This document shows positions 1 through 64,000 of a stretch of DNA of 64,000 bases, one piece after another (the first letter of the stretch is position 1; each line of letters starts with the position of its first letter). The notes beneath the pieces are model-generated. The model worked only from the letters and a program-made list of their open reading frames with translations. It did not search any database and was not told where the DNA came from. This stretch comes from Patescibacteria group bacterium (GTDB lineage: Bacteria > Patescibacteriota > Microgenomatia > UBA1406), in contig JBAYJK010000004.1 in assembly GCA_041665145.1 (NCBI GenBank), positions 66,434-130,433 of the forward strand, given 5' to 3'. A program made the translations under genes and the position numbers.

Positions 1-282
1 CTTCATAAAGCCCCCCTTTAAAATGCTTGTAAAATCCCGTTTCTATTCTCACATTAGGATTGTAACATTTCTTTTTACTGCCGTTTGGCACGGTTTACAA
101 ACACACATGATAAAACACTTTGGCTTGCTACAACAACATAATAAATTATAAATACTAAATAAAGTATCTAAATAGTACATTGTGTGCTATAATATACCAA
201 TTGTTTTGATAGAGCCTATCCGTTCTCACTCGCACACGGTTGCAATCTATTGCAACAATCCTTATAAATTTTAATTACTTGT

Positions 283-1479
283 ATGTATAGAAATACAATG
301 CGTAAGCGTAGTTTTGGTAGTGGTAGAAGTTCATTTAGTAGAAGCAACCGTTTTTCTGGCGGTGGCAAAAATTTTAGTCAACATATCGACAGTAACCGGT
401 ATGTTCGACATGCCGTGCCCATAATCGAGCACGAAGTACTTAGCACGATGGTGTTTGAAAGCCTTCCGATTAATCCCCGACTAAAATCTAATATTCATGG
501 AAAAGGGTACCGTAACTTGACCCCTATTCAAGAGAAGCTGATTCTTCCGATTTTGGAAGGACGGGATGTTATTGGTATGGCTAACACCGGAACAGGAAAA
601 ACCGGAGCGTTTCTTATCCCGCTCATCGAGAGAACCGTACAGGTTGCTACAAAAATAACACTTATTTTGGTTCCTACCCGTGAACTTGCGTTCCAAGTTA
701 ATGCCGAATTGCAGGAGTTTTCAGCCATGTTACATATGCGCTCAGCGCTTTGTATCGGTGGAGAATCGATTCACCGACAGATGTCGATGCTTCGTGAACA
801 CCCGCAGTTTATTATCGGTACACCAGGACGCATGCTTGACCTTTTGAAGCGTCGTGCGTTATCGGTAACAGCAATCGGATTCTTTGTCTTGGACGAAGTC
901 GACCGAATGCTTGATATGGGTTTCGTGAATGACATCAAAAATATCATTCGTGATATGCCTGCTGAGAAACAATCATTATTCTTCTCAGCAACCATGAGCT
1001 CAACAATAAACTCTCTTGCACATAGCTTTATGAGAGATCCGTTGACCGTTTCCGTTGTTACCCGGGAGACCGCGGAGAACGTTGAACAAAACGTTGTACG
1101 GGTACAGGGTGAGGAGGGAAAGTTGGGAACCTTATCAACCATGCTTACTCAACCAGAATTCAAAAAAGTATTGATATTTGGAAGAACCAAACATGGTGTT
1201 GAACGACTTTCAAAGACTTTACAAGCTAAAGGATTTAAAGCCGCCTCTATTCACGGCAACAAGCAACAGAATGCTCGCGCCCGTGCCATTAAAGCTTTTA
1301 AAGAAGATATGATCAGGGTGCTTGTTGCAACAGATGTTGCCGCCCGCGGACTTGATATTCCCGATATTACCCACGTCATAAATTACGACGAGCCCGCAAC
1401 ATACGAGGACTATATTCATCGTATAGGAAGAACGGGAAGAGGAAACCAATTGGGAAATGCGTTGACCTTTATCGGTTAA
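283..1479 (+). CDS. DEAD-box ATP-dependent RNA helicase
   Basis: Walker A 'ANTGTGKTGAF', DEVD (DEAD variant), 'FSAT' and 'HRIGRTGR' motifs. R/S/G-rich N-terminal tail. Extended -10 TGcTATAAT at 185-193 implies a ~90-nt leader. Confidence 0.9.
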   Translation: MYRNTMRKRSFGSGRSSFSRSNRFSGGGKNFSQHIDSNRYVRHAVPIIEHEVLSTMVFESLPINPRLKSNIHGKGYRNLTPIQEKLILPILEGRDVIGMANTGTGKTGAFLIPLIERTVQVATKITLILVPTRELAFQVNAELQEFSAMLHMRSALCIGGESIHRQMSMLREHPQFIIGTPGRMLDLLKRRALSVTAIGFFVLDEVDRMLDMGFVNDIKNIIRDMPAEKQSLFFSATMSSTINSLAHSFMRDPLTVSVVTRETAENVEQNVVRVQGEEGKLGTLSTMLTQPEFKKVLIFGRTKHGVERLSKTLQAKGFKAASIHGNKQQNARARAIKAFKEDMIRVLVATDVAARGLDIPDITHVINYDEPATYEDYIHRIGRTGRGNQLGNALTFIG

Positions 1480-1739
1480 GCAAGTTCCACTTTTTCAACC
1501 TTAGCTTCGTAAACAGTGAGGGACATGTCCCGAAGTTTAAATCCGTGAAACATTTGAATAGCTTTTTTAGCATCTTTCTCGGTAGACATGTCGATATATG
1601 CATAGCCGCTCGGCTTGTTGGAATATCGGCGGGTTGCAATTTTAACAGAACGGACAGAGCCTGCCTTAGTAAACAATGCTTTTAATTCCGAATTATTTGT
1701 ATCTACTGGTAGTGAACCGACGAACAATTTTTTATTCAT
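1476..1739 (-). CDS. RRM-type RNA-binding protein
   Basis: RNP-2 'LFVGSL' and RNP-1 'GYAYIDM'. 87 aa. Convergent 4-nt overlap with the helicase gene. Confidence 0.85.
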   Translation of the reverse strand: MNKKLFVGSLPVDTNNSELKALFTKAGSVRSVKIATRRYSNKPSGYAYIDMSTEKDAKKAIQMFHGFKLRDMSLTVYEAKVEKVELA

Positions 1740-1784
1740 TGAATAGCCCTATTATACACCATTTGGGGAATCTTGGCTTGCAAT

Positions 1785-2115
1785 CTACTTGTGGTGTTCG
1801 TTCATTTTCTTCCAGTTCCACGTCCGGGTCTTGTTAAATTCAATTTTTTTTGAGTATCGCCACTTCAATATCAATTCCCAGCACCCCGCATAAATGAAGA
1901 ATGCGTTGCACCGCATCGCCCAATTCCTCCTTGAATCCGTCTTTCCCGTCAATATTTTCATGTCGATATGCCTCATAAGCTTCAGAGATCTCCGAATGGA
2001 TTAGCGCTATTTTCTCCGGTACCGATATTTCATCGGGAAGAGTACCAAAACCTTTTTCTTTTGCCTGGTCCATAATGAGATCTGTTAATTGTGTAACCGT
2101 TAATGATTTTTTCAT
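1785..2115 (-). pseudogene. MazG-like nucleotide pyrophosphohydrolase, reading frame broken in an A8 run
   Basis: Paralog of 10117..10443 ('EISEAYEAYR', 'EELGDAVQRILHLCG'). The frame stops at 1840 after '..AILKKN'. Removing one base of the T8 run (1844-1851) restores '..AILKKIEFNKTRTWNWKKMNEHHK', which matches the paralog C-terminus. The start at 2115 is supported by TATACT + 6 nt. Confidence 0.65.
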
Positions 2116-2178
2116 ACTCATAGTATACCGCGGATCTACTTGACTTTTTTGCTTTACTATATTAAACTTACATATAGT

Positions 2179-2547
2179 ATGAGAAAAAACTGTTCGAAGG
2201 TTGTTTTGGAGAAGTTTTTTGAGCCCTGTGTTTTGTATCTGTTGTTCAAACAAAAAACATATGGTTACGAGCTGCAAAAACAACTAGAGGAACATTGTTG
2301 TTGTTCGGTAAATATTGGAAATTTATACAGAAGCCTGGGAAAATTGGAAAAAAGCGGTGACATATCAAAAAGTAAAGAAGCAGGAGTAGGTGGACCGGAA
2401 CGGATTACGTACTCTTTAACCGAGAAGGGGAAAGAACTGCTTTCCGAATGGATAACCGAACTTGAAGAACAGAATAAAAATATTGCAAAACTTATTACAA
2501 ATTACAAAAAATTAACACATGTTACATCTCGATCAAGCAAGCTTTAA
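2179..2547 (+). CDS. PadR-family transcriptional regulator
   Basis: Winged-helix signature 'YGYELQKQLEE...GNLYRSLGKLEKSGDI...YSLTEKGKELL'. The ORF-track start at 2140 is a TTG inside a TTGACT -35-like hexamer, so ATG 2179 is preferred. Confidence 0.8.
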   Translation: MRKNCSKVVLEKFFEPCVLYLLFKQKTYGYELQKQLEEHCCCSVNIGNLYRSLGKLEKSGDISKSKEAGVGGPERITYSLTEKGKELLSEWITELEEQNKNIAKLITNYKKLTHVTSRSSKL

Positions 2548-2839
2548 AAAAGAGGTTGCCGAATTTAAGGGAGTCGTCTTAGTAGATTTCTTCGCTCATT
2601 GGTGTCCTCCTTGTAAAATGTTGTCGCCTCTTCTTGAAGAAATGGATAAAGAGAACAAAAGCAGTGACGTAAAATTTGCCAAGGTGGACGTCGATGTCAA
2701 TCAAGAACTTTCCGGACAGTATGGGGTTCAAAGCATCCCGACAGTTATTATCTTCAAAGACGGAAAGCAAGTTGCCCAGAAAGTCGGATTTGGTCCAAAA
2801 GAAATGTATCTCGAGGCTATAAATAGCGTGAGAAAATAA
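2519..2839 (+). CDS. trxA: thioredoxin
   Basis: 'WCPPCK' active site and 'GVQSIPTVIIFKDG'. 106 aa. Overlaps the PadR gene by 29 nt. Confidence 0.9.
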   Translation: MLHLDQASFKKEVAEFKGVVLVDFFAHWCPPCKMLSPLLEEMDKENKSSDVKFAKVDVDVNQELSGQYGVQSIPTVIIFKDGKQVAQKVGFGPKEMYLEAINSVRK

Positions 2840-2844
2840 GTAGG

Positions 2845-5800
2845 TCAGCGATAGGTTATTACGAGCTGGGGCGCTTGACTGACGTTTCCATTATACGTCC
2901 TAAAGACACGTCTGCCGGTTGCAAGACCAACGTTGGATGCGATGATTGACAAACTGTTCCCGCTATTCCAATCGCTTCTGTTTATGATTTCCTGAACAAT
3001 CGGCGCAAGGTTGGGAAGTGAGTACCATTGAGCACTCGTCCATGGCGCAGCAATGCTTGCATAGTACGTTGCAAGTGTGGAAGTTCGCGTAGCCGGTTTA
3101 TTTGTAGAGGAAAACGCCGCGCTATTTCCGGAAGCATCAGCGTATAGCGTGACAGTTGTGGCTGCGGTTTGGTTTGCGGTTGAGTACACCCTGAGGTACG
3201 CATCAACTATGGTTGCATTCCTGGGAATGGCAAGCCCGGTGAAACGGAATCCGGTATAGCTATTTGTTTCCGTAGTCGACCTTCCTAAATATGTGGTTGT
3301 TGCTGTCAAATTTAGTGTATTCACTACCTGCCGAGCATCATCATTACCCACGGCTATCGACTTGATCATTATCACACTACTATCTTCTTTTACTTCAACA
3401 TCATCTATGTACCAACCTGAGCCTGAAGTTCCATCATCAGACACCATTCTGAACCTGATGACCGCAGTATTACCAATATAAGGAGCAAGGTTGACAACAA
3501 CCTGTGACATTGTTCCCAACGTACCTCCGGTCCATGCACTCCTCAGATTAATCGCGCTTAATGTAGCATTATTTATTATTCCGTTATAAGCGCCTGAGGT
3601 AATTTGCGGACCTAAATCCACAAAGTTACTACCTCCGTCAATTGATATCTCAATAACCGCTCCATCTGCAGAAACTTCCGTCTGATATGTGTGCCTGAAA
3701 CTCAGTTTTCCATTTGCGGGAACAACAAATGGGCGCGTAGTAAGTCGGGAGTCTCTCGGAGTACTCACTTCAGCCGCAAAATAAGAATGCGTAGGACTAC
3801 TTGATCTTGATGTAGACAGAACCCAATCACTTGTTCCACCGGTAAATGATGAAGTCCATGTTTCGGAAACGGGATCAAAACTATCAGACAATACTGATCC
3901 TGCAGGAGGCGTCGGGGTGGGTGTTACTGTTGGAGTCATGGTTGGAGTAGGAGTAGCCGTAGGCGTGGGTGTTGTTGTTGGCGTAAGTGTGATTGTTGGT
4001 GTCGGAGTAGGTGTGCTTGTCTGTGTGGGTGTTGGAGTATTGGTTGGTGCTGATGTTACGGTAGGTGTGGGTGAGGCTGAAGGCGTTGGAGATGCCGAGG
4101 GAGTAGGTGTAATAGTTGGTGTGAGTGTAGGTGTGGGAGTAAACGCTGTTGTTGGCGTAAGTGTTATGGATGGTGTTGCCGAGGGTGTGGGAGTAACACT
4201 GTTCGATGGGGCCTGTAAAGTTGCCACTAAATCCTGTATGTAAAAATAATCTCCCCGCACAAAAGTGGGAGAGTCCAAATATTGGGCTAGTTCATCTTTG
4301 CTTGCATCCATAATCCAAGCTTTGGCAAGGAACATCGAATTTGTATCATAAAGCGGTGCGAGTATGGATTCACCGTATGAAGCTTCAAATCGGGAAGCCA
4401 TCCAGTAGGGAGCCGTATTATTGTACAGGTTGAACGCAGTGATTACATTCTGCGCACTTGCAGAATTTGTCTTCAAATATTGTGCTGTTTCCGGTGTCAG
4501 AAACATAAAGTTACGAGCAACAGCAAGTAATCTTCTCGAATCATGTGAATCCGGCCCCCAGGGAACATTTATTGTTTGCGCGAGATTCACTGCTCGACTC
4601 CGGGATCCGGTTGTAAGGTCGTTCAGGAGTGTCTGCTTCGCTGACGCCTCAGTTTGATTTCCGGCTAGCTTCGCAAGTTCTACATACCCCGTTAATCCGG
4701 CGATCCACGCGTTGTGTGCTTCTGGATATGTCAACAAAACACTATTTGTCGGAGGTGTCCCGAGACTAGATCTACACGCATTGAAAAGTGTCGTGGCATT
4801 CCCGCTGATTTGAGCATACTTCCAGAGTGCGTAAAACAAATGAGGAGGCCAACTCCAACCCGGATATCCATACATATCGGACTCGGAAGGTTGAAAATTG
4901 GGGATGACAGCAGTTACTTCCGGAGGCATTTCGACACCCGAATCCGTAACCCCGAGACTTTCTCGACTTGCCCCAACCCAACCGTTCGTGCGGTACGTAC
5001 AAGGAGAGTAATTCGACATTTCAGAAGACAAGTAGCTGAGAACTTGACTTTGTAAGTTTGAATTCAAATGCGGATACGCCAGTGTCAGTGTGTAGAGTGT
5101 ATCTATAGTACTATGAAAATAGTCCATAAAAACATCCCCGAAGTTGTAGAAAAAAGTTTCTGTGAAATAACCGTGTATGCCGTACCCCGGTCGCAAATGC
5201 CCCGCAGCAATAATTTTTTGCACTTCCGCTTCCAGTTTTTGTGTCAAGGTGTTTGAATCCGCAATCAAAGGGGTACCAGAAGCCTGACCAATAACCACAG
5301 GTGTCAATTCGTCTCTGGTTGGATTATTTGGTGCAAATGCAATTAGCGCGTTTCCTCTGTGCATATATAATCTTCCTTTGTAGGGAATCGGTGGATTAAC
5401 GTCTCCATGTGACCCGTAAATTCCATTTTGTCCTTCTGGTTGATTGTTCCACCCTGTGCCAGCTCTACTGTCCCCGTATACCATAACCGCATTTGACTCA
5501 TCCGTTCCGGTTGATTTCACATTATAATTTGGGGCGATTGATGCCAGGTTATATTCAAAGTACCACTGCTTATCGCTACCGTCCATTTTTGTCGAACCGG
5601 ACGCCCTATCACAGCAGAGATTCCAATATATTCTGTCTCCACCTGCAGAATAGGCCATCGGTTCATCGTTAGCCTGCATTGATGAGCCATATGGTGTAGT
5701 TATAAATGGGGTCCCATAATCCCAACCTACGATCTGCCCCCGAGTTGCATACTGTCCATTTACATAATATGTCTGAGCTTGATAAAGTTTTTGGTCAGCG

Positions 5801-6930
5801 CCGACAATTGCCGGATACCGCGTTCCCGATCGTGTACCCCACCAAAAGAATGGAGCATAATCCTTACGTCCATCTGAATCCAAATCAAAAGTTTTTTCAA
5901 TTCCGGTACTGGCATCCAAAATAAAATATGTCCTTCTCCATGCTTTGCGGAGGCCTGCAGTGTCGGTTGCAGTAGGGACCTCATAATATTCCGATGCGCT
6001 CGATATATTCATTTTTTCATTTATACGCGGCCCGATCTCCCCTTGAGACCCATATCTGGGTACCAAAAAATCATTGGTATCCAGATTCTGTAGACCCTCA
6101 GTATCATAAGGATCCGAGTATCGATAGTTGTCTGAGCCAACCAACAGTACAACATCACTGTTGCTTGCTGTGTCATGATATACGACAGGCCACCAGGAAT
6201 TAAAACCGGTCACGGGAAGTTTCTGATTACCTGCCGCAACAGGGTCGGTGTCAGATTTCCATAGAAGCGATCCTGTATTTAAGTCAAGCGCATAAACATA
6301 CGAGTCACTTGATGCAACATACACCTTGCCGTCTTTATATGCTGCTGAAAAATGCACCTGTCCGCCGGTCTGATACTTCCATGCAAGCGTCCCTTTTCTC
6401 AGCAAATCATCATTTGAATACACCGCATAAACCGCTCCATCCCTGTTTCCCATTATCACTAAACTGTTAATCACTAATGGGTTAGTATCATAACCTGCAC
6501 CAGCCTCATCAAAAGTCCATAGCTTAAGACCGGAATTGGCATCTATAGCATGTAGTTTGTGGTCAAATCCACCAACATAGGCAACCGAGTTGACAACAGT
6601 CGGAGAATTGCCGAGAGGGAGTTGAGTAGGATACGCCCACAATTGGGCACCATCTGTCGGGTTAAAAGCAAGCAAGCCTTTTGAGGTAGATAAAAATATC
6701 TTATTCTCAGCACCGATTATCTGCACTTTACCGGGTATAAAGTGATCTATTGGTCTATACCAATCAACACCAAGCGCACCGGACACCTCTTCAGCTACCC
6801 AAGAAGTGCGCTGGGGATTTGCGCCGGCCATATACCATTCGGAATCAGTCGCAGCTTTCGTCGTCCGGATATTACGCGCAAATAAGAGAACCCCGATTAC
6901 TATGAATGCGAACAAAAATTTAGTTCTCAT
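2845..6930 (-). CDS. giant secreted multidomain protein (PQQ-like beta-propeller repeats, helical middle region, T/P linker, beta-sandwich C-terminal domains)
   Basis: N-terminal signal/TM 'FLFAFIVIGVLLFA'. Repeated 'G..LW' / 'DG.VYA' PQQ-like blades. ~95-aa Thr/Pro linker. 'GSGWYIDDVEV'-type domain. The C-terminal ~190 aa resemble lectin-like or DNRLRE-like modules (weak call). Confidence 0.75.
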   Translation of the reverse strand: MRTKFLFAFIVIGVLLFARNIRTTKAATDSEWYMAGANPQRTSWVAEEVSGALGVDWYRPIDHFIPGKVQIIGAENKIFLSTSKGLLAFNPTDGAQLWAYPTQLPLGNSPTVVNSVAYVGGFDHKLHAIDANSGLKLWTFDEAGAGYDTNPLVINSLVIMGNRDGAVYAVYSNDDLLRKGTLAWKYQTGGQVHFSAAYKDGKVYVASSDSYVYALDLNTGSLLWKSDTDPVAAGNQKLPVTGFNSWWPVVYHDTASNSDVVLLVGSDNYRYSDPYDTEGLQNLDTNDFLVPRYGSQGEIGPRINEKMNISSASEYYEVPTATDTAGLRKAWRRTYFILDASTGIEKTFDLDSDGRKDYAPFFWWGTRSGTRYPAIVGADQKLYQAQTYYVNGQYATRGQIVGWDYGTPFITTPYGSSMQANDEPMAYSAGGDRIYWNLCCDRASGSTKMDGSDKQWYFEYNLASIAPNYNVKSTGTDESNAVMVYGDSRAGTGWNNQPEGQNGIYGSHGDVNPPIPYKGRLYMHRGNALIAFAPNNPTRDELTPVVIGQASGTPLIADSNTLTQKLEAEVQKIIAAGHLRPGYGIHGYFTETFFYNFGDVFMDYFHSTIDTLYTLTLAYPHLNSNLQSQVLSYLSSEMSNYSPCTYRTNGWVGASRESLGVTDSGVEMPPEVTAVIPNFQPSESDMYGYPGWSWPPHLFYALWKYAQISGNATTLFNACRSSLGTPPTNSVLLTYPEAHNAWIAGLTGYVELAKLAGNQTEASAKQTLLNDLTTGSRSRAVNLAQTINVPWGPDSHDSRRLLAVARNFMFLTPETAQYLKTNSASAQNVITAFNLYNNTAPYWMASRFEASYGESILAPLYDTNSMFLAKAWIMDASKDELAQYLDSPTFVRGDYFYIQDLVATLQAPSNSVTPTPSATPSITLTPTTAFTPTPTLTPTITPTPSASPTPSASPTPTVTSAPTNTPTPTQTSTPTPTPTITLTPTTTPTPTATPTPTMTPTVTPTPTPPAGSVLSDSFDPVSETWTSSFTGGTSDWVLSTSRSSSPTHSYFAAEVSTPRDSRLTTRPFVVPANGKLSFRHTYQTEVSADGAVIEISIDGGSNFVDLGPQITSGAYNGIINNATLSAINLRSAWTGGTLGTMSQVVVNLAPYIGNTAVIRFRMVSDDGTSGSGWYIDDVEVKEDSSVIMIKSIAVGNDDARQVVNTLNLTATTTYLGRSTTETNSYTGFRFTGLAIPRNATIVDAYLRVYSTANQTAATTVTLYADASGNSAAFSSTNKPATRTSTLATYYASIAAPWTSAQWYSLPNLAPIVQEIINRSDWNSGNSLSIIASNVGLATGRRVFRTYNGNVSQAPQLVITYR
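3905..4205 (-). repeat. low-complexity coding repeat for a Thr/Pro-rich linker
   Basis: Translates as TPTPSATPS...TPTPTPP. The top strand reads as GVGVGV. Confidence 0.85.
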
Positions 6931-7011
6931 TAACTATGAGGATAAACCACCGTTCATATAATTACCCCGTAGTATACATAAAACATCAACGTGTGCAAAT
7001 GATGTTGATCA

Positions 7012-7809
7012 CTATTCAATCGGAAGATATATCTCAAAGAATTGCTGGGAAGGGTTTACTGAAACTTTCCGATAAATCTCGAAATCAGGACATGTTGTTC
7101 GTGGCTTCAATTTGTTTAATCCGGCAAACTTCTCGAGCTCCTTCCAAAAATATGATAAAAGAGATCCGGATCCATTATGAGTGTAGGTGAGAACTTTCCC
7201 CGGTGCAAATTCGTAAAACTTTACTGTTCCCCGAAACTCCGGCATAATGCGCATACCATCTGTTGATAACGCCCCGATCCTGATGTGACTCCTCTTGGGT
7301 TTGTATCCTTGCTCTTCAAATATGGCAAGTGTGGTAAAGTCAGCACCTTGTTCTGCAAACATTCCCCTCAACTCATCACAATATTTTCCGATTGATGCAT
7401 ACGACCCAGTTCGCTCTATATAATAAACGCCGAAGGAAGGGAGTACTTTTAGTTGCGGATTCACCATCGTTCCGTTCGCTTCTAAGTTCTCCTGAAATTT
7501 AGTAAGGTTTCTCAGATTGAATCCGAGAGACTCAATTTCTTTCTCGATCAACCCTCTTTTTTCGCTGAACAACGCAAAAAGGTTACCGCGCTTCTTGAGA
7601 TATTCTTTCATTTCATTGAGAGAAACGCCAAGAGTAGATAAGAGCAAAATCAACTGATAGTCGATTATTTGATGCTCTTCATAGAGACGATACTTAGTTT
7701 TTGTTATCTTAACGGGCTTCAAAACTCCTTTTTCATCATAAAAATGTATTGTCCTTTTGGTTGTTCCGGCAAGCCGAGCAAGTTCTCCGGCAGTGATTAA
7801 GTTATTCAT
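7012..7809 (-). CDS. MerR-family transcriptional regulator with GyrI-like effector-binding domain (BmrR-like)
   Basis: N-terminal HTH 'AGELARLAGTTKRTIHFYDEKGVLKP', a coiled-coil linker, and a C-terminal GyrI-like domain ending '..FFEIYLPIE'. Confidence 0.85.
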   Translation of the reverse strand: MNNLITAGELARLAGTTKRTIHFYDEKGVLKPVKITKTKYRLYEEHQIIDYQLILLLSTLGVSLNEMKEYLKKRGNLFALFSEKRGLIEKEIESLGFNLRNLTKFQENLEANGTMVNPQLKVLPSFGVYYIERTGSYASIGKYCDELRGMFAEQGADFTTLAIFEEQGYKPKRSHIRIGALSTDGMRIMPEFRGTVKFYEFAPGKVLTYTHNGSGSLLSYFWKELEKFAGLNKLKPRTTCPDFEIYRKVSVNPSQQFFEIYLPIE

Positions 7810-7813
7810 AAAC

Positions 7814-7844
7814 TTGACTATAACGTAACGTTATACTTTATAAT
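7814..7844 (+). promoter_or_regulatory. MerR-type promoter of the UvrA-paralog gene
   Basis: -35 TTGACT (7814-7819). A 19-nt spacer contains the dyad ATAACGT-A-ACGTTAT (7820-7834). -10 TATAAT (7839-7844). Confidence 0.75.
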
Positions 7845-7868
7845 AGCAAGACTAGAAGCTTTTGTCAA
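7840..7868 (-). promoter_or_regulatory. divergent promoter of the MerR-family gene
   Basis: On the minus strand: -35 TTGACA (7868..7863), 17-nt spacer, -10 TATTAT (7845..7840). Its -10 overlaps the opposite-strand -10. Confidence 0.6.
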
Positions 7869-7872
7869 CTAT

Positions 7873-10113
7873 ATGAACAAAATAATAATAAAAGGAGCCA
7901 GAGAGAACAACCTGAAGAACATTAACCTTACTGTTCCGAGAAATAAGGTGGTGTGTTTTGTGGGAGTGTCCGGGTCCGGCAAGTCTACTATCGCTTTCGA
8001 TATAATTGCGCGTGAGGGTGAGCGGCAATATTTTGAGTCTTTGCCATCATATGCGCGTCGTTACCTTCACAAGAACAACAGACCGGATGTTGATGAAATC
8101 CGGGGCGTGTCTGCTTCAATCATAATCAGTCAAGATAGAGTTCGAGGTAATCCGCGTTCAACAGTTGGAACACTTACTGAAGCGTACACCTATCTTCGCA
8201 TGTTATATTCCCGTGTTGGTCTGCCATCAATGGATTCATCATACTATTCGTTTAACCATCCGTATGGGTATTGTAAAAAATGCAAAGGTTTGGGAAGAGC
8301 TGTAGAGGTTAATTTAGACAAAGTTGTAGACATGAATAAGAGTCTTAACGAAGGAGCCCTTTTGCCGGGAGATTGGTATATAGGAGGACGCCAATGGAGC
8401 ATTGTGAAGGCATCTCGTCATTTTAACATGGATAAAAAGCTGAGCGATTACTCGCCGAATGAACTTGATAATCTTTTATACGCACAGCCTGAACTCCTAG
8501 AGTCGGTAAGTGGAGAGTTTATCGATCGCTGGACATTCCAAGGTATCGTGCATCGCATCATTCATCGCAATAACAACACGCATCGCAACCTATCTGAAAA
8601 TGATATGAAGTATTTTAGTTTGGTTGATTGCCCAGAATGTCATGGCGGTCGTTTAAACAACACATCGTTGGAAGTGCGACTTAATGGTAGGAACATCGGT
8701 GAAGTGGGCAATATGCCCCTTCCTGAATGTTTGGCGTTCATACAAAGCATCGTTCATAAGAATGCCGATGCCATCAAACCCCGACTCGTCCAAGAGCTAC
8801 AAGGGTTGATCGCTGTGGGTGTCGGATACTTGTCCCTCAACCGATCAGCCGACACACTTTCGGGAGGTGAAGCGCAACGGGTTAAAATGGCCCGACAGCT
8901 CGGATGTGATCTTATCGAGACAGTATACGTTCTAGACGAGCCCACGGCCGGACTTCACCCGAGAGACGTGGTGAACGTTGTAGAGAACCTTAGAAAACTT
9001 AAAAATAATGGCAATAGCGTGATTGTTGTCGAGCATGATGAAACGGTTATCAGAAATGCCGATTTTGCAGTCGAAGTCGGACCGGGAGGTGGGAAAAAGG
9101 GTGGAGAGATCGTTGCAACAGGATCAATCGATCAAATTATGAATAACCCCACATCTCTTACCGGAAAGTACCTAAGTAAAGAAAAGAGCATTCCAGCAAA
9201 GCAAACCTACCGCCATCCCACCGGTTTTTTGACCATCACAAACGCTCGTCGCCACAACCTGAAGAGTCTCACCCTTACAGTTCCAACCGGGGTGCTTGTA
9301 GCACTGACCGGCGTGTCGGGATCGGGAAAAAGCTCGCTGGTCGAGGAGATTGTTGACCAACAGGAAAGCAACGTAATAGTTGTCGATCAAAAAGCCGTTG
9401 GAGCAAATAAGCGCGGGTGCATCGCAACATATCTAGGTGCGTTTGATACCATTCGTCAACACTTTGCAGATACGCACCACCTGCACCCCAGTTTCTTCAG
9501 TTATAACTCAAAAGGAGGTTGCGAACTATGCAAAGGAGTCGGGTTTGTTGAAATGGACATGAACTTTTTGGGAGATGTAAAAATTAAGTGCGAAAGTTGT
9601 AACGGTCGAAGATATAGAGAAGAAGTATTGGAATATTTGTATAACGGCAAAAATATCGCAGAAGTGCTTGCTATGACCGCAACGGAGATTAAAGAGTTTT
9701 TTAATGACCCAAATATTGCAACACAAATGAAGTTGCTTGAAGAGGTGGGTCTTGATTATATGGAAATGGGACAAACCCTCGACACGCTCTCAGGAGGAGA
9801 ATCCCAGCGACTGAAACTTGCGAGTCGTTTGCAAGCCAGAGGTGAATTTTATATTTTAGATGAGCCAACATCCGGCTTGCATTTTGCTGATGTAGAAAAA
9901 CTTTTGGTGCTTCTGAATAAACTAGTCGATAACGGTAACACGGTACTGGTGGTCGAGCATAATTTGGATGTTATTAAGAATGCCGATTGGATTATAGACC
10001 TCGGGCCGGAAGGCGGGGAAAAAGGAGGAGGAATAGTCGCCCAAGGAACACCGTGGGAGATCGCCCAGGTTTCCCGGTCGTACACCGGACATTATTTGCA
10101 AAGAGTCTTGTGA
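7873..10113 (+). CDS. UvrA-family ABC ATPase, short paralog lacking the UvrB-binding region (class II UvrA-like)
   Basis: Two Walker A motifs ('GVSGSGKST', 'GVSGSGKSS'). Two signature motifs ('LSGGEAQR', 'LSGGESQR'). Zn-finger CxxC pairs ('CKKCKG','CPECHG','CELCKG','CESCNG'). 746 aa. The gap from Walker A1 to signature 1 is about 150 aa shorter than I recall for canonical UvrA. Confidence 0.88.
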   Translation: MNKIIIKGARENNLKNINLTVPRNKVVCFVGVSGSGKSTIAFDIIAREGERQYFESLPSYARRYLHKNNRPDVDEIRGVSASIIISQDRVRGNPRSTVGTLTEAYTYLRMLYSRVGLPSMDSSYYSFNHPYGYCKKCKGLGRAVEVNLDKVVDMNKSLNEGALLPGDWYIGGRQWSIVKASRHFNMDKKLSDYSPNELDNLLYAQPELLESVSGEFIDRWTFQGIVHRIIHRNNNTHRNLSENDMKYFSLVDCPECHGGRLNNTSLEVRLNGRNIGEVGNMPLPECLAFIQSIVHKNADAIKPRLVQELQGLIAVGVGYLSLNRSADTLSGGEAQRVKMARQLGCDLIETVYVLDEPTAGLHPRDVVNVVENLRKLKNNGNSVIVVEHDETVIRNADFAVEVGPGGGKKGGEIVATGSIDQIMNNPTSLTGKYLSKEKSIPAKQTYRHPTGFLTITNARRHNLKSLTLTVPTGVLVALTGVSGSGKSSLVEEIVDQQESNVIVVDQKAVGANKRGCIATYLGAFDTIRQHFADTHHLHPSFFSYNSKGGCELCKGVGFVEMDMNFLGDVKIKCESCNGRRYREEVLEYLYNGKNIAEVLAMTATEIKEFFNDPNIATQMKLLEEVGLDYMEMGQTLDTLSGGESQRLKLASRLQARGEFYILDEPTSGLHFADVEKLLVLLNKLVDNGNTVLVVEHNLDVIKNADWIIDLGPEGGEKGGGIVAQGTPWEIAQVSRSYTGHYLQRVL

Positions 10114-10116
10114 TTT

Positions 10117-10443
10117 TTATTTGTGTTGTTCGTTCATTTTCTTCCAATCCCATGAACGGGATTTATTGAAGTCGAGCTTTTTCAGAATCGCCGCTTCGAT
10201 GTCAATTCCCAACACGCCACACAAATGGAGAATCCGCTGAATCGCATCTCCCAATTCTTCTTTAAATCCGTCCTTACCATCAAAGTTCTGATGACGATAC
10301 GCTTCAAATGCTTCCGAAATTTCCGAATGGATAAGCGCAATTTTCTCAGGTACCGAGACATCTTCCGGCTTTATTCCAAAACCTTTTTCCTGTGCCTGTA
10401 GCATAATAAGATCAGAAAGTTCCTTGACTGTTAAGCTTTTCAT
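10117..10443 (-). CDS. MazG-like nucleotide pyrophosphohydrolase (intact paralog)
   Basis: 108 aa. 'EISEAFEAYR' and 'EELGDAIQRILHLCG' (EExxE/D-type metal motifs). Confidence 0.8.
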   Translation of the reverse strand: MKSLTVKELSDLIMLQAQEKGFGIKPEDVSVPEKIALIHSEISEAFEAYRHQNFDGKDGFKEELGDAIQRILHLCGVLGIDIEAAILKKLDFNKSRSWDWKKMNEQHK

Positions 10444-10569
10444 AAAAAATTTGAAACTGCTAATTAAATTTCATCAGAACCTCATCCGAAACAATTGTCC
10501 TGTTTTTTAACTGCCGTTTGGTATCCATACTCCAATTGTACCAGAGTGGTCATATAGTATACTTTTCTC

Positions 10570-11205
10570 ATGCATCACGGATATCACATCGTTTTTATTC
10601 CCGGTCTGCATGACCAGCATCCGCTTCAAAAAGCACTATTATCCCTTCTGCCGTCAGTATGGAGATTGTTTGGGCTTCGTATGCATATTGTCTATCCCGA
10701 ATGGGAAAAGGGAAACAGTTTCACGCCAAAACTGGAACGGATACTTGCAAAAATCGACTCGTTGCTCGATGCGGGTTATTCTGTAGCAGTTGCCGGACAA
10801 AGTGCTGGCGGAAGTGCCGCGGGAAATGCTTTTATACAACGAAAAAACAAACTTGCAGGATTCGTAAATATTACAGGAAGACTGAAAGAGGGAAACAATG
10901 TTACACCAACTCTTGCAAAGGTCTCAAAAAACAGTCCTGCGTTTGCCGAATCGGTTCGTCAATTTGAAAGAGATGAAAAGAAATTGTCCAAGACTGACAG
11001 AAAGAGAATGCTGACTATTCGTCCTTTACGCGATTATGTCGTGCCCGCGGCAACTGCCGCAGTTGCCGGGGGAACAAATCTTATCAGTCCATTTCCCGGA
11101 CATGCGACGGGAGGAATTTATATCAATATCTTTTATGCGAGAAGAATTCGCGAGTTCCTGGAGAATTGCAGAGAAACATACGAGATAAAACACAAATTGA
11201 CCTAG
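10570..11205 (+). CDS. alpha/beta-hydrolase-fold protein
   Basis: Nucleophile elbow 'GQSAGG'. TATACT (10558-10563) + 6 nt + ATG. Confidence 0.6.
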   Translation: MHHGYHIVFIPGLHDQHPLQKALLSLLPSVWRLFGLRMHIVYPEWEKGNSFTPKLERILAKIDSLLDAGYSVAVAGQSAGGSAAGNAFIQRKNKLAGFVNITGRLKEGNNVTPTLAKVSKNSPAFAESVRQFERDEKKLSKTDRKRMLTIRPLRDYVVPAATAAVAGGTNLISPFPGHATGGIYINIFYARRIREFLENCRETYEIKHKLT

Positions 11206-11235
11206 TTACAACAGATTAAGAGATATAATAAAGAT

Positions 11236-11652
11236 ATGATCACGCTATCCACAGCCAAAAAATCAGAATCACTTGAAGAGGAGTGGAAACTATTTAGTAA
11301 AGGGAAGTACGGGCCCACAGCTCATTGGCTGGAAAAACATTTTCGCTTCAAGGCAGTTGAGGATGGAGAACTTGTTGGTACTATTGAGGGAAAAATTGAG
11401 GGGGATGTTGTGTATATTGCAGCCCTCATGGTCAAACCAACCGTACGGGGAAAAGGTGTTGGCCAGATGCTTGTTAATCGGGCAGAATTATTCGGTAAAA
11501 AGCACAAAGCAACAAAAACATGGTTGCTTACCGGTGCTAACTGGGAATCAAACGGCTTTTACCAAAAGATGGGTTTTACAAAATCTGCAACTATTCCTAA
11601 ATTGTTTTTCAATGTCGACTTCAACGCGTACATCAGAATAATAAAGCAATGA
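11236..11652 (+). CDS. GNAT-family N-acetyltransferase
   Basis: Motif A 'VRGKGVGQMLV' and 'GFYQKMGF'. TATAAT (11224-11229) + 6 nt + ATG. Confidence 0.8.
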   Translation: MITLSTAKKSESLEEEWKLFSKGKYGPTAHWLEKHFRFKAVEDGELVGTIEGKIEGDVVYIAALMVKPTVRGKGVGQMLVNRAELFGKKHKATKTWLLTGANWESNGFYQKMGFTKSATIPKLFFNVDFNAYIRIIKQ

Positions 11653-11701
11653 TGTCTATAAACCGTGGACAAATATTTAACTACTTGGTAGTATCTTTTC
11701 A

Positions 11702-11941
11702 ATGTTAACCAAAAAAGACTTACAGCAAATCGCACGTCTCTTTGACGGGCAGTTTGAGCGTATAGACAGCCGATTCGTTCATATAGAGAAAACGCTCGAT
11801 AGACATAGTAAAGAGCTACGTACATTAAGACAAGACCAGAAGATTATGCTCAATCTTCTTGACCGTGAACAAATGTTTCAGCGCAGGCGCCTTGATAGAG
11901 TAGAAACTCACCTACAATTGCCCTCTCTCACGCAAGACTGA
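11702..11941 (+). CDS. hypothetical coiled-coil protein
   Basis: 79-aa ORF, charged and heptad-like. Extended -10 TGgTAGTAT (11686-11694) lies 7 nt upstream of the ATG. Confidence 0.45.
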   Translation: MLTKKDLQQIARLFDGQFERIDSRFVHIEKTLDRHSKELRTLRQDQKIMLNLLDREQMFQRRRLDRVETHLQLPSLTQD

Positions 11942-11990
11942 GTGTCTTCATAAGAACTCCTGTGATAAAATATATCCAGTCTTTTGATTT

Positions 11991-12064
11991 GCCCGATCGT
12001 CTAATGGTAGGACGAACGGCTCTGAACCGTTTAATGGTGGTTCGAATCCATCTCGGGCAGCCAG
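11991..12064 (+). tRNA. tRNA-Gln (anticodon CTG), CCA encoded
   Basis: Cloverleaf folded by hand. Acceptor TGCCCGA/TCGGGCA (U1-A72). D-stem GTCT/GGAC. Anticodon stem AACGG/CCGTT with loop CTCTGAA. 4-nt variable region. T-arm GGTGG-TTCGAAT-CCATC. Discriminator G followed by CCA. Confidence 0.9.
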
Positions 12065-12079
12065 GCACAACTCTATGCC

Positions 12080-12721
12080 GTGCAAAGTTTTTTTGAAATG
12101 AGTGATTTTAAACAACAACTCAAAGCTGCCTACGATTTAGATTCCAAAGAGAGACTTGCTTTAGAGGGTGTAAGAGATGAATGGAAAAGTGTGGTAAGAC
12201 GCGAGTTAGCCCTAGTTTTTAGGTCCAAGAATGTTAGAAATATCCTTGAACTTGGCTCCGGTGTAGGGACGGATGCAAAATTCTTCCAAGACTCAGGCTT
12301 TAATGTTTTGGCAACAGATTTTTCAAATGGGATGGTTAAAATTTGTAAAGAAAAAGGTTTAGATACAATGAATTTAGACCTCTACGACATAGCGACATTA
12401 CAAAAAAAATTCGATGCCGTTTACACATTAAACACGCTGCTTCATGTTCCAAAAAAAGACCTAGACGTAGTGCTGTCAGACATACATAATGTTTTAAACC
12501 CCGGAGGCATTTTCTTTTATGGTGTATATGGTGGAAAGGACGAAGAACAAATAAGATCAGACAAAGGCAGGGTAAAATTACCGAGATTTTTCTCTTTTTT
12601 GTCAGACGACTCACTGCTAAGAGTAGTCAAAGATAAATTTAAGATCTTTGAATTTAAAACCATAGACACGGGGAGCAAAATCCCATGGTTCCATTTTCAA
12701 TCCCTAACACTCATTAAGTGA
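12080..12721 (+). CDS. class I SAM-dependent methyltransferase
   Basis: Motif I 'ILELGSGVGTDA' and motif post-I 'VLATDFS'. The ORF starts with GTG at 12080. An alternative ATG is at 12098. Confidence 0.8.
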   Translation: MQSFFEMSDFKQQLKAAYDLDSKERLALEGVRDEWKSVVRRELALVFRSKNVRNILELGSGVGTDAKFFQDSGFNVLATDFSNGMVKICKEKGLDTMNLDLYDIATLQKKFDAVYTLNTLLHVPKKDLDVVLSDIHNVLNPGGIFFYGVYGGKDEEQIRSDKGRVKLPRFFSFLSDDSLLRVVKDKFKIFEFKTIDTGSKIPWFHFQSLTLIK

Positions 12722-12725
12722 GTTG

Positions 12726-13130
12726 TTAGTTTTTCAACCTCTTATCCGGCACGAGGTATTTGGGGTCAATGGGATTGGGCTCGTCGTCATTATAGTTTAG
12801 GAACAGCTCTTCTCCGGAACGGACATCTTGTATCGTAGTAAATACCACTTCCTTTTTTCCATAATCAAAGTCTATCTCTACGTTACGGTTGTAGCTATGA
12901 TTGAGGACAGCGCCATACCCTAAAACCAGTGAGTCATGTTCGTCATCCCAATCGAAGATATACCTGCTGAATATAGTCTTCTCAACGTGTTCATCATCTC
13001 TTTTATACACAACAGCCGGACACCGTTCGATAACCGTTCCTTTTTTAATGTCTTCCGTCGCAATCAGTCCACGGATATGTAGTGTCGGGGAAATCCCCAC
13101 TCTGAAAGGCAGTTTGATTCCTTCTCCCAT
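12726..13130 (-). CDS. SET-domain protein (putative lysine methyltransferase)
   Basis: 'LNHSYNRN' (NHS motif) and 'GEELFLNYN' (ELxxxY motif) in a 134-aa protein. TAATAT lies 7 nt upstream of the ATG. Confidence 0.7.
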   Translation of the reverse strand: MGEGIKLPFRVGISPTLHIRGLIATEDIKKGTVIERCPAVVYKRDDEHVEKTIFSRYIFDWDDEHDSLVLGYGAVLNHSYNRNVEIDFDYGKKEVVFTTIQDVRSGEELFLNYNDDEPNPIDPKYLVPDKRLKN

Positions 13131-13193
13131 ATGGTCAATATTATCAAATTAATAGTAGAATAGAGAACGAGACATATTAATCCAATTAAACTT

Positions 13194-13817
13194 ATGACCA
13201 ACACAGAAGAATTTAACCGACAAGTTGAAAACCTGTTGCAAAAAGAATATCCGAAACATGCGGGGATTTCTGTTGATTCTTTCCGTAAACAAACAGAAGC
13301 TCTGAAACTAAAATTGCCACAAAGACTAGAAAAAAGTAGCGGTCAGATTCCCTTTGTAATTGTCGTAAAAGGAGAACTGGTTTCTCCGCACGTTGCCCTA
13401 CCGCTTATTGAAATCAAAGGTGAAAAGGGAGTGGTGAACATGGAGCCTGTGGAACCTGAAGATTTCAATCCCATCAGCGGATTGTCCATCCCAATCTCAT
13501 CGCTCTATTTACTTGTCGATGTCAGCACAGGAAGAGATACTTTAAATGTCCGACCGGAGGATGCGCTTAAAACAATACTTTCTTGCGGGCGTTTTCCGCT
13601 TACCATTGATGAAGGCGTTTCGTTGCTCACTCAGTTTCCTGAAATCTTAACGGACAAGAAAAAATACAACGCCTTTCAAATGTGCGGCTCAAGACGAGCG
13701 GATCAGCGAGTTCCATCAATCTGGACAAGCTACGGAAAACCCCGTCTCGGGTGGTGTTGGGACCGCAACCCACATACGTGGCTCGGCTCCGCATCATGCG
13801 CTGTCCGAATTGGTTAA
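13194..13817 (+). CDS. conserved hypothetical protein
   Basis: 207-aa ORF with C-terminal 'RVPSIWTSYGKPRLGWCWDRNPHTWLGSASC'. No function assignable by eye. Confidence 0.5.
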   Translation: MTNTEEFNRQVENLLQKEYPKHAGISVDSFRKQTEALKLKLPQRLEKSSGQIPFVIVVKGELVSPHVALPLIEIKGEKGVVNMEPVEPEDFNPISGLSIPISSLYLLVDVSTGRDTLNVRPEDALKTILSCGRFPLTIDEGVSLLTQFPEILTDKKKYNAFQMCGSRRADQRVPSIWTSYGKPRLGWCWDRNPHTWLGSASCAVRIG

Positions 13818-13821
13818 GTGA

Positions 13822-15057
13822 TTATTGGTACTGCAGTGCATCAATTGGAGACAGGTTAGCGGCACGGCGTGCCGGATATAGCCCGAAAACAATACCAACA
13901 CCCGTAGAAACCCCGACAGCAATAACAATCGCCGGAATACTCACAATAAACGGTATGTGAAAGGCGAGTGAAATAAGTAATGCAAACCCCGATCCCAAAG
14001 ATATTCCAACAACTCCTCCGATAAGCGTCATCACCATCGATTCAAACAGAAACTGTGTCAATATATCTTTATCCTTTGCACCGATTGCTTTTAACAAGCC
14101 TATTTCCTTAGTACGTTCCGTTACAGAAACAAGCATGATATTCATAACCCCGACACCTCCGACTACCAGGGAAATAGCTGAAATCGCCACAATCATCGCC
14201 GTCAAAAGCGAGGTGATTGTTTGGGTGGTTGAAAGAATATCTTGCGCACTCGACATCTGGAAATTATTGTCAATACCTTCTTTCAAATTATGTTGGTCCC
14301 TTAATAATTGTGTTACATCCTCCATGGTCTGATTAATAGTATCCTGGTCATAAACACTCACATCAATTTCCATTAAACTGTCATCGCCGGTAAGATTTTG
14401 TGATGCAACAGAAACAGGAACAAACAAAGAATTGTTCAAAAACGAACCCGCGAGAACCGATGCTGAGTGGATAACTCCACTCACCCGATATGTCCGGTTA
14501 TCTATGGTAAGCGACTCATTAATCGGGGACGAATCATTTCCAAAAAAATTGTCAGCAGCTTCACTGCCCATTACTACTACTTGTTCGGATGAGGATTGCT
14601 GCTCATCTGTAAGAAACTCCCCATATCGCACCTCTGGCCTTAAGATATTTTGAGCATCCGCTGTTGTACCGTATACTGAGAGTTCGTCTTCTTCGCCATT
14701 TGCAGACACAATGACTGACGCGAGCGCAAACGGTGCAACACGTTTAACATTTGTGAGAGATTCATCATCTCTTATAGCGTTATAATCGTCCATTGTCAGT
14801 GCTTGTGAACCTGCAAATGTACTAATTTGGCTTTTTCCCGGATTGATTTGGAAATAATCTGTCCCAAATGAGGCAAGTTCTTCCGTAATAAACGCGACCG
14901 CCCCTTGTCCGATGGAGTAGATAAGAATTACGGAAGTAATTCCGATAATTATACCCAGCATCGTGAGTGACGTTCTCAGCTTGTTTGCTTTTAACGCCTG
15001 CAATGCGGAACGAACAATTTCTATATATTCCATATTATTTTTTAGTATCCGAAACAA
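13822..15057 (-). CDS. ABC transporter permease, MacB/FtsX family
   Basis: N-terminal TM, a large extracytoplasmic domain, then a C-terminal FtsX-type 3-TM bundle ('ERTKEIGLLKAIGA'). Confidence 0.85.
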   Translation of the reverse strand: MFRILKNNMEYIEIVRSALQALKANKLRTSLTMLGIIIGITSVILIYSIGQGAVAFITEELASFGTDYFQINPGKSQISTFAGSQALTMDDYNAIRDDESLTNVKRVAPFALASVIVSANGEEDELSVYGTTADAQNILRPEVRYGEFLTDEQQSSSEQVVVMGSEAADNFFGNDSSPINESLTIDNRTYRVSGVIHSASVLAGSFLNNSLFVPVSVASQNLTGDDSLMEIDVSVYDQDTINQTMEDVTQLLRDQHNLKEGIDNNFQMSSAQDILSTTQTITSLLTAMIVAISAISLVVGGVGVMNIMLVSVTERTKEIGLLKAIGAKDKDILTQFLFESMVMTLIGGVVGISLGSGFALLISLAFHIPFIVSIPAIVIAVGVSTGVGIVFGLYPARRAANLSPIDALQYQ

Positions 15058-15730
15058 TGGATCCGTCTACAATCCTGATAATTCTTTTTGCATAGGCAGC
15101 AATGTCATTTTCATGAGTAATCAAAACGACGGTTCGACCGGACTTATTGAGTTTCGTAAAAAAACCCATTATCTCCGACGAAGTTTTGGTATCCAGGTTT
15201 CCCGTCGGCTCGTCAGCAAGGACAATAGCTGGGTTCATGACAATCGCCCGTGCAATTGCAACCCGTTGAATTTGTCCGCCGGAAATATGGTTTGAAATAT
15301 TGTTTGCTTTGTCTTCAATCCCAACCAGTCGTAATGCTTCAAGTGCGCGCCGGGTACGCTCCTCCTGTTTTACACCCGCATAAATCATAGGGCGCTCCAC
15401 ATTCTTAAGCACCGTTGTTCGAGGAAGTAGATTGAACGTTTGGAACACGAATCCGATTTCCTTGTTCCGCAGCTCGGCCAACTGATCACTCGTATACTGG
15501 CTGATATTTTTCCCTTTGAGCGAATATGTCCCTGATGTTGGGGTATCAAGCGCTCCAATGATGTGCATGGTGGTTGATTTTCCACTTCCGGATGGGCCCA
15601 TAATAGCGACAAACTCTCCTTCATGGATAGAAAGCGACACGCCATTAAGTGCCTGGTAAAATTCCCCCGTTGCCAAGGGATATCGTTTGGTAACTGTATC
15701 GAGACGAATAAGCGGTTCTGTGTGCAGCAT
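15035..15730 (-). CDS. ABC transporter ATP-binding protein (MacB/LolD-type)
   Basis: Walker A 'GPSGSGKST', signature 'ISGGQIQRVAIARA', Walker B 'VLADEPTGNLD'. Confidence 0.9.
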   Translation of the reverse strand: MLHTEPLIRLDTVTKRYPLATGEFYQALNGVSLSIHEGEFVAIMGPSGSGKSTTMHIIGALDTPTSGTYSLKGKNISQYTSDQLAELRNKEIGFVFQTFNLLPRTTVLKNVERPMIYAGVKQEERTRRALEALRLVGIEDKANNISNHISGGQIQRVAIARAIVMNPAIVLADEPTGNLDTKTSSEIMGFFTKLNKSGRTVVLITHENDIAAYAKRIIRIVDGSIVSDTKK

Positions 15731-15732
15731 AA

Positions 15733-16929
15733 TTAGTTTCCCAATAATCCCGGTCGTTTAATCTGTTCGTTGGAAAGAGTGGTAATTATCTCTTGGTTTT
15801 CTTTTACGCCTTTGACAATCTCTGTGTACGCTTTGCCTCGCACTCCAATCTCCACCGGCACATACGTAATAGCTCCGTTTTTACCGGGTACACGAATTGC
15901 CCGACCTCCCTGATAGGGTTTAACGGCAGAGTTGGGGACTCTCAAAACATTTGTCTTATTGTTTGTGGTAATAGTTATGTCTGCACTCATACCAGGACGG
16001 ATAAACTTGTCTGCGTTGGCAATTTGCATATACGCGTTATACCGCATAACACCTTTCACATCGCTCCCGACCGTATCGACACGGGTTATAAAACCATGAT
16101 ATTTCTTATGAGAAACCGCCTTCACATCTATCAATACCGATTGATTCTCGGCAACCTTGGCAATTGAATACTCGCTGAGAGAAACAATTACCTCCGTAAG
16201 CGCAGAGCCGGCAATAAGAGCAAGGGGTTTTGCGACCGAAGCAGTGACCGCACTTCCGCTTGAAACCGAGAGATTCTCGATTATACCGTCTGCCGTTGCT
16301 TTCACTGTTGCGTTCTGTGTTGCCGTATACAACAAATACGTGCTTGAGACTGCGGCTTTTGCCTGTGAGATTACGTTCTGCTGTTGTTTATAGTCCTGTT
16401 CCGCAGCAAGCCATTGTTTTTCAGGTATATGAAATTCTGGTAATGACCTGTTTTCATATTTTGGATTACCGTCTGAGGTTTCATACGTGTCATTTGTTGC
16501 AAGTTCCCGAAACGTATCCCACTTATCGAACATTACTGCCTGAAGCTTCAGTGCCATAGAGTTTGCCGCGTCTAACGCACTTTTTGCGGCCAGATAGTTT
16601 GCAAGTGCCAATGACTTCTCCTGTTCTGTTGCTGAGCTTTTAATTGCAAATAACGTATCGCCCGTTTTGACAACATCTCCATTTTTTACGGACACGTCAG
16701 TTACCACTCCTGTTGAGGGCGAAGTTACCGTAACCACATTTGTGGAATTAATTATTCCCGTCTCGGAAACCAACTCAGTAATGCTGCCACGTTTTACTTT
16801 GTCCGTAATGAATTTCGAACCACCCGAAGAAGTTAATGATACGAATGCAAAAATAACCACAATCGCAATCACGACAATAACAAGAAGCTTTTTTTTCTTT
16901 GAAAGTTTGCGAAAACGTTTAAATACCAT
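15733..16929 (-). CDS. efflux periplasmic adaptor (HlyD/MacA-like membrane fusion protein)
   Basis: N-terminal TM, lipoyl-like 'GDVVKTGDTLF', a coiled-coil segment and a beta-barrel C-terminus. First gene of the three-gene efflux operon. Confidence 0.75.
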   Translation of the reverse strand: MVFKRFRKLSKKKKLLVIVVIAIVVIFAFVSLTSSGGSKFITDKVKRGSITELVSETGIINSTNVVTVTSPSTGVVTDVSVKNGDVVKTGDTLFAIKSSATEQEKSLALANYLAAKSALDAANSMALKLQAVMFDKWDTFRELATNDTYETSDGNPKYENRSLPEFHIPEKQWLAAEQDYKQQQNVISQAKAAVSSTYLLYTATQNATVKATADGIIENLSVSSGSAVTASVAKPLALIAGSALTEVIVSLSEYSIAKVAENQSVLIDVKAVSHKKYHGFITRVDTVGSDVKGVMRYNAYMQIANADKFIRPGMSADITITTNNKTNVLRVPNSAVKPYQGGRAIRVPGKNGAITYVPVEIGVRGKAYTEIVKGVKENQEIITTLSNEQIKRPGLLGN

Positions 16930-16951
16930 AACAACACATAGGCTACTAATT

Positions 16952-16971
16952 AAAACATGATAGCATGTTTT
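16952..16971. promoter_or_regulatory. perfect 8-bp inverted repeat AAAACATG-ATAG-CATGTTTT in a divergent promoter region
   Basis: Lies between the efflux operon (start 16929) and the hydrolase gene (start 17027). Confidence 0.4.
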
Positions 16972-17026
16972 ACCGAAAACCGTAATTGATGGCGGTCACA
17001 TAAACGTGGTGTATAATTTACCCAAT

Positions 17027-17935
17027 ATGAACCTGTCACTCGTTCAATTTCACAGCAGTGTTGGTGTAGAACTCCCGGGTCTTTTGTATGAACAAAATAG
17101 CAAGTCTGACAAAGTGGCCATCTACCTGCATGGAAACGGAAGTGCTGGAGGATTTTATAGTGTTGAGTTACAAAATACGCTGGGTAAAACGCTTACCGAC
17201 AACGGAATTTCATATCTGTCATTCACAAACACAGGAGGGCATCTTATACAAAGCTTCGATAAAGTAGTTGGAGATAAACGTGAACGCTACAAAGCCGGTG
17301 TTGCATATGAATTAATTAAGGATTGTATCCAGGATATCGACGGTGCAGTCAATTTTGCTAAAAGCAAAGGATACAAACATATATACCTGCTCGGTTCTTC
17401 AACAGGGGCAAACAAGATTTGTGTATACGACTGGTACAAGAAACAAAATGACATAGAGAAATATGTTCTCTTTAGCGGAGGCGACGATTCGGGTTTCTAT
17501 TATCAATCCATTGGGGATGACAGGTTCGAACATGTGTTGAAACTTTGTGAATCGAGAATTAAATCCGGAAAGGGCAGGAATTTTGTTCCTAAATATATTT
17601 CCGAAATGCCGATTTCGTTTCAATCACTCTATGATCAGATAAATCCGGAAGGCGATTATAATTGCTTCCCGTACTATTGGATGCTAAACAGCATCAAAAT
17701 TATGAAGAAAGAACCGTTCCGAGAAATCAAAAGCATAACCAAACCTTCGCTTGTTTTATATGGCGGACAAGACGAGTTCTGTTACGGAAAAGTACCCGAG
17801 TGTGTAGACATCCTTAAGAAGGCGCTTTCTGGAAAAAGTAATTTTCAGTATGGAATAATTCCCGACGCTGATCATTCCTTTTTCGGCAAACGACCAGAAC
17901 TGGCACAAATAATTAAAAAGTTCCTTAAAGAGTAA
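17027..17935 (+). CDS. alpha/beta hydrolase
   Basis: 'GSSTGAN' nucleophile elbow and C-terminal 'DADHSF'. The ORF-track GTG 17006 lies upstream of the TATAAT at 17012-17017, so ATG 17027 is preferred. Confidence 0.65.
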   Translation: MNLSLVQFHSSVGVELPGLLYEQNSKSDKVAIYLHGNGSAGGFYSVELQNTLGKTLTDNGISYLSFTNTGGHLIQSFDKVVGDKRERYKAGVAYELIKDCIQDIDGAVNFAKSKGYKHIYLLGSSTGANKICVYDWYKKQNDIEKYVLFSGGDDSGFYYQSIGDDRFEHVLKLCESRIKSGKGRNFVPKYISEMPISFQSLYDQINPEGDYNCFPYYWMLNSIKIMKKEPFREIKSITKPSLVLYGGQDEFCYGKVPECVDILKKALSGKSNFQYGIIPDADHSFFGKRPELAQIIKKFLKE

Positions 17936-17954
17936 TTATAATTTCGTTACAAAT

Positions 17955-18326
17955 ATGAAAACAGTATTTCTTTGTACTCCCCATAAACTAGGTGAGTTAA
18001 ATTTTGAATTAATAAATAGAATTAAGGCTCTTGGTTTCGAAGTTCTGTGTGCAGTAACACATAGTCCACAAAATGTTTCTCACGATAAAATGTTTGAAAC
18101 CAATGTTGGACTTATCCGTAAGGCAGATATCTTTGTTGCAGTTCTTAAGGATTACGGAAAAGATCTGACAGCAGAGGTGGGAATGGCTTACGCATGGAAT
18201 ATGCCCCGTATCGGAGTAAACTACACCGCAGATGAAAAAGACATAATGTGCTACTACGCACTCGATCAAATTGTAAAACCAGATCAATTAGAAGAAACTC
18301 TCAGAGAATACTTATCAGATAATTAA
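17955..18326 (+). CDS. nucleoside 2-deoxyribosyltransferase-like protein
   Basis: 123-aa Rossmann-like protein with 'ADIFVAVL...GKDLTAEVGMAYA' (the D/E...E.G.A pattern of the NDT-like family). Weak call. Confidence 0.45.
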   Translation: MKTVFLCTPHKLGELNFELINRIKALGFEVLCAVTHSPQNVSHDKMFETNVGLIRKADIFVAVLKDYGKDLTAEVGMAYAWNMPRIGVNYTADEKDIMCYYALDQIVKPDQLEETLREYLSDN

Positions 18327-18345
18327 TTACTAATCTAAAGAAACC

Positions 18346-18771
18346 ATGTCCCAAGATTTCACAAAAAGATTATCAATCATTATCGACAGAAGTCTTCCCG
18401 CATGGAAGGCAATGAATACGGTGGCACATATTTCCGCGTATTTTGGCCACACGTTTAAAGAAAATTTCGGTACAGGCGAGTTTTTCAATACAAAGGACGG
18501 AGCAGATTTACCCCGGAATACACAATATCCGATTATCATCTTCGCTGCTGAGCACGACGCTGTTCAATCTTTTGCAAAAGATATCAGGGAGAATACTAAT
18601 GTCCAAAAGATGTTCTTTACGAACGAAATGGTCGAATCTACCGATGATGAAGAAATACAAACAATTACTACACAAAAGGCTTTTGATGAGGTAGAAATTT
18701 TGGGTGTAGGAATATTCGGAGAACATGCAACCGTTAAAACCTTGACCAAGAAATTCAAGCTCTGGTCGTAA
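18346..18771 (+). CDS. DUF2000-like protein
   Basis: 141 aa. 'LPAWKAMNTVAHISAYFG' resembles DUF2000 from memory. Confidence 0.45.
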   Translation: MSQDFTKRLSIIIDRSLPAWKAMNTVAHISAYFGHTFKENFGTGEFFNTKDGADLPRNTQYPIIIFAAEHDAVQSFAKDIRENTNVQKMFFTNEMVESTDDEEIQTITTQKAFDEVEILGVGIFGEHATVKTLTKKFKLWS

Positions 18772-18803
18772 AGATCACAGAATCTGGTTTAGCCCTCTCT
18801 GGT

Positions 18804-18832
18804 TTGCCAAACCTATAGTATAGGAGTATACT
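18804..18832 (+). promoter_or_regulatory. sigma-70-type promoter, leaderless geometry
   Basis: -35 TTGCCA (18804-18809), 17-nt spacer, -10 TATACT (18827-18832), then 6 nt to ATG 18839. Confidence 0.65.
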
Positions 18833-18838
18833 ATAGAG

Positions 18839-19942
18839 ATGTCACAAGAAACTGTGCATTTGTGGGTAGCGGGCGCAGATGGTAACGGTGGGGCAATGAC
18901 GGCCCTGCGGCTGGCTTTTGGTGAAAAGGGCTACGTGACCAGTTCGCTTCTTCCCACCTCGCTTCGTTCCGTTCAAGATGCATTTCCATTACGTCCTGGT
19001 GAACGTTCAAAAGAGCAACACTACCATAACACCGCTACTGCAATTCAGGAGAAATTAGGTTCCCAAAATCATATTGTTATCGAGCTTCATTCGGGTGGAT
19101 TGTGGGAGTTTATCCAGATGGCTCCACATATAGATACAAGTTTTTGGCAGGGGAAGGAAATTGATGTTGTAATTCTTGGTGGAGCGGGAATTGCCGAAAA
19201 AGGTCTCCGTTCTTTTTTTAAGCGTCTCGGTAACGTCGCCGAGAGCATGAAATACGGCGAACAACACTCTGTATTCCCCATAGATTCAGAACACTACTAC
19301 GAAACTATGCAAAAAGAGTACCCTAACACATATGGTGATACTAAAGAGAGTCGTGCAGATCGAAGAGCTCGGTTCCTCAAAGTTTTTCAAACCCTCGAAC
19401 CAGATGTGAGGCATCGCCAGAAAATACTGAATCGTATCGCAGAAATAGACAACCGCATGCATTACGTTTCGAGAGAAGAAATTGATGTGTACATAGATCA
19501 ACGAGCACACATATTGGCACCATATATTACGAAGATGTTTCATGGAGATCATATTCCGGCACAAACCCACCAACGAGTAATGCAAGAATACGGCGAAGTA
19601 ATGGGTACCCGAGAAAAACTAAAGATACTTGCACCATCTGTTATCGCGGGATTATCTCTGCTTGCTACGTCTCTCCAACAAACTCGCCGTGGGATAGATA
19701 CATATCTATTACAAATATTGAGCCGCATTGAAGACAGTGGCGCAGAAGTACGGTTGCATGCGGTTGTCCCCGAATTTGATGCGATGGTTTCGCCACGAGA
19801 CATAGATTTTACGGGTCCTCCACAAATTGCTAGTAATGGGTTACCATTAAACAGTGTGTTTGTAGCTCGGAATTTCAGTCATGGGAGTTGGGGAATAAAC
19901 GAAGACGCTATAAGAAATGCCTTACGGAATCTATTTGGTTAA
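18839..19942 (+). CDS. hypothetical protein (possible hydrolase fold)
   Basis: 367-aa ORF. 'ELHSGG' could be a nucleophile elbow. Otherwise unrecognised. Confidence 0.5.
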   Translation: MSQETVHLWVAGADGNGGAMTALRLAFGEKGYVTSSLLPTSLRSVQDAFPLRPGERSKEQHYHNTATAIQEKLGSQNHIVIELHSGGLWEFIQMAPHIDTSFWQGKEIDVVILGGAGIAEKGLRSFFKRLGNVAESMKYGEQHSVFPIDSEHYYETMQKEYPNTYGDTKESRADRRARFLKVFQTLEPDVRHRQKILNRIAEIDNRMHYVSREEIDVYIDQRAHILAPYITKMFHGDHIPAQTHQRVMQEYGEVMGTREKLKILAPSVIAGLSLLATSLQQTRRGIDTYLLQILSRIEDSGAEVRLHAVVPEFDAMVSPRDIDFTGPPQIASNGLPLNSVFVARNFSHGSWGINEDAIRNALRNLFG

Positions 19943-19952
19943 CAAGTACAAT

Positions 19953-20489
19953 CTAATTTCCCATAAGTTCGAAGATTTTTCTTGTCGTATTGTAATTGCG
20001 CATTGTGAGATCCTGGTATATTTTCTTCCCGACAAGTTTGGTAAACCCGCTTTTTGTGAGACCACTCGTAAGCGTGGTCATATACACAACACCCGGCCCG
20101 GTCTTCACAAAGTCCACACCATCTTTCAGTTTAATTTCTTTCACCACATCTTCCTCCGTGACAGGCTCCCTCACAAAAGCAACATAACACCGGATATCGT
20201 CTCGAGTTTTCCATTCATGAGGAACATCAGTAAGTACCGTTCTCAATTCGTCATAAGACCTCACCATAACCCGCAAGGACATTACAAACGTTTCGGACAG
20301 TAATTTCTCAAGTTTTTTGGAAACACTTGTACTATTGTCATCATCCGATTCAAACAGCACATTTCCGCTTTGAATATATGTACTGACGTTTTGAAAACCT
20401 CCGTCTTCAAAAACCGCTTTCAAATCTGCCATTTTAATAAGATTGTTTCCTCCAACGTTTATTCCCCGAAGTAAAGCGATGTATTTCAT
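19953..20489 (-). CDS. DUF1697 family protein
   Basis: N-terminus 'MKYIALLRGINVGGNNLIKMADLK' is the characteristic DUF1697 start. Confidence 0.8.
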   Translation of the reverse strand: MKYIALLRGINVGGNNLIKMADLKAVFEDGGFQNVSTYIQSGNVLFESDDDNSTSVSKKLEKLLSETFVMSLRVMVRSYDELRTVLTDVPHEWKTRDDIRCYVAFVREPVTEEDVVKEIKLKDGVDFVKTGPGVVYMTTLTSGLTKSGFTKLVGKKIYQDLTMRNYNTTRKIFELMGN

Positions 20490-20498
20490 GGTCTGTGT

Positions 20499-21623
20499 TT
20501 ATTTGAGTGCTTCTACATTCACTCTGATAATTTTATCATCTCCGAAGCGGGGAAGTGCCCGTCCATCGCGATTACTCGTTGTTAGATACAGATAACCGTC
20601 AGGACCGGTAACTGCGGCTCTCAATCTCCCATATGTGCCCTGCAAATACCTACTGAGGGAAACCTTATTCCCGGCTCCGATTGTTGCTTTATAAAGAGAT
20701 TCTCCCCGAAGACCGGAGAAATATAAGTTTCCGTCCACGAACGTGAGTCCGGAAGGCGCCCAGGTATCCTGACTGCCGGAATGGATAACGGGAACTATCA
20801 TTTCATTTTTTTGCTGGTCACCCTTGATAATTGGCCAACCGTAATTCCCGCCTTTTTTGATAATATTGAGCTCGTCGTAACCCGTTTCAAGTCCTGACGG
20901 GCCGTGCTCTGTTTCCCACAGTGTTCTGCTTGCATCCCATACAAGTCCCTGTGGATTCCGATGTCCGTATGAATACACTGCATTCCCGAACGGATTGTCT
21001 TTGGGAATTGATCCGTCATCCGTTATTCTGAGTATCTTGCCGTTGAGTGATGTAGTGTCCTGTGCTGAGCTGGGGTTTTCCGCGTCGCCCGTTGTGATAT
21101 ATAGATATCCATCAGGACCGAACGCAATCCTCCCGCCGTCATGATTTGCGGATCCCTTTATTCCCTCAAGAATAACCACACGGTTAGTCAGGGTATCCTT
21201 TATAAATTTATAGCGCTCAACGCGATTTGTTATTCCACCCGCAGTTCGTGTCGTTGAATAGAGATACACATAATGATTTGTCTTAAAATTGGGGTGGAGC
21301 GCCATTCCCAGAAGTCCGCCTTCTCCGATATGAGCTACACCCGCAATCTCCTGGACAACCTGAGTTCTTGCTCCCACCCTGAGTAACTTCCCCGAACGTT
21401 CGGTCACCAGCATATCTCCCTCCGGCAAGAAAACAATTTCCCAGGGAATCTCAAGGTTCTCTGCTAAAACTTCTGGGTTGACAGATTTTGTCGGAACAGG
21501 TGACGCTGAGCGTATTGAATTACCTGGACGGTTTCCTTCTTGCTTTGTTGGAAGACGGAAATAAAACCATAAACCCCCGAATAATGTCATCAAAACCAGA
21601 AGAGCAACTCCTTTCTTCATCAT
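20499..21623 (-). CDS. PQQ-dependent sugar dehydrogenase (soluble aldose dehydrogenase-like beta-propeller)
   Basis: Signal/TM at the N-terminus. 'YSYGHRNPQG', 'GGNYGWP', 'EHGPSG'. Confidence 0.85.
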   Translation of the reverse strand: MMKKGVALLVLMTLFGGLWFYFRLPTKQEGNRPGNSIRSASPVPTKSVNPEVLAENLEIPWEIVFLPEGDMLVTERSGKLLRVGARTQVVQEIAGVAHIGEGGLLGMALHPNFKTNHYVYLYSTTRTAGGITNRVERYKFIKDTLTNRVVILEGIKGSANHDGGRIAFGPDGYLYITTGDAENPSSAQDTTSLNGKILRITDDGSIPKDNPFGNAVYSYGHRNPQGLVWDASRTLWETEHGPSGLETGYDELNIIKKGGNYGWPIIKGDQQKNEMIVPVIHSGSQDTWAPSGLTFVDGNLYFSGLRGESLYKATIGAGNKVSLSRYLQGTYGRLRAAVTGPDGYLYLTTSNRDGRALPRFGDDKIIRVNVEALK

Positions 21624-21663
21624 CTACAGGTTACCATAAAAATTACTTGTTACAATCTGTACT

Positions 21664-21924
21664 ATGCACTATTTCTATATGGTCCGTTGTGCCGATAATT
21701 CTTTGTATTGTGGTCAGACAACCGACTTGAAAAGAAGAGTTGAAGAACATAATTCGGACGACAAGAGATCTGCTAAATACACCAAAAGCAGACGGCCCGT
21801 AAAACTGGTTCATTCCGAACAGTTTACGACCGCAAGCGAAGCATTGAAACGTGAATATGAGGTGAAACAATGGAGTAAACTTGAAAAAGAAAAACTTGTA
21901 TCTGGTATACTGAAAATATCGTGA
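21664..21924 (+). CDS. GIY-YIG nuclease-domain protein (stand-alone)
   Basis: 'YFYMVRCADNSLYCGQTTDLKRRVEEHN'. 86 aa. Extended -10 TGtTACAAT lies 7 nt upstream of the ATG. Confidence 0.85.
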   Translation: MHYFYMVRCADNSLYCGQTTDLKRRVEEHNSDDKRSAKYTKSRRPVKLVHSEQFTTASEALKREYEVKQWSKLEKEKLVSGILKIS

Positions 21925-22235
21925 ATAAGATATTCAAGTCTGCTTTTATTAATGTCTCGTTAACGTTTCTTTATATCGTCGCCGTTGCTGCTTTCATGTA
22001 CTATGCCGGTGAGAATAAAATCGGGCAGGTAAAAACTATTGCAGCACCAATTGCATTATTGCTACTGTTTGTCTTTTCTGCTGCATTTACCGGATATTTC
22101 ATATTCGGCCGTCCGGCAATCATGTTCCTTGATGGGAAAAAGAAAGAGGCGATTGCGTTGCTTACCTACACCTTTATCTTATTTTTTGCAGTAACTCTCA
22201 TCGCTCTTATATCTCTTATCGCACTCGGAAAATAA
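21921..22235 (+). CDS. small membrane protein
   Basis: Three predicted TM helices. Start overlaps the upstream stop (GTGA). Confidence 0.55.
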   Translation: MNKIFKSAFINVSLTFLYIVAVAAFMYYAGENKIGQVKTIAAPIALLLLFVFSAAFTGYFIFGRPAIMFLDGKKKEAIALLTYTFILFFAVTLIALISLIALGK

Positions 22236-22301
22236 CTATTAATTTCCTTGAAAGAAAATACCCCTCTCATGTGTATTACTGGTAGAAAGGAGATGAAACA
22301 C

Positions 22302-22676
22302 ATGAAGAAAACACTTTTAACTTTAACAGCACTCAGCATCGTTGCAGGAGGATTGCTTATATCTTCACCAAGCGTACGTGCGTATAGAGGAGACCCTGCA
22401 GTACAAGGTCCCAACTACACGGCAGAACGACACGAAGCAATGGAGAAAGCATTCGCTACAAATGACTACAATGCGTGGAAGAATCTTATGCAGGGCCGCG
22501 GACGCGTTACCCAGGTTGTCAACAAAGATAACTTTGCAAAATTTGCAAAAGCTCACGAGCTCGCAGAAGATGGTAAGACTCAAGAAGCTGCTGCCATCCG
22601 AACAGAACTCGGACTTGGTCTGCAGAATGGCTCCGGACGTAACGGAGGAGGTATGGGAAGAAATTTCAGTAAGTAA
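22302..22676 (+). CDS. small secreted protein
   Basis: Signal peptide 'MKKTLLTLTALSIVAGGLLISSPSVRA'. A rare clear SD (AAGGAG, 22287-22292) lies 9 nt upstream of ATG 22302. Confidence 0.55.
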   Translation: MKKTLLTLTALSIVAGGLLISSPSVRAYRGDPAVQGPNYTAERHEAMEKAFATNDYNAWKNLMQGRGRVTQVVNKDNFAKFAKAHELAEDGKTQEAAAIRTELGLGLQNGSGRNGGGMGRNFSK

Positions 22677-22774
22677 ATCTGCTGTTCGCCATGTCCCGAT
22701 ATTCGTATCGGGATTTTGGCGTACACGGAGTACATGAAAGAAATAACAGGGTTAACTTGTATTACAATACATAC

Positions 22775-23320
22775 ATGGAGAAGCATGATCACTACACCGA
22801 CGAAGAACTGGTTGAGTTGGTACGTAAACAAGATACCGAAATGTACCGCGAACTGGTTATGCGCTATGAGGCAAAGCTCATTAAATACGCCACCTATTTG
22901 ATACGGGACGAGCACATTGCGAAAGATGCCGTGCAGGAATCTTTTATAAAGGCATATGTTAATTTGCAGAGCTTTGATTGTAAAAAGAAGTTTTCCAGCT
23001 GGCTCTATCGCATTGTACATAACGAAACTATGAACGCGGTAAAAAAATATAAAAAGGAGATTCCGATGGCAGAGCATTTTGAGAAGGCAGATGAGGGAAA
23101 CATTGAGGAAGATTTCGGTACGAAAGAAATGCAGCGGCGTGCACACAAGTGTTTGGAATCCATGCCGACGCTTTACGCAGAACCATTAGTCTTGTATTAC
23201 ATGGATGACAAATCGTATGAAGAAATAAGCGATGTACTACGTCTCCCCATGGGAACAGTCGCTACACGAATCAATCGCGCAAAAGTTATAATGAAAAAAA
23301 TATGCGAAAAAAACAAATAA
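22775..23320 (+). CDS. ECF-type RNA polymerase sigma-70 factor
   Basis: Region 2 'FSSWLYRIVHNETMN', region 4 'SYEEISDVLRLPMGTVATRINRAK'. Start reassigned to ATG 22775 (TACAAT 22763-22768 + 6 nt). Confidence 0.85.
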   Translation: MEKHDHYTDEELVELVRKQDTEMYRELVMRYEAKLIKYATYLIRDEHIAKDAVQESFIKAYVNLQSFDCKKKFSSWLYRIVHNETMNAVKKYKKEIPMAEHFEKADEGNIEEDFGTKEMQRRAHKCLESMPTLYAEPLVLYYMDDKSYEEISDVLRLPMGTVATRINRAKVIMKKICEKNK

Positions 23321-23802
23321 CACAAAACCTGAAGGATCTTAAAATAACAGACACCGTCATGAGTAAGATAGAAAAAGGCGAAATTTCCATGAAGCCGAAA
23401 ATATATTTTTTGGCCGGTTCACTGTTTGCCGGAATCGGTTTGGCTGCAAGTATTGTCGCCTCAACCTTTCTGATCGCACTGTTCCGCTTCTCACTGCGGA
23501 CTCATGGCCCGATGGGTGAATACCGCTTCCAGGAATTAGTAACAAATTTCCCGTGGTGGGCTTTGATACTTGCAATCGTGGGCATGGTTGCAGGAATCAA
23601 GTTACTCCGAAAATATGATTTTTCGTACAAACACAATTTCCTGTTCGTCGTCGCCCTATTCATCGCATCAATTATTCTCGCCGGCTTCCTCGTTGATATG
23701 AGCGGATTAAACGATGTCTGGTTTCGACAGGGTCCGATGAGAGGCGTTATGCAAAAATACGGCCAGATTCAAGGTGCGGAATTCAAAAGAAATCGTTACT
23801 AG
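23302..23802 (+). CDS. membrane protein, putative anti-sigma factor
   Basis: Overlaps the sigma gene end. Multiple TM helices. The start is uncertain (23302 or ATG 23359). Confidence 0.5.
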   Translation: MRKKQITQNLKDLKITDTVMSKIEKGEISMKPKIYFLAGSLFAGIGLAASIVASTFLIALFRFSLRTHGPMGEYRFQELVTNFPWWALILAIVGMVAGIKLLRKYDFSYKHNFLFVVALFIASIILAGFLVDMSGLNDVWFRQGPMRGVMQKYGQIQGAEFKRNRY

Positions 23803-23831
23803 AAACCTCCGGAGTATATTATAATACCGTT

Positions 23832-24965
23832 GTGATTAAGAAGCTGCTGTTTGTCATACTCCTTTTCGGGATAGCTGGGGGAATTCTTGGTAGTTATTTA
23901 TTTTTTACTCGTCCCGAAACAATCCTTCCTCAAGGAAAGAAAGTCATCGGTTTTTTGCCATATTGGCTCTTGAGCAGAGCAAAAGCCGATTACTCACCAT
24001 ATGTAACCCAGCTTTCATACTTCGGAGTAACGGTTCATGAGGACGGGACGGTTCTGCGCCTGCAAAATGCGCAAGAGACAGAACCGGGATGGCTTGCATT
24101 GAAAACCGGGAAAGTGGATACATTCCTGGAATCAGCCAAGAATAAAAATATTTCGCTCTCCCTTACGGCTTTTAACGGAGATGTTGACTCGATTAACCGT
24201 CTCATGGAACACCCAAAAGTTCATGCACGGAATCTTGTGCGCGACATTGCCCCTGTCATGCGACAATACGGATTTACCGACCTGAATCTGGATATCGAGA
24301 GTGTTGCTGACGCTTCTTCGGAGGGTCAATTGCGATTCGTACAGTTTGTCCGGGAGCTGAAAGAGAATATGGATAGGGAAAAATTAGGAACGCTAACAGT
24401 AGACATCACCGCATCATCGTTAATAAGAAAGAATCTTATCAATCCGTTTCTGATTGCTCCGTATGTTGACTACATTATTATCATGGCCTACGATTTCCAC
24501 TATTCCGGCTCATACGTTACCGGACCTGTTGCTCCGTTAAAAGGAACAGAAACCGTTGCAGAGCTCGATAGCAATGTGGTAGTTAAAGAGGCGCTATCAA
24601 AAATACCGTCTCATAAAATCATCCTTGGAATTCCGCTTTACGGCTACAAATGGGAAACGCTCAACTCTGAACCACGAGCTGCAATAATCCCCGGAACAGG
24701 ACTGGCTATCAGCTCTCAGAATGTCGAGCAATTTCTCGCAGACTGTGCGTCATGTAGTGCACAAATTGACCAAGCAGCAGAAGAAAAGTACATAGTTTAC
24801 AAAGATGAAGAAACCGGAACTTTTTATCAAATATTTTACCCAGATAAAAATTCCACTTCGCAAAAAATTAAGTATGTTGAGGCTAATTCTCTCGGGGGTG
24901 TTGCGTTATGGGCACTTGGATATGAAGATAGTTCTATTCTTGACCCGCTCAAGAACTTCAAATAA
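23832..24965 (+). CDS. glycoside hydrolase family 18 (chitinase-like) protein
   Basis: N-terminal TM. Catalytic 'FTDLNLDIES' (DxxDxDxE) and 'MAYDFH'. GTG start with TATAAT (23820-23825) + 6 nt. Confidence 0.8.
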   Translation: MIKKLLFVILLFGIAGGILGSYLFFTRPETILPQGKKVIGFLPYWLLSRAKADYSPYVTQLSYFGVTVHEDGTVLRLQNAQETEPGWLALKTGKVDTFLESAKNKNISLSLTAFNGDVDSINRLMEHPKVHARNLVRDIAPVMRQYGFTDLNLDIESVADASSEGQLRFVQFVRELKENMDREKLGTLTVDITASSLIRKNLINPFLIAPYVDYIIIMAYDFHYSGSYVTGPVAPLKGTETVAELDSNVVVKEALSKIPSHKIILGIPLYGYKWETLNSEPRAAIIPGTGLAISSQNVEQFLADCASCSAQIDQAAEEKYIVYKDEETGTFYQIFYPDKNSTSQKIKYVEANSLGGVALWALGYEDSSILDPLKNFK

Positions 24966-25026
24966 CCATTAACCATTAACTCTTAACTCTCAGCTATTAA
25001 CTATCTACTCTGTACTATTAACTAAG
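24964..25026. repeat. heptanucleotide-periodic array, 9 units
   Basis: AACCATT AACCATT AACTCTT AACTCTC AGCTATT AACTATC TACTCTG TACTATT AACTAAG. Almost free of G on the top strand. Confidence 0.8.
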
Positions 25027-25622
25027 TCTGTTTCTCTCGTTTCGTCATTGTAATACAATATATTACCTTCAGGTATTTTTATTACCTGACTTACTACATA
25101 CAGATTATTGAATCCGACGGTTGCTTCTCCGGACACGGCTTCCACGGAAACAATCGGTCTATCCGGATTAACTGTTATCGTCGCGGTACCCTCGCTCATT
25201 TCCACCAACATTCCCCGCACCCGTACTGAAAGAGGAGTTGCCCCGAGTCTCACGTACGTTGCATTTCCGCTTCTTTGCTGTACAACGAAGCTTGCGGGCA
25301 AGGTCTGCACAAAGTTTACGTGTGATTCGGCCGATAATTTGACTATAGCCATATCCCGGAATTCCACATCGACTGTCCCGTTCCTTGTCTGTAGTTCTTC
25401 TCCCTGTTTTACCATCTGCGGTCTTGTTATCACCGCCCCGTCCGTTGCCGAGCGCGACTGCCACAATACCTCACCGGAAAGATCGGTAATTGTGCCACGG
25501 GCAGACTCTTTTGGGGGGGTGCTGATTGAATACGGCACAAAAGGCGTCGGCACAACTGTCGGTTGTGAAATCAAATTCAAGCCTGAGAATAATGAAACAA
25601 AAAAAGCAACAAACTCTTTCAT
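25005..25622 (-). CDS. secreted FecR-domain-like protein
   Basis: Signal peptide. Beta-rich sequence with a 'G.A.V....' pattern similar to 58262..59341. Last gene of the Dsb/cupredoxin operon. Confidence 0.5.
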   Translation of the reverse strand: MKEFVAFFVSLFSGLNLISQPTVVPTPFVPYSISTPPKESARGTITDLSGEVLWQSRSATDGAVITRPQMVKQGEELQTRNGTVDVEFRDMAIVKLSAESHVNFVQTLPASFVVQQRSGNATYVRLGATPLSVRVRGMLVEMSEGTATITVNPDRPIVSVEAVSGEATVGFNNLYVVSQVIKIPEGNILYYNDETRETDLVNSTE

Positions 25623-26263
25623 GGTTTCAGCAGCCCTTTTACGGTTGCCGCAAGGTCACCGTTTTGTCCGGTAAACATTTCACCGTTAACAAAAAAAGTT
25701 GGTGTCTGATTAATGGCGAGCGCATTACCGTCGTTCATATCTTGACGGATTTTTCCTTCGTATTTATTTGCTTTCACTTCTTTCTGGAATCTGTCTGTAT
25801 TTAATTTTAGAGATGTGGCATATTTGACAAATATCTGCAAAGGGGAAGTGCTTTCGCTCCATTCAGCCTGTTTTTCAAACAACAAATCATGCATCTCCCA
25901 GTATTTACCTTGAGCACCAGCAGCCTCGGCAGCCTCGGCTGCTATTTGTGCATTCGGATGTTGTGGAAGGGGGTAGTTTCTGAAAACATATGTGATTTTT
26001 CCTTTGTGTTCGGCGAGTATTTTTTTTACTAACGGTTGCACTGCACTACAGGCAGGGCATTGGTAATCTCCGAATTCGACAATAGTAACTTTGGCATTGG
26101 GAACTTCTTTTTTATCGCTCGTTTTCCTAATGAGCACGGCAGGATCAGCAGAAGTGGTTGATGTGCTCAGCGGGTTCGAGCTGCTCGCAAAGAAAGCTGC
26201 ACCTCCGAGAAGCAGAACTACGGCCGCAATTATAATTGAGAGCATCTTTGTTTCGTTACTCAT
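25619..26263 (-). CDS. DsbA-like thiol:disulfide oxidoreductase
   Basis: N-terminal TM. 'CPAC' active site in a thioredoxin fold. 'TPTFFVNG'. Confidence 0.85.
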   Translation of the reverse strand: MSNETKMLSIIIAAVVLLLGGAAFFASSSNPLSTSTTSADPAVLIRKTSDKKEVPNAKVTIVEFGDYQCPACSAVQPLVKKILAEHKGKITYVFRNYPLPQHPNAQIAAEAAEAAGAQGKYWEMHDLLFEKQAEWSESTSPLQIFVKYATSLKLNTDRFQKEVKANKYEGKIRQDMNDGNALAINQTPTFFVNGEMFTGQNGDLAATVKGLLKP

Positions 26264-26691
26264 GTTTTTTTAGAATTTATATAAAAAAATACACTCAAGG
26301 AAATAGCCAAGAATGCAACGAATGACAAGAAAGGTATTGTCACAAAACCATACCACTCGATAAACTTTGTTGTACATGAAATGCCTTGTACACACGGCTT
26401 TATACTTTCGGGAAGCAATTTGTAGTACAACAGATTATGGTAAACAGCTATGAGCGCACCCGCAATGCTGAGAGGTAATATGTACCATCTAAGGTCGCTT
26501 GTTTTTTTGATAATAGCGACCGCAATAATCGGTACCAGCGGATACATGAAGATTCTCTGATACCAACAGAGCACACAGGGGGGGTATTTCAATACTTCGC
26601 TGAAATACAAACTACCCAACATTGAGAGCAAGGCAACAGTCCACGCAACATACAGTAGATTCTTTCTTACAAAACCGATCATTGGTATCAC
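26260..26691 (-). CDS. disulfide bond formation protein DsbB/BdbC-like
   Basis: 4-TM protein with 'CVLCWYQR' and a second Cys pair 'CVQGISC'. The start is GTG 26691 or ATG 26682. Confidence 0.8.
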   Translation of the reverse strand: MIPMIGFVRKNLLYVAWTVALLSMLGSLYFSEVLKYPPCVLCWYQRIFMYPLVPIIAVAIIKKTSDLRWYILPLSIAGALIAVYHNLLYYKLLPESIKPCVQGISCTTKFIEWYGFVTIPFLSFVAFLAISLSVFFYINSKKT

Positions 26692-26722
26692 GTATTATAC
26701 AAAAATCTGCATGCTTTCAAAT

Positions 26723-27301
26723 CTACTTCACCGTCAACGTCCCAAACATCCCAAGCTTTCGATGTGAACCCACGCTACAATAATACTGAAACGATCCCAC
26801 CTTGTCCGCGACGAATGTAACCGTTTCGCTTGTTCCTGTTTGTATGGTTTGCGATTTAACATCCAACTCGTCGATGATGAAGTCGTGCATACCTCCGTCA
26901 TTTTTAAAAACAATGGTCACCGTATCGCCTTTATTAACCATGATTGAATTCGGTACGAAATAAAAATTTCCTCCATTTATTGTAAAAGTTTTGTTTGTGG
27001 TTGTCGTTGCAGTCCCCGAGGCAATTTCCTGCTTTTGCAATTCAGTAAGAGGGGGTGTAGGTTGTGGCTCCATCATTCCACCGGCTCCACCCATTTTTCT
27101 TCCCCCGGGATTATTTCGACCCTCATCACGGGCTCCCCGCATCATTCCTGCCTGATACCCCTGGCCGAACCACGAACGTGCTTTATACTTCTGGTATCCG
27201 ATCACACCTCCGACAACCGCTAATACAGCTACTACCACTACAACCGGAACAACAGGAAACACAGCACTCTTCTGTGTTACCGTATTTTTTTCTTCTGCCA
27301 T
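26723..27301 (-). CDS. cupredoxin (plastocyanin/azurin-like type-1 copper protein), membrane anchored
   Basis: TM anchor. Copper ligand pattern H ('GGMHDF') ... C-x-x-x-H-x-x-x-x-M ('YYCSVGSHRKLGM'). Confidence 0.75.
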   Translation of the reverse strand: MAEEKNTVTQKSAVFPVVPVVVVVAVLAVVGGVIGYQKYKARSWFGQGYQAGMMRGARDEGRNNPGGRKMGGAGGMMEPQPTPPLTELQKQEIASGTATTTTNKTFTINGGNFYFVPNSIMVNKGDTVTIVFKNDGGMHDFIIDELDVKSQTIQTGTSETVTFVADKVGSFQYYCSVGSHRKLGMFGTLTVK

Positions 27302-27379
27302 TTTTTGATAATTTTAATTAATAATATAAATTGATTCTTAAACTAACCCCCGCGTCAGTTTGTTGAATTACAACAAAAT

Positions 27380-27408
27380 TTGCTGAAAACTAACTGAAAT
27401 AGTACACT
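27380..27408 (+). promoter_or_regulatory. sigma-70-type promoter
   Basis: -35 TTGCTG (27380-27385), 17-nt spacer, -10 TACACT (27403-27408), then 7 nt to ATG 27416. Confidence 0.55.
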
Positions 27409-27415
27409 GATTATC

Positions 27416-27640
27416 ATGATTAATAGTTATTTAGCGTATATGCAAGACACTCAGTGGAGAATTGTTTTTATACTTATTGCTCTCTGGGACCTTATTTGGA
27501 AGGGAATGGCGTTATGGAAAGCCGCTCAAAACAAACAGCGTAACTGGTTTATTCTTCTTTTGCTTGTTAACTCGCTCGGCATAGTCCCGATACTTTACAT
27601 CAGATTTTTTCAGAAAAGCTCAGTAAAAAAGCATCGTTGA
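27416..27640 (+). CDS. small membrane protein (DUF5652-like)
   Basis: 74 aa. 'WDLIWKGMALWKAAQNKQRNWFILLLLVNSLGIVPILY'. Confidence 0.65.
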   Translation: MINSYLAYMQDTQWRIVFILIALWDLIWKGMALWKAAQNKQRNWFILLLLVNSLGIVPILYIRFFQKSSVKKHR

Positions 27641-27664
27641 TATACTACTCACACAAGTTAGCTT

Positions 27665-28882
27665 GTGCATATGATGCAAAATAAAGATACTCTTGTAATA
27701 GTAACCCCGGATCATTCACTCGGTTGCGCCGGCCAGACAATTCAGATATTTGCAAAAGAACTTGCCAAAAAAGGCCGGGATGTCAAAGTTTTTTTTCTTG
27801 ATTCCATTGGCTACGACGCGCTACAACACTATGTAGAAACAAACAAAGTCCGCACGATTTTGACCAACAGTATTTACTTTGATGATGGTGAAAAATATAA
27901 CAATGCGGTTCAATTTCTAAAGTACTGTAAAAAACGCTCCATACAAGTTATCGATATTGCCCATTTCGGGAAGTTTGATCCCACTGTCGATGCGTTACTT
28001 TATAAACGGCTGTTTGTTTCTCAGACGCTTCTTCTCAAATACTGCTTGATCGCCCAAAAAAACGGCTTTTCTATTGAAAGGTATGATTATCTTTACAATC
28101 CTTTAGACCTTAAACTTCCTGCCTCGCCATCAGGCGGGTTTACTTTAGACTTCAGTTCTTCAACAAAAAAGTTTTTTACTGTGGGTCGTATCGGGCGCGC
28201 AAATAAGGACAAATGGGATGATGCTATCATCAAGATCGCGCCCTATGTTCTGAAAAGAATTCCTAATTGCCGATTCATAGTCCGTTCGCTGCCGGACGAT
28301 TACCGGACGAGAATTCCACATCAATTGCTCGAGAAGTTCACAATTCTTCCGGAGACGACAAATCGGAAAGAAATAGTAAAAACGATAAGAGCCTGTGATG
28401 TGTTGCTACAGACAAGCCAGATCGGAGAAAGTTTCGGCTGTGCAATTGCAGAAGGAATGGCTCTTGGGAAACCCATAATTACAAACAGCACCGACTTTTT
28501 GGCGCCGGTTTTTTTTGATCGAGATAACGCTCAAGTTGAATTGGTAGAAGATACAATGAACGGATTTGTAGAGAATACGCCGGAAAAAATGGCACAGCGA
28601 ATAATCGAGCTTTATAATAATCGGTCACTTTACGAAAAAATCTCTCGAGCAAATATACAGAAAGCACGGGAACTTTTTAATACAGAAAAACTTACCAACC
28701 GGCTTGAAGGTTTCCTTGGCGGGAACATTGACAGTGGTCAATTTCTTCCTTTACCTCTTTCCGAATACAAAAACAGACTCAAAAAGGAACCGCTTCTTGC
28801 AATCATCAAATTGAATTTTCACTATCTCCTGCGACGTATGAAAAGAAAATTGACCCACGTTGGATTGTTAGAGTGTTGCTAG
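27665..28882 (+). CDS. glycosyltransferase family 4 (GT-B)
   Basis: 'ESFGCAIAEGMALGKPIITN' (E-x7-E region). GTG 27665 or ATG 27671. Confidence 0.8.
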   Translation: MHMMQNKDTLVIVTPDHSLGCAGQTIQIFAKELAKKGRDVKVFFLDSIGYDALQHYVETNKVRTILTNSIYFDDGEKYNNAVQFLKYCKKRSIQVIDIAHFGKFDPTVDALLYKRLFVSQTLLLKYCLIAQKNGFSIERYDYLYNPLDLKLPASPSGGFTLDFSSSTKKFFTVGRIGRANKDKWDDAIIKIAPYVLKRIPNCRFIVRSLPDDYRTRIPHQLLEKFTILPETTNRKEIVKTIRACDVLLQTSQIGESFGCAIAEGMALGKPIITNSTDFLAPVFFDRDNAQVELVEDTMNGFVENTPEKMAQRIIELYNNRSLYEKISRANIQKARELFNTEKLTNRLEGFLGGNIDSGQFLPLPLSEYKNRLKKEPLLAIIKLNFHYLLRRMKRKLTHVGLLECC

Positions 28883-28894
28883 TATACTATGCGT

Positions 28895-29776
28895 ATGGCC
28901 CCCAAAATAATTTTAGTTATGGGAACAATTTTGCTTGGAATATGTGTGATTTTATTTCTCCTTGCGTACTACGTATTAAACGGTATGGTGAGCGTTCACA
29001 TGCAAGCTTCCTCGGGGACACCCTCAGATTACAACCTACCTTTTGAAAAGGTTGTGTTTAAAAGCTCCGACAAGACTTTAATTAGCGGCTGGTACATAAA
29101 AACTCCGAATCCAAAAGGCGCTGTTGTGGTCGTGCATGGATATCTCAATCCAGGAGGCAGGAGTACTATGCTAGGTCATGCTGCATATTTATATGATGCA
29201 GGATATAGTTCTTTACTTATCGACCTTGGGGGCTTTGGAGAAAGTAACAGATCTAAAGTAACACTCGGTATCCTCGAGTCTGAAGATGTTTTATATGCAT
29301 ACAAATATTTGCTTTCATTACCCGAAAATCACAGTATTCCCGTTGGGTTGCTTGGTTACTCTATGGGAGCTGTGTCAGTTATGAACGCGAGTGGGAAACA
29401 TCACGTAGGGGATTTTGTTATCGAATTAGATGGTTATAGAAGCATTGACGCTCTGCTTGCGGTTGAGTTATCAAAACGTGGCCTCCCAGCTCCATTACTA
29501 CTGCCATTTATGCAAATTTCATCAATAGCGCTTCTTGGTAGTAGTTACCCCACATATGCACCGGAACGTTTAGTTTCCGATATTCGTGTTCCATTACTCA
29601 TTATTCATGGCTCAAAAGACACCGCCGTACCAGTCGAGCAAGGACAATATTTGTATTCAATTGCAAACGAGCCAAAAAAAATCGTTATTCTTTCCACCTC
29701 CCACGATATCTTTACGGAAGATCCTACAGGAGTCAAACAAGCTGTACTTCTATTTTTAGACAGTGTACATAAATGA
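28895..29776 (+). CDS. alpha/beta hydrolase, membrane anchored
   Basis: 'GYSMGA' nucleophile elbow and 'HGSKDTAVP'. Start reassigned from 28889 to 28895 (TATACT 28883-28888 + 6 nt). Either start is possible. Confidence 0.75.
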   Translation: MAPKIILVMGTILLGICVILFLLAYYVLNGMVSVHMQASSGTPSDYNLPFEKVVFKSSDKTLISGWYIKTPNPKGAVVVVHGYLNPGGRSTMLGHAAYLYDAGYSSLLIDLGGFGESNRSKVTLGILESEDVLYAYKYLLSLPENHSIPVGLLGYSMGAVSVMNASGKHHVGDFVIELDGYRSIDALLAVELSKRGLPAPLLLPFMQISSIALLGSSYPTYAPERLVSDIRVPLLIIHGSKDTAVPVEQGQYLYSIANEPKKIVILSTSHDIFTEDPTGVKQAVLLFLDSVHK

Positions 29777-31125
29777 AAAAATACACTACCTTAGAAACTG
29801 CACTCTTCGTCTTATTAGCGTTTTCAATCATATTTTTTGTTTTTTTGGTTCCACCGTTCCAAAAACCGGATGAAGAAGTACATTTTTACCGCGCCCTGAA
29901 CCTTGCATCAGGAAATGTATTCTGCACGAAAGCCAGAGGAAATACACTTAAAATACACTCTCAATATGTAGAATTTGTGGATAAGATTCATAAAATGGAC
30001 TTGCCTCTTCATAAGAACAATAAATTCGACATCTCCTTATACTCAAAATCTCAAACAATACCATTAAACAGCAAAATCTATAACATTGACTACCAATGTT
30101 CCTTTCCCCTAATAAGCTATATACCACAAACAGTTGGAGTATTAATTGGGAGTGCTTTATCACTAGGGGCTGTTCAGATATTTTTTTTGGGTAGATTTGT
30201 TCTTGCTTTGATTGTATTTGTATGGATGTTTGTTTTGTATAAAAAGTGTATAAAGGAATTGAGACCACTGCTTACTCTCGTATACTTTACACCCGTTTTT
30301 CTCCAACAAGTAACTTCATATGGTTATGACGCTATTAATCTACTAGCCGCCGTGACGTTTTTCGTCCTTGTTTCGCAATATTCAAAAAATATGCTTGCGC
30401 TACTTTTGAGCCTCCTCCTTGTTTTCATAACTAAACCCGGTGGGTATGAACCTCTGATATTTCTCATTTTCCTTATTCCTTACCAGACATATTCAAAGAG
30501 CAAACTAAGTTATGTAAAGAAAATCGTAATGTTTTTATTTATTCTCGGAATTTCATACGCTGCCGCGAAAAGCAATATGTGGTCCGCATATAAGGGAATA
30601 GAACAGCTCCGCACCGACATTTCTCCTCTGGCTAATGCTCTTGCGCTTACCAGTAATCCGCTCAACTCCTTATTATTAATCATAAGAACAACAATTGATC
30701 GCGGACCGTTTTACATACAAAGTACCATTGGTATCCTGGGGTGGCTTGAGTATTCTGTCGGATTACTGGGGTACGCAACCTACGGATTATTATTAGTGTA
30801 TGTACTCGTAACTACAAAAATCCCTCAGGCTTTGTTATACACAAAAAAGCAAATAATCTATGGATCGTCGTTTATCGGCGGCTACTATGTTTTTTTTCTC
30901 GCGTTGTATTACGTTATATGGAATCCTGCTGACACATTGATAATTGACGGTATTCAGGGCAGATATTTCCTCCCGCTTCTTCCATTCTTCTATTTGACAT
31001 TGATACAACTGAGGCACATAACAGCACCGAAGTTCAATCTGTCTTCAAGACCGGCAGCCATGCTGCTTCTTGCTTTTTTTATGATACTCGTCACCATGTT
31101 TGCTATTTTTAGCAGGTACTATTAG
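29773..31125 (+). CDS. polytopic membrane protein, DUF2142-like (GT-C-like glycosyltransferase candidate)
   Basis: About 12 TM helices. N-terminal 'PPFQKPDEEVHFYRA' (the D/E-E pattern of GT-C enzymes). ATGA overlap with the upstream gene. Confidence 0.6.
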   Translation: MKKYTTLETALFVLLAFSIIFFVFLVPPFQKPDEEVHFYRALNLASGNVFCTKARGNTLKIHSQYVEFVDKIHKMDLPLHKNNKFDISLYSKSQTIPLNSKIYNIDYQCSFPLISYIPQTVGVLIGSALSLGAVQIFFLGRFVLALIVFVWMFVLYKKCIKELRPLLTLVYFTPVFLQQVTSYGYDAINLLAAVTFFVLVSQYSKNMLALLLSLLLVFITKPGGYEPLIFLIFLIPYQTYSKSKLSYVKKIVMFLFILGISYAAAKSNMWSAYKGIEQLRTDISPLANALALTSNPLNSLLLIIRTTIDRGPFYIQSTIGILGWLEYSVGLLGYATYGLLLVYVLVTTKIPQALLYTKKQIIYGSSFIGGYYVFFLALYYVIWNPADTLIIDGIQGRYFLPLLPFFYLTLIQLRHITAPKFNLSSRPAAMLLLAFFMILVTMFAIFSRYY

Positions 31126-31154
31126 GATTTCCAAAAAATTAGTATAATGACACC

Positions 31155-31667
31155 ATGTCTCATAGTCTTACCGATGCGGAAATTATCCAGCACATTTGTA
31201 ATGGGGAACTCGACTACTTTGAACATTTGACCCGTCAATATACCAAACACATCTACCACTTCATTAAAAGCAGGCTTTTTGAGAAAGAGAATGTGGAAGA
31301 TCTTGTTCAGAATACTTTTCTAAGCTTTTATAAAGCGCTCGTTCGGTTCGATAAGAACCGGCCTGTTTTGCCCTACCTGTATCAGATCGCAAAAAATGAA
31401 CTTAAGATGTACTATCGCTCACACAAGAATACATCGTCATTAACGGAAACAGCATCGCCGACGCAGGATGAAATTTTGCCGGATGTAGCGATTACAGAAA
31501 TTCCGGAGTTAAAAACTCTTTCGCACGAGCAACAGGACGCGCTTCGTCTGATGAGCGAAGGATACAGCTACCAGGAAATAGCCGATAAACTGAATCATCC
31601 GATTAACACAGTCCGCACAATAATTCACCGTGCCCGATTATCAATTTCAAAAAAGCATAACACATGA
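31155..31667 (+). CDS. ECF-type RNA polymerase sigma-70 factor
   Basis: Region 2 'LVQNTFLSFYKAL' and region 4 'SYQEIADKLNHPINTVRTIIHRAR'. TATAAT (31143-31148) + 6 nt + ATG. Confidence 0.85.
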   Translation: MSHSLTDAEIIQHICNGELDYFEHLTRQYTKHIYHFIKSRLFEKENVEDLVQNTFLSFYKALVRFDKNRPVLPYLYQIAKNELKMYYRSHKNTSSLTETASPTQDEILPDVAITEIPELKTLSHEQQDALRLMSEGYSYQEIADKLNHPINTVRTIIHRARLSISKKHNT

Positions 31668-32053
31668 AAAAGCTTGAAGACAAGATACTGAATAAGGTTT
31701 ATGTGTTCGAAACAAAGAAAACGTTTATGAGTGCGATGGTAAAAATCATGAGTGTTTGTATGTTGCTTGTTGCCACCGGCACGTTCGCATACATGATTAT
31801 TCAGACCTTCATTGAAAGAGAAACAATGTCTGTGATAGATATCTTTCAGGAAAATATGCAGGCATTGCATACATACATACTGGATGTCGCGTATGTCATC
31901 CTCATCGAAACACCCCAACCACACATGGCGTTTTTTATTATCGGAATAGTGGCCTTATTCATCACACTGTGGGTATTTATCAGAAACAGGTCCCGCATCA
32001 GCAATAAAATTCGTTCGCTTGTCCGTTATTGGGGCCGTAAAAATAAACAGTAA
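31664..32053 (+). CDS. membrane protein, putative anti-sigma factor
   Basis: ATGA overlap with the sigma gene. Two TM helices. Confidence 0.45.
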   Translation: MKKLEDKILNKVYVFETKKTFMSAMVKIMSVCMLLVATGTFAYMIIQTFIERETMSVIDIFQENMQALHTYILDVAYVILIETPQPHMAFFIIGIVALFITLWVFIRNRSRISNKIRSLVRYWGRKNKQ

Positions 32054-32060
32054 ATATTCC

Positions 32061-32089
32061 TTGACATCACGGTCAATTCTTACTACTAT
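32061..32089 (+). promoter_or_regulatory. consensus sigma-70 promoter, leaderless geometry
   Basis: -35 TTGACA (32061-32066), 17-nt spacer, -10 TACTAT (32084-32089), then 6 nt to ATG 32096. Confidence 0.75.
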
Positions 32090-32095
32090 TAGAGC

Positions 32096-32848
32096 ATGGA
32101 TAAAGAAAAATTTAACGGAAGTATTCTCTTCGGTGTAATCATTGTGGTCGCCGCACTGTGGTTTGTTAAAACATTCAATATTGCATACCCCATTACCATA
32201 ACCACCGCCTCACAATCTACTGAGCTTTCGGTAGTAGGCGAAGGCAAGGTTGATGTCGTCCCGGACGTCGCTTACATCAACGTCGGAATTACTGTCAACA
32301 ACAAAACATCGGTCAATGAAGCGCGTAGCGGTATTGATTCCGTCAACAATAAAATCATTGAGTCGTTGAAAAATCTTGGTATAGACAAAAAAGACATCAA
32401 AACCAACAACTATTCAGTCAATCCTAATTATGTCTACGAGAATAACGAAAACAGGATCAATGGATACAACGGCAACGCATATTTAAGCATAAAAGTAACT
32501 AAAATTGATCTTGTATCTCAAGTCATCGAAGCTGCCTCTGCCGCAGGCGCCAATGAGATTCAAGGAACAAGTTTTGCAGTCGACAAACCGGAGAATTATC
32601 GTGAAGAGGCCCGAAACAAAGCAATCGCCAATGCTAAGGAGCAGGCGGGGAAGCTCGCCAAGTCGCTTGGTATCAAACTCGGAAAGATAACCAACATCGT
32701 AGAATCGAATAATAACGGCACCGTTGCACCCATGTATGATCGGGCAGTTATGAGCTCGGGGTTTGGTGGTGGGGGAGGTTCGCCCTCAATTGAACCGGGA
32801 TCCCAAACAATCACTTCTGTCGTAACCCTGTACTTTGAAAAACGCTGA
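32096..32848 (+). CDS. SIMPL-domain (DUF541) protein
   Basis: N-terminal TM. 'GYNGNAYLSIKV', 'EARNKAIANAKEQAGKLAKSLG', 'IEPGSQTITSVVTLYFE'. Confidence 0.8.
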   Translation: MDKEKFNGSILFGVIIVVAALWFVKTFNIAYPITITTASQSTELSVVGEGKVDVVPDVAYINVGITVNNKTSVNEARSGIDSVNNKIIESLKNLGIDKKDIKTNNYSVNPNYVYENNENRINGYNGNAYLSIKVTKIDLVSQVIEAASAAGANEIQGTSFAVDKPENYREEARNKAIANAKEQAGKLAKSLGIKLGKITNIVESNNNGTVAPMYDRAVMSSGFGGGGGSPSIEPGSQTITSVVTLYFEKR

Positions 32849-32857
32849 TAAGGGCAA

Positions 32858-34882
32858 CTAAATCACTTGTTTTATAAAGTTGACTTTGGGAGCGCTAGTG
32901 TGGTCGAGAGTAACTTCATACATTGGAAGTCCTTTTGCCAAACGCTGCAAAGTAGCATTAAGCTGATCTGCAAAAACTCTCAGAAAAGCTGTGTCAAAAA
33001 CCTCCAGAGCATCTCTTCGGCTTTGTGTCGGTTTGATCTTATAGGCAAGATGTGCAACAGTGTCAGCGAGCCCATTCATTATGTCGTTCATACATTTCAT
33101 AGCCACATCAGGCGTATAACGAAACACCTGAACTTCGCCGAATCCGCCATTATTACTCACCGGTCGGAGATTGTGTCCATGACTTCTAACTATGATCACC
33201 GCCTGCTCGGCATGTTTCCCGGGAAGGTTCTCTGGAGTACGGGCATGCCCAGATTCTGCTAACTTATGCAATTCTTGAACTTTATGGACAATAAACGCCA
33301 TATCTTTTTCATCCAGGCCATAGGCTTTTGCGTCTTGCATTGCCCGCATCATGTGGCCACAACCAGGACACGAAGACCCGGCGTGAGTATCAGTGTGCGA
33401 AGCAAATTTTTGTGGACCACCCATAATTTTTAAAATCTGCTCCCATAGTTGCTCCCTCATGGCATCGGTAAACAATTCTCTAGGACTGAACGCTTCTCTG
33501 ACACTCTCCGTATATGCTCTAAAACCTCCAAAGACTGCCATAACAAACCCCACATCTCCCCCCGGAATCGCATAAGGTTGAATCTCACCCTTCAGATAAC
33601 CGTATCGGGGGTCCACACAAGCAATATCAGCATAATTAATGCTGGCAGGCTCGCTTTTGACTTCGGTAAGCCCGGTTCTGACAACCCGCGCAGCGTCTTG
33701 TGGGCTTAATTTCGGTTTCTCCAAAACAGCAATTAATTCTGTTGTGTGCTTCCCCAATTCGGAAAACTTTTTCCTCCATTGATCCCTAATCCACTCCAAA
33801 ATAATTTTGTCTCGCCCGGCAAATGACAGTTCTGCAGCATGGTTTGAGACTACAGTTGCAAATCCTTCAAATGCCCGTTGTTGATCGGTGTTGAGGACTA
33901 TTTCACTACTATCGCCGTGCAGTTTTAATCCTCCCAGGACCGATGTTAGCAGCTGCAATAATCTCTGGAAATCAAAACTGCGTAATTGCTCCTGCCGACG
34001 ATTAAAACTCGTATCGTCAAAAACTTCTGCCAGCTGCTTTTCCGCAGCAACAAAAACAGATTCTGCGGAAAAAAGGGTTAATGTTTCACGTGCAGGTTCC
34101 GCGCGCATTTGTGTTTTGTTATAAAGAGCCAAGAGTCTCTCAAGATGAGCTTCATCTCTTGCACCAGTTTGTCGCAGATACAAAATGTAGCCTTCAACCA
34201 TCTCCGAATCCAGTCCGATATCCCTGCTGTGCGCATATTTAAAATACACATCGCGTCTGGCTGAATAAGCTTCTTCTGTTGCTTCCACCTGTTCCGCTTC
34301 TGCCGCGTCCAGTGCATCCAATCTTACTCTGTTGAGAAGTTTAAACGCCAATGCACTATTGACAACTTCATAGTGTTCTTCTATTTCACTGTGCACCGCA
34401 ACACCGTGAATAATAGTAAGCGCTCGTGGTCGAGGTATGTTTGAAAGCCTCATTTCCGCTTCACTGATACTTGGTCCGCGAGGATCTAAAGAACGAGGAT
34501 TGGTATACGTCAACAGCGCCTGGAGTAGCTGCTCATAAGGAAAACGTATTTTGCCGCCAGTTGCCGCCTCAGCTGCGACTGCCGCATCTACACAAAGGAG
34601 TGCCTCACGCATCGCCGTACCCATACTTAATTCCCGATTATCATGACTGTCTCTACGCAAAGCTTTACGTAAATCTTTATAGGCAGCTGCTAATCGTCCT
34701 AAATCGTTGCCGATTCTCTGAGCTTCAACAGGTGTCAGTTCAGTGTGTCGTTCCATACAAGCAACCAGTAAGCGGGCAGTTTGCAGAAAATAATTAAGGT
34801 CGTTTTTTAGAATAAATCCCTCCGCTCTTTGTAGAAGACTACTTATCGGCGGTAAGGCTTGGGGGGCAAGTTCTGCTGTCAT
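32858..34882 (-). CDS. large hypothetical protein: ~410-aa helical N-terminal region plus a C-terminal CxDxR / H..C.GCGH domain
   Basis: 674-aa ORF. 'ACVDPR' (aa 421-426), 'HTDTH' (496-500), 'CPGCGH' (505-510). Extended -10 TGgTATAAT lies 10 nt upstream of the ATG. Confidence 0.6.
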   Translation of the reverse strand: MTAELAPQALPPISSLLQRAEGFILKNDLNYFLQTARLLVACMERHTELTPVEAQRIGNDLGRLAAAYKDLRKALRRDSHDNRELSMGTAMREALLCVDAAVAAEAATGGKIRFPYEQLLQALLTYTNPRSLDPRGPSISEAEMRLSNIPRPRALTIIHGVAVHSEIEEHYEVVNSALAFKLLNRVRLDALDAAEAEQVEATEEAYSARRDVYFKYAHSRDIGLDSEMVEGYILYLRQTGARDEAHLERLLALYNKTQMRAEPARETLTLFSAESVFVAAEKQLAEVFDDTSFNRRQEQLRSFDFQRLLQLLTSVLGGLKLHGDSSEIVLNTDQQRAFEGFATVVSNHAAELSFAGRDKIILEWIRDQWRKKFSELGKHTTELIAVLEKPKLSPQDAARVVRTGLTEVKSEPASINYADIACVDPRYGYLKGEIQPYAIPGGDVGFVMAVFGGFRAYTESVREAFSPRELFTDAMREQLWEQILKIMGGPQKFASHTDTHAGSSCPGCGHMMRAMQDAKAYGLDEKDMAFIVHKVQELHKLAESGHARTPENLPGKHAEQAVIIVRSHGHNLRPVSNNGGFGEVQVFRYTPDVAMKCMNDIMNGLADTVAHLAYKIKPTQSRRDALEVFDTAFLRVFADQLNATLQRLAKGLPMYEVTLDHTSAPKVNFIKQVI

Positions 34883-34974
34883 ATTGGTCTAAATTATACC
34901 ATCCATGAAACACGGGTTGCAACTTCAGGTGCGATTAAGTAATCTATCTCTGTATTATTAGTTACGTTTTATTT

Positions 34975-35337
34975 ATGGCACATATTTGTGATGCGGCAGT
35001 CGTCGCATGTATCGATTTCCGTTTTCAGAAGTTTATCCGCGACTGGACAGACAAAGAATTAGCGGGGAAGAAATTTGATTACATCGGATTTGCCGGAAGT
35101 ACGAAAAACCTTGATACCGTTCTTGGCCAAATCGACATATCTGTACGTTTGCATCAGATAAAACAAGTAGTTTTAATTCATCACGAAGAATGTGGAGCCT
35201 ACGGAGCAGAGAGCACTCCAGAGCGACATACTACTGACCTTAAAAAAGCGCAGGAAACAGTTTTAGGCAAATGGCCCCAACTAACTGTTGATTTATACTA
35301 CCTGCACCTCGACGGAACGTTTGAAAAAGTAGTATAG
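34975..35337 (+). CDS. minimal beta-carbonic-anhydrase-like protein
   Basis: 120 aa. 'ACIDFR' (C12, D14, R16) and 'HHEECGAYG' (H70, C73), with spacing like the CxDxR...HxxC zinc site of beta-CAs. Confidence 0.55.
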   Translation: MAHICDAAVVACIDFRFQKFIRDWTDKELAGKKFDYIGFAGSTKNLDTVLGQIDISVRLHQIKQVVLIHHEECGAYGAESTPERHTTDLKKAQETVLGKWPQLTVDLYYLHLDGTFEKVV

Positions 35338-35344
35338 TAATTTT

Positions 35345-36646
35345 ATGAATATCAAAAAAGTTACCTCAATCGAGATCTTGGATTCGCGGGGTTTCCCGAC
35401 ATTAAAAACATTCGTTCATTTGGAAAACGGAGTGGTCGGGTGGGCTGCAATTCCCTCCGGAGCGTCCACCGGTACTTATGAGGCAGTTGAGCTGCGTGAC
35501 GGGGACAAAAAACGTTATGGAGGTAAGGGAGTTCTTATGGCAAAACATAACGTCGACGTTCTTCTCTCGGATGCGGTAGCCGGAATGAATGTATTCGACC
35601 AGGCTGCTCTCGATAGAAAAATGATCGAAACAGACGGTACGCCAAACAAGGGCAAGCTCGGCGCGAACGCAATCCTTTCTATTTCACTTGCTGCCGCACG
35701 AGCTGCCGCACTCACTAAAGAGCAAGAATTATATGAATACCTTATGGAATTCTTTGGAGCCAAGATAGTAACATTACCCATTCCTATGATTAATGTGATT
35801 AACGGAGGTAAACATGCAGAACAATCGAGCGACTTCCAGGAATATATGCTCATACCGTACGGTTTCTCGAAATTCTCAGAAGCTCTCCGCGCATCATCTG
35901 AAGTCTTCCACATACTCAAGAAAAAACTGAGTGCATCTGGCATGCCCACGGGTGTCGGAGATGAGGGTGGATACACATTGAAATGCGGTACCAACAAAGA
36001 GCCTCTGCAGTTTCTGATAGATGCCATAACTGAAACAGGATATGTACCAGGACAGGAATTCGGACTCGGACTGGACGTTGCTGCTTCCGAAATTTACAGC
36101 AACGACACATATAATCTTACGCGCGACGGAAAAAAAATGACCCGTGAAGAACTGGGTGATTATTACGTGGAGATGAAAAAACAATTCCCACTATGTTCTC
36201 TTGAGGATGGTTTCGCAGAGGATGATTGGGAAGGGTTCTCTGCATTCCAAAAAAAACTCGGAAGTAAAATACAAACTGTTGGTGACGACTTATATGTAAC
36301 AAATAGTGACCGGTTACGAAAAGGCATTGCAGAAAGTGCAACAAACGCGATCCTTATCAAGGTGAACCAAATCGGCACGCTTACCGAGACCATAGAAACA
36401 ATGCAGCTGGCACGAGAAGCGGGCATGCAATGCATTGTTTCTCATAGATCTGGTGAAACAGAGGATCCGTTTATTGCGGACCTGGTTGTTGCCGCAGGAA
36501 CCGGACAGATAAAAACCGGTTCAATGTCTCGTTCCGAACGCTTAGCCAAATATAATCGTCTTCTTGAGATTGAAGACAGAGAGAAGGAGCTGCGTCCGAA
36601 ACAACTAAAATTTTACGAGTTTCCGTATAAGACCAACGGGTTCTGA
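35345..36646 (+). CDS. eno: enolase
   Basis: 'SRGFPTLKT', 'SHRSGETED', 'IKTGSMSRSERLAKYN'. -10 TATAGT (35333-35338, overlapping the upstream stop) + 6 nt + ATG. Confidence 0.95.
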   Translation: MNIKKVTSIEILDSRGFPTLKTFVHLENGVVGWAAIPSGASTGTYEAVELRDGDKKRYGGKGVLMAKHNVDVLLSDAVAGMNVFDQAALDRKMIETDGTPNKGKLGANAILSISLAAARAAALTKEQELYEYLMEFFGAKIVTLPIPMINVINGGKHAEQSSDFQEYMLIPYGFSKFSEALRASSEVFHILKKKLSASGMPTGVGDEGGYTLKCGTNKEPLQFLIDAITETGYVPGQEFGLGLDVAASEIYSNDTYNLTRDGKKMTREELGDYYVEMKKQFPLCSLEDGFAEDDWEGFSAFQKKLGSKIQTVGDDLYVTNSDRLRKGIAESATNAILIKVNQIGTLTETIETMQLAREAGMQCIVSHRSGETEDPFIADLVVAAGTGQIKTGSMSRSERLAKYNRLLEIEDREKELRPKQLKFYEFPYKTNGF

Positions 36647-36661
36647 TAGTTATTTGCACTA

Positions 36662-38203
36662 ATGGATATTCATCGCCGCGTAGTTCTCATTATCGCTGAC
36701 GGCTGGGGTGTCGCGCCTCCAAGTCCGGGGAATTACATCAGTCAGGCAAAGACACCAAATTTCGACAATTTTCTTGTAAAATACCCTAATTCGACGAATG
36801 TGGCAGCCGGAAATGCTGTTGGAGTCCCTGAAGGTTCACAAGGCAATTCAGAGATTGGACATCTGCATATCGGAGCGGGAAGGATCGTCTGGCAAATGCT
36901 TACACTCGTCAATAAAGCAATTGACGATGGGTCGCTTTTCGAAAAAGAGAACCTGAAAACCGCTCTAGAAAAAGTGAAAAATGACAACTCGTCACTCCAC
37001 ATTTTTGGCATGTTCTCTGACGAGGGAATACATTCTCATATTAATCATGCAAAAGCTCTCCTTACATACGCACAGAAAATGGGTATTCAAAAAATCTATA
37101 TTCATTTTATTGCAGACGGACGCGATGTACCAGAAAAATCTGCCCAGACATATGTTGATGATATTGAAAAGTTGGGAATCGGAAAAATTGCCTCAGTCGT
37201 TGGGAGATATTATGCGATGGATCGCGATAATAATTGGGACCGAACGCAAAAAGCATACGATATGTTAACGCTCGGAAAAGGATTCACAGCACAAACAGCG
37301 ACCGAAGCTGTTAGTAACGCTTATGCGCGAGGTGATAAAACCGATTATTATATTCAGCCTACGGTTATCGTCGATCAGAGCAACGCCCCTGTTTCTGTTC
37401 TCCAAGATAACGATCTTGTTATATTTTTTAACTTCAGGACAGACCGTCCACGACAACTAAGTCACGCACTAAAGGACTCTATTTTTGATAAGTTTAATCG
37501 AGAGAAACATCCAACCGTATCATTACTTACTATGACTCCTTATGATACGTCATTAGAAGAAAATGCAATTCTTCATTTTCACGAACAACCTGTTGTTAAT
37601 AATTTAGGATCAATCCTTTCACAAAATAATCTGAAACAGTTACGACTTGCAGAAACCGATAAATATGCCCATGTAACTTATTTCTTTAATTCGGAAATTG
37701 AAAAACCATTTTCTGGAGAAGATAGAATTTTAATACCAAGTCCAAAAGTACCTTCGTACGACTTAGAACCAGAGATGTCTGCCCGCGAAATTACTAAAAC
37801 CGCACTACAAAAAATTTCGGAAAACACATACGACTTTATGCTTATTAATTTCGCAAATTGCGATTTAGTTGGACACGCTGCTGTTAAAAAAGCAGTTATA
37901 ACAGCCGTTGAGACAGTCGACCAATGCGTAGGAACCGTTGTTACAGCAGCACTGGCAACTGGCTATACGGTGATATTTACAGCAGATCACGGCAATGCAG
38001 AGGATAAGCTCTATAGCAATGGGCAACCGAGACCATCTCACTCTACAAATCCGGTTCCATTTATACTCATCTCGAGGGATCTTGAATTGCAAAGGGTAGC
38101 ATTAAAATCGGGTGGTCAACAAGACGTTGCACCTACAATTCTCGAGATTATGGGATTACCGAAACCTCCTGAAATGACTGGGACTAGTCTTATTCATAAA
38201 TAA
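36662..38203 (+). CDS. gpmI: 2,3-bisphosphoglycerate-independent phosphoglycerate mutase
   Basis: 'ILDGWG'-type N-terminus ('IIADGWGVAPP'), 'NSEIGHLHIGAGR', 'ADHGNAE'. Confidence 0.93.
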   Translation: MDIHRRVVLIIADGWGVAPPSPGNYISQAKTPNFDNFLVKYPNSTNVAAGNAVGVPEGSQGNSEIGHLHIGAGRIVWQMLTLVNKAIDDGSLFEKENLKTALEKVKNDNSSLHIFGMFSDEGIHSHINHAKALLTYAQKMGIQKIYIHFIADGRDVPEKSAQTYVDDIEKLGIGKIASVVGRYYAMDRDNNWDRTQKAYDMLTLGKGFTAQTATEAVSNAYARGDKTDYYIQPTVIVDQSNAPVSVLQDNDLVIFFNFRTDRPRQLSHALKDSIFDKFNREKHPTVSLLTMTPYDTSLEENAILHFHEQPVVNNLGSILSQNNLKQLRLAETDKYAHVTYFFNSEIEKPFSGEDRILIPSPKVPSYDLEPEMSAREITKTALQKISENTYDFMLINFANCDLVGHAAVKKAVITAVETVDQCVGTVVTAALATGYTVIFTADHGNAEDKLYSNGQPRPSHSTNPVPFILISRDLELQRVALKSGGQQDVAPTILEIMGLPKPPEMTGTSLIHK

Positions 38204-39515
38204 CGACCGGCATTCCGATTTCCGCCCAATTGTACACAAGTTGCGCTTCTCCAACATCAAGCGACACACAGCCACCTGTGTGAGGTGATCCGATAAAGTC
38301 CCGGGGTCTGCGTATCTGGGTACCGTCACCCGTTACCCAATAGGGAAGTTCATGAATCCCGAGATACGCATTAATCTTCGGATCTAAATAAAACGCCATC
38401 CAATACGGCATCCATACATGATAAATGTCAGAGAATGCGTTCGGTGCTTTGTTCATTATTTTGTAAGTTCCCGGTGGAGTCGGGTAATAAAGTCCGGAAG
38501 AAATCCGGTGCGTTGCAATATTCTGCCCGTTTTCCCATAAGTACATCATCTGTTGGCGGATATCGATTTCGATATATTTTTTCGCAATCTCCCCATGACT
38601 TTGTGCGGTTTGTATTACGGACGCCTGGACTACCGACGCATCGAATGCATTAAACCGGCTTGTCGCAAGTGATACTAAATTTTTTTTCAGATCCTGCATA
38701 TCTACGGTCAGATCTTTTCTCTGCAAAACAGCTGTAAGCTGAGCTTGTACATATTGTTTCAGACTGTCTTCATCTATATCTATGCTCAATTGCTGTAAAA
38801 CGCCGTTGTATCGGACACGCAAAAGCTTTTTAAACTCCTCGTGCTGGATAGTTAGTGAGGAACCCACATAAGGAAGCGAGATCACGACCGGTTTGGCAGT
38901 AATTCTTCCAAGATTCTCATTGTAGGTATTTACCGTAACAGACTTTTCCGGAGATGTAACCTTTATGAAGTTTGCCTTGATAGGAACGGCCTTCCCAAAT
39001 TGGGCGGTGATTGTCTGCGCAAGAGACTTTGGTTCGACAGAATATTTCTCTTCGTATGATCTAAACACTAATTGTTTACCTTCATCATTAACGGAGATTT
39101 CATCGGGTTTTGCCGAAAAATCAAATACGGTATTACTGAACCGCTCATAGAATTCTTGAGTAAACACCAGCTGGGGTTGAATCATCCGCTGGGAGTACAA
39201 TGCAGTTACATATGTGATGATATTCTTCGGAAAGCCTTCGTGTTCGTAAAAGAACACCGCATCAACGGTTTTGTTGATATCAAAAACAATACCAAGTTCC
39301 GATAAGCTATAGGTATATATTCTTCCTTTGATATCAATGGTGATTGGCGTTGCCTCTGTACGCGCGAGCATCTTTAATACTGCATCTTTCGGAAGATATG
39401 ACACGTTCACTGAGTCAAAGAACGTATTGGGAAAGACGTGCTTTGTTACGTAGTTGCTGAAGTACGAAATCAAACATATCACAAAGACAATTCCCAACAA
39501 AAGAATCTTCTTCAT
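38190..39515 (-). CDS. L,D-transpeptidase (YkuD domain) with a large N-terminal extracytoplasmic region
   Basis: N-terminal TM. C-terminal 'GIHELPY....GSPHTGGCVSL' catalytic His/Cys motif. TATCAT (39527..39522) + 6 nt + ATG. Confidence 0.8.
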   Translation of the reverse strand: MKKILLLGIVFVICLISYFSNYVTKHVFPNTFFDSVNVSYLPKDAVLKMLARTEATPITIDIKGRIYTYSLSELGIVFDINKTVDAVFFYEHEGFPKNIITYVTALYSQRMIQPQLVFTQEFYERFSNTVFDFSAKPDEISVNDEGKQLVFRSYEEKYSVEPKSLAQTITAQFGKAVPIKANFIKVTSPEKSVTVNTYNENLGRITAKPVVISLPYVGSSLTIQHEEFKKLLRVRYNGVLQQLSIDIDEDSLKQYVQAQLTAVLQRKDLTVDMQDLKKNLVSLATSRFNAFDASVVQASVIQTAQSHGEIAKKYIEIDIRQQMMYLWENGQNIATHRISSGLYYPTPPGTYKIMNKAPNAFSDIYHVWMPYWMAFYLDPKINAYLGIHELPYWVTGDGTQIRRPRDFIGSPHTGGCVSLDVGEAQLVYNWAEIGMPVVIYE

Positions 39516-39535
39516 ATATGCATGATACAGTTTTT

Positions 39536-40621
39536 CTACGTCAGGATTTCGTTTTCAGTTCCCGCAAAGCTTTCTACAACTTTTTTTATTTTGGGAACAG
39601 ATGTTTTTTTTGCAACCAAGAGGACATCTTTTGTATCTACTACCAGCAGTTCATCAAGATCAATGCCGACGATAAGTTTCTTCTCATCATAGTTGTATAC
39701 AAGCGTATCCTTGGAGTCGGTGAGGTACACTTTTCCTTTGGTAATGTTTTCACCGGGAAAATTTTCCAAAGCCTCTTTCAGTGCTTCCCACGCTCCCACA
39801 TCACTCCACCCAATATCATCGACAGAGACAAGTGCTTCTTTTTTATCAAGTTGCTCGAGTATCGCATTATCAAAGCTTATCGACTCGATTTTCGAATATT
39901 CCTTCTTGTACACTGCCTCAAATTTATCTGTTCCCAATGCCGCAAGAATCCTCTCAACACTTTCGTGTATGGAAGGAGCGAAACGCTTGAATGCGTCATA
40001 GATAAATTTCGGCGTGGTGACAAAATAACCCAGATTCCACGCATGTCGTCCTGAGTGAAAATATTCCTCAGCCATTGTAGGATCCGGTCGGTATTTAAAA
40101 CCTTCAAAAGAGTGAAGAGACACATTTCCTTTGTGCTCCACCACATTGCCATAATGAATCCAACCCAAATTCTGGCTCGCAAAGCGGGGAGTGTGACCAA
40201 TAAAGACTATTTTATTCGGGTGTTCGGTCGTGTATTCACTTGCCGCCGCAATAATCTGCTTAAAACGTTTGTCTTTTTTAACTATATGGTCGCTCCACAG
40301 TATCACAACGGGTTCATTGATTCCCTTTTTCAGAAGCATCCCCATTGCCAAGGCTACAGCCGGTCCCACGTCTTTTTTTTCGGGTTCAAAGATAAAATTC
40401 TCTTTCGGGACTTCGGGTAATTGCTCAACAATTATGTCTTTATATACGGCATTTGTTGAAAGAAAAATATCTTCCGGCTTAAAATCCGGGTACAGCCGTT
40501 CAACCGCAAGCTGAAGTGTTGATTTATCACCGATAATTTTTTCAAATTGCTTCGGCGATTTTTTTCGAGATAACGGCCATAATCGGGTACCAGCTCCACC
40601 GGCAAAAATAATTGCTTTCAT
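39536..40621 (-). CDS. mannose-1-phosphate guanylyltransferase-like sugar nucleotidyltransferase
   Basis: 'IFAGGAGTRLWPLSR' and 'GWIHYG'. 361 aa. Confidence 0.8.
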   Translation of the reverse strand: MKAIIFAGGAGTRLWPLSRKKSPKQFEKIIGDKSTLQLAVERLYPDFKPEDIFLSTNAVYKDIIVEQLPEVPKENFIFEPEKKDVGPAVALAMGMLLKKGINEPVVILWSDHIVKKDKRFKQIIAAASEYTTEHPNKIVFIGHTPRFASQNLGWIHYGNVVEHKGNVSLHSFEGFKYRPDPTMAEEYFHSGRHAWNLGYFVTTPKFIYDAFKRFAPSIHESVERILAALGTDKFEAVYKKEYSKIESISFDNAILEQLDKKEALVSVDDIGWSDVGAWEALKEALENFPGENITKGKVYLTDSKDTLVYNYDEKKLIVGIDLDELLVVDTKDVLLVAKKTSVPKIKKVVESFAGTENEILT

Positions 40622-40642
40622 CTTAAATAGAAAAACTGTTAA

Positions 40643-41728
40643 TTAGTTTGAAATTTGCTGTTTAATTTTCGTTATGAATTTCTTTTTGGAGAACATCTCA
40701 ACTACACTTGTGTCCATATTGTAATCTGAAACACGAAATTTCTCAACTTGCTTCACAATTTCAGACGCGGTTTGCTCAGAAAACAAAATTCCATTTCCTT
40801 TGTTCCGGACAAATTCCGCCACGCCGCTTTTAGCGTAACTCATGACAGGAGTTTTGAAAAACACACTTTCGAGAGCCGTGTATCCAAAATCTTCCGACTG
40901 AGGCATCAGAAGAGCGGTTGCGTGTCGGTAAACATAAGCAAGTTCAAAGTCGGATAAATTCGAATACACTGTTATATTGTTAAAATTGCTGATAGATTTA
41001 CGGATTTTGGGCAGTTCAGATCCTGAACCGATTATTACCAAATTCTGATGCGGCATTTTGGAGAACGCATCGGTGAGAAGATCGATCCGTTTGTACGGTT
41101 CGAGGCGCCCTACAAAAAGAAAATAGTTCTGAGGTAGAGAGATTGAGGGTTTCTTACTATTTCTTTTCAGATTCTCATAATAGTCCATGTCAAAAGGCGG
41201 ATAAACAACAGTAGATGGTAGATAGTAGATAGTAGATAGTAAATGCTGAGTATGTTTAGAAAGAGTAAGGATTTTATCGGGCCGCTTACTTGCTATCTTA
41301 TCCCAGTCTTGCAACCATTTAACAATTCCAGCAATATAACCATGATTGGTATATCGTTCTTTCTCATGCCACAAAAAACGTGTCGGTGCAAAAATATAAG
41401 AAATATGTTTCGTTTCCGGCCGCGTTAATACCCCTTTTGCAAACGCTGATGAAATCGATAAGACCACATCGTATGCTGATAAATTAAGTGACTCGATCGC
41501 ATAGGGCATAAACGGAGCTAAGAATTGTTTGTGGGGGACAAGGTTATACCACGACTGCAGAAATGTTGTTTTAATACGATTGCTGTATTTTTTTGCCCAC
41601 ACAGCTTTGCGGTAATCGGCGTACAGCGTGTAAATATCAGCCGCCGGGTAAAGATCAAACAGTGTACTCAATATCCTTTCCGCACCACCCCACGAGTCTA
41701 TCCAGTCATAGACAATAGCCAGTTTCAT
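40643..41728 (-). CDS. glycosyltransferase family 4
   Basis: 'MKLAIVYDWIDSWGGAERIL' and 'EDFGYTALESVFFKTPV'. The ORF-track start 41833 would overlap the upstream gene, so ATG 41728 is preferred. Confidence 0.8.
   Translation of the reverse strand: MKLAIVYDWIDSWGGAERILSTLFDLYPAADIYTLYADYRKAVWAKKYSNRIKTTFLQSWYNLVPHKQFLAPFMPYAIESLNLSAYDVVLSISSAFAKGVLTRPETKHISYIFAPTRFLWHEKERYTNHGYIAGIVKWLQDWDKIASKRPDKILTLSKHTQHLLSTIYYLPSTVVYPPFDMDYYENLKRNSKKPSISLPQNYFLFVGRLEPYKRIDLLTDAFSKMPHQNLVIIGSGSELPKIRKSISNFNNITVYSNLSDFELAYVYRHATALLMPQSEDFGYTALESVFFKTPVMSYAKSGVAEFVRNKGNGILFSEQTASEIVKQVEKFRVSDYNMDTSVVEMFSKKKFITKIKQQISN
41211..41245. repeat. tandem heptanucleotide repeat inside the GT4 coding sequence
   Basis: GTAGATG GTAGATA GTAGATA GTAGATA GTAAATG (coding strand CTACTAT-type). 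Encodes '..HLLSTIYYLPST..'. Confidence 0.85.
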
Positions 41729-41780
41729 AATATTGTAATTAGTAGACAGTAGCCTGCTTGTCTCGCTGTAAAGCGGATGG

Positions 41781-42869
41781 TCAGGACAGCGCGTCTTTAT
41801 ACACTTGTAATGTATCTTTGGACATTTTTTCAAACGAGAAGCGATCGAAATACTGCTTTCCCGGTTCGATGTGTTTTGGTGTTCTGGCTAATTTTTCTGC
41901 CAGATCTTTTTCATCGCGGGGATTAAAAAAAACAGTACCCGGTAATGCGATTTCGTGAAATACCGGGATATCAGAGAGCAAAAGAGGGCAATGAAAATAC
42001 ACAGCCTCTACAATTGGCAATCCGAACCCCTCAAACAACGAAGGTAGTACAAGTGCCTGAGCGTGGGTGTACAAATACTTAAGGTTTTCGTCTGAGGGCC
42101 GGGAAACAAAAGAAACCGAGCGCGACAGACCAAGTTCCTCAACCACCAATCGTATGCGATTAGTAAAAAAATCATTAGGGCCGGCAAGCACAAGATGATT
42201 GGGTTGTTTCAGATGTTTAAACGAACGCAAAAGAAACTCCACATTCTTATGAGGATAAAAATTACCAACGTACAAATAGTATTTCTCGGGAATCTTATCC
42301 AATGGGTTTTCTTCGCGCATATCGGACATGTTTTCACCGACACCTTCGTAAGTCACGACAATTCTATCCGGCTGTGTATGGTATCTTTTTTCAATATCTT
42401 TTTTAACAAAATCTGTCGGGACGATTATTTTTTTTGACCCGTTTATTGCATGTTGCAACGCAACTAAATAGCCTAATCTTTTAGCCAAATATACTAGCGG
42501 GTTTTTGGTTGTGGCTTTGCCGGTTGCAAAATGAAGTATAGTCAGGTCATGAATCGTAACGACGAAAGGTCGCCGATAAAATATGGGGTGTGAGAAGTAG
42601 GGAAAATGTACTAAGTCGTAATCATCTTCCTCAAGTTCTTTCCAAAATTTCATCTGTTCATCAAAAGAATGCCATTTTGCCTCAGTTTTCTTTATTTTGA
42701 AATTAGAACTTTGTTTCGGATTTCGAGATTCGAAATTCGAGTTTTCGCACGTCCATAGCGTGTACTCATTTTCTCTATCGAGATCCGACAGATAATAAAC
42801 GAAGTTCCGTATATATCTTCCAACACCACCCTCCTCAGCCAAACGGCAGTCAATGGCAATTCTTTTCAT
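41781..42869 (-). CDS. glycosyltransferase family 4/1 (GT-B)
   Basis: 'PSLFEGFGLPIVEAVYFHCPLLLSD'. The start is 1 nt after the upstream stop. Confidence 0.8.
   Translation of the reverse strand: MKRIAIDCRLAEEGGVGRYIRNFVYYLSDLDRENEYTLWTCENSNFESRNPKQSSNFKIKKTEAKWHSFDEQMKFWKELEEDDYDLVHFPYFSHPIFYRRPFVVTIHDLTILHFATGKATTKNPLVYLAKRLGYLVALQHAINGSKKIIVPTDFVKKDIEKRYHTQPDRIVVTYEGVGENMSDMREENPLDKIPEKYYLYVGNFYPHKNVEFLLRSFKHLKQPNHLVLAGPNDFFTNRIRLVVEELGLSRSVSFVSRPSDENLKYLYTHAQALVLPSLFEGFGLPIVEAVYFHCPLLLSDIPVFHEIALPGTVFFNPRDEKDLAEKLARTPKHIEPGKQYFDRFSFEKMSKDTLQVYKDALS
42717..42744. repeat. imperfect heptanucleotide repeat inside a glycosyltransferase coding sequence
   Basis: CGGATTT CGAGATT CGAAATT CGAGTTT. 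Encodes '..ENSNFESRNPK..'. Confidence 0.7.
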
Positions 42870-42870
42870 A

Positions 42871-43725
42871 TTATTTCTTAAGAACAGACATAATTTTTAT
42901 TCCCAAACGGACAAAAAATGTTATGAAGAGCGGGTACTTTGTGGTGTAGTGTTTTTCATAAAACATCCCCATGGAAGAAAAAAAATATGATTTGCTTCTT
43001 ACACGAGCAGAACTATCAACACTCTTCTGGCCACTTTGGTATTTCAAGTGTTGTGCTTGGTAGGAAGGATAGAACCAAATTGAGTAGCCTAATTTTTTAA
43101 TGCGATAACACAGGTCGATATCTTCAGCATAAAAGAAATAGTCGGAATCGAAGCCTTTCACTTCAGTGAAAACTGAACGCTTCATCAGAAAAAAAGCAGC
43201 ACTTGGACAGTCGATTTCATGAATAGTCGTCAGATCAGCGTCTGTGAGATGGTAGGTTCCCCCCATAAGTTTCTCCAACCCGGAAAAGTATACGAAAGAG
43301 TTTAGTGGTGTAGGAAATCCCCGATGACATGCTTTGTCCATTTTTCCGTCGGGTGTATTAAGACGGATTGCCAGTGCAGCCCGTCGTTTTTCTTTTGCCA
43401 GAAATGACAAAAGTACCGGAAAGTCGATGGGATGATCAAGGTAGACATCCGAATTCAAAAGCAATAGGAAATCACCTGCAGAATGTGCAACTCCGGTGTT
43501 ATTTCCCACGCCGAATCCGGTATTTTCGGGAAGAAGCACGGAAATTATATTTTTCTGCTTTTTTAGAAAGGGTACCGTCTCATCCGTTGAGGCGTTGTCA
43601 ACAACCACGATTTCGTACATTTTTGAGCTTGGAAAAGACTGATTGAGCTGTTCTCTTAACAACTCAAGACACCGGGGGATCACATGAAACGAGTTATGCG
43701 TTACAATAATAACCGACAGTTGCAT
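42871..43725 (-). CDS. glycosyltransferase family 2
   Basis: 'LSVIIVTHNS', 'VVDNASTDET', 'EDIDLCYR'. Start reassigned to ATG 43725 (TATAAT + 6 nt). Confidence 0.85.
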   Translation of the reverse strand: MQLSVIIVTHNSFHVIPRCLELLREQLNQSFPSSKMYEIVVVDNASTDETVPFLKKQKNIISVLLPENTGFGVGNNTGVAHSAGDFLLLLNSDVYLDHPIDFPVLLSFLAKEKRRAALAIRLNTPDGKMDKACHRGFPTPLNSFVYFSGLEKLMGGTYHLTDADLTTIHEIDCPSAAFFLMKRSVFTEVKGFDSDYFFYAEDIDLCYRIKKLGYSIWFYPSYQAQHLKYQSGQKSVDSSARVRSKSYFFSSMGMFYEKHYTTKYPLFITFFVRLGIKIMSVLKK

Positions 43726-43731
43726 ACAAGT

Positions 43732-43739
43732 ATTATACT
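43732..43739. promoter_or_regulatory. overlapping back-to-back -10 boxes in a 20-bp intergenic region
   Basis: The top strand carries TATACT (43734-43739) + 6 nt + ATG 43746. The bottom strand carries TATAAT (43737..43732) + 6 nt + ATG 43725. Confidence 0.65.
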
Positions 43740-43745
43740 GTAAAC

Positions 43746-44252
43746 ATGTTCGAAATAGATTTTCGCTTTTGCCCCGCATGCCGTGGAGAGTTTAAAAAAG
43801 AAGGAGTCAATTTTTTGCGCTGCACTCAGTGTGATCTCCGCTATTACGTTAATCCGCATCCCTGCAACGCGGTAATCATAGAAAACAGCAAGAAGGAAAT
43901 TATGTTGATCGAACGGAAAATCGACCCAAAAAAAGGGATGCTTGATCTGCCCGGCGGGTTTGTCGATTTAAACGAATCCTTCGAAGACTCGGTGACCCGT
44001 GAGATTAAAGAAGAGTTGCAGGTAGTGATTACCGACTTAAAATACTTCGGATCATATTACGATCTCTACGGATATGGACAGATTACATACCATACGCTCT
44101 GTTGTGTTTTTTTGGGTTCCATCGGAGAACAACAGCCGATCCCAACAGACGATGTTGCCGCAATACAATATTTTCCGAAAGACCGCATCCCATTTGACAA
44201 GCTCGCTTTCGACGGATTACGTCAGGCAATCGGAGACTATTTACACAAATAG
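43746..44252 (+). CDS. NUDIX hydrolase with N-terminal zinc ribbon
   Basis: Nudix box 'GGFVDLNESFEDSVTREIKEELQV'. 'CPACRGEF...CTQCDLRY'. Confidence 0.85.
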   Translation: MFEIDFRFCPACRGEFKKEGVNFLRCTQCDLRYYVNPHPCNAVIIENSKKEIMLIERKIDPKKGMLDLPGGFVDLNESFEDSVTREIKEELQVVITDLKYFGSYYDLYGYGQITYHTLCCVFLGSIGEQQPIPTDDVAAIQYFPKDRIPFDKLAFDGLRQAIGDYLHK

Positions 44253-44281
44253 ACCACTGGAACAGCGAGAACAAATTCTCC

Positions 44282-44310
44282 TTGACAAGTGAACAATTGT
44301 TCACTATAGT
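44282..44310 (+). promoter_or_regulatory. lexA promoter (consensus sigma-70, leaderless geometry)
   Basis: -35 TTGACA (44282-44287), 17-nt spacer, -10 TATAGT (44305-44310), then 6 nt to ATG 44317. Confidence 0.8.
44289..44304. promoter_or_regulatory. SOS box (Cheo-type GAAC-N4-GTTC), perfect 16-bp palindrome GTGAACAATTGTTCAC
   Basis: Fills the -35/-10 spacer of the lexA promoter. Confidence 0.8.
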
Positions 44311-44316
44311 GGTCAC

Positions 44317-44895
44317 ATGCAAAAACAACTAGAGGATCGGTTATCGGCACTGAAAGATTTTTTTCATCACAGTAAGCGCTTACCAAGTTATAGTGAATTA
44401 CAAAAACTGTGGGACCTTGCTTCCAAGAATGCCGTATTCAAAGCAATTCACAATCTTATCGAAGAAGGTTTCTTGCAAAAAGATACACACAACAAACTTG
44501 CACCGACCCCGTTATTTTTTGCTCTCAACCTATACGGTCAGGTTCCTGCTGGTTTTCCGGTACCGACACCCGATGATCAGGCAGATGCATTGTCTCTTGA
44601 GTCGTACCTCATCGAAAAGCCCAGTGCGACATTTCTTTTAAAAGTAAGTGGAGATTCTCTGAAGGATCTCGGAATTCTCCCCGGTGACTTAGCACTTTTA
44701 GAAAAAACAAAAAACGCCCGACGCGGACAAGTTGTTCTCGCCCGGGTTGATGGGGAGTGGACATTAAAGATCTTGGCCAAGGATAAAAACAGATTATATC
44801 TGCAACCGGCAAACAGCAATTATGCTCCCATCATTCCAAAAAATGAGTTAAGCATTTATGGAGTGGTTAAGGGAGTGGTGAGAAAGTACATTTAA
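44317..44895 (+). CDS. lexA: LexA repressor (S24 peptidase)
   Basis: N-terminal winged helix. Cleavage site 'VPAGFP'. Ser/Lys dyad 'SGDSL' ... 'WTLKIL'. Confidence 0.85.
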   Translation: MQKQLEDRLSALKDFFHHSKRLPSYSELQKLWDLASKNAVFKAIHNLIEEGFLQKDTHNKLAPTPLFFALNLYGQVPAGFPVPTPDDQADALSLESYLIEKPSATFLLKVSGDSLKDLGILPGDLALLEKTKNARRGQVVLARVDGEWTLKILAKDKNRLYLQPANSNYAPIIPKNELSIYGVVKGVVRKYI

Positions 44896-44897
44896 AT

Positions 44898-44958
44898 AAG
44901 TTGTAAGGTGTAAGTTGAAAGTTGTATTAAAACTGTAACTGATTAAGTTGTAAGTATT
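44898..44958. repeat. heptamer array, AAGKNNN units (x4, gap, x2)
   Basis: AAGTTGT AAGGTGT AAGTTGA AAGTTGT (44898-44925). AAGTTGT AAGTATT (44945-44958). Confidence 0.8.
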
Positions 44959-44973
44959 TATTGCGCTCTCAAT

Positions 44974-45033
44974 ACAACTTACAGCTTGTAGCTTTAGACT
45001 TTATTACAACTTACACCTTACGACTTTCAACTT
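44974..45033. repeat. heptamer array, NNNNCTT units (x4, TATT, x4), the reverse complement of the left array
   Basis: ACAACTT ACAGCTT GTAGCTT TAGACTT / TATT / ACAACTT ACACCTT ACGACTT TCAACTT. Confidence 0.8.
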
Positions 45034-45039
45034 TATTTC

Positions 45040-46272
45040 ATGCTTCAATCCTATTCCTGGCCCACAGCAATTTTGCATCTTGATGGTAACGCCTTTTTTG
45101 CCTCTGTCATGCAGGCTGTCCGTCCAGAATTACAGGGAAAGCCTGTTGTCGTCGGAGCCGAGCGGGGTATTGCTACTGCCATTTCCTACGAAGCCAAAAA
45201 ATATGGTGTCACTCGTGGCATGCGCATGTTTGAAATCAAAAAGATATGTCCGCAGTGCGTGTGTCTTGAGGGAGATTACGAGCTCTTCTCGCTGTTCTCA
45301 AAAAGAATGTTTTCGTTTATGCGTCAATATTCTCCGGTTGTAGAAGAATATTCTGTTGATGAGGGATTTGCAGACATCTATGGACTCAGACGCCCATTGC
45401 ATAAAACTTATAAAGATATCGGCGCCTCACTACAGCAAGAAATTCAGAAAGAGCTTGGTATTCCTGTTTCGGTCGGAATTTCTCTCACCAAGAGCCTCGC
45501 GAAACTGGCAAGCGAATATAAAAAACCTTCGGGTCTCACGTTGGTTGAGGGCAGAGAGATAGAAAATTTCCTTAAGCACATCCGCATTGACGAGGTATGG
45601 GGCATTGGTCCAGCGACAAGTTCGTATTTACAAAAACTAGGTATTAAGACCGCTCTCGACTTTGTCGATAAACCTGAAACATTTGTCCATGAGCATCTGT
45701 CAAAACCATACTATGATATTTGGAGAGAGCTTCGGGGAATTCCTGTGTACGTTATAAATCCAGAGGCAAAAAATACATATAAAAGCATGAGCTCCACTGG
45801 AACCTTTCACCCCGCGACAAATGACATAGACTTTTTGTGGTCAGAACTACGGAAACATGTAGAAACGGCGTTTTCTCGGGCACGTAAGTACGGATATTAT
45901 GTAAAGCGCATGGGTATATTTCTAAAAACCCAACAATTCAGATACAAAACCGCAGAACTTATTTTTACCGGCAAACAACAATATCCACTATCCGTTATTA
46001 GTGACATACACAGATCTTTTCTTTCTATATACGATGCGCAAGATGTGTATCGCACTACTGGTTGTACTATCGCCGAATTTTCAGAGAACAGTATTGAGCA
46101 GGTTTCTTTGTTTGGAGAAGAAACAGAAATTAGGAAAGACAAAATTCAAAAAGTATATGCCGCGCTTGAAAAAGAAAAACAACACGTGGACTTTGGGACA
46201 AAGCTTTGGAGCAGAAATGCTGTAAGGAGCAAATCGTCAGCCCGTTTATCTATCCCCCTCTTGGAACTTTAA
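45040..46272 (+). CDS. Y-family DNA polymerase (DinB/UmuC-like translesion polymerase)
   Basis: 'ILHLDGNAFFASV', 'YSVDEGFADI', 'SVGISLTKSLAKLAS', 'VWGIGPAT'. Confidence 0.85.
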   Translation: MLQSYSWPTAILHLDGNAFFASVMQAVRPELQGKPVVVGAERGIATAISYEAKKYGVTRGMRMFEIKKICPQCVCLEGDYELFSLFSKRMFSFMRQYSPVVEEYSVDEGFADIYGLRRPLHKTYKDIGASLQQEIQKELGIPVSVGISLTKSLAKLASEYKKPSGLTLVEGREIENFLKHIRIDEVWGIGPATSSYLQKLGIKTALDFVDKPETFVHEHLSKPYYDIWRELRGIPVYVINPEAKNTYKSMSSTGTFHPATNDIDFLWSELRKHVETAFSRARKYGYYVKRMGIFLKTQQFRYKTAELIFTGKQQYPLSVISDIHRSFLSIYDAQDVYRTTGCTIAEFSENSIEQVSLFGEETEIRKDKIQKVYAALEKEKQHVDFGTKLWSRNAVRSKSSARLSIPLLEL

Positions 46273-46304
46273 ACTTTATACTTTATACTTTAGACTTCGG
46301 ACTT
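46263..46304. repeat. heptamer array, NNNACTT x6, immediately upstream of the proS -10 box
   Basis: GGAACTT TAAACTT TATACTT TATACTT TAGACTT CGGACTT, followed by TATTGTATAAT. Confidence 0.8.
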
Positions 46305-46321
46305 TATTGTATAATCCTTCC

Positions 46322-47581
46322 ATGCGATATTCACAAAGCTTTGTCAAAACAAATAAAAACGCCAAAGATTTAGATTCGATAAATGCAACTCTCCTTATTA
46401 AGGCTGGTTTTGTTGACCAATTAATGGCAGGGGTTTATTCCTACCTTCCTCTTGGCACACGTGTATTGCAAAAGGTGGAACAGATCGTGCGGGAAGAAAT
46501 GGATAAGATTGCCGTAGAGGTTCTGATGCCGTCACTTGCACCTATTGCCCAATGGCAACAGTCAGGAAGATTTGAGACTGTGGATGTTCTTATGAAAACC
46601 GTTCCGGCAAATAAAGCTGCTGAGCAGAAACATAACGCAAGTTACGTCCTGAACCCTACGCATGAAGACATCATCACACCGATCGCAAAAAAATTCAATG
46701 TGAGTTATCGTGATCTGCCGACAGCAGCATATCAGATCCAGACAAAATTTCGTAATGAGCCGCGTGCTAAGTCGGGAATCTTGCGCGGAAGAGAATTTCG
46801 CATGAAAGATCTCTATAGCTTTCACACCACCGAAGCTGATTTAATGCGGTATTACAAAATCGTTGCCGAAGCATACTGGAAAGTGTACGAGCGATTGGGT
46901 CTTAAAGAACAAACCGTATATACATACGCGTCGGGGGGCGACTTCACTAAAGAGTATTCCCATGAATTTCAGACGTTTCTTGAATCCGGGGAAGACACGA
47001 TTTATCTTGATAGAAAAAATAACATTGCGTACAACAAGGAAATTGTAACAGATGAGGACAGCAAAAAGCTCGGCGTTGATTTCTCGAAAATGGAAGCCGT
47101 AAGAGCGTCGGAAGTTGGTAATATATTTCCTCTGGGAACCCGGTTCAGCGATGCGTTCGATTACCGTTTTACCGATAAGGATGGAACACAAAAGCCGGTA
47201 TATATGGGATGCTACGGAATCGGTACGAGCCGTATCATCGGCGTCATCGCGGAGAAGTTTCATGACGACAAAGGTTTGGTCTGGCCAAAAAATGTCGCTC
47301 CATTTACCGTACATCTTGTCGGACTGGATTTAGTAACAGACAACAGGCAACAAACGACAGGAAGTATCTATGACCAACTTACCAAAGCGGGAATAGAGGT
47401 CTTTTACGACGATCGGATAGACGTCTCAGCAGGTGGTAAATTCACCGATGCGGATCTGATCGGTATCCCATATCGTGCCGTGGTTTCGAAACGTACCGAA
47501 GGTAAAATAGAATTCAAAAAACGCGATAGTAAAGAAAGTTCGCTTGTGTCATTAGATGAATTTCTAAAATTAATTTCGTGA
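46322..47581 (+). CDS. proS: prolyl-tRNA synthetase, short bacterial-type form
   Basis: Class II motifs ('FRNEPRAKSGILRGREFRMKDLYSF', 'GCYGIGTSRIIG'). C-terminal anticodon-binding domain. Start reassigned from TTG 46307 to ATG 46322 (TATAAT 46310-46315 + 6 nt). Confidence 0.9.
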   Translation: MRYSQSFVKTNKNAKDLDSINATLLIKAGFVDQLMAGVYSYLPLGTRVLQKVEQIVREEMDKIAVEVLMPSLAPIAQWQQSGRFETVDVLMKTVPANKAAEQKHNASYVLNPTHEDIITPIAKKFNVSYRDLPTAAYQIQTKFRNEPRAKSGILRGREFRMKDLYSFHTTEADLMRYYKIVAEAYWKVYERLGLKEQTVYTYASGGDFTKEYSHEFQTFLESGEDTIYLDRKNNIAYNKEIVTDEDSKKLGVDFSKMEAVRASEVGNIFPLGTRFSDAFDYRFTDKDGTQKPVYMGCYGIGTSRIIGVIAEKFHDDKGLVWPKNVAPFTVHLVGLDLVTDNRQQTTGSIYDQLTKAGIEVFYDDRIDVSAGGKFTDADLIGIPYRAVVSKRTEGKIEFKKRDSKESSLVSLDEFLKLIS

Positions 47582-49263
47582 AACGATTATTAATTTCTCT
47601 TGTCTTTCTTTTCTTCATATTTCTTTCAGGATCTTTAAAATCGGTTAACGCCGAAGAAATAACTTCCTACCAAAACAAAGTTGCAGTTAATAAAGACGGA
47701 ACTATTCAGGTAACCGAAACAATAAGTTACGATTTCGGTATGGAATCAAGACATGGTATTTTCAGGTATATCCCGTTCGTAAAAAAGAACGATGCAGGAA
47801 CGAAATACAGAATGGATATTCGCTTAGAGTCTGTTCGCAATGCTAGTGGCGCATCTTATCCATACAAACTAACATCTGTTGGAGAAGAATTCCGTGTTCA
47901 GATCGGAGATAAAGATAAGCTGATAACCGGTATGCAAACCTACGTAATTACGTACCGTGTAAAAGGTGCATTAACATACTTTCCGGACTACGATGAATTG
48001 TATTGGAATTCGACCGGTAACGGATGGGAAATTCCCATACGGGCAGCAAACACAACTATAGAGTTGCCGACAGACATACCCGCAAATACCCTAGAAGCTA
48101 TCTGTTATACGGGCCCGTACAACAATACCGCGCAGAATTGTACCGCTACAGTAACCGGTAATACCGTCGACGTTTCAACCACACAAGAGCTTGTCGCGCA
48201 TGACGGACTCACATTCGCCGTGAAGTTTCCCAAAGGGTTTGTCGCCGTACTCGAACCAGTCAAATATGTCCCGTTTTCAGAAACTCCTCTCGGTCAAGCA
48301 CTTATCTTTCTACTTTTTACTTTAGCTTTTCTACTTTCTTTATGGTGGTATGTCATATACCCGATATGGATTCCGATTAAGTGGCTGAGATACGGCAGGG
48401 ACCCGACAATCAGCGGGCCGGCGACCGCATGGTATTCCCCCCCAAAAAACAAATCCGGAAGAGAACTCACCCCGAGTGAAACCGGAACCATTATTGACGA
48501 ACGGGTGGATATGAATGACATTTGTGCCAGCATTGTTGATCTCGCGCGACGCGGATATCTTAAAATTGTCGAGAAGAAAAAGGGGGATTTCACATTTGTC
48601 CGCCTCAAGGATTCGGACAGTGACAAGACTCTTCAGAAATTTGAACAGGAACTTTTGGGTGGAATTTTTGGTGGAAAGCCTGAGGTGCGTATAAAAGATA
48701 AACGATTATACGAAACCGTTGAGGCAACAAAAAAACTTATTTACACGTCGCTTACCAGTGAGGGATTTTTTCCCATAAATCCCGACCATCAGCGAAAATA
48801 CTACCTGGCAATACTGTCATTTGCTGTACTTACCATGAATATCCCGCTGGTTATTGTCTGCTTAATGTTCGGTCTGTCCATGCCGAGAAAAACAATTTTT
48901 GGTAAACAACAGTCGCACATAGCCGAGTCTTTGCGCAGATTTCTGGTCTCCCAAGAACGGCAATTGGAATTTCAGGCAAAAGAGCAGTATTGGTTTGAAA
49001 AACTTCTTCCCTATGCCGTCGCGTTCGGCGTCGAAAAAGTATGGGCCAAACGCTTCGAGAAAATCGATATTACTCCTCCCGATTGGTATCAGGGTCATGG
49101 CCAGAATCATTTCAACACATTGCTTTTCGTTACCGCTATGAACAACTCGTTTTCAAGTGTCCGGACTAGTTCTTTACCGCCATCATCAACAGGAACATCT
49201 TCCGGTTTCAGTGGTGGTTTCTCGGGGGGCGGTGGCGGGGGAGGCGGCGGAGGAAGTTGGTAA
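47578..49263 (+). CDS. DUF2207-family membrane protein
   Basis: Signal peptide. 'YDELYWNSTGNGWEIPI'. TM segments. C-terminal poly-Gly tail 'GGFSGGGGGGGGGGSW'. Confidence 0.8.
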   Translation: MKRLLISLVFLFFIFLSGSLKSVNAEEITSYQNKVAVNKDGTIQVTETISYDFGMESRHGIFRYIPFVKKNDAGTKYRMDIRLESVRNASGASYPYKLTSVGEEFRVQIGDKDKLITGMQTYVITYRVKGALTYFPDYDELYWNSTGNGWEIPIRAANTTIELPTDIPANTLEAICYTGPYNNTAQNCTATVTGNTVDVSTTQELVAHDGLTFAVKFPKGFVAVLEPVKYVPFSETPLGQALIFLLFTLAFLLSLWWYVIYPIWIPIKWLRYGRDPTISGPATAWYSPPKNKSGRELTPSETGTIIDERVDMNDICASIVDLARRGYLKIVEKKKGDFTFVRLKDSDSDKTLQKFEQELLGGIFGGKPEVRIKDKRLYETVEATKKLIYTSLTSEGFFPINPDHQRKYYLAILSFAVLTMNIPLVIVCLMFGLSMPRKTIFGKQQSHIAESLRRFLVSQERQLEFQAKEQYWFEKLLPYAVAFGVEKVWAKRFEKIDITPPDWYQGHGQNHFNTLLFVTAMNNSFSSVRTSSLPPSSTGTSSGFSGGFSGGGGGGGGGGSW

Positions 49264-49269
49264 TTGATT

Positions 49270-49869
49270 ATGGATAGTCACACTGAAAAACTTAAAAAGA
49301 TCAAAGAGGAAGTAATAAATCTTACAGCATCTCCTTTATATTCGTATCGTACAGAGAACCATTATCACCCGGTAATCGGTGAGGGCGACCACTATGCAAA
49401 AATTATATTTGTCGGAGAAGCTCCCGGAAAAAACGAAGCCGAGCAGGGAAGACCATTTTGTGGAGCATCCGGCCGCATACTTGACGAGCTTCTCGCAGCA
49501 GCCGCAATTGACCGAAAAACTGTGTATATTACTAACATAGTAAAGGATAGGCCGCCCGATAACCGGGATCCGCTTCCGGCAGAGATTGACTTGTACTCTC
49601 CGTTTCTCGATCGACAAATCAATATCATACAACCGAAAGTTGTTGCAACTCTCGGACGATATTCCATGGCATATATTATGCAGCGGTATGGACTTTCCGG
49701 TGAATTAAAGTCGATCAGTCAAATTCACGGGAAGGTATTTAAAACTACGGCGGATTATGGAGAGTTTACGTATATTCCTTTTTATCATCCGGCAGTTGCC
49801 GCGTATCAATTCTCCATGAGAGAAACCCTGAAAAAAGATTTCCAAATCCTGCGGGAGTATGCAAAGTAA
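49270..49869 (+). CDS. uracil-DNA glycosylase, family 4
   Basis: 'FVGEAPGKNEAEQGRPFCGASG' and 'YHPA'. The ORF-track TTG 49264 is replaced by ATG 49270. Confidence 0.85.
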   Translation: MDSHTEKLKKIKEEVINLTASPLYSYRTENHYHPVIGEGDHYAKIIFVGEAPGKNEAEQGRPFCGASGRILDELLAAAAIDRKTVYITNIVKDRPPDNRDPLPAEIDLYSPFLDRQINIIQPKVVATLGRYSMAYIMQRYGLSGELKSISQIHGKVFKTTADYGEFTYIPFYHPAVAAYQFSMRETLKKDFQILREYAK

Positions 49870-49886
49870 TCAAACCGTTAGTCCGA

Positions 49887-50468
49887 TTACTCTATAACAA
49901 TTTCCAAACTTCGAAGCAAAGAGGCCGCTTCCGGCAGGGAAAAGTGTGCTTTTTTGATATTATTTGCGCGCGCATCAATACTGTAGTTAAACGCCCCAAC
50001 AAAGCTAGACTTTGATACATTGGTTTTAAAGAAAACCGTTCCGGCAAAATCAGTCCGACTGAAATCACTCTCATGCAGATCACACTCCGTAAAATCTGCC
50101 TCATGAACCACGCAGTCTGTCATTGTCGTTTTGGGAATCTTTGTAAACCGAAAATTGCAATAATCCAGTTGGCTGGTGATGAATTGAGGAAAATTGAACG
50201 TTTTTAAAAGGGTCCAATCAATACCGATGACTTTTGAGTCAATAAATTTCGGGTCGATAATTGACGAATTGGTAAGTTTAATGGCGCTTAATGTGCATTC
50301 AATAAACTTGCAGTCTATAAACCTACATTTAGTGAATGAACTGTTAACAAACGAGCACTTCCGAAACGTACACTGTTCAAAGTCCTTTTCTGATAATACG
50401 TTATGTTCTCCATTAAGACTCTCAAATAGCTGATTCGTTAACGATGATGAACTGCCAAATATATCCAT
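49887..50468 (-). CDS. pentapeptide-repeat protein (Qnr/MfpA-like size and C-terminus)
   Basis: Continuous A(D/N)LxF-type repeats ('CTFRKCSFVNSSFTKCRFIDCKFIECTL...'). The C-terminus '..HFSLPEAASLLRSLEIVIE' resembles Qnr tails. Start at ATG 50468, 1 nt after the GrpB stop. Confidence 0.75.
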   Translation of the reverse strand: MDIFGSSSSLTNQLFESLNGEHNVLSEKDFEQCTFRKCSFVNSSFTKCRFIDCKFIECTLSAIKLTNSSIIDPKFIDSKVIGIDWTLLKTFNFPQFITSQLDYCNFRFTKIPKTTMTDCVVHEADFTECDLHESDFSRTDFAGTVFFKTNVSKSSFVGAFNYSIDARANNIKKAHFSLPEAASLLRSLEIVIE

Positions 50469-50469
50469 A

Positions 50470-51033
50470 TTATTTTTTGCGTGCCAATTCGGTAATTTCA
50501 CGAACAAATTCAGTTTTTGCTTTGGTATATGCTACACGATCATTGCGAAACCTTGCTGCTAAACCTAGTTTTAAGTCCCCATAATAATTAACTTGTTCTG
50601 CATGCGTTCGTAAATAGTCTCTAAACAATAAGCGATCCCACATTTTTGAGTCTTTCGTAATCATATGAATATGATGAGTGCGTTGACCGTTTTTATCTCG
50701 TTTAATAAACCATGCATACATTGGCGGCTTGTCAAATTCAGGGCGCCAAAAATAATCGTAGCCAAGTTCTGTGAGAACAGGCACTATTTTAGCTTTAACA
50801 TCTTTATATGAAGTCACTTCTACCAACATGTCTATAATCGGCTTTGCGGCAAGGTTAACAACGGCAGTGCTTCCAAAATGTTCAATACGCTTGATAACTA
50901 GAGGAAACTTGCCGCTGAGAAAACGTGCCTCATTTTCAAACAGCTGTGGCCATTTTGAATTGTAAGGAACAATAGCAATCTCTTCTTTGACTGCTTTATC
51001 TATGCGTTCCTGAAGTGATTGGCTTGCGAACAT
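50470..51033 (-). CDS. GrpB-family protein
   Basis: 'IEHFGSTAV..LAAKPIIDMLV' and 'THHIHM'. Confidence 0.75.
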   Translation of the reverse strand: MFASQSLQERIDKAVKEEIAIVPYNSKWPQLFENEARFLSGKFPLVIKRIEHFGSTAVVNLAAKPIIDMLVEVTSYKDVKAKIVPVLTELGYDYFWRPEFDKPPMYAWFIKRDKNGQRTHHIHMITKDSKMWDRLLFRDYLRTHAEQVNYYGDLKLGLAARFRNDRVAYTKAKTEFVREITELARKK

Positions 51034-51042
51034 ATTTGGTTG

Positions 51043-51645
51043 TTATATAAATTCTTTTTCGAGAATCACCCGTGCTTTTTGCAGCGCTTTTCCCCGATGG
51101 CTTACCGAGTTCTTTTCTTCCAATGTCATTTGTGCATTAGTCTTCTTTAAAGTAGTGTTATAAAAAACAGGGTCATATCCGAAACCATGTTCCCCGGATG
51201 GGCCAAACGCTATTTTTCCTTCGTAAATTCCTTCACAGGTACGCACTTTATCAGTTTGGGGATCGTACAAAGCAATTACCGTAATAAATTTTGCTGTTCG
51301 TTTCTCTTCGGGGACGTTCTTCAGCTCTTCAAGCAATTTATTGTATCGGTCAGCATCCGTTCCTGGGGCATATCGCGCACTCCACACTCCCGGTCTTCCT
51401 CCAAGAGCATCCACGCAAAGTCCGGCGTCATCAGCAAGGGTAAGTATGCCTGTTTTCCTACCAAGCGTCATAGCTTTGATAAGTGCGTTTCCTTCAAACG
51501 TAGAGCCGGATTCTTCAACTTCATAAGCTTGAGGCAGCTCCGGAATATCGTTTAAATTGAGAAATTCAAACGGAATACCGGCTAGTCCTGCCACAATTTC
51601 AGGAAATTTACCTTTCGATCGAGTTGCGATAAGCAGTTTTTTCAT
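51043..51645 (-). CDS. rdgB: dITP/XTP pyrophosphatase (RdgB/HAM1)
   Basis: 'TRSKGKFPEI', 'EESGSTFEGNALIKA', 'ADDAGLCVDALGGRPGVWSARY', 'GFGYDPVF'. Confidence 0.9.
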   Translation of the reverse strand: MKKLLIATRSKGKFPEIVAGLAGIPFEFLNLNDIPELPQAYEVEESGSTFEGNALIKAMTLGRKTGILTLADDAGLCVDALGGRPGVWSARYAPGTDADRYNKLLEELKNVPEEKRTAKFITVIALYDPQTDKVRTCEGIYEGKIAFGPSGEHGFGYDPVFYNTTLKKTNAQMTLEEKNSVSHRGKALQKARVILEKEFI

Positions 51646-54022
51646 GCTTTGATATTATAACCCAAGTAACCAGTATCAGTAAAGATAATGCGGATATAGC
51701 AACACCTGCAAAAAAAGTGTACGGCCGATACTGAAATACAATAATATGTTTTCCTTTCGGTATACTGACTGCACGGAATGTATAGTTGGCTCGTATAATC
51801 TTTGCTGATTTACCATCAACAGCGACCTCCCACCCGGGATAATGAGTATCCGATAAAAACAAGACTCCCGGGCGTGCTGCCTCCGCAGCAATGACAACCT
51901 CCCCGGCAGCATATTTCACAATCCTAGCCGGTGTTGGAACTTGATCAGAGGAGGGTAGACTAGGATTCTCTTCTAGAAGGAGCTTTGTTTTATAGTGAAA
52001 ACGGGGATTAAATAATCGTGAAATAAGCGCGCTTTTTTCTGTTTGAACCTCATAATCATAGAATACGGCAGCTCTTGGCAAGGAATCTCTGTTCTCGTAT
52101 ATTTTCCATTTGTACTCCTGGTAAATAAGTTTGAATCGGGAAGGAGGATACTGCAGTGGATACGGGCTCCACACAACGGGTGCATCATCATCTTTAGCCA
52201 GAATATACTTTACGCCAAGGATATTCAATAATACCTGTTTTGGGTACGTGTCTTTTGTGGGGACAGATTCTGGCAATAGTGCGTCTGATCGTGGAACATA
52301 TCCATCCAGCCTACCGGACTTTCCTGCCTGCATAAGTTCCCCATACCGCCGCACATACAAAGGGTCATATCCTTCAGGAGTCATGACTCTCCATTGGACA
52401 CCGATATTAGTCATAATACTTGCTCCACCATGCCCATACGTCCGTTCGTTACTTTGTTTCGTCATCCTGGATAACTGATTAATCAACGGATGGTCGGGAA
52501 ATGCGTATTTCACTGACGCATAAGGCAAATACTTGTTCAATGTGTATGCATATTCCATACCCATGAGAGAAAATATAACTACCCAGAGTACCACTGTGAA
52601 CTGGGGCAATTTCCTAACAATGAAAATGCCAGCGATCACACTAAATATAGTTACCGACGGAAGCAGGAGGTTACGTTTCATAGTCGTTACGTGGGTTGGA
52701 TCTATATTGAATACAAACAATGAACCCCATAACAAAACATATGCAAAAATAAGAATAACTGCTGGAAGTACGATAGCTATTAATTTTTTTCGCTGGCGAA
52801 GCGCCTCCACGCCATAGGCTGAAGCTATTACCAAACACACAGAAACAACAAACAGCGCTCGCGAAGGAATACTGGTGCTCAGAACCGGAATCCCCGAATA
52901 AAAAAGAAGTTCTGAGAAAAAAGTCGGCAAAGCAACCAACATCGAGACTATTAAACTCACGAGCAACAATCTCATATTTCTGCGTTTAATATACGTAAAG
53001 AACCCGATAGCTGCGCACAGCAAAACAACAATTCCCGTATAGCCATTCAATTCGCCATAATCTTTACCGATGAAATTTCCCGTTGCGGGATTTCCCAGAA
53101 TATCCGGAGCAAGAAACATGGTAAGGTGTGACCACGGAATTTGGAAGTTATGATATGCTGCATAAGAATTGATCGCCCCGCGGGCAGCGTGTATCATGAG
53201 TTCAAGGCTCGGAAGGAGTTGCAATGCACTTAAGGTCACACCAAGCACAAAAGCAACAATACCGGAGAAAAAGCTTTGCCAATTTAATTTTTTATAGCCT
53301 GTACAAATAAAATACGCAAAGGTAAAAATTAGCACATACAGTGCTGTTTGAGCGTGCCCTGCAAGAATGGAACAGGCAAGAGCACAAGAGACAACAGCGA
53401 GAAAGATGGTTTTTCTCGCATCAACAAACTTGGTAATTCCCCAAAGAATCAACGGTAGCCACAGGGCAGAATGTCCAACAACGCCCATTTCAAACCACAC
53501 CCATGAAACTCCATACGCAAATCCGATGGCAGCAACTAACGCAGCCACACGCGACAGGTGCAAACTCCGAATATATGCATACATAAACATACCTGCAAGA
53601 AGCGGCTGAATTAAAATATAAAGCACCCAACCCGGCAACGAAGGAAGAATAAAAAACAAAATATTAAACGGGTACCACACCGCAGACTGCAAATTTGCCA
53701 TCAGTGGGGTGCCTGAAAATGAATAAATATTCCATAACGGCAACTCACCGTGTTTGATAAGATCCATGGCGAGCGTTCTCCACGGAAACATCTGACGTAT
53801 AACGTCGGCAAGTATGAATTCTTTGTGACTCACCCAACCGGTAAAACCTTCCCATCCTCCGCTCGGGTACGGAAACGAACCGGAAACCAACAAATCACCG
53901 GGGAAAGGAATAAGAGGGGAGAACGGCCGGAAAAAAGTCTTGTAAAAAACCAGGATATATATTCCGCTGAATACAAGAATCGGCCAGGAGTTACGCAGAA
54001 ATTTGAATATTTGCTTCACCAC
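51608..54022 (-). CDS. YfhO-family polytopic membrane glycosyltransferase-like protein
   Basis: Many TM helices. C-terminal 'YPGWEVAVDGKSAKIIRANYTFRAV' is typical of YfhO. GTG start with TATACT 7 nt upstream. Confidence 0.75.
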   Translation of the reverse strand: MVKQIFKFLRNSWPILVFSGIYILVFYKTFFRPFSPLIPFPGDLLVSGSFPYPSGGWEGFTGWVSHKEFILADVIRQMFPWRTLAMDLIKHGELPLWNIYSFSGTPLMANLQSAVWYPFNILFFILPSLPGWVLYILIQPLLAGMFMYAYIRSLHLSRVAALVAAIGFAYGVSWVWFEMGVVGHSALWLPLILWGITKFVDARKTIFLAVVSCALACSILAGHAQTALYVLIFTFAYFICTGYKKLNWQSFFSGIVAFVLGVTLSALQLLPSLELMIHAARGAINSYAAYHNFQIPWSHLTMFLAPDILGNPATGNFIGKDYGELNGYTGIVVLLCAAIGFFTYIKRRNMRLLLVSLIVSMLVALPTFFSELLFYSGIPVLSTSIPSRALFVVSVCLVIASAYGVEALRQRKKLIAIVLPAVILIFAYVLLWGSLFVFNIDPTHVTTMKRNLLLPSVTIFSVIAGIFIVRKLPQFTVVLWVVIFSLMGMEYAYTLNKYLPYASVKYAFPDHPLINQLSRMTKQSNERTYGHGGASIMTNIGVQWRVMTPEGYDPLYVRRYGELMQAGKSGRLDGYVPRSDALLPESVPTKDTYPKQVLLNILGVKYILAKDDDAPVVWSPYPLQYPPSRFKLIYQEYKWKIYENRDSLPRAAVFYDYEVQTEKSALISRLFNPRFHYKTKLLLEENPSLPSSDQVPTPARIVKYAAGEVVIAAEAARPGVLFLSDTHYPGWEVAVDGKSAKIIRANYTFRAVSIPKGKHIIVFQYRPYTFFAGVAISALSLLILVTWVIISKHEKTAYRNSIER

Positions 54023-54059
54023 AGAAACCAGTATAGAAACCGGTCATGGAAATAGCAAA

Positions 54060-54527
54060 TCAGACAAACCCAGCTAGCCAGTTGCTGATTGTGGAATGCG
54101 CTTTTTCAATCGGAAAATCATTCGGAACATGTAGAAATGCAAGTTTTGTAAAGAGACTACTTTTATGTATGGCGTCTAAGAGTAGGTAGGCAGAGCGGTT
54201 ACAGGGGCCGATATTGGCATTTTCTGATTCAACTACAAGATCTTGTTCAGACAGATCCCAATTTGCTAATAAAACTGGTTCACCATCGGGAAGAATAGGT
54301 TTTCTGCCCCTCAGATTCCTGAATTTTTTTTCTACTCTCATTGTTTTTATCCCTTTCCGCATACTCCCTATACCCAAAATGTAATCATACTTTTCGGCAA
54401 CAATGTGTTTAACCAGGCTATTTATGTTCCCTAGATAATATTTTTTAACCGGTTCGGTCAGTGAGTCAAGAAGTTGAAATGATATATGGCGCTGATTATA
54501 AAAACTATAAACGAGGATTTTACTCAT
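54060..54527 (-). CDS. hypothetical protein, possibly peptidase C15 (pyroglutamyl peptidase)-like
   Basis: 'NIGPCNRSAY' and 'AFLHVP' resemble the Cys and His motifs of C15 peptidases. Weak call. Confidence 0.35.
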   Translation of the reverse strand: MSKILVYSFYNQRHISFQLLDSLTEPVKKYYLGNINSLVKHIVAEKYDYILGIGSMRKGIKTMRVEKKFRNLRGRKPILPDGEPVLLANWDLSEQDLVVESENANIGPCNRSAYLLLDAIHKSSLFTKLAFLHVPNDFPIEKAHSTISNWLAGFV

Positions 54528-54529
54528 AT

Positions 54530-55564
54530 CTAGCGTTTAACGAGTCCTTGTGAAGTGGTATCCCAGCATTCAGGAACAAGCGTGGTTGAGAAATCGGGAT
54601 ACTGCGTAAGATCAGTGCATTGAATAACACCGTTACCATCCCAGACCAGTTTCCATTCGCTGTTGGTTTTTGCTGCAAACCAAATACCGCCGCCGCTTCC
54701 GTCCGAAACCATGCCTTTTGCCGAGGTGCCGTCTATTTGGGAAACGGTTACCGTAAGATTGCTTCCGTCGCTGTTAAACTTAGTAGCCAGCTGAGCTTTT
54801 ATTGTCGTCTGCAGCAACACTTTCTCGTCAATAGTCGGGCTTGGTGGTGATATTGAAGGAACCGAGGTGAACTTTACGGTACTCAACATTTTTTCATACA
54901 CTTCTAAATCTTCTTCTCTGTCTAAAGTAACTCTCACCAGCATTGTTTTGTTTCCCGGTAACTCAAAGTAGGTAATAGGCAGGGATGTTGACGGACCGGA
55001 ACCCGTTCCTGCCATTGCCTGAACAGTCCAGGTCGTTTCATACCCCGCGACACCTTCGGTAGTTGTTACCTTTTTAAGCGACACCAATTTGCCGTAATTT
55101 TGGATTTCCTGGCTTGCTGCTGTTTTTACATATTCTTCAAAAGTTACATTTGTAGAACTTCCTACTATTTGACCTGCATAAATCGAGATCGAATCGCTTT
55201 TATCCGGGTAACCGGGTTTGTCGGTCGGATTGAACGCTGCTCCGTTTTTGGAATCGGGTGACTCTCTGAACATCCAATTGCTCGGATAATCAATCGAATA
55301 ACCGTACTTTGTATTCGTATACGTTTCCCAAGTAACGGTTTTTTTTAATTCCGAAGTCGGGGAAGGCTCTGTTGTGACTTGTGGAATTTCTGAATTAGGT
55401 ACTAGGTTTTTACTGACCACAAAGCCCATAACAGCACTTATCATCATAAGTGCCACAATCGCCCCGATCATCAATAAAACAAGAGTCCATTTCGGAAACG
55501 ATGACCCGGTATTATTAGAAGGAGAAGTCATCTCTTCAATTTGTGCAGATTTATCTTTATCCAT
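54530..55564 (-). CDS. membrane-anchored extracytoplasmic protein, unknown function
   Basis: TM 'WTLVLLMIGAIVALMMISAVMGFVV' followed by a beta-rich ectodomain. Confidence 0.5.
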   Translation of the reverse strand: MDKDKSAQIEEMTSPSNNTGSSFPKWTLVLLMIGAIVALMMISAVMGFVVSKNLVPNSEIPQVTTEPSPTSELKKTVTWETYTNTKYGYSIDYPSNWMFRESPDSKNGAAFNPTDKPGYPDKSDSISIYAGQIVGSSTNVTFEEYVKTAASQEIQNYGKLVSLKKVTTTEGVAGYETTWTVQAMAGTGSGPSTSLPITYFELPGNKTMLVRVTLDREEDLEVYEKMLSTVKFTSVPSISPPSPTIDEKVLLQTTIKAQLATKFNSDGSNLTVTVSQIDGTSAKGMVSDGSGGGIWFAAKTNSEWKLVWDGNGVIQCTDLTQYPDFSTTLVPECWDTTSQGLVKR

Positions 55565-55595
55565 ATGCCAATCATCTCAGAAAGACAATTCCAAG

Positions 55596-56189
55596 TCAAA
55601 TAAAGGTTGGGGTACTCCGTTCTTTGACGAATCCGATACGTTTGTTTTTCGCAGTCATCATAATAAAATAGTTCAATGCTTTTCGATACATACCGACACC
55701 ATGCCGTTTTCTGCTTTCAATGTAGGCGATCCGAATACGTTTATACGACATGGGCAGCTTCTGAAAATTCTTCCAGGCATCGGGATTTGCTTTTAATGCT
55801 TTCAGAATTCCTTCCGAAATAACAAACGGTTCCTGAACAATTTTCTCGGGATCGTATACATGAGCAAGTGCTTTCAAACCGGCATCAGTCATGAGATGTT
55901 GTTCCATAAGCTCCCGTATTCTCTCTTTGTTCATCTGGGATAGCACACTGGTCGGTTTACGTGGCGAAAACCGTTGGGCAAATTTGGTGTCGTCAATTTT
56001 TTTACATATGCTGTCAATCCATCCGAAACAGAGAGCTTCCAAGACTGAATCGTCATACGATATCCGCGGTTTCCCGGAATCTTTACGATAGTAAATAAGC
56101 CAAATCTCCGATTCCGTGTCGTGGTGTTTCGCAAGCCAGTCATGCCAATCTTTCCGGGTAGTTATGTAGAGCGTTTTGCCAAGCAACAT
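55596..56189 (-). CDS. YdeI/OmpD-associated family protein
   Basis: 'ISYDDSVLEALCFGWIDS'. TACAAT (56201..56196) + 6 nt + ATG. Confidence 0.7.
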   Translation of the reverse strand: MLLGKTLYITTRKDWHDWLAKHHDTESEIWLIYYRKDSGKPRISYDDSVLEALCFGWIDSICKKIDDTKFAQRFSPRKPTSVLSQMNKERIRELMEQHLMTDAGLKALAHVYDPEKIVQEPFVISEGILKALKANPDAWKNFQKLPMSYKRIRIAYIESRKRHGVGMYRKALNYFIMMTAKNKRIGFVKERSTPTFI

Positions 56190-56216
56190 AGAATAATTGT
56201 ATCATCTGTCACTCTA

Positions 56217-56669
56217 TTATGAGGTGTGAAGTAGCCATAGATGCGTCAGGTATATTGTTGTTACAATTGAGACTACGGTAAGACACTGCCAATAGGTTTG
56301 GTATACAAAAAAAATGGCATTACTCTTAAGTAAGCCGTATCCCATCACTTTTTCGCAATACTTGTTGTCTTTCACAAATTGCTGGTTCATCCAATAAATC
56401 GTCTCGCCGAGACTGCGCACAATCCAAAATACTGAAACAATGAGCAGAAACAGTAGCCAATCATTAATATATAGCGAGATGAGGGAAGCAAGAAACCAGA
56501 AAAATCCGATGGTAAGCGCATCTCCCCACACAAATATTCCCATCCAAGACAATAATAATGTTTCTTTATAGGGATTCCTCTTTTTAATGGATTGATAAAT
56601 TCCTAAAACAAAAACCATTAACGATAAAACACTATACAAACCAACTACAATAGTCTGCCATAACTCCAT
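56217..56669 (-). CDS. membrane protein, unknown function
   Basis: About 5 TM helices. Start reassigned from 56729 to ATG 56669 (TATAAT 56681..56676 + 6 nt). Confidence 0.55.
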   Translation of the reverse strand: MELWQTIVVGLYSVLSLMVFVLGIYQSIKKRNPYKETLLLSWMGIFVWGDALTIGFFWFLASLISLYINDWLLFLLIVSVFWIVRSLGETIYWMNQQFVKDNKYCEKVMGYGLLKSNAIFFVYQTYWQCLTVVSIVTTIYLTHLWLLHTS

Positions 56670-56751
56670 ATTTTCATTATACAACGGATATTGGCCTAAA
56701 ATGTGCGCGCGTCGCTTGCATTTCTCCAAAATAGGCGACTATACTGGGCGT

Positions 56752-57138
56752 ATGTCGGTACAAGAAAAGGTTAAAAATATGCTTACATGGGGATTTGTAC
56801 TTTGGGTAACCGGGTACATCGCGGGATTTGTTCTGTTTTTTGTCGTTCCAAAAGACTATATTGGGTGGGTTATTACTCCCTTCGCAATATTATTCACTGT
56901 GTGGGTATTGTTTAAAAAAGTAAAACGGCCGGAACTTATGTGTTATTTTGGTACCGGATTAATTTGGACGCTTATGGCAATGATCCTGGACTATATCTTC
57001 ATTGTTATGCTTTTGAAGACCGGGACTTCGTATTACAAACCGGATGTGTTCCTGTATTACGGGCTCACGTTCCTGCTTCCGATACTCGTCGGGTACTGGA
57101 AATTCAAACATAAACTGCCAAAAGCTAAATTGTTCTAA
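56752..57138 (+). CDS. membrane protein, unknown function
   Basis: 4 TM helices. Start reassigned from 56701 to ATG 56752 (TATACT 56740-56745 + 6 nt). Confidence 0.55.
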   Translation: MSVQEKVKNMLTWGFVLWVTGYIAGFVLFFVVPKDYIGWVITPFAILFTVWVLFKKVKRPELMCYFGTGLIWTLMAMILDYIFIVMLLKTGTSYYKPDVFLYYGLTFLLPILVGYWKFKHKLPKAKLF

Positions 57139-57167
57139 ATAACTGAAACATCAATAATTCTGGAGCC

Positions 57168-57584
57168 CTACAAAACTAGGCCGGGTGATTTCTCAGCTAA
57201 TTTGATAATTATTTTTAAAGTATCCAAATTCAAATCTTCGAGTTTTTTGAAACGGATGCAACTTTTACCTACACTAACTTTCCCTAAATCATTCTTATAT
57301 TGTTCGGCAATATAGCCACCGGTATCAACTGCGCAAAGATACAGGCTTATATAATCTTTTTGACTTGCTATCGCGATGGTTGGCCAATCAAGCATTTCTT
57401 TTTTGTAGTTTTTATACTTAAAACTACCATAGCCGGGCATATTATAGAGAAAGTTCGGTTTAAGACTGGGGGCATTGGTCTTTATAAATTTATCCAAAAA
57501 TTCCAGTATCTTTCTCCGTTCTTCGGGAAGAGCATCAAAATATTCCTGACTCGACTTTGCTTTGACAGGTTTAAACATATTCAT
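57168..57584 (-). CDS. DUF1801 (YdhG-like) protein
   Basis: 138 aa. 'YISLYLCAV...GKSCIRFKKLEDLNLD'. Extended -10 TGaTATAAT (57596..57591) + 6 nt + ATG. Confidence 0.6.
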   Translation of the reverse strand: MNMFKPVKAKSSQEYFDALPEERRKILEFLDKFIKTNAPSLKPNFLYNMPGYGSFKYKNYKKEMLDWPTIAIASQKDYISLYLCAVDTGGYIAEQYKNDLGKVSVGKSCIRFKKLEDLNLDTLKIIIKLAEKSPGLVL

Positions 57585-57619
57585 AATCTGATTATATCAA
57601 GAGGCGCTTGCTGGTATTT

Positions 57620-58186
57620 TTATTCACCTAGTAGTTTCATTACTTGCTTGACTCGGGTTTCCGGTGTTCCGGAAACAACAAAGAAGTTTTTGGTACATGA
57701 GGACCCGAATTCACCGTAGTGTTTCTCTACTGCGTTGCGAAAGTTGTGATTAATAGGTCGGAAACCGTCATCTTCCAATTCCAAAACATTAGGGCAATAG
57801 ATAATGAAGTCATACGCTTTGGCTTCTTTTTTATTCAGTTCTTTCCAATAAGAGAGAGTCTTTTTGTCGTAACTATGGTTAAGATCTGGCCGCAGCTGTG
57901 AGTAACAGGCGAGGTGTGTAAATTGACTGAAAGCTGAATCTACGATGATTATTTCCGTGGATGCTTTCTCCACTTTTTCTTTTTGGTATTCATAGAATAT
58001 TTCCTGCAGTTGGAGAAATTCCGCAGGATCAAGGTGCCCTGTAGATTCTTTTTTCAGTTTCTTTCTCGTGATATCCCGGACATTCTCATCGATCTCCCAT
58101 GCCTTTTTGCCCATAAGTTTGCAAAGATCACGTGTCAGCGTGGTTTTGCCGGTACTGAATGTGCCGATTATTGCTACCTTTTTCAT
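57620..58186 (-). CDS. P-loop ATPase/kinase (AAA_28, NadR-kinase-like)
   Basis: Walker A 'GTFSTGKTT', 'IIVDS', 'LEDDGFR'. Extended -10 TGaTATAAT lies 7 nt upstream of the ATG. Confidence 0.55.
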   Translation of the reverse strand: MKKVAIIGTFSTGKTTLTRDLCKLMGKKAWEIDENVRDITRKKLKKESTGHLDPAEFLQLQEIFYEYQKEKVEKASTEIIIVDSAFSQFTHLACYSQLRPDLNHSYDKKTLSYWKELNKKEAKAYDFIIYCPNVLELEDDGFRPINHNFRNAVEKHYGEFGSSCTKNFFVVSGTPETRVKQVMKLLGE

Positions 58187-58261
58187 GTTCTAAATTATAT
58201 CAAAGAGTTTGAACATCCAGGACAGGGTATGAGAAAATTGAGACTAGAGTGATGAAGTTGC

Positions 58262-59341
58262 TCAGTTGGCTAGTTTTCTCTTTTTAAGTTTAACCACGCC
58301 AATCACCAAAATAAGTAAAACCACGCTTCCCCCGATGAAGTAAAACATTTTGTAATTTAGATTATTGTCTCTGGACGATTTTTGCCCAGTCGGAACACCG
58401 ATTGTTTGCCAACTTTTTTCTTCTACTGAAGTATCGAATGTCGTTTTTTCCGATAAACCGTTAACGGTGGCTGTCACTGACTCTCCTGACGCGACATCAA
58501 CACCGGTACCTGTAGCAAGACTTTCAAAATTAACCACACCCTCAATCACTTTAATCGTCGACTCCGATCCTGTCTCGGTCATGACAAACACTGTGCCTTT
58601 GATTCCGGCGACAGCCTGACTCATATGGCCTTCCATAGTCCCGTCTTTTATCATCTTTTTAACATTAACCCAAATATTCCCCGTTATAAGTTTCCACTTG
58701 GAATCTTTTTCAGGGGGAGTGTCTATGACTATTTCAGATTCCGCTTTCAGCTCAAATGTAGTCATATCGGAAAGTGAAATAACCGCTTTGCTGTCTTCCC
58801 CGGTTTTGATATGACAATCCACATAAATTACTCTACCCATCTTCATCACGTCCCAAGCTTCCAAGTCAGGAGGACAGGCAATTTCTACTTGGCCGCTTAA
58901 ATCGCTGACTCGAGCCCCACTGTCACGAGTCTCTGCATTTTCAGTCCATGCGTCAAAAATGGAAGGATCGGTAACGGTGAGCTCCATTGTTATTCCTTGC
59001 GTAGAAAACGTAAAGATTTTACCATCAGTCAGTTGGAACGTCAGCTTACTTCCCGAATCAGATGCAAATACAGCCTCTCCATGAGGTCCTCCCGTAAATG
59101 TTCCTTTCAGAAATAGTCCTTCACAATGTTCTCCGCCGGCTGTATCCACTGTAGTCATATCGCATACGGTGGTCAGCTCGGCATCTCCTCCAGTGTTTAC
59201 AAAATAAAGCGTACCTGTTCCACTAAACGAACCCTGGAAGGTAAATGTTCCCGTTGCTTCACCTTTGATCGACTCAAAAGCATACGCAGGAGAGGCAAAA
59301 ACGAAGAAGAACAGGAGCAATAGAAACGTTATCTTGCTCAT
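58262..59341 (-). CDS. secreted FecR-domain-like protein with C-terminal TM anchor
   Basis: Signal peptide. 'AVAGIKGTVFVM...IKVIEGVVNF'. C-terminal TM 'FYFIGGSVVLLILVIGVV' followed by KLKKRK. Confidence 0.55.
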   Translation of the reverse strand: MSKITFLLLLFFFVFASPAYAFESIKGEATGTFTFQGSFSGTGTLYFVNTGGDAELTTVCDMTTVDTAGGEHCEGLFLKGTFTGGPHGEAVFASDSGSKLTFQLTDGKIFTFSTQGITMELTVTDPSIFDAWTENAETRDSGARVSDLSGQVEIACPPDLEAWDVMKMGRVIYVDCHIKTGEDSKAVISLSDMTTFELKAESEIVIDTPPEKDSKWKLITGNIWVNVKKMIKDGTMEGHMSQAVAGIKGTVFVMTETGSESTIKVIEGVVNFESLATGTGVDVASGESVTATVNGLSEKTTFDTSVEEKSWQTIGVPTGQKSSRDNNLNYKMFYFIGGSVVLLILVIGVVKLKKRKLAN

Positions 59342-59418
59342 AGTTAAGAATATTATACATTCAGAGAAGGAAATTAGTAGAAATTGAAGTTCTTCTTGCT
59401 TCCGATTGAAACTTTCTT

Positions 59419-59457
59419 TGCTCCCACTAGTAGACTTGTCCCGGAAGAGAGAAGTTA
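59419..59457 (+). repeat. intergenic repeat copy 1 (diverged core)
   Basis: TGCTCCCAC-N16-GAAGAGAGAAGTT. Confidence 0.6.
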
Positions 59458-59493
59458 AGTTAGACAGATTTGATTTTGATAAAATCGAAATAG

Positions 59494-60315
59494 ATGAAAG
59501 TACTTTTACTTGCAGATTTGCACGTTGGTGAGTCGAGGGAATCCACTACTCACCTTGGAATAATTCGACAGGCAAATTCAGATTCATTAAATTCCTTAGA
59601 GAAGTTAATTCCTCTATTTAATACTAAGAATTATGATGCAATTTTTCAAATGGGTGACTATATAAGAGAGGTAAAGGATCACGAAAAAAATCTTATTACG
59701 TTTGCAAACTACGCTTCAGTTATCGCAAAATTAACCCCATCAGTAATTAACATTCTTGGAAATCACGATCTACTAGCTTTTCCCTTAGAAGAGACGAGTC
59801 AATTATTTCTAAAAAGGAACTTGATCACTAATTTCTTTGGTGTAAAAAAGTATGATTCGTTTCAGATTGTTTGGCTTGATTTTGAAAGAAACCAAGGCAA
59901 TGAGACAATTCTTTCGTCGGAACGATTAAATTGGCTGGAAAAAGAAATTGACGCTAAAATTCCGACAATTATTTTTACTCATTATTCAGTCATTCCACAG
60001 CAAACAACAGGAAACTTTCTCTTTGAGGAAAACCCGTCTGGAGCAACATATTCAAATAGCAAAGAAATTCTTAGAGCATTCTCTAAATTAAATACAAAGT
60101 TGGTGATTAGCGCACACAGTCACTGGATTGGTGTACAAGAAGTAAATAGCACACACTTTGCATCAGTCCCTTCATTCAGTGAGCATTTATTAATTTCAGA
60201 GGATGTTGAGAAGTGCCCTTCGGTATACTCCGAACTCTATTTAGAAAATTCCTCAATAATACTCAAATCATGGAGCGGGGAATTCTGCCTGTTTAATTTC
60301 GAACTTAAACTTTAA
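59494..60315 (+). CDS. calcineurin-like metallophosphoesterase
   Basis: 'LLADLHVG', 'QMGDYI', 'LGNHD', 'FTHY', 'SAHSHW'. Extended -10 TGaTAAAAT lies 8 nt upstream of the ATG. Confidence 0.8.
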   Translation: MKVLLLADLHVGESRESTTHLGIIRQANSDSLNSLEKLIPLFNTKNYDAIFQMGDYIREVKDHEKNLITFANYASVIAKLTPSVINILGNHDLLAFPLEETSQLFLKRNLITNFFGVKKYDSFQIVWLDFERNQGNETILSSERLNWLEKEIDAKIPTIIFTHYSVIPQQTTGNFLFEENPSGATYSNSKEILRAFSKLNTKLVISAHSHWIGVQEVNSTHFASVPSFSEHLLISEDVEKCPSVYSELYLENSSIILKSWSGEFCLFNFELKL

Positions 60316-60440
60316 TTTCATACGCCTTATAAAAGTACGAAATATCTGCTTCGGCCTTTAAGTCTTTTCGTGGAAAAACGTTTTCTAAATCTAATAGATT
60401 ATTTGCTCTAAGTACATTCCTCAAAAATCCCTCAACTAAA

Positions 60441-60767
60441 TCATTTTTTTACTTGTCCGTATTTATCAACACAATAACCTAACGCCGAACCTAAAATTAA
60501 AGTCATGATACTAATAGGAATCAGAGCCAGCGGTTCTTTCCAACCAATAAGTATTGCTGTAGGAAGTAACATAAGGAACGAAACTATTATTCCTTTTACA
60601 ATACCTGTAACTTTAAGACTAGTGTGAGCAATAAAAAAACCTGAGACAACCCAGAGAGAGAAAGCTGACAAATTAGCATCCCACGTTAGGTTTTGAAGCA
60701 TCATCGGGATTACGTCAATTATCCCTGCAAGGACTCCAAGCATAATCCCGAGTTTAGTTTTCGTCAT
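60441..60767 (-). CDS. small membrane protein
   Basis: 4 TM helices. TAAAAT (60779..60774) + 6 nt + ATG. Confidence 0.55.
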   Translation of the reverse strand: MTKTKLGIMLGVLAGIIDVIPMMLQNLTWDANLSAFSLWVVSGFFIAHTSLKVTGIVKGIIVSFLMLLPTAILIGWKEPLALIPISIMTLILGSALGYCVDKYGQVKK

Positions 60768-60816
60768 GGGAAGATTTTAAGCTATTTCTGAAGAAATTCA
60801 TAGAAATCCGTAGAAA

Positions 60817-60862
60817 TGCTCCCGCATTGGGACAGTACTTGAATAGAGAAGTGGCTAAAACA
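60817..60862 (+). repeat. intergenic repeat copy 2
   Basis: TGCTCCCGCATTGGGACAGTACTTGAATAGAGAAGTGGCTAAAACA. Matches copy 3 at 38/46 positions without gaps. Confidence 0.8.
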
Positions 60863-60864
60863 AT

Positions 60865-61422
60865 TTATTTAACTAACAAACTTTCCAGTCTAGAAAAAGC
60901 CAACCTATTTCTTAAATGAAATGAAAGCGCTTCCTCAAAAGAGCCCCATCTCTCTCCAAGAAATGTCATATCGAACGATCTAGATGGTCCGCTCAAATCT
61001 TCGGTCATACGGGGAAAAGCAAATAATTTAAATGGAGCATATGGTGAGTTAAAAATCGGAGCTGATCCTTTAGGAAACTCTCTTGATATGGTAAAACGTT
61101 CATCTCGTAATAATTGCTCATAAACTTGTTGAACGAATTTAAAACGAACATGTTTGTCTTTAGGACAAAAAAGTAAATCTATATCACCATATAGCGCTTT
61201 CAAATCTGCACTTGAGCCAACAGCAAGAACATGAAGAGCAGTGCTCATTGCGGTTGCAACTGATTGTGCATGTTGGAGAATAATTGCTAGACACAGTCTG
61301 TCTACTGAATCCAACCGCTCTAAGTAGTCTGGCTCTCTTACTTCTCCGGTTATATGGTAAGGCTTGTCGCTCTTTCCAAGTAAGAGTCTGGGGTCTTCGA
61401 CTTGTGTCATGAGTGCTATCAT
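60865..61422 (-). CDS. minimal Pol-beta-superfamily nucleotidyltransferase
   Basis: 'LAVGSSADLKALYGDIDLLF' (the GS...D.D motif). An alternative start is ATG 61410. Confidence 0.6.
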   Translation of the reverse strand: MIALMTQVEDPRLLLGKSDKPYHITGEVREPDYLERLDSVDRLCLAIILQHAQSVATAMSTALHVLAVGSSADLKALYGDIDLLFCPKDKHVRFKFVQQVYEQLLRDERFTISREFPKGSAPIFNSPYAPFKLFAFPRMTEDLSGPSRSFDMTFLGERWGSFEEALSFHLRNRLAFSRLESLLVK

Positions 61423-61461
61423 TATAGCATGAGGAGGGTACTAATACTCTAAACAGAAGTT

Positions 61462-61507
61462 TGCTCCCACAGTGGAATAGTGCTCGAATAGAGAAGTGGA
61501 TAAAAAG
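61462..61507 (+). repeat. intergenic repeat copy 3
   Basis: TGCTCCCACAGTGGAATAGTGCTCGAATAGAGAAGTGGATAAAAAG. Confidence 0.8.
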
Positions 61508-61512
61508 TTTTC

Positions 61513-61983
61513 TTACTCCCAAAGTTTTTCTGAATACTTGGGATACCTTAGTATAACTTCAATCTGTTTCTGTATTTCCTGAATGTCACCCTCATTTAAG
61601 GGAATAAAGTTATCATAAAATCCAGTCCCTCTGTCTGGAAGATATACGGATTCGGGAAAAGGTTGGTGAGGCGCTCCTAAAACACGGCCGAATATATGGT
61701 AATGCAGAAACGGTTTTTTTCCCTCTTTGTATGACCAGTTTCCCATATCCTGGTAATTTACCTTAACCACCTTAACTCCTTGAACATTCATTGCTTTTTC
61801 TAAAGCTTCTCCGGCAACCATAGATATTCTCATAAATTCTTTCGCAACAGCAGGGGAGAGCATTGTTCTATCGAGAACAGATACGTCTTTAACCCGAATT
61901 CTAATATGTCCACCTTCTTCTCGAGGAACAAATGGTCTTTCTTGTGATTCAACTATAAAATTGGGTGTTTCGTAGATAAACAT
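61513..61983 (-). CDS. HIT-like fold protein with variant histidine triad (H-Y-H-I-F)
   Basis: 'TPNFIVES...GGHIRIRVKD' and 'PFLHYHIFGR'. The third His of HxHxH is replaced by Phe. Confidence 0.55.
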   Translation of the reverse strand: MFIYETPNFIVESQERPFVPREEGGHIRIRVKDVSVLDRTMLSPAVAKEFMRISMVAGEALEKAMNVQGVKVVKVNYQDMGNWSYKEGKKPFLHYHIFGRVLGAPHQPFPESVYLPDRGTGFYDNFIPLNEGDIQEIQKQIEVILRYPKYSEKLWE

Positions 61984-62150
61984 TGAGTTTCAGTATAACA
62001 AAAGAATGTGCCTAATTATATAAGGTCACGCGAGCCCAAGCAATAGGGCATATTCAGACGAACTGACTGGGCAAGTTACCTGAAATGTCCAAGACTAACA
62101 AATAAAGAAGCAAAACGTTTTCTTGGGCTTAATCAAGTTTTCTCACTTTT

Positions 62151-62588
62151 TTAACTAACTTTCCTAACGCATACTGGTTCGTCCATGCCTTCTACTTGTA
62201 ATTGAAATCCGTCAATACCATCAACAATAGTTGCCTGGGGTCTATAGGCATAATAATAAGAGTGTTTAGCTTCACTTTGTTCCCACACTTGACCATTATT
62301 AAACTTAAATATTGCTCCCTGTTTAAAACCTCTAAAATCCGAAACTATTGAACCCTCAACAACAATGCTAACTTGCGTAACTTCGACTGGCTCGTCTACA
62401 CCCTCTACCTCCATTAAATAAGAGCCTAAACTACCTGCATATATCCGTACACGAGGACAATAGGCATAATGATATTTGTACTTATATTTACTTTGTTGCC
62501 ACACCTGCCCGTTGGCTAACTTGAAAATAACCCCATCATTATAACCAGCAAACTCACCATCTATTTGACTAATAATTTGTTGTGTCAT
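62151..62588 (-). CDS. hypothetical protein made of two tandem ~67-aa repeats
   Basis: The two halves align at about half of their positions: 'F.G...G.IFK..NGQVW.QS......Y.YAY.P...I.....L.VEG.DEPV.V..VS'. Confidence 0.6.
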   Translation of the reverse strand: MTQQIISQIDGEFAGYNDGVIFKLANGQVWQQSKYKYKYHYAYCPRVRIYAGSLGSYLMEVEGVDEPVEVTQVSIVVEGSIVSDFRGFKQGAIFKFNNGQVWEQSEAKHSYYYAYRPQATIVDGIDGFQLQVEGMDEPVCVRKVS

Positions 62589-62589
62589 T

Positions 62590-62829
62590 TTAATTTTCTC
62601 TGTCCTTCGGCGGATTGGGATCGCGCCTATTTATGGTATCTTTGCTACGGATTTGGCCATGTTGATCTTGGGTAACCAATTCTCCACCACTGTTGTTTTT
62701 CATAATATTTCGAGCAAAATCTTCAGCTTGCCGCTGAGTATCAAAAACACCCGCTGCTTTTGAAGCTCCTTCTCTCTTTGCTTTCCAGTCATTTCCCGTT
62801 GGGGAAACCCAGTAATTATTTTTTACCAT
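62590..62829 (-). CDS. DUF2188-like small protein
   Basis: 79 aa. 'WKAKREGASKAAGVFDTQRQAEDFARNIMKNNSGGELVTQDQHGQIRSKDT'. Confidence 0.6.
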   Translation of the reverse strand: MVKNNYWVSPTGNDWKAKREGASKAAGVFDTQRQAEDFARNIMKNNSGGELVTQDQHGQIRSKDTINRRDPNPPKDREN

Positions 62830-63889
62830 CAGAACTCACCTCCTTCTTTTGTTTCATCAAATTTGTAATTTTGTCTTCCCATTCTTCTGAATGGATAATT
62901 CTGTCTTTTTGCAACTTTTCGTTTAATATCTCAGCTTTAGTCCTTTTTGATAATTCTTCCCATTTTTCCCCAAAAACATATGTAGCATTACCGTAATAGA
63001 TACTTTCTAAAACAAAAAGACCTCTATTGGAAAATCCATGGATTATATACCCATGAAAACCACCTCTACCAATGGCACGAAAGTCTGGTTCATAGCCATT
63101 AATTGTTTCCAGGCGATATTCCAAAACAGGCCGATTTCCTTTTGGGGCCAGTTTGATCAATGGATCAAGATGTTTTTTAAATTGTTGCCAGGGCATTTCT
63201 CCTCTGGGAAGAATCTCCCAGTTCAACCGAACTACCGTTGTTTTAATAATTGAGTCGAATGTGTTGGTAAAAAATTGACATTCCCCGAAAAGCTCAAGAA
63301 ACAAATTAATCGTATGTTTTATTAAATTCTCATTTTCCGTGGTTTTTTGGTACGGCAATGAAACTAAAAGTAAATTACCGTCTTGATCCTCCGAAAAATT
63401 AAGCTCAATTCCCGGGGGAGGGTCGAACGAACGTGGATATCTTGGATATGGAATATCTACAATTTTTGATCTCTCAACCGTTTCGTAGCGGCCGGCCCAT
63501 TCTTTCCAATGCCATATGGCTTGGCGGTAGACAGTTTCCATCGGCTTATCTCGATGGACAATCTCTTTACCCTCAGCGTTATATGAACTTACAGGTCCGC
63601 TTCCTTTCGGTAACAAAGAATCACCTTTCTTAAAGGGACTCGGAAATCCGACGCTTTCAAGAATCAAAGCAAATCTTTCCGGCGAACTTATGCCGATAAT
63701 AAATTTGGAGCCTTCGGCTATGTGGCTGATATAGGGATATATGTTTCGAATACGTTTTTTTTGTATGATCATTTTCTTGTTTATATTTGTAACGGCCTCT
63801 TTCCGACAAAAAGAGAAATTGGTCGACGGCTGAATTGTATGAAATCTCTCATGAAAAGTCAAGTGGTCAAATTGTAATTTGATATACAC
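62816..63889 (-). CDS. hypothetical protein, no recognisable domain
   Basis: Long ORF. The start is uncertain (GTG 63889 or ATG 63772, giving 318 aa). The 3' end overlaps the next gene by 14 nt. Confidence 0.55.
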   Translation of the reverse strand: MYIKLQFDHLTFHERFHTIQPSTNFSFCRKEAVTNINKKMIIQKKRIRNIYPYISHIAEGSKFIIGISSPERFALILESVGFPSPFKKGDSLLPKGSGPVSSYNAEGKEIVHRDKPMETVYRQAIWHWKEWAGRYETVERSKIVDIPYPRYPRSFDPPPGIELNFSEDQDGNLLLVSLPYQKTTENENLIKHTINLFLELFGECQFFTNTFDSIIKTTVVRLNWEILPRGEMPWQQFKKHLDPLIKLAPKGNRPVLEYRLETINGYEPDFRAIGRGGFHGYIIHGFSNRGLFVLESIYYGNATYVFGEKWEELSKRTKAEILNEKLQKDRIIHSEEWEDKITNLMKQKKEVSSDGKK

Positions 63890-63921
63890 TTTGACATATA
63901 AAAATTGTGATATAATAACAA

Positions 63922-64000
63922 CATGTTACATAAAAACCAAGTAAAGATTTTGGAGCTTGCTAAAAGCATAAATCTTGCCGAACTTACTTTACAGGAAATT
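63922..64000 (+). CDS. partial gene (5' end only), possibly an HTH regulator
   Basis: 'MLHKNQVKILELAKSINLAELTLQEI'. Extended -10 TGaTATAAT (63907-63915) + 6 nt + ATG. Truncated by the window edge. Confidence 0.4.

Follow-up and report, generated by a model that had tools for sequence, protein, structure and literature searches.

A TAnnnT hexamer, followed by exactly 6 nt and then by the start codon, is found at 23 of the 74 genes (about 31%) of the window, the 64,000 nt stretch of DNA analysed here, which comes from a Patescibacteria MAG akin to Roizmanbacteria. These sites very probably represent sigma-70-type housekeeping promoters fused directly to start codons. As the −10 box stands exactly 6 bases before the start, the mRNAs probably begin at the AUG, without a leader. 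From the sequence we strongly infer leaderless mRNAs; the inference extends to where their 5′ ends lie and to how ribosomes load onto them. In the proposed mechanism, RNA polymerase would recognise a TATAAT-like −10 hexamer at −12 to −7 from the A of the ATG, usually without a −35 box, and RNA synthesis would start on the seventh base past the hexamer, the A of the start codon, aided by the Y-A-T context. The mRNA would begin with 5′-pppAUG, having neither a 5′ UTR nor a Shine-Dalgarno (SD) sequence, and the ribosome with initiator tRNA would bind the 5′-terminal AUG directly.

On the plus strand, TATAAT-N6-ATG is found at a GNAT acetyltransferase gene (11224–11238), a second ECF-type sigma factor (31143–31157), prolyl-tRNA synthetase (46310–46324) and a reading frame open to the window end (63911–63925), and TATAAT-N6-GTG at a GH18 glycosyl hydrolase gene (23820–23834). 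TATACT-N6-ATG precedes the hypothetical gene 10570–11205 (10558–10572, within a divergent 126-nt intergenic region), an alpha/beta hydrolase gene (28883–28897), a NUDIX gene (43734–43748) and a further hypothetical gene (56740–56754). The same spacing is seen with TATAGT at enolase (35333–35347), TACAAT at an ECF sigma factor (22763–22777), the weak box TACGTT at a putative carbonic anhydrase gene (34963–34977) and TACGAT at a DUF2207 gene (47728–47742), whose start, 47740, is that of the public caller. Three sites also carry a −35 box: TTGCCA-17-TATACT-N6-ATG at the gene 18839–19942 (18804–18841), TTGACA-17-TACTAT-N6-ATG at a SIMPL/DUF541 gene (32061–32098) and TTGACA-17-TATAGT-N6-ATG at a lexA-like S24 peptidase gene (44282–44319). 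In the last of these, an SOS (Cheo) box, GAACAATTGTTC (44291–44302), lies between the −35 and −10 boxes.

On the minus strand, TATAAT-N6-ATG precedes a GT2 glycosyltransferase operon (43723–43737), a hypothetical gene (56667–56681) and a DUF1801 gene (57582–57596). The other sites are TATACT at a MazG-like NTP pyrophosphatase gene (2113–2127), TATCAT at a YkuD-domain gene (39513–39527), TACAAT at a DUF8412/OmdA gene (56187–56201), TAAAAT at a hypothetical 108-amino-acid gene (60765–60779) and TAATAT, with an additional TATAAT at gap 8, at a Ham1-like gene (51643–51657), all with N6-ATG. Start codons are ATG at 22 of the 23 sites and GTG at one; TACGTT, TACGAT, TAAAAT and TATCAT are weak hexamers. 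The original prediction had listed 21 of these sites, and every one displays the quoted hexamer, exactly 6 nt and then ATG, or GTG at 23832; at 63922 the TATAAT and the gap are real but the position is off by one, the ATG being at 63923. The sites at 34975 (TACGTT), 47740 (TACGAT) and 51645 (TAATAT) are additional to that list.

The starts are supported independently by family-profile N-termini and by public gene calls. Residue 3 of enolase, residue 1 of the GIY-YIG protein and residue 3 of the AAA_28 protein each coincide with profile position 1. Seven starts had been moved in the original prediction (2115, 22775, 28895, 43725, 46322, 56669 and 56752), and each is used in NCBI or other public (ENA) calls. 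The start at 22775 (previously 22691) matches the NCBI 181-amino-acid product, 28895 (previously 28889) the NCBI 293-amino-acid product and 2115 the NCBI 91-amino-acid product, while 43725 and 56669 correspond to public calls of 284 and 150 amino acids. Prolyl-tRNA synthetase read from 46322, instead of the TTG at 46307, is 100% identical to the annotated 419-amino-acid protein. For the hypothetical gene on the plus strand, NCBI uses 56752 and the ENA/Logan callers 56701.

The excess at gap 6 is apparent with starts chosen blind to the motif. If each greedy long open reading frame (74 in all) is started at its first ATG, TAnnnT is at gap 6 in 18 of the 74, with 2.1 expected (P = 2.5e-12); longest-ORF starts give 15 (P = 3.6e-9). 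Hexamers that match TATAAT in at least five of six positions number 13 at gap 6 of the motif-blind starts, vs 0–4 at any other gap. Over all 2,139 ATGs of the window, TAnnnT occurs 60 times at gap 6 (vs about 38) and 26–47 times at each other gap from 0 to 40. Both counts bear out the earlier statement that the fixed offset exceeds chance.

The upstream logo of the gap-6 sites reads T A t a a T (TATAAT/TATACT), with T1, A2 and T6 invariant, and is the sigma-70 −10 consensus. With a gap of 6, the A of the ATG is the seventh base after the hexamer, and this same base is the modal transcription start in 49 bacteria (PMC12641261). For E. coli RNA polymerase, centring a YRY triplet 7 bp past the −10 box sets the transcription start site (TSS) at that point in 93% of the variants (PMC12641261). 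The window sites display Y(−1)A(+1)T(+2), which is the bacterial start element Y−1 R+1 Y+2 centred 7 bp past the −10 box. The base at −1, which played no part in site selection, is a pyrimidine at 22 of the 23 sites (P = 2.9e-6), vs 20 of 38 control TAnnnT-N6-ATG sequences away from gene starts; the single gap-6 site with G at −1 is 18839. Nothing is conserved at −24 to −32 upstream of the gap-6 starts (at most 0.12 bit). An archaeal TATA/BRE box about 26 nt upstream is absent from the window's sites, and the proteins are bacterial, of Patescibacteria.

Boxes at −35 with 17 nt spacing had been proposed for four starts. Those at 32096 and 44317 (TTGACA) and at 18839 (TTGCCA) hold up, but 27416 has only TTGCTG (4/6). 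At three gap-6 sites, a −35 box at 17 nt agrees with TTGACA in at least five of six positions (P = 0.014). Two-hexamer promoter scans of the window did not rise above shuffled sequence (45 vs 42.5, 36 vs 41.4 and 54 vs 42.5). Most sites lack a −35 box; not being a general feature, it was dropped as a criterion, and the promoter assignment is therefore based on the −10 box. A T−15/A−14/G−13 tendency was also considered. As a trace of upstream stop codons it is true for 28895 only, and as a classical TGn extended −10 it was rejected from the logo.

Gene spacing and orientation were the sole basis for delimiting transcription units. A box at gaps 5–8 precedes 31 of 49 unit-first genes (about 63%) vs 3 of 23 operon-internal genes (Fisher P = 9.4e-5), so that the motif is in this sense largely confined to unit-first genes in the window. 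The remaining 40 genes have no hexamer and show only A/T-rich, G-poor upstream sequence. Intrinsic-terminator scans gave no usable unit boundaries (15 vs 18.3, 28 vs 18.1 and 16 vs 18.6). The sites at 28895, 35345 and 51645 are less than 20 nt behind, or within, a same-strand upstream gene, and all three may also be internal genes reached by read-through. At 28895 (alpha/beta hydrolase) the upstream stop codon adjoins the hexamer, at 35345 (enolase) the hexamer contains the TAG stop codon of the upstream gene, and at 51645 (Ham1-like) the promoter is inside the upstream gene. The −10 box of the NUDIX gene (43746) overlaps that of the divergent gene at 43725.

Seven sites have a gap of 7. On the plus strand these are TAGTAT-N7-ATG (11689–11704), TACAAT-N7-ATG at the GIY-YIG gene (21651–21666) and TACACT-N7-ATG at a DUF5652 gene (27403–27418). 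On the minus strand they are TAATAT-N7-ATG at a SET-domain gene (13128–13143), TATACT-N7-GTG at a YfhO-family membrane protein gene (54020–54035), TATAAT-N7-ATG at the AAA_28 gene (58184–58199) and TATAGT-N7-ATG at a MerR regulator gene (7807–7822). Five of them (11702, 13130, 21664, 54022 and 58186), together with 27416, are present in the sequence as had been claimed; the MerR site is an addition, and this gene (7809) has a second, stronger promoter, TTGACA-17-TATTAT, 30 nt upstream. Gaps 9–12 are also occupied, for example at 1739, 17955, 34882 and 23302. A gap-9 peak of 10 sites was rejected as a second class; it is an echo of TAG/TAT directly before the hexamer (TAGTATAAT).

Clear SD sequences, which are counter-examples to the prevailing pattern, precede only 2 of the 74 genes of the window, 22302 and 62829. 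The first, AAGGAG, is located 9 nt before the ATG at 22302, the NCBI start (22287–22304, plus strand), and had been thought the only convincing one. It is real, but a second, perfect SD, AAGGAGGTGA, lies 6 nt before the ATG of a DUF2188 gene at 62829 (62827–62845, minus strand). SD-like cores precede 5 of the 74 genes, a lower rate than the 9.9% at random positions, and of the 82 GGAGG occurrences in the window only one is upstream of a gene start. Among the 23 gap-6 sites one has an SD-like core, 18839, where it overlaps the promoter; the leaderless candidates thus combine absence of an SD with an AUG or GUG first codon. The same method finds SD sequences in controls, at 35% in Saccharibacteria loci and 25% in non-CPR loci. 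A dual model, with SD sequences serving the remaining genes, does not describe the window, as only 2 of about 50 such genes have one. Since downstream and leadered genes also have A/U-rich, G-poor, SD-less upstream sequences, initiation appears to be largely SD-independent overall. No rRNA gene is found within the window. The AAGGAGGTGA at 62829, and strong SDs upstream of rpsU in relatives, suggest that the genome has a canonical anti-SD but makes little use of it.

Orthologues retain the geometry while the sequence around it changes. TATAAT-N6-ATG is kept in the proS orthologues L083, L084, L087 and L089, and L088 and L090 have TATAAT-N7-ATG; the spacers differ in sequence, and further upstream nothing can be aligned. 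In L085 and L086 a TATAAT/TATAGT box is found about 29–45 nt upstream, so the geometry is not invariant. The lexA orthologues keep the box and the 6-nt spacing as the flanks diverge, and a 29-bp block of the lexA-like promoter is identical in L084. Wider comparison was made with loci matched in an enolase search (about 54% identity, all phyla), using motif-blind starts. At loci of 20 other CPR genomes, TAnnnT is at gap 6 in 26 of 215 starts (12%), the background being 3.5% (P = 4e-8). Among 66 non-CPR loci, 11 of 429 starts have it (2.6%), with no peak (Fisher P = 2.7e-6 vs CPR). SD-like motifs in the CPR loci are at background level, Saccharibacteria excepted. The view of the motif as a genuine architecture, put forward in the original prediction, is supported by the logo, the Y−1 context, the unit-first bias, the absence of SD sequences, the orthologue geometry and the public starts.

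Three other explanations were weighed. That the pattern is chance, or an artefact of picking starts that follow TAnnnT in an AT-rich genome, might be suggested by the composition of the window (58% A+T, 42% GC, with TAnnnT at 1.8% of all positions) and by the seven starts that had been moved to fit the motif. This is scarcely credible, and is refuted by the motif-blind, all-ATG, annotation and control-locus tests: motif-blind starts give the same peak, the peak is also seen over all ATGs of the window, all seven moved starts are NCBI or ENA starts, and the peak is missing from the 66 non-CPR control loci when these are treated identically. The pyrimidine bias at −1 was also not selected for. 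The hexamer at −12 to −7 could alternatively serve translation in leadered mRNAs, as an A/U-rich, non-SD element that binds the ribosome or acts as an enhancer, similar to GeneMarkS-2 group B genomes such as Bacteroidetes. With SD sequences essentially absent, some other initiation signal is needed, and A/T-rich, G-poor sequence lies ahead of every gene. It is quite improbable, however, as the motif reproduces the sigma-70 −10 consensus, its T1, A2 and T6 being invariant, is largely limited to unit-first genes, is missing from the other 40 genes, and in some cases is joined by a −35 box at 17 nt and in one by an operator. Restriction to unit-first genes is the property by which GeneMarkS-2 separates promoters from non-SD ribosome-binding sites (PMC6028130).

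Closer to the preferred reading is the possibility that the promoters are real but the transcripts not strictly leaderless, RNA polymerase starting a few bases to either side and leaving leaders of 1–5 nt, or that the promoters are secondary to upstream ones with SD-independent leadered translation. Boxes also occur at gaps 7–12, the MerR gene has its stronger promoter 30 nt further upstream, three gap-6 sites are directly behind or inside a same-strand gene, and the non-leaderless genes here evidently initiate without an SD anyway. The peak, however, is sharp at the single position of gap 6 and not broad; Y−1/A+1/T+2 falls exactly on the start codon at 22 of 23 sites (compare the 93% rule, PMC12641261); and orthologues keep the length of the spacer, not its sequence. 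This explanation is thus judged unlikely, and promoters fused to start codons remain the favoured interpretation.

The layout is a genuine example, in a new lineage, of the GeneMarkS-2 group C-type leaderless promoter/start-codon architecture. In group C (Mycobacterium tuberculosis, M. smegmatis, Streptomyces and Corynebacterium), TANNNT is located 6–8 nt before first-in-operon starts, the −35 box is poorly conserved or absent and leaderless operons are predicted to make up 25–50% of the total (PMC6028130). The window resembles the Actinobacteria in its TANNNT box, its weak or absent −35 and the ATG or GTG at the (here predicted) 5′ end. It differs in that the remaining group C genes use SD sequences, in its Patescibacteria/CPR origin and low GC content, and in being very compact, with −10 boxes that overlap upstream stops and each other. 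In Deinococcus deserti, as cited in PMC6028130, 167 of 262 mapped transcripts are leaderless, with a −10 box directly upstream. The leaderless majority in Deinococcus-Thermus is comparable with the share of unit-first genes that have a box here, although there it was established by dRNA-seq and proteogenomics, here from sequence alone, and leadered genes keep SD sequences there. Near absence of SD sequences, and A-rich, G-poor sequence before the non-leaderless genes, recall Bacteroidetes (group B), but there the motif precedes all genes, operon-internal ones included, on leadered mRNAs; here it is unit-first and promoter-like, and the hexamer precedes only 3 of 23 internal genes. Haloferax (haloarchaea, group D) likewise has many leaderless genes and makes little use of SD sequences for the rest. 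In archaeal promoters, TBP/TFB read a TATA box located roughly 26 nt before the start; the window sites show a bacterial −10 hexamer, placed at −12 to −7, and are devoid of any signal between −24 and −32.

A literature search found no paper describing a leaderless layout for Patescibacteria/CPR, and a TM7x transcriptome preprint is without TSS or UTR information. The chances are about even that leaderless transcription with SD-independent initiation is not peculiar to this MAG but the lineage-wide default in much of Patescibacteria/CPR, in Microgenomates and Parcubacteria more than in Saccharibacteria. CPR have reduced ribosomes, in which bS1 is short and bS21 and further proteins are often missing, and a lineage-wide mode may be linked to this reduction. 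CPR would then be a very large, deep-branching radiation with pared-down ribosomes among the few lineages rich in leaderless genes (Actinobacteria, Deinococcus-Thermus), and the near-total SD-independence apparent here is relevant to the origin of leaderless initiation, as an ancestral trait or one that accompanies genome streamlining. The mechanism itself is textbook and well known in other bacteria, and the NCBI pipeline already sets these starts correctly; the finding is therefore an extension, not a surprise. In practical terms, the layout suggests how expression constructs might be built for those few Patescibacteria that can be cultivated, and the −10 rule predicts starts to the single base and yields a promoter map at no extra cost where experimental genetics is almost lacking. 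Gene callers that expect an SD mis-set starts in CPR MAGs; in the window, Prodigal-type calls differ from those of NCBI at 22691/22775, 28895 and 56701/56752.

The window (41.9% G + C, ∼95% coding) carries 74 non-overlapping long open reading frames; one tRNA-Gln is the only RNA gene, with no further Rfam match. With public gene-caller starts used wherever available, 23 of the 74 genes (31%) begin six bases after a −10 hexamer of the form TAnnnT (gap 6), and 11 more have the box at gap 5, 7 or 8. From this geometry the genes had been predicted to be leaderless. The observed geometry is confirmed, and its reading as a leaderless −10/start-codon architecture is supported by sequence comparisons. 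When the 45 nt upstream of each quoted coordinate are displayed and the spans recomputed, all 21 claimed gap-6 sites have the hexamer as quoted, six bases and an ATG (GTG at 23832). At one of these the gap is right and the coordinate, 63922, is not, as the ATG is at 63923. This frame is open for 26 codons up to the window end; being partial and running past that end, it stands outside the 74 as a 24th gap-6 site. The gap-7 sites 11702, 13130, 21664, 54022, 58186 and 27416 are as described. Additional sites are 34975 (TACGTT), 47740 (TACGAT) and 51645 (TAATAT) at gap 6 and 7809 (TATAGT) at gap 7.

Enrichment was assessed with starts chosen independently of those in the original prediction, and the claim of an excess over chance persists with motif-blind starts. 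At the first ATG of 74 greedy open reading frames, gap 6 is found 18 times vs 2.1 expected from the upstream regions of the same frames (binomial P = 2.5e-12), and at longest-ORF starts 15 times (P = 3.6e-9). Among all 2,139 ATGs on both strands, TAnnnT occurs 60 times at gap 6 and 26–47 times at each other gap from 0 to 40; in the same window-wide count, GTG and TTG triplets display no peak. Hexamers with at least five of six matches to TATAAT number 13 at gap 6 and 0–4 at each other gap. A bump at gap 9 was rejected as a separate class, as it echoes a TAG or TAT immediately before the hexamer (TAGTATAAT).

A promoter and a non-Shine-Dalgarno ribosome-binding site are separated in GeneMarkS-2 by the bias of the motif toward the first genes of transcription units (PMC6028130). 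Among 49 such genes in the window, whose upstream neighbour is either divergent or 20 nt or more away, 20 have gap 6 and 11 have gap 5, 7 or 8 (63% in total), vs three and none, respectively, of 23 internal genes whose same-strand neighbour ends less than 20 nt before them (Fisher P = 9.4e-5). A 22-site matrix reads T(22) A(22) t(16) a(18) a/c(13/6) T(22) from −12 to −7, with only a weak signal at T-15/A-14/G-13 and no information from −24 to −45. Position −1, which is outside the site selection, carries a pyrimidine in 22 of 23 gap-6 sites (binomial P = 2.9e-6), and in 20 of 38 control TAnnnT-N6-ATG sequences that are not at gene starts. Together with the ATG, this pyrimidine forms Y(−1) A(+1) T(+2). 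According to a 2025 survey, transcription start sites mapped in 49 bacteria cluster around 7 bp past the −10 element, and there is a conserved start element, Y-1 R+1 Y+2; when this is centred 7 bp past the box, 93.1% of E. coli promoter variants have their start fixed on it, and at 8 bp 79.0% (PMC12641261). The A of the ATG is the seventh base after the hexamer at gap 6 and the eighth at gap 7, where −1 is a pyrimidine in six of seven sites, judged by eye.

At 17 nt from the box, −35 hexamers are present as TTGACA at 32096 and 44317 and TTGCCA at 18839. At least five of six −35 matches are found at 3 of 23 sites vs 2.3% of control TAnnnT sites (P = 0.014), and a generic two-hexamer sigma-70 scan of positions 1–60000 does not rise above shuffled sequence. 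With a −35 in a minority of sites and the generic scan at shuffle level, these are essentially −10-only promoters, a type reportedly described in mycobacteria by Cortes in 2013. Intrinsic-terminator-like hairpins number 15 vs 18.3 and 16 vs 18.6 in shuffles, with a modest excess at 20–40 kb (28 vs 18.1 ± 4.7). Transcription units here seem to be set mainly by −10 boxes alone.

Some −10 boxes are crowded into the ends of upstream genes: the stop TAG of gene 34975–35337 falls within the enolase box TATAGT (35333–35338), and a stop TAG at 28880–28882 directly adjoins the TATACT box of 28895 (stop and box together 28880–28888). The divergent leaderless pair 43725 (−) and 43746 (+) has start codons 20 nt apart (43723–43748) and −10 hexamers that overlap on opposite strands (43732–43737 and 43734–43739), so the two promoters should exclude each other for RNA polymerase. 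A small RRM-domain RNA-binding protein gene, 1476–1739 (−), has TATAAT at gap 11, and a leader of 4–5 nt is therefore possible. A SET-domain bacterial protein gene, 12726–13130 (−), starts at gap 7. Two ECF-type sigma-70 family genes, 22775–23320 (+) and 31155–31667 (+), both display leaderless geometry, and a FecR-domain protein, 58262–59341 (−), is a possible anti-sigma or sensor; several alternative sigma systems lie inside 64 kb of a small genome.

The start codons agree with other evidence. Profile alignments begin at the first residues of enolase (35345), ProRS (46322), GIY-YIG (21664), AAA_28 (58186), Metallophos (59494), MerR (7809) and RRM (1739). In L081, an ENA assembly of this genome (L081 coordinate equals window coordinate minus 36,321), genes are called from 39515, 43725, 43746, 44317, 46322, 56189 and 56669, and also at 47740. 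Exact-sequence look-up gives NCBI starts at 2115 (91 aa), 22775 (181 aa), 28895 (293 aa), 56752 (128 aa) and 22302 (124 aa). At two of these genes, 22691 and 56701 are preferred in ENA/Logan calls, which also assign the 28895 gene another product, shorter at 285 aa. Each of seven starts that the original prediction had corrected thus matches at least one public annotation; the independence of this evidence is incomplete, as promoter boxes close to starts are part of the model in GeneMarkS-2, which NCBI uses (PMC6028130).

The ProRS (46322–47581, 419 aa) is 100% identical over its full length to an NCBI/JGI-annotated Patescibacteria group bacterium protein; the next-closest relatives are metagenome proteins and Candidatus Roizmanbacteria. 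On this basis the window is assigned to a Patescibacteria (CPR) genome of Microgenomates type. Before orthologous proS genes, TATAAT-N6-ATG is found in L083 (88% protein identity), L084 (85%), L087 (Roizmanbacteria CP065004, 59%) and L089, and TATAAT-N7-ATG in L088 and L090. The six spacer bases vary (CCTTCC, CAATCC, CTTCCC, AACTGC), and sequence upstream of the box is unalignable. In L085 (9224–9311) and L086 (9931–10018) the conserved TATAAT/TATAGT box is ∼29–45 nt before the annotated ATG, and not every orthologue is thus leaderless; either part of the lineage has switched from leaderless to leadered, or these starts are mis-annotated. The lexA-like S24 peptidase gene, 44317–44895, has a TTGACA-17-TATAGT promoter at 44282–44310 (+). 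This 29 bp block, TTGACAAGTGAACAATTGTTCACTATAGT, is identical in L084, where four of the six spacer bases differ. Between its −35 and −10 is GAACAATTGTTC (44291–44302), a GAAC-N4-GTTC Cheo-type SOS box. The position of this box before a LexA-family gene independently supports the 44317 hexamer as part of a working, regulated promoter. The following gene encodes a Y-family (IMS/DinB) polymerase (45040–46272), and the two look like a putative autoregulated SOS module in a Patescibacteria (CPR) genome.

Shine-Dalgarno (SD)-like cores (GGAGG, AGGAG, down to four-base GGAG, GAGG and AGGA, at −20 to −4) precede 5 of 74 genes, a rate below the 9.9% at random positions. GGAGG occurs 82 times in the window, once at 3–12 nt before a gene start. 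The AAGGAG before 22302 (22287–22304 (+), hypothetical gene), at first taken as the one convincing SD, is real; it is not the sole one, as a perfect AAGGAGGTGA lies 6 nt before the ATG of a DUF2188 gene at 62829 (−) (62827–62845). These two are the only convincing SDs among the 74 genes. The other 40 genes, outside the box-carrying classes, have A-rich, G-poor upstream sequence (about 45–50% A at −5 to −2). That the scan detects SDs where they are present is seen from its rates of 35% for loci of Saccharibacteria and 25% for both L086 and the non-CPR loci. In relatives L087–L090, rpsU (bS21) retains strong SDs (GGGAGGAGG, AAGGAGGTG); these and the two window SDs suggest an anti-SD that is probably intact and rarely used. 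A study of CPR ribosomes found the anti-SD lost only in one Parcubacteria subgroup, and bS1 shortened (PMC9297842).

The motif-blind first-ATG statistic was also applied to other genomes, in small samples with depositors' own taxon labels. In 20 CPR loci (Roizman-, Pacei-, Parcu-, Nomura-, Berkel- and Saccharibacteria, and proS relatives L085–L090), gap 6 is found in 26 of 215 genes vs a 3.5% own background (P = 3.9e-8), with gaps 7 and 8 raised too. In 66 non-CPR loci it is found in 11 of 429 vs 1.7% (P = 0.13); the two rates differ (Fisher P = 2.7e-6). Within the small Saccharibacteria sample the gap-6 peak is absent and SDs are commoner. The defining feature of GeneMarkS-2 group C is a Pribnow box 6–8 nt before the start of leaderless genes that come first in their operon; the group includes 90% of Actinobacteria and 97% of Deinococcus-Thermus; in M. 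tuberculosis, an example, about 40% of operons are concerned (PMC6028130). The window resembles group C in start-proximal spacing and in first-in-operon position, and departs from it solely in that its non-leaderless genes also lack an SD. A full-text literature search found no description of leaderless genes in Patescibacteria/CPR, Saccharibacteria, Parcubacteria, Microgenomates or Roizmanbacteria, the matches being reference lists or unrelated. The architecture itself is well known; what is new is the lineage carrying such gene starts. This is of use in annotating CPR genomes and of mild interest for the evolution of translation initiation.

Two other genes were seen. A UvrA homologue, 7873–10113 (+), has only 746 aa; its alignment to the 943-position NCBIfam UvrA profile begins only at about profile position 264, at residue 119. 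It may therefore lack the part with which canonical UvrA binds UvrB, which raises the question of whether the protein is UvrA2-like. A 1,361-aa protein, 2845–6930 (−), combines a PQQ/BamB-like beta-propeller at its N terminus with a C-terminal part that resembles sortase-dependent M36 metallopeptidases, with all matches far below family cut-offs.

Follow-up and report, generated by a model that had tools for sequence, protein, structure and literature searches.

A ~45-bp intergenic repeat is probably the core att site of a large serine recombinase mobile-element family in Patescibacteria

A short repeat that occurs three times in a 64-kb stretch of DNA from a Patescibacteria group bacterium (hereafter the window) is probably the ~45-bp core att site of a family of large serine recombinase (LSR) mobile elements in Patescibacteria, with the window copies representing orphan leftovers of such elements rather than gene switches. 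Among the roles considered for this repeat in a first-pass annotation of the window, the scar of a cassette-type recombination site is the best supported, based on homology to the tail of an LSR gene, hybrid breakpoints and tandem arrays in relatives, and unit boundaries that recur in other genomes.

A pattern scan of the 64 kb for TGCTCCCRC-N15-GAAKAGAGAAGTKG returned exact matches at 60817-60854 and 61462-61499, and shuffled sequence gave 0.00 matches even with three mismatches tolerated. Once the gap in the pattern was widened to 12–18 nt, in a scan read via the identical loci L001 and L002, a copy at 59419-59455 was also recovered; nhmmer with a model of the three window copies found no further match anywhere in the 64-kb window. 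As originally described, the copies (c1, c2 and c3; Table 1) share one orientation and are all intergenic, although the c3 alignment grazes a stop codon at 61513-15. Each copy lies upstream of a minus-strand gene. The window cores begin 13–14 nt past stop codons. c2 and c3 align without gaps over 53 nt with 79% identity. The distance from the proximal end to the -10 box is 36–37 nt (c3 and c2) or 62 nt (c1), and a position 13–15 nt upstream of a -35 element, as initially proposed, therefore agrees for c2 and c3 only.

Table 1 Features of the window around the repeat copies
Feature	Position	Strand	Basis or remark
Copy 1 (c1), near-canonical ~45-bp att-type core	59418..59463	+	Family HMM
Centre of c1, TCC-CGG-AAG	59439-59447		
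Copy 2 (c2), diverged core	60817..60869	+	Pattern scan, alignment to c3
Copy 3 (c3), diverged core	61462..61514	+	Pattern scan, alignment to c2
HIT-family hydrolase gene, 'anchor' with the first core in its 3' flank	61513..61983	-	350 homologues, HIT/Ap4A hydrolase annotation
Unit 1, between c3 and c2: own promoter and nucleotidyltransferase-like gene	60865..61461	-	DNA homology to L003 and L016
Nucleotidyltransferase-like gene, 181-aa product	60868-61410 plus stop		Unit 1
Conserved promoter box ACTTCTGTTTAGA	61448-61460		Unit 1
-10 box of TGCTATAAT	61421-61426		Unit 1
Unit 2, between c2 and c1: membrane-protein and phosphoesterase genes	59464..60816		
Membrane-protein gene, 108 aa	60441-60767	-	Unit 2
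Promoter of the membrane-protein gene, with ATTTCT direct repeats	60788-60817		Unit 2
Calcineurin-like phosphoesterase gene, convergent	59494-60315	+	Unit 2
FecR-domain surface protein gene and promoter, DNA on the far side of c1	58262..59417	-	
Promoter TGTATAAT of the FecR-domain gene	59352-59359		

Exact-pattern scans with the window consensus returned nothing in GTDB genomes or JGI metagenomes, which first suggested a genome-private repeat; this reading was overturned by a looser, spacer-free pattern. The 81 matches to that pattern are about the number expected by chance, and real copies were found in seven loci (eight copies, with two in L069), which are titled Patescibacteria (L026, L058, L069 and L071) or 'uncultured Gammaproteobacteria' (L036, L076 and L081). 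A frame-neutral pattern, also matched by c1, gave 15 further true copies in 16 JGI matches. There are ~25 homologues in other Patescibacteria (Gottesmanbacteria, Shapirobacteria and others). Two scans of viral contigs, by DNA pattern and by protein, gave no match. The family core extends from GCTCCC to RTTGA(GTTTGG) and, at 40–48 bp, is within the 40–50 bp size range of att sites. In other genomes, it adjoins a terminator hairpin (L069), further copies (L109) or unrelated genes, and it is found in tandem arrays, with four tails in 1.2 kb in L109 and two apiece in L105, L106 and L069.

On the + strand of the window, i.e. opposite to the neighbouring genes, the homologues encode a conserved LPLV(D/N)xFRNREIEF… peptide with variation of the synonymous type: 19 distinct copies use CTA, CTG, CTC, TTA or TTG for Leu, AGG or CGG for Arg, and CCN for Pro. 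Over 60 nt that no search pattern had fixed, this tail frame has 0 stops and, among codon pairs that differ, 23.6% synonymous ones, compared to 4–14% with 9–22 stops in the other five frames; in the spacer of the element, the corresponding values are 52.7% synonymous in the tail frame and 4–31% in other frames.

By sequence homology, the element corresponds to the 3' tail of an LSR gene. In L102/L106 and L104, the conserved peptide is the in-frame end of ORFs of 121–136 aa, the upstream part of which aligns to residues 421–502 of a 533-aa protein (40% identity, E 4e-17) with Resolvase, Recombinase and Zn_ribbon_recom domains from phage record MT836653. In the recombinase remnants of L102 and L104, the final ~35 codons start with the core (…W-LPLV(D/N)xFRNREIEF…stop) and, therefore, in recombinase genes of this family the site would lie inside the enzyme's own reading frame. 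The corresponding tail of the MT836653 recombinase, its last 21 codons, lies antisense to a tRNA-Glu gene, as is typical where att and int overlap. The searches recovered no intact recombinase gene ending in the LPLV… tail but two remnants only, one of which is cut by an IS3-family element, and an exact-sequence cluster look-up gave fragments of similar length only and no intact recombinase. Neither the tail peptides nor the recombinase remnants had a Pfam, NCBIfam or PDB sequence match. No recombinase gene was found in the window or 6 kb beyond (~70 kb), nor in L002, and no recombinase domain in the scanned ORFs (those in the 20 kb surrounding the repeats, plus ten larger ORFs from the rest of the window).

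Compared to this family, the three window copies are unequal. c1 had been described as the copy with a diverged core; it is in fact a clear family member (E 5.4e-9, 31.8 bits, with an HMM from non-window copies only), its core (GTCTACTAGTGGGAGC…) has the sequence canonical for the family and it reads TTG CTC CCA CTA GTA GAC TTG TCC CGG AAG AGA GAA GTT AAG on the + strand. It is c2 and c3 that have diverged. Both are 1 nt shorter than the family core, lack the central TTY-MGG motif and are frameshifted relative to the tail frame, and the family HMM alone detects neither of them. In c2, TGCTCCCGC (outer left block) and GAATAGAGAAGTGG (right block) are retained, while the interval between them is 1 nt shorter, its centre is lost and there is a TGA in the tail frame. 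Relative to the family consensus, c2 and c3 retain ~20/23 positions in these two blocks (A and B, respectively) but only 2/16 in the 16 nt between them. c2 and c3 are a diverged pair, probably inactive or of a diverged lineage.

The copies separate units, which in part recur in other genomes. From the HIT-hydrolase gene, the arrangement continues with 13 nt, c3, unit 1, c2, unit 2, c1 and then the promoter with the FecR-domain gene. Block B of c3 starts 13 nt past the stop codon of the HIT-like gene, which is conserved across CPR. Every unit has its own TGnTATAAT promoter. The DNA homology of the nucleotidyltransferase unit to L003 (69% aa identity) and L016 (76% aa identity) opens directly after the core and stops at the stop codon, and the neighbours of the homologues in L003 and L016 differ. 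Importantly, in L016 a canonical core adjoins the nucleotidyltransferase promoter at the orthologous junction (AACAGAAGT-TKG-CTCCC); in L003, the promoter is kept and the element is absent. Similarly, the promoter-side half of c2 is conserved with L017, where it lies upstream of the orthologous membrane-protein gene and the membrane-protein unit adjoins a decayed core. The GC content of the region is lower (0.38–0.39 vs 0.42–0.44). No syntenic relative was found, the nearest homologues of the HIT gene being ≤74% identical with no neighbours in common, and an empty site was found in no relative.

In the near-identical strains L026, L101, L111 and L076, the left flank (59–60/60) and one core half (16/16) are in common while the other core half matches at 13–19/21 positions and the right flanks are no more alike than chance predicts (9–23/60). 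This switch of flanks inside the core has the signature of hybrid att sites, as read from the aligned sequences. Because one core half is invariant across the family, the exchange point maps only to an interval of ~17 nt, within which any exact crossover base would be a prediction. Half-site symmetry in the alignments is confined to TTC-MG-GAA, and the outer half-sites are dissimilar. The arrangement of stop codon, 12–14 nt and core is common to the HIT anchor in the window and the anchor genes of these four strains. Of note, the promoter-side half of c3 resembles c2 (10/15) and not L016, contrary to a simple model with crossover at the centre; that model would therefore need something further, for instance short-patch conversion or local duplication.

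Our working hypothesis is that a recombinase dimer would bind two half-sites, with block A in the outer portion of the left half and block B making up the right half, cut at a central dinucleotide near TTY-MGG-AAY and then swap partners. A circular DNA with a matching core would in this way be inserted and acquire a hybrid core on either side, both in direct orientation, and repeated insertion at one place would generate a tandem array. Because each inserted unit would have its own promoter at the core-side edge, the copies come to lie upstream of promoters. The window would contain orphan cores only, with no recombinase attached; we infer the insertion of its units by the LSR mechanism and any present activity of its sites.

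We considered whether c1 is instead no more than the degraded 3' terminus of a recombinase gene formerly at this place and c2/c3 the product of local duplication or gene conversion, such that the copies were never insertion junctions and have no function now. The likeness of c2 and c3 spans all 53 nt, including ~15 nt past block B, as a plain duplication predicts, and this explanation would also account for the inner half of c3 being like c2 and unlike L016, for the failure of the family model to recognize c2 and c3, and for the lack of a recombinase nearby. However, decay has not been uniform, as the blocks are kept and the middle is not, and block B is retained at the DNA level despite the broken tail frame. 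Moreover, the copies lie exactly at unit edges that recur in other genomes, beside cores there too, and are spaced from the upstream stop codon as at the hybrid sites of the four strains. We therefore find this explanation unlikely. That the + strand frame is a small gene in its own right, transcribed antisense to its neighbours and encoding a ~35-aa protein (M/L-LPLVDxFRNREIEF…), is very improbable. Although copies with long tails have ORFs of 33–46 aa that mostly stop after 33–37 codons, about half of the copies have ATG or TTG before LPLV, and some are preceded by -10-like hexamers at a distance of a few nt, the remaining half has TGG, GGG, AAG or TAG before LPLV, several copies keep the first ~13 codons alone, and the peptide continues in frame from the C-terminal region of the recombinase in L102 and L104; also, the peptide lacks a Pfam or NCBIfam match and the frame is interrupted in c2 and shifted in c2 and c3.

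A shared operator or activator site, as suggested in the first-pass annotation, would imply that a factor binding blocks A and B at -50 to -110 co-regulates the FecR-domain, membrane-protein and nucleotidyltransferase genes. This would fit with three copies in one orientation upstream of minus-strand genes, the equal distance of c2 and c3 from the -10 box, two conserved blocks with a variable spacer and a further motif, the ATTTCT direct repeats, that is common to the neighbouring promoters. By contrast, conservation across the family tracks codons on the opposite strand, the separation from the promoter is 25 nt greater for c1 than for c2/c3 so that the position is not constant, the element elsewhere adjoins a terminator hairpin, its own copies or unrelated genes, the nucleotidyltransferase promoter in L003 does without it, and there are no conserved palindromic or direct-repeat half-sites; we consider co-regulation improbable, if less plainly so for c2 and c3. 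The structured-RNA suggestion has next to no likelihood, as has a terminator-like element: while the repeat is short, conserved and intergenic and begins just past upstream stop codons, it folds no better than shuffled sequences (z between +0.6 and +1.2 on the gene strand and between -0.1 and +1.2 on the opposite one), RNAalifold put the consensus energy of 12 family members at -0.12 kcal/mol and detected 3 invariant pairs but no covariation, no terminator-like site was found at the copies by scan, and Rfam and ARAGORN found no Rfam, tRNA or tmRNA match on the element.

Several further readings of the repeat were rejected. In agreement with the first-pass annotation, a site scan found neither a sigma-70 promoter nor an intrinsic terminator at the copies; a + strand promoter of the form TTGCTC-17-TNGAAT does not have the A2 that is conserved in -10 boxes, and the defining bases of sigma-54, ECF or T7-like promoters are absent as judged by eye. 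The annotation had also seen no tRNA; a tRNA-like 3' end (the junction TGG being CCA on the other strand) has no T-arm or acceptor pairing and was negative with ARAGORN and Rfam. The GC skew has no switch at the locus, as opposed to a replication terminus (Ter) site. For a template/variable repeat pair of a diversity-generating retroelement, the differences are not adenine-specific and there is no reverse transcriptase, and for a LexA or CI operator, the LexA-type box of this genome is like GAACAATTGTTC and unrelated to the element. A minus-strand coding relic (PLLYSST…) is superseded by the + strand frame, and the mod-3 pattern of the 7 differences between c2 and c3 is not significant (~0.18, own count). 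Finally, an integron attC site was rejected because there is no hairpin on either strand and no consensus structure, no IntI in the scanned ORFs, and the units have their own promoters.

Known systems share parts of this arrangement. The SCCmec/Ccr islands of staphylococci are inserted by serine recombinases at one chromosomal site, which is on the 3' side of a conserved gene and falls within the 3' end of rlmH (orfX), and accrete in tandem with direct repeats of the integration site between elements, some units being without recombinase genes. The 3'-side site of a conserved gene, the tandem units, the direct repeats and the recombinase-less units are alike here; however, the Patescibacteria core lies 12–14 nt past the stop codon of differing anchor genes (HIT hydrolase; AAA_33 kinase), the units are far smaller (one or two genes, 0.6–1.4 kb) and the repeat mirrors the C-terminus of the recombinase itself. 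Integron attC sites are imperfect palindromes (R''-L''…L'-R') that fold as hairpins and are used by the tyrosine recombinase IntI. Integron and CALIN arrays also consist of small accessory genes with a same-orientation site just past the stop codon and may lack the recombinase, but the Patescibacteria element has no hairpin, is tied through remnants in relatives to a serine recombinase and delimits units with their own promoters.

To our knowledge, there is no well-described route for accessory-gene exchange in Patescibacteria, which have tiny genomes. We tentatively raise the possibility, which we hold to be rather doubtful, of integron-like gene capture by LSRs in these bacteria, in which single-gene, promoter-bearing cassettes with a ~45-bp core are stacked in tandem just downstream of conserved genes and moved in trans by a recombinase whose gene ends in that core. 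Because the recombinase gene ends in the core, each integration would swap the last ~35 residues of the enzyme and, if so, the swapped residues could act as a built-in directionality or 'suicide' switch. A conserved and easily recognised 45-bp core would make points of insertion and the borders of islands visible across thousands of MAGs, and it would yield new recombinase/att pairs for genome engineering, including in the poorly tractable Patescibacteria. For annotation, the coding signal on the other strand should be checked before intergenic repeats upstream of promoters are called regulatory.

The att sites of the A118, Bxb1 and phiC31 LSRs are alike in that a site of 40–50 bp is sufficient alone, gives hybrid products and is near or overlaps the recombinase gene; for the A118 integrase, attP is 50 bp, attB is 42 bp and exchange occurs at the central 2 bp (PMC3556126). 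Unlike these sites, the predicted Patescibacteria core is ~35 codons inside the recombinase ORF and has minimal dyad symmetry, and the chromosomal and element half-sites are identical (16/16) rather than distinct as in LSR attB/attP. Archaeal 'suicidal' integrases of the SSV1 type carry the site inside their own gene, which is split by integration with the fragments left at the borders (PMC8371274), and self-splitting recombinases were so far known only among archaeal tyrosine recombinases (2021 review). The position of the recombination site within the recombinase's own ORF in the L102 and L104 remnants is alike, but the homologue here has Resolvase, Recombinase and Zn_ribbon_recom domains and the hosts are Patescibacteria; also, exchange would affect no more than the final ~35 codons, which could be restored by a core-plus-tail already resident. 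If the site is truly inside the recombinase frame, it would represent a bacterial serine-type counterpart of the archaeal integrases. As in the LSR of MT836653, the att region encodes the C-terminal tail of the recombinase directly after an …LxxPYD motif; unlike in MT836653, the Patescibacteria tail is not antisense to a recognisable tRNA, tmRNA or Rfam RNA, and the target of this tail appears to be the core itself.

Three copies of the repeat (c1-c3) were confirmed by inspection of the window sequence, which belongs to a Patescibacteria (CPR) MAG, at the positions assigned in the first-pass annotation; all are intergenic, share one orientation and lie upstream of genes on the minus strand. 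The strict repeat pattern, for which the chance expectation is zero even at three mismatches, matched c2 at 60817-60854 and c3 at 61462-61499, and c1 was recovered at 59419-59455 once the gap in the pattern was made variable. c2 and c3 are 79% identical over 53 nt without gaps; a profile built from c1, c2 and c3 found no fourth copy in the 64-kb window. c3 and c2 start 13-14 nt past the stop codon of the gene upstream, and the following gene's -10 box lies 36-37 nt from the end of c3/c2 and 62 nt from that of c1. The genes around the copies are small accessory ones, and GC is lower here (0.38-0.39 at 56000-64000 vs 0.42-0.44 elsewhere in the window), which fits an acquired accessory region. 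No GC-skew switch was present at the copies.

Repeat copies and neighbouring genes in the window
Feature	Position	Strand
HIT-family hydrolase	61513-61983	-
c3	61462-61514	
181-aa nucleotidyltransferase-like gene	60868-61410	-
c2	60817-60869	
108-aa membrane protein	60441-60767	-
Calcineurin-like phosphoesterase	59494-60315	+
c1	~59418-59463	
FecR-domain protein	58262-59341	-

When the window's own consensus was used for exact scans, neither GTDB genomes nor JGI metagenomes gave a match. A looser pattern with a free spacer, GCTCCC-N17-18-GAANAGAGAARTK, gave 81 matches in GTDB, about the chance number, among which true copies were found in seven loci (eight copies, with two in L069). Four of these loci are titled Patescibacteria (a Gottesmanbacteria, two Shapirobacteria and a 'Patescibacteria group' genome). 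The remaining three (L036, L076 and L081) are titled 'uncultured Gammaproteobacteria bacterium' yet carry a Patescibacteria-type core, and the flank of L076 is near-identical (59/60) to that of Candidatus Gottesmanbacteria L026; these titles are probably wrong. With a frame-neutral pattern, 15 further true copies were identified among 16 JGI contig matches. The 'spacer' is conserved among the GTDB copies (CAAYTTCTCTGTTCC-KRAAYRYGTYTACTAG-NGGGAGC). It is c1 that shares this canonical middle and c2 and c3 that lack it, reversing the earlier description of c1 as having a diverged core, and a family model made without any window sequence found c1 (E 5.4e-9) but detected neither c2 nor c3. In L076, an Rfam match to a group I catalytic intron (2889-3128; 53.2 bits, gathering threshold 50) lies ~2.8 kb from the core.

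Read on the window's plus strand, opposite to the neighbouring genes, the family encodes a peptide tail, (W/L/M)-LPLV(D/N)xFRNREIEF(G/E)FSLxNIQTVFE..., with a stop after 33-37 codons in most long-tail copies. Variation is of the synonymous type, with Leu (CTA/CTG/CTC/TTA/TTG), Arg (AGG/CGG) and Pro (CCN) each kept in 19/19 copies. Over 60 nt unfixed by any search pattern, 23.6% of codon differences in the tail frame were synonymous and stops were absent, compared to 4-14% and 9-22 stops in the other five frames; for the spacer in the unbiased set, the corresponding values were 52.7% in the tail frame and 4-31% in other frames. Similarity starts sharply between G and CTCCC in every copy, and because the preceding codon varies (TGG, TTG, ATG, GGG, AAG or TAG), this point is a junction rather than a start codon. 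The junction codon is TGG in 6/19 distinct copies, including both recombinase remnants, and the opposite strand then reads ...GGGGGAGCCA, which resembles a CCA end; searches there for a tRNA-like fold or an RNA family were negative.

ORFs of 121-136 aa in L102/L106 and L104 terminate, in frame, with the tail; upstream of it, they align to residues 421-502 of a 533-aa MT836653 phage protein (40% identity, E 4e-17) containing Resolvase, Recombinase and Zn_ribbon_recom domains. In the phage enzyme, the final 21 codons make up the equivalent tail and run antisense to a tRNA-Glu gene; an integrase gene overlapping its own attachment (att) site is a familiar arrangement. We consider it very likely that the core is linked, at the family level, to the tail of a large serine recombinase (LSR), and this link is firmer than the reading of the window below. 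No intact recombinase of the Patescibacteria type was recovered, including in a viral-contig protein scan and an exact-sequence cluster look-up. Directly upstream of the 121-aa remnant in L102 lies an IS3-family element (1689-2763; 84-aa HTH ORF and 282-aa rve-type ORF, judged from the sequence), the insertion of which apparently cut off the recombinase gene.

In relatives, the core also bears the signature of a recombination site. The left flank is common to L026, L101, L111/L116 and L076: an AAA_33 kinase gene is followed, 12 nt after its stop codon, by TCAATTTCTCTGTTCC. Here, identity is 59-60/60 in the left flank, 16/16 in the first half of the core and 13-19/21 in the second half, and the right flanks are unrelated (9-23/60). 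The right-side cargo includes WD40, Fic and AAA_14 proteins and no recombinase. L016 and L071 have the mirror pattern. As family members do not vary in the first half of the core, the exchange could be placed no more precisely than within the ~17 nt ending between GTTCC and K, an interval that contains a small dyad, TTC-MG-GAA. Tails also occur in tandem: L109 carries four within 1.2 kb, and L105, L106 and L069 carry two apiece. The conserved core of 40-48 bp is in the size range of serine-integrase sites; for A118 integrase, 50 and 42 bp are needed and exchange occurs at the central 2 bp (PMC3556126).

The flanking units have edges that recur elsewhere. The nucleotidyltransferase gene has few homologues (13), and these lie in differing neighbourhoods. 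In L003 (69% aa identity), DNA homology to the window begins directly after the proximal end of c3 at ACTTYTGTTTAGA and stops at the stop codon. In L016, a 693-bp contig (76% aa), the promoter is kept and both blocks lie upstream around a different 'spacer' one base longer; because four-fold sites are still 70% identical, the spacer (4/18 identical) was replaced and had not merely drifted. Unit 1 (promoter and nucleotidyltransferase gene) adjoins a canonical core in L016 at a junction matching the window's, and its edges recur in L003 and L016. In L017 (80% aa), the region upstream of the membrane-protein gene is conserved, including the promoter-side part of c2, and unit 2 (membrane-protein and phosphoesterase genes) adjoins a decayed core. 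In L007, a Patescibacteria contig, a nucleotidyltransferase homologue (49% aa) lies between copies of a different ~85-nt direct repeat (1003-1228 and 1769-1983) containing a terminator-like hairpin and T-run (GAGGCTATTTTTRACCAAATYTTAGTTCGAA...GAATTTGAG).

On the gene strand, the order at this locus is HIT gene, 13 nt, c3, unit 1, c2, unit 2 (promoter and membrane protein; convergent phosphoesterase), c1 and the FecR-domain gene with its promoter, as would be expected from tandem insertion at a single site. No recombinase gene was found in the window or the next 6 kb, with domain scans covering the ORFs in the 20 kb around the copies and ten larger ORFs elsewhere in the window, and c1-c3 would therefore be orphan sites, either serviced in trans or fossil. 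We favor, with some reservation, the interpretation that c1-c3 are orphan serine-recombinase att cores bounding inserted units. Among the roles proposed initially, the scar of a cassette-type recombination site is supported by the LSR-tail homology, the flank switch inside the core, the tandem tails and the recurring unit edges. A structured RNA is rejected, as neither strand folded better than shuffles and no consensus structure or Rfam/tRNA match was found; a shared operator or activator role was unsupported. There were no promoter- or terminator-like sites at the copies. Some features fit the att-core interpretation poorly. An empty-site relative was not found. Between the blocks, c2 and c3 have one base fewer and lack the central TTY-MGG; relative to the family, they retain the two blocks (~20/23) but not the intervening 16 nt (2/16). 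The promoter-side half of c3 is closer to that of c2 (10/15) than to that of L016, for which this interpretation needs an extra event, such as conversion between the two copies, 645 bp apart, or local duplication. The c2/c3 differences are conservative in the plus frame (Q/H, N/D, A/T, I/L), a weak signal from 11 differences that hints at a diverged tail lineage.

In how the core would work, serine-integrase att sites are the closest likeness. The SCC elements of staphylococci resemble the array in being tandem and bounded by repeats. The array looks like integron cassettes, but hairpins are lacking, no IntI was found among the scanned ORFs and the cassettes bear promoters, and on these defining features we rejected an integron identity. 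Archaeal SSV1-type 'suicidal' tyrosine integrases share the site inside the recombinase gene, an arrangement described in a 2021 review as exclusive to Archaea (PMC8371274). In the literature searched, we found no account of such a system from Patescibacteria.

Most window genes have TGnTATAAT, or a close match, 7-10 nt before ATG without a Shine-Dalgarno sequence (e.g. 59352-59359, 61421-61428 and 57590-57600), and a leaderless mRNA seems to be the norm in the source genome. Direct repeats of an ATTTCT-type motif, ATTTCTAYNNATTTCY, with a 10-nt period at 60788-60817 and 59365-59384 (minus strand) span positions -40 to -20 in the promoters of the membrane-protein and FecR-domain genes, the usual place of the -35; these three are the only exact matches in the window. 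The 16-nt ATTTCTACGGATTTCT is kept 16/16 in L017, though four-fold sites there are only 51% identical. From this conservation, ATTTCTAYNNATTTCY/ATTTCTACGGATTTCT looks like a genuine promoter or regulator motif distinct from the att core. A divergent promoter region contains AATAGTAGAATAGAGAACGAG (~13150-13175, +), a sequence similar to the right half of c2/c3 (AATAGTGCTCGAATAGAGAAGTGG); either a leftover solo half-site or chance could account for this likeness. An S24-peptidase (LexA-like) gene (44317-44895) has a promoter (44270-44316; TTGACA-N17-TATAGT) with a Cheo/LexA-box-like palindrome, TGAACAATTGTTCA, in its spacer; a tandem 32-nt repeat (44973-45036) directly precedes a dinB-like gene at 45040, and a second S24-peptidase gene lies just beyond the window end (L002 14430-15041). 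Finally, a ~320-nt repeat (1786-2103 vs 10118-10434; 76-77% identity) overlaps ORFs 1840-2283 and 10117-10443, which are probably paralogous small genes.
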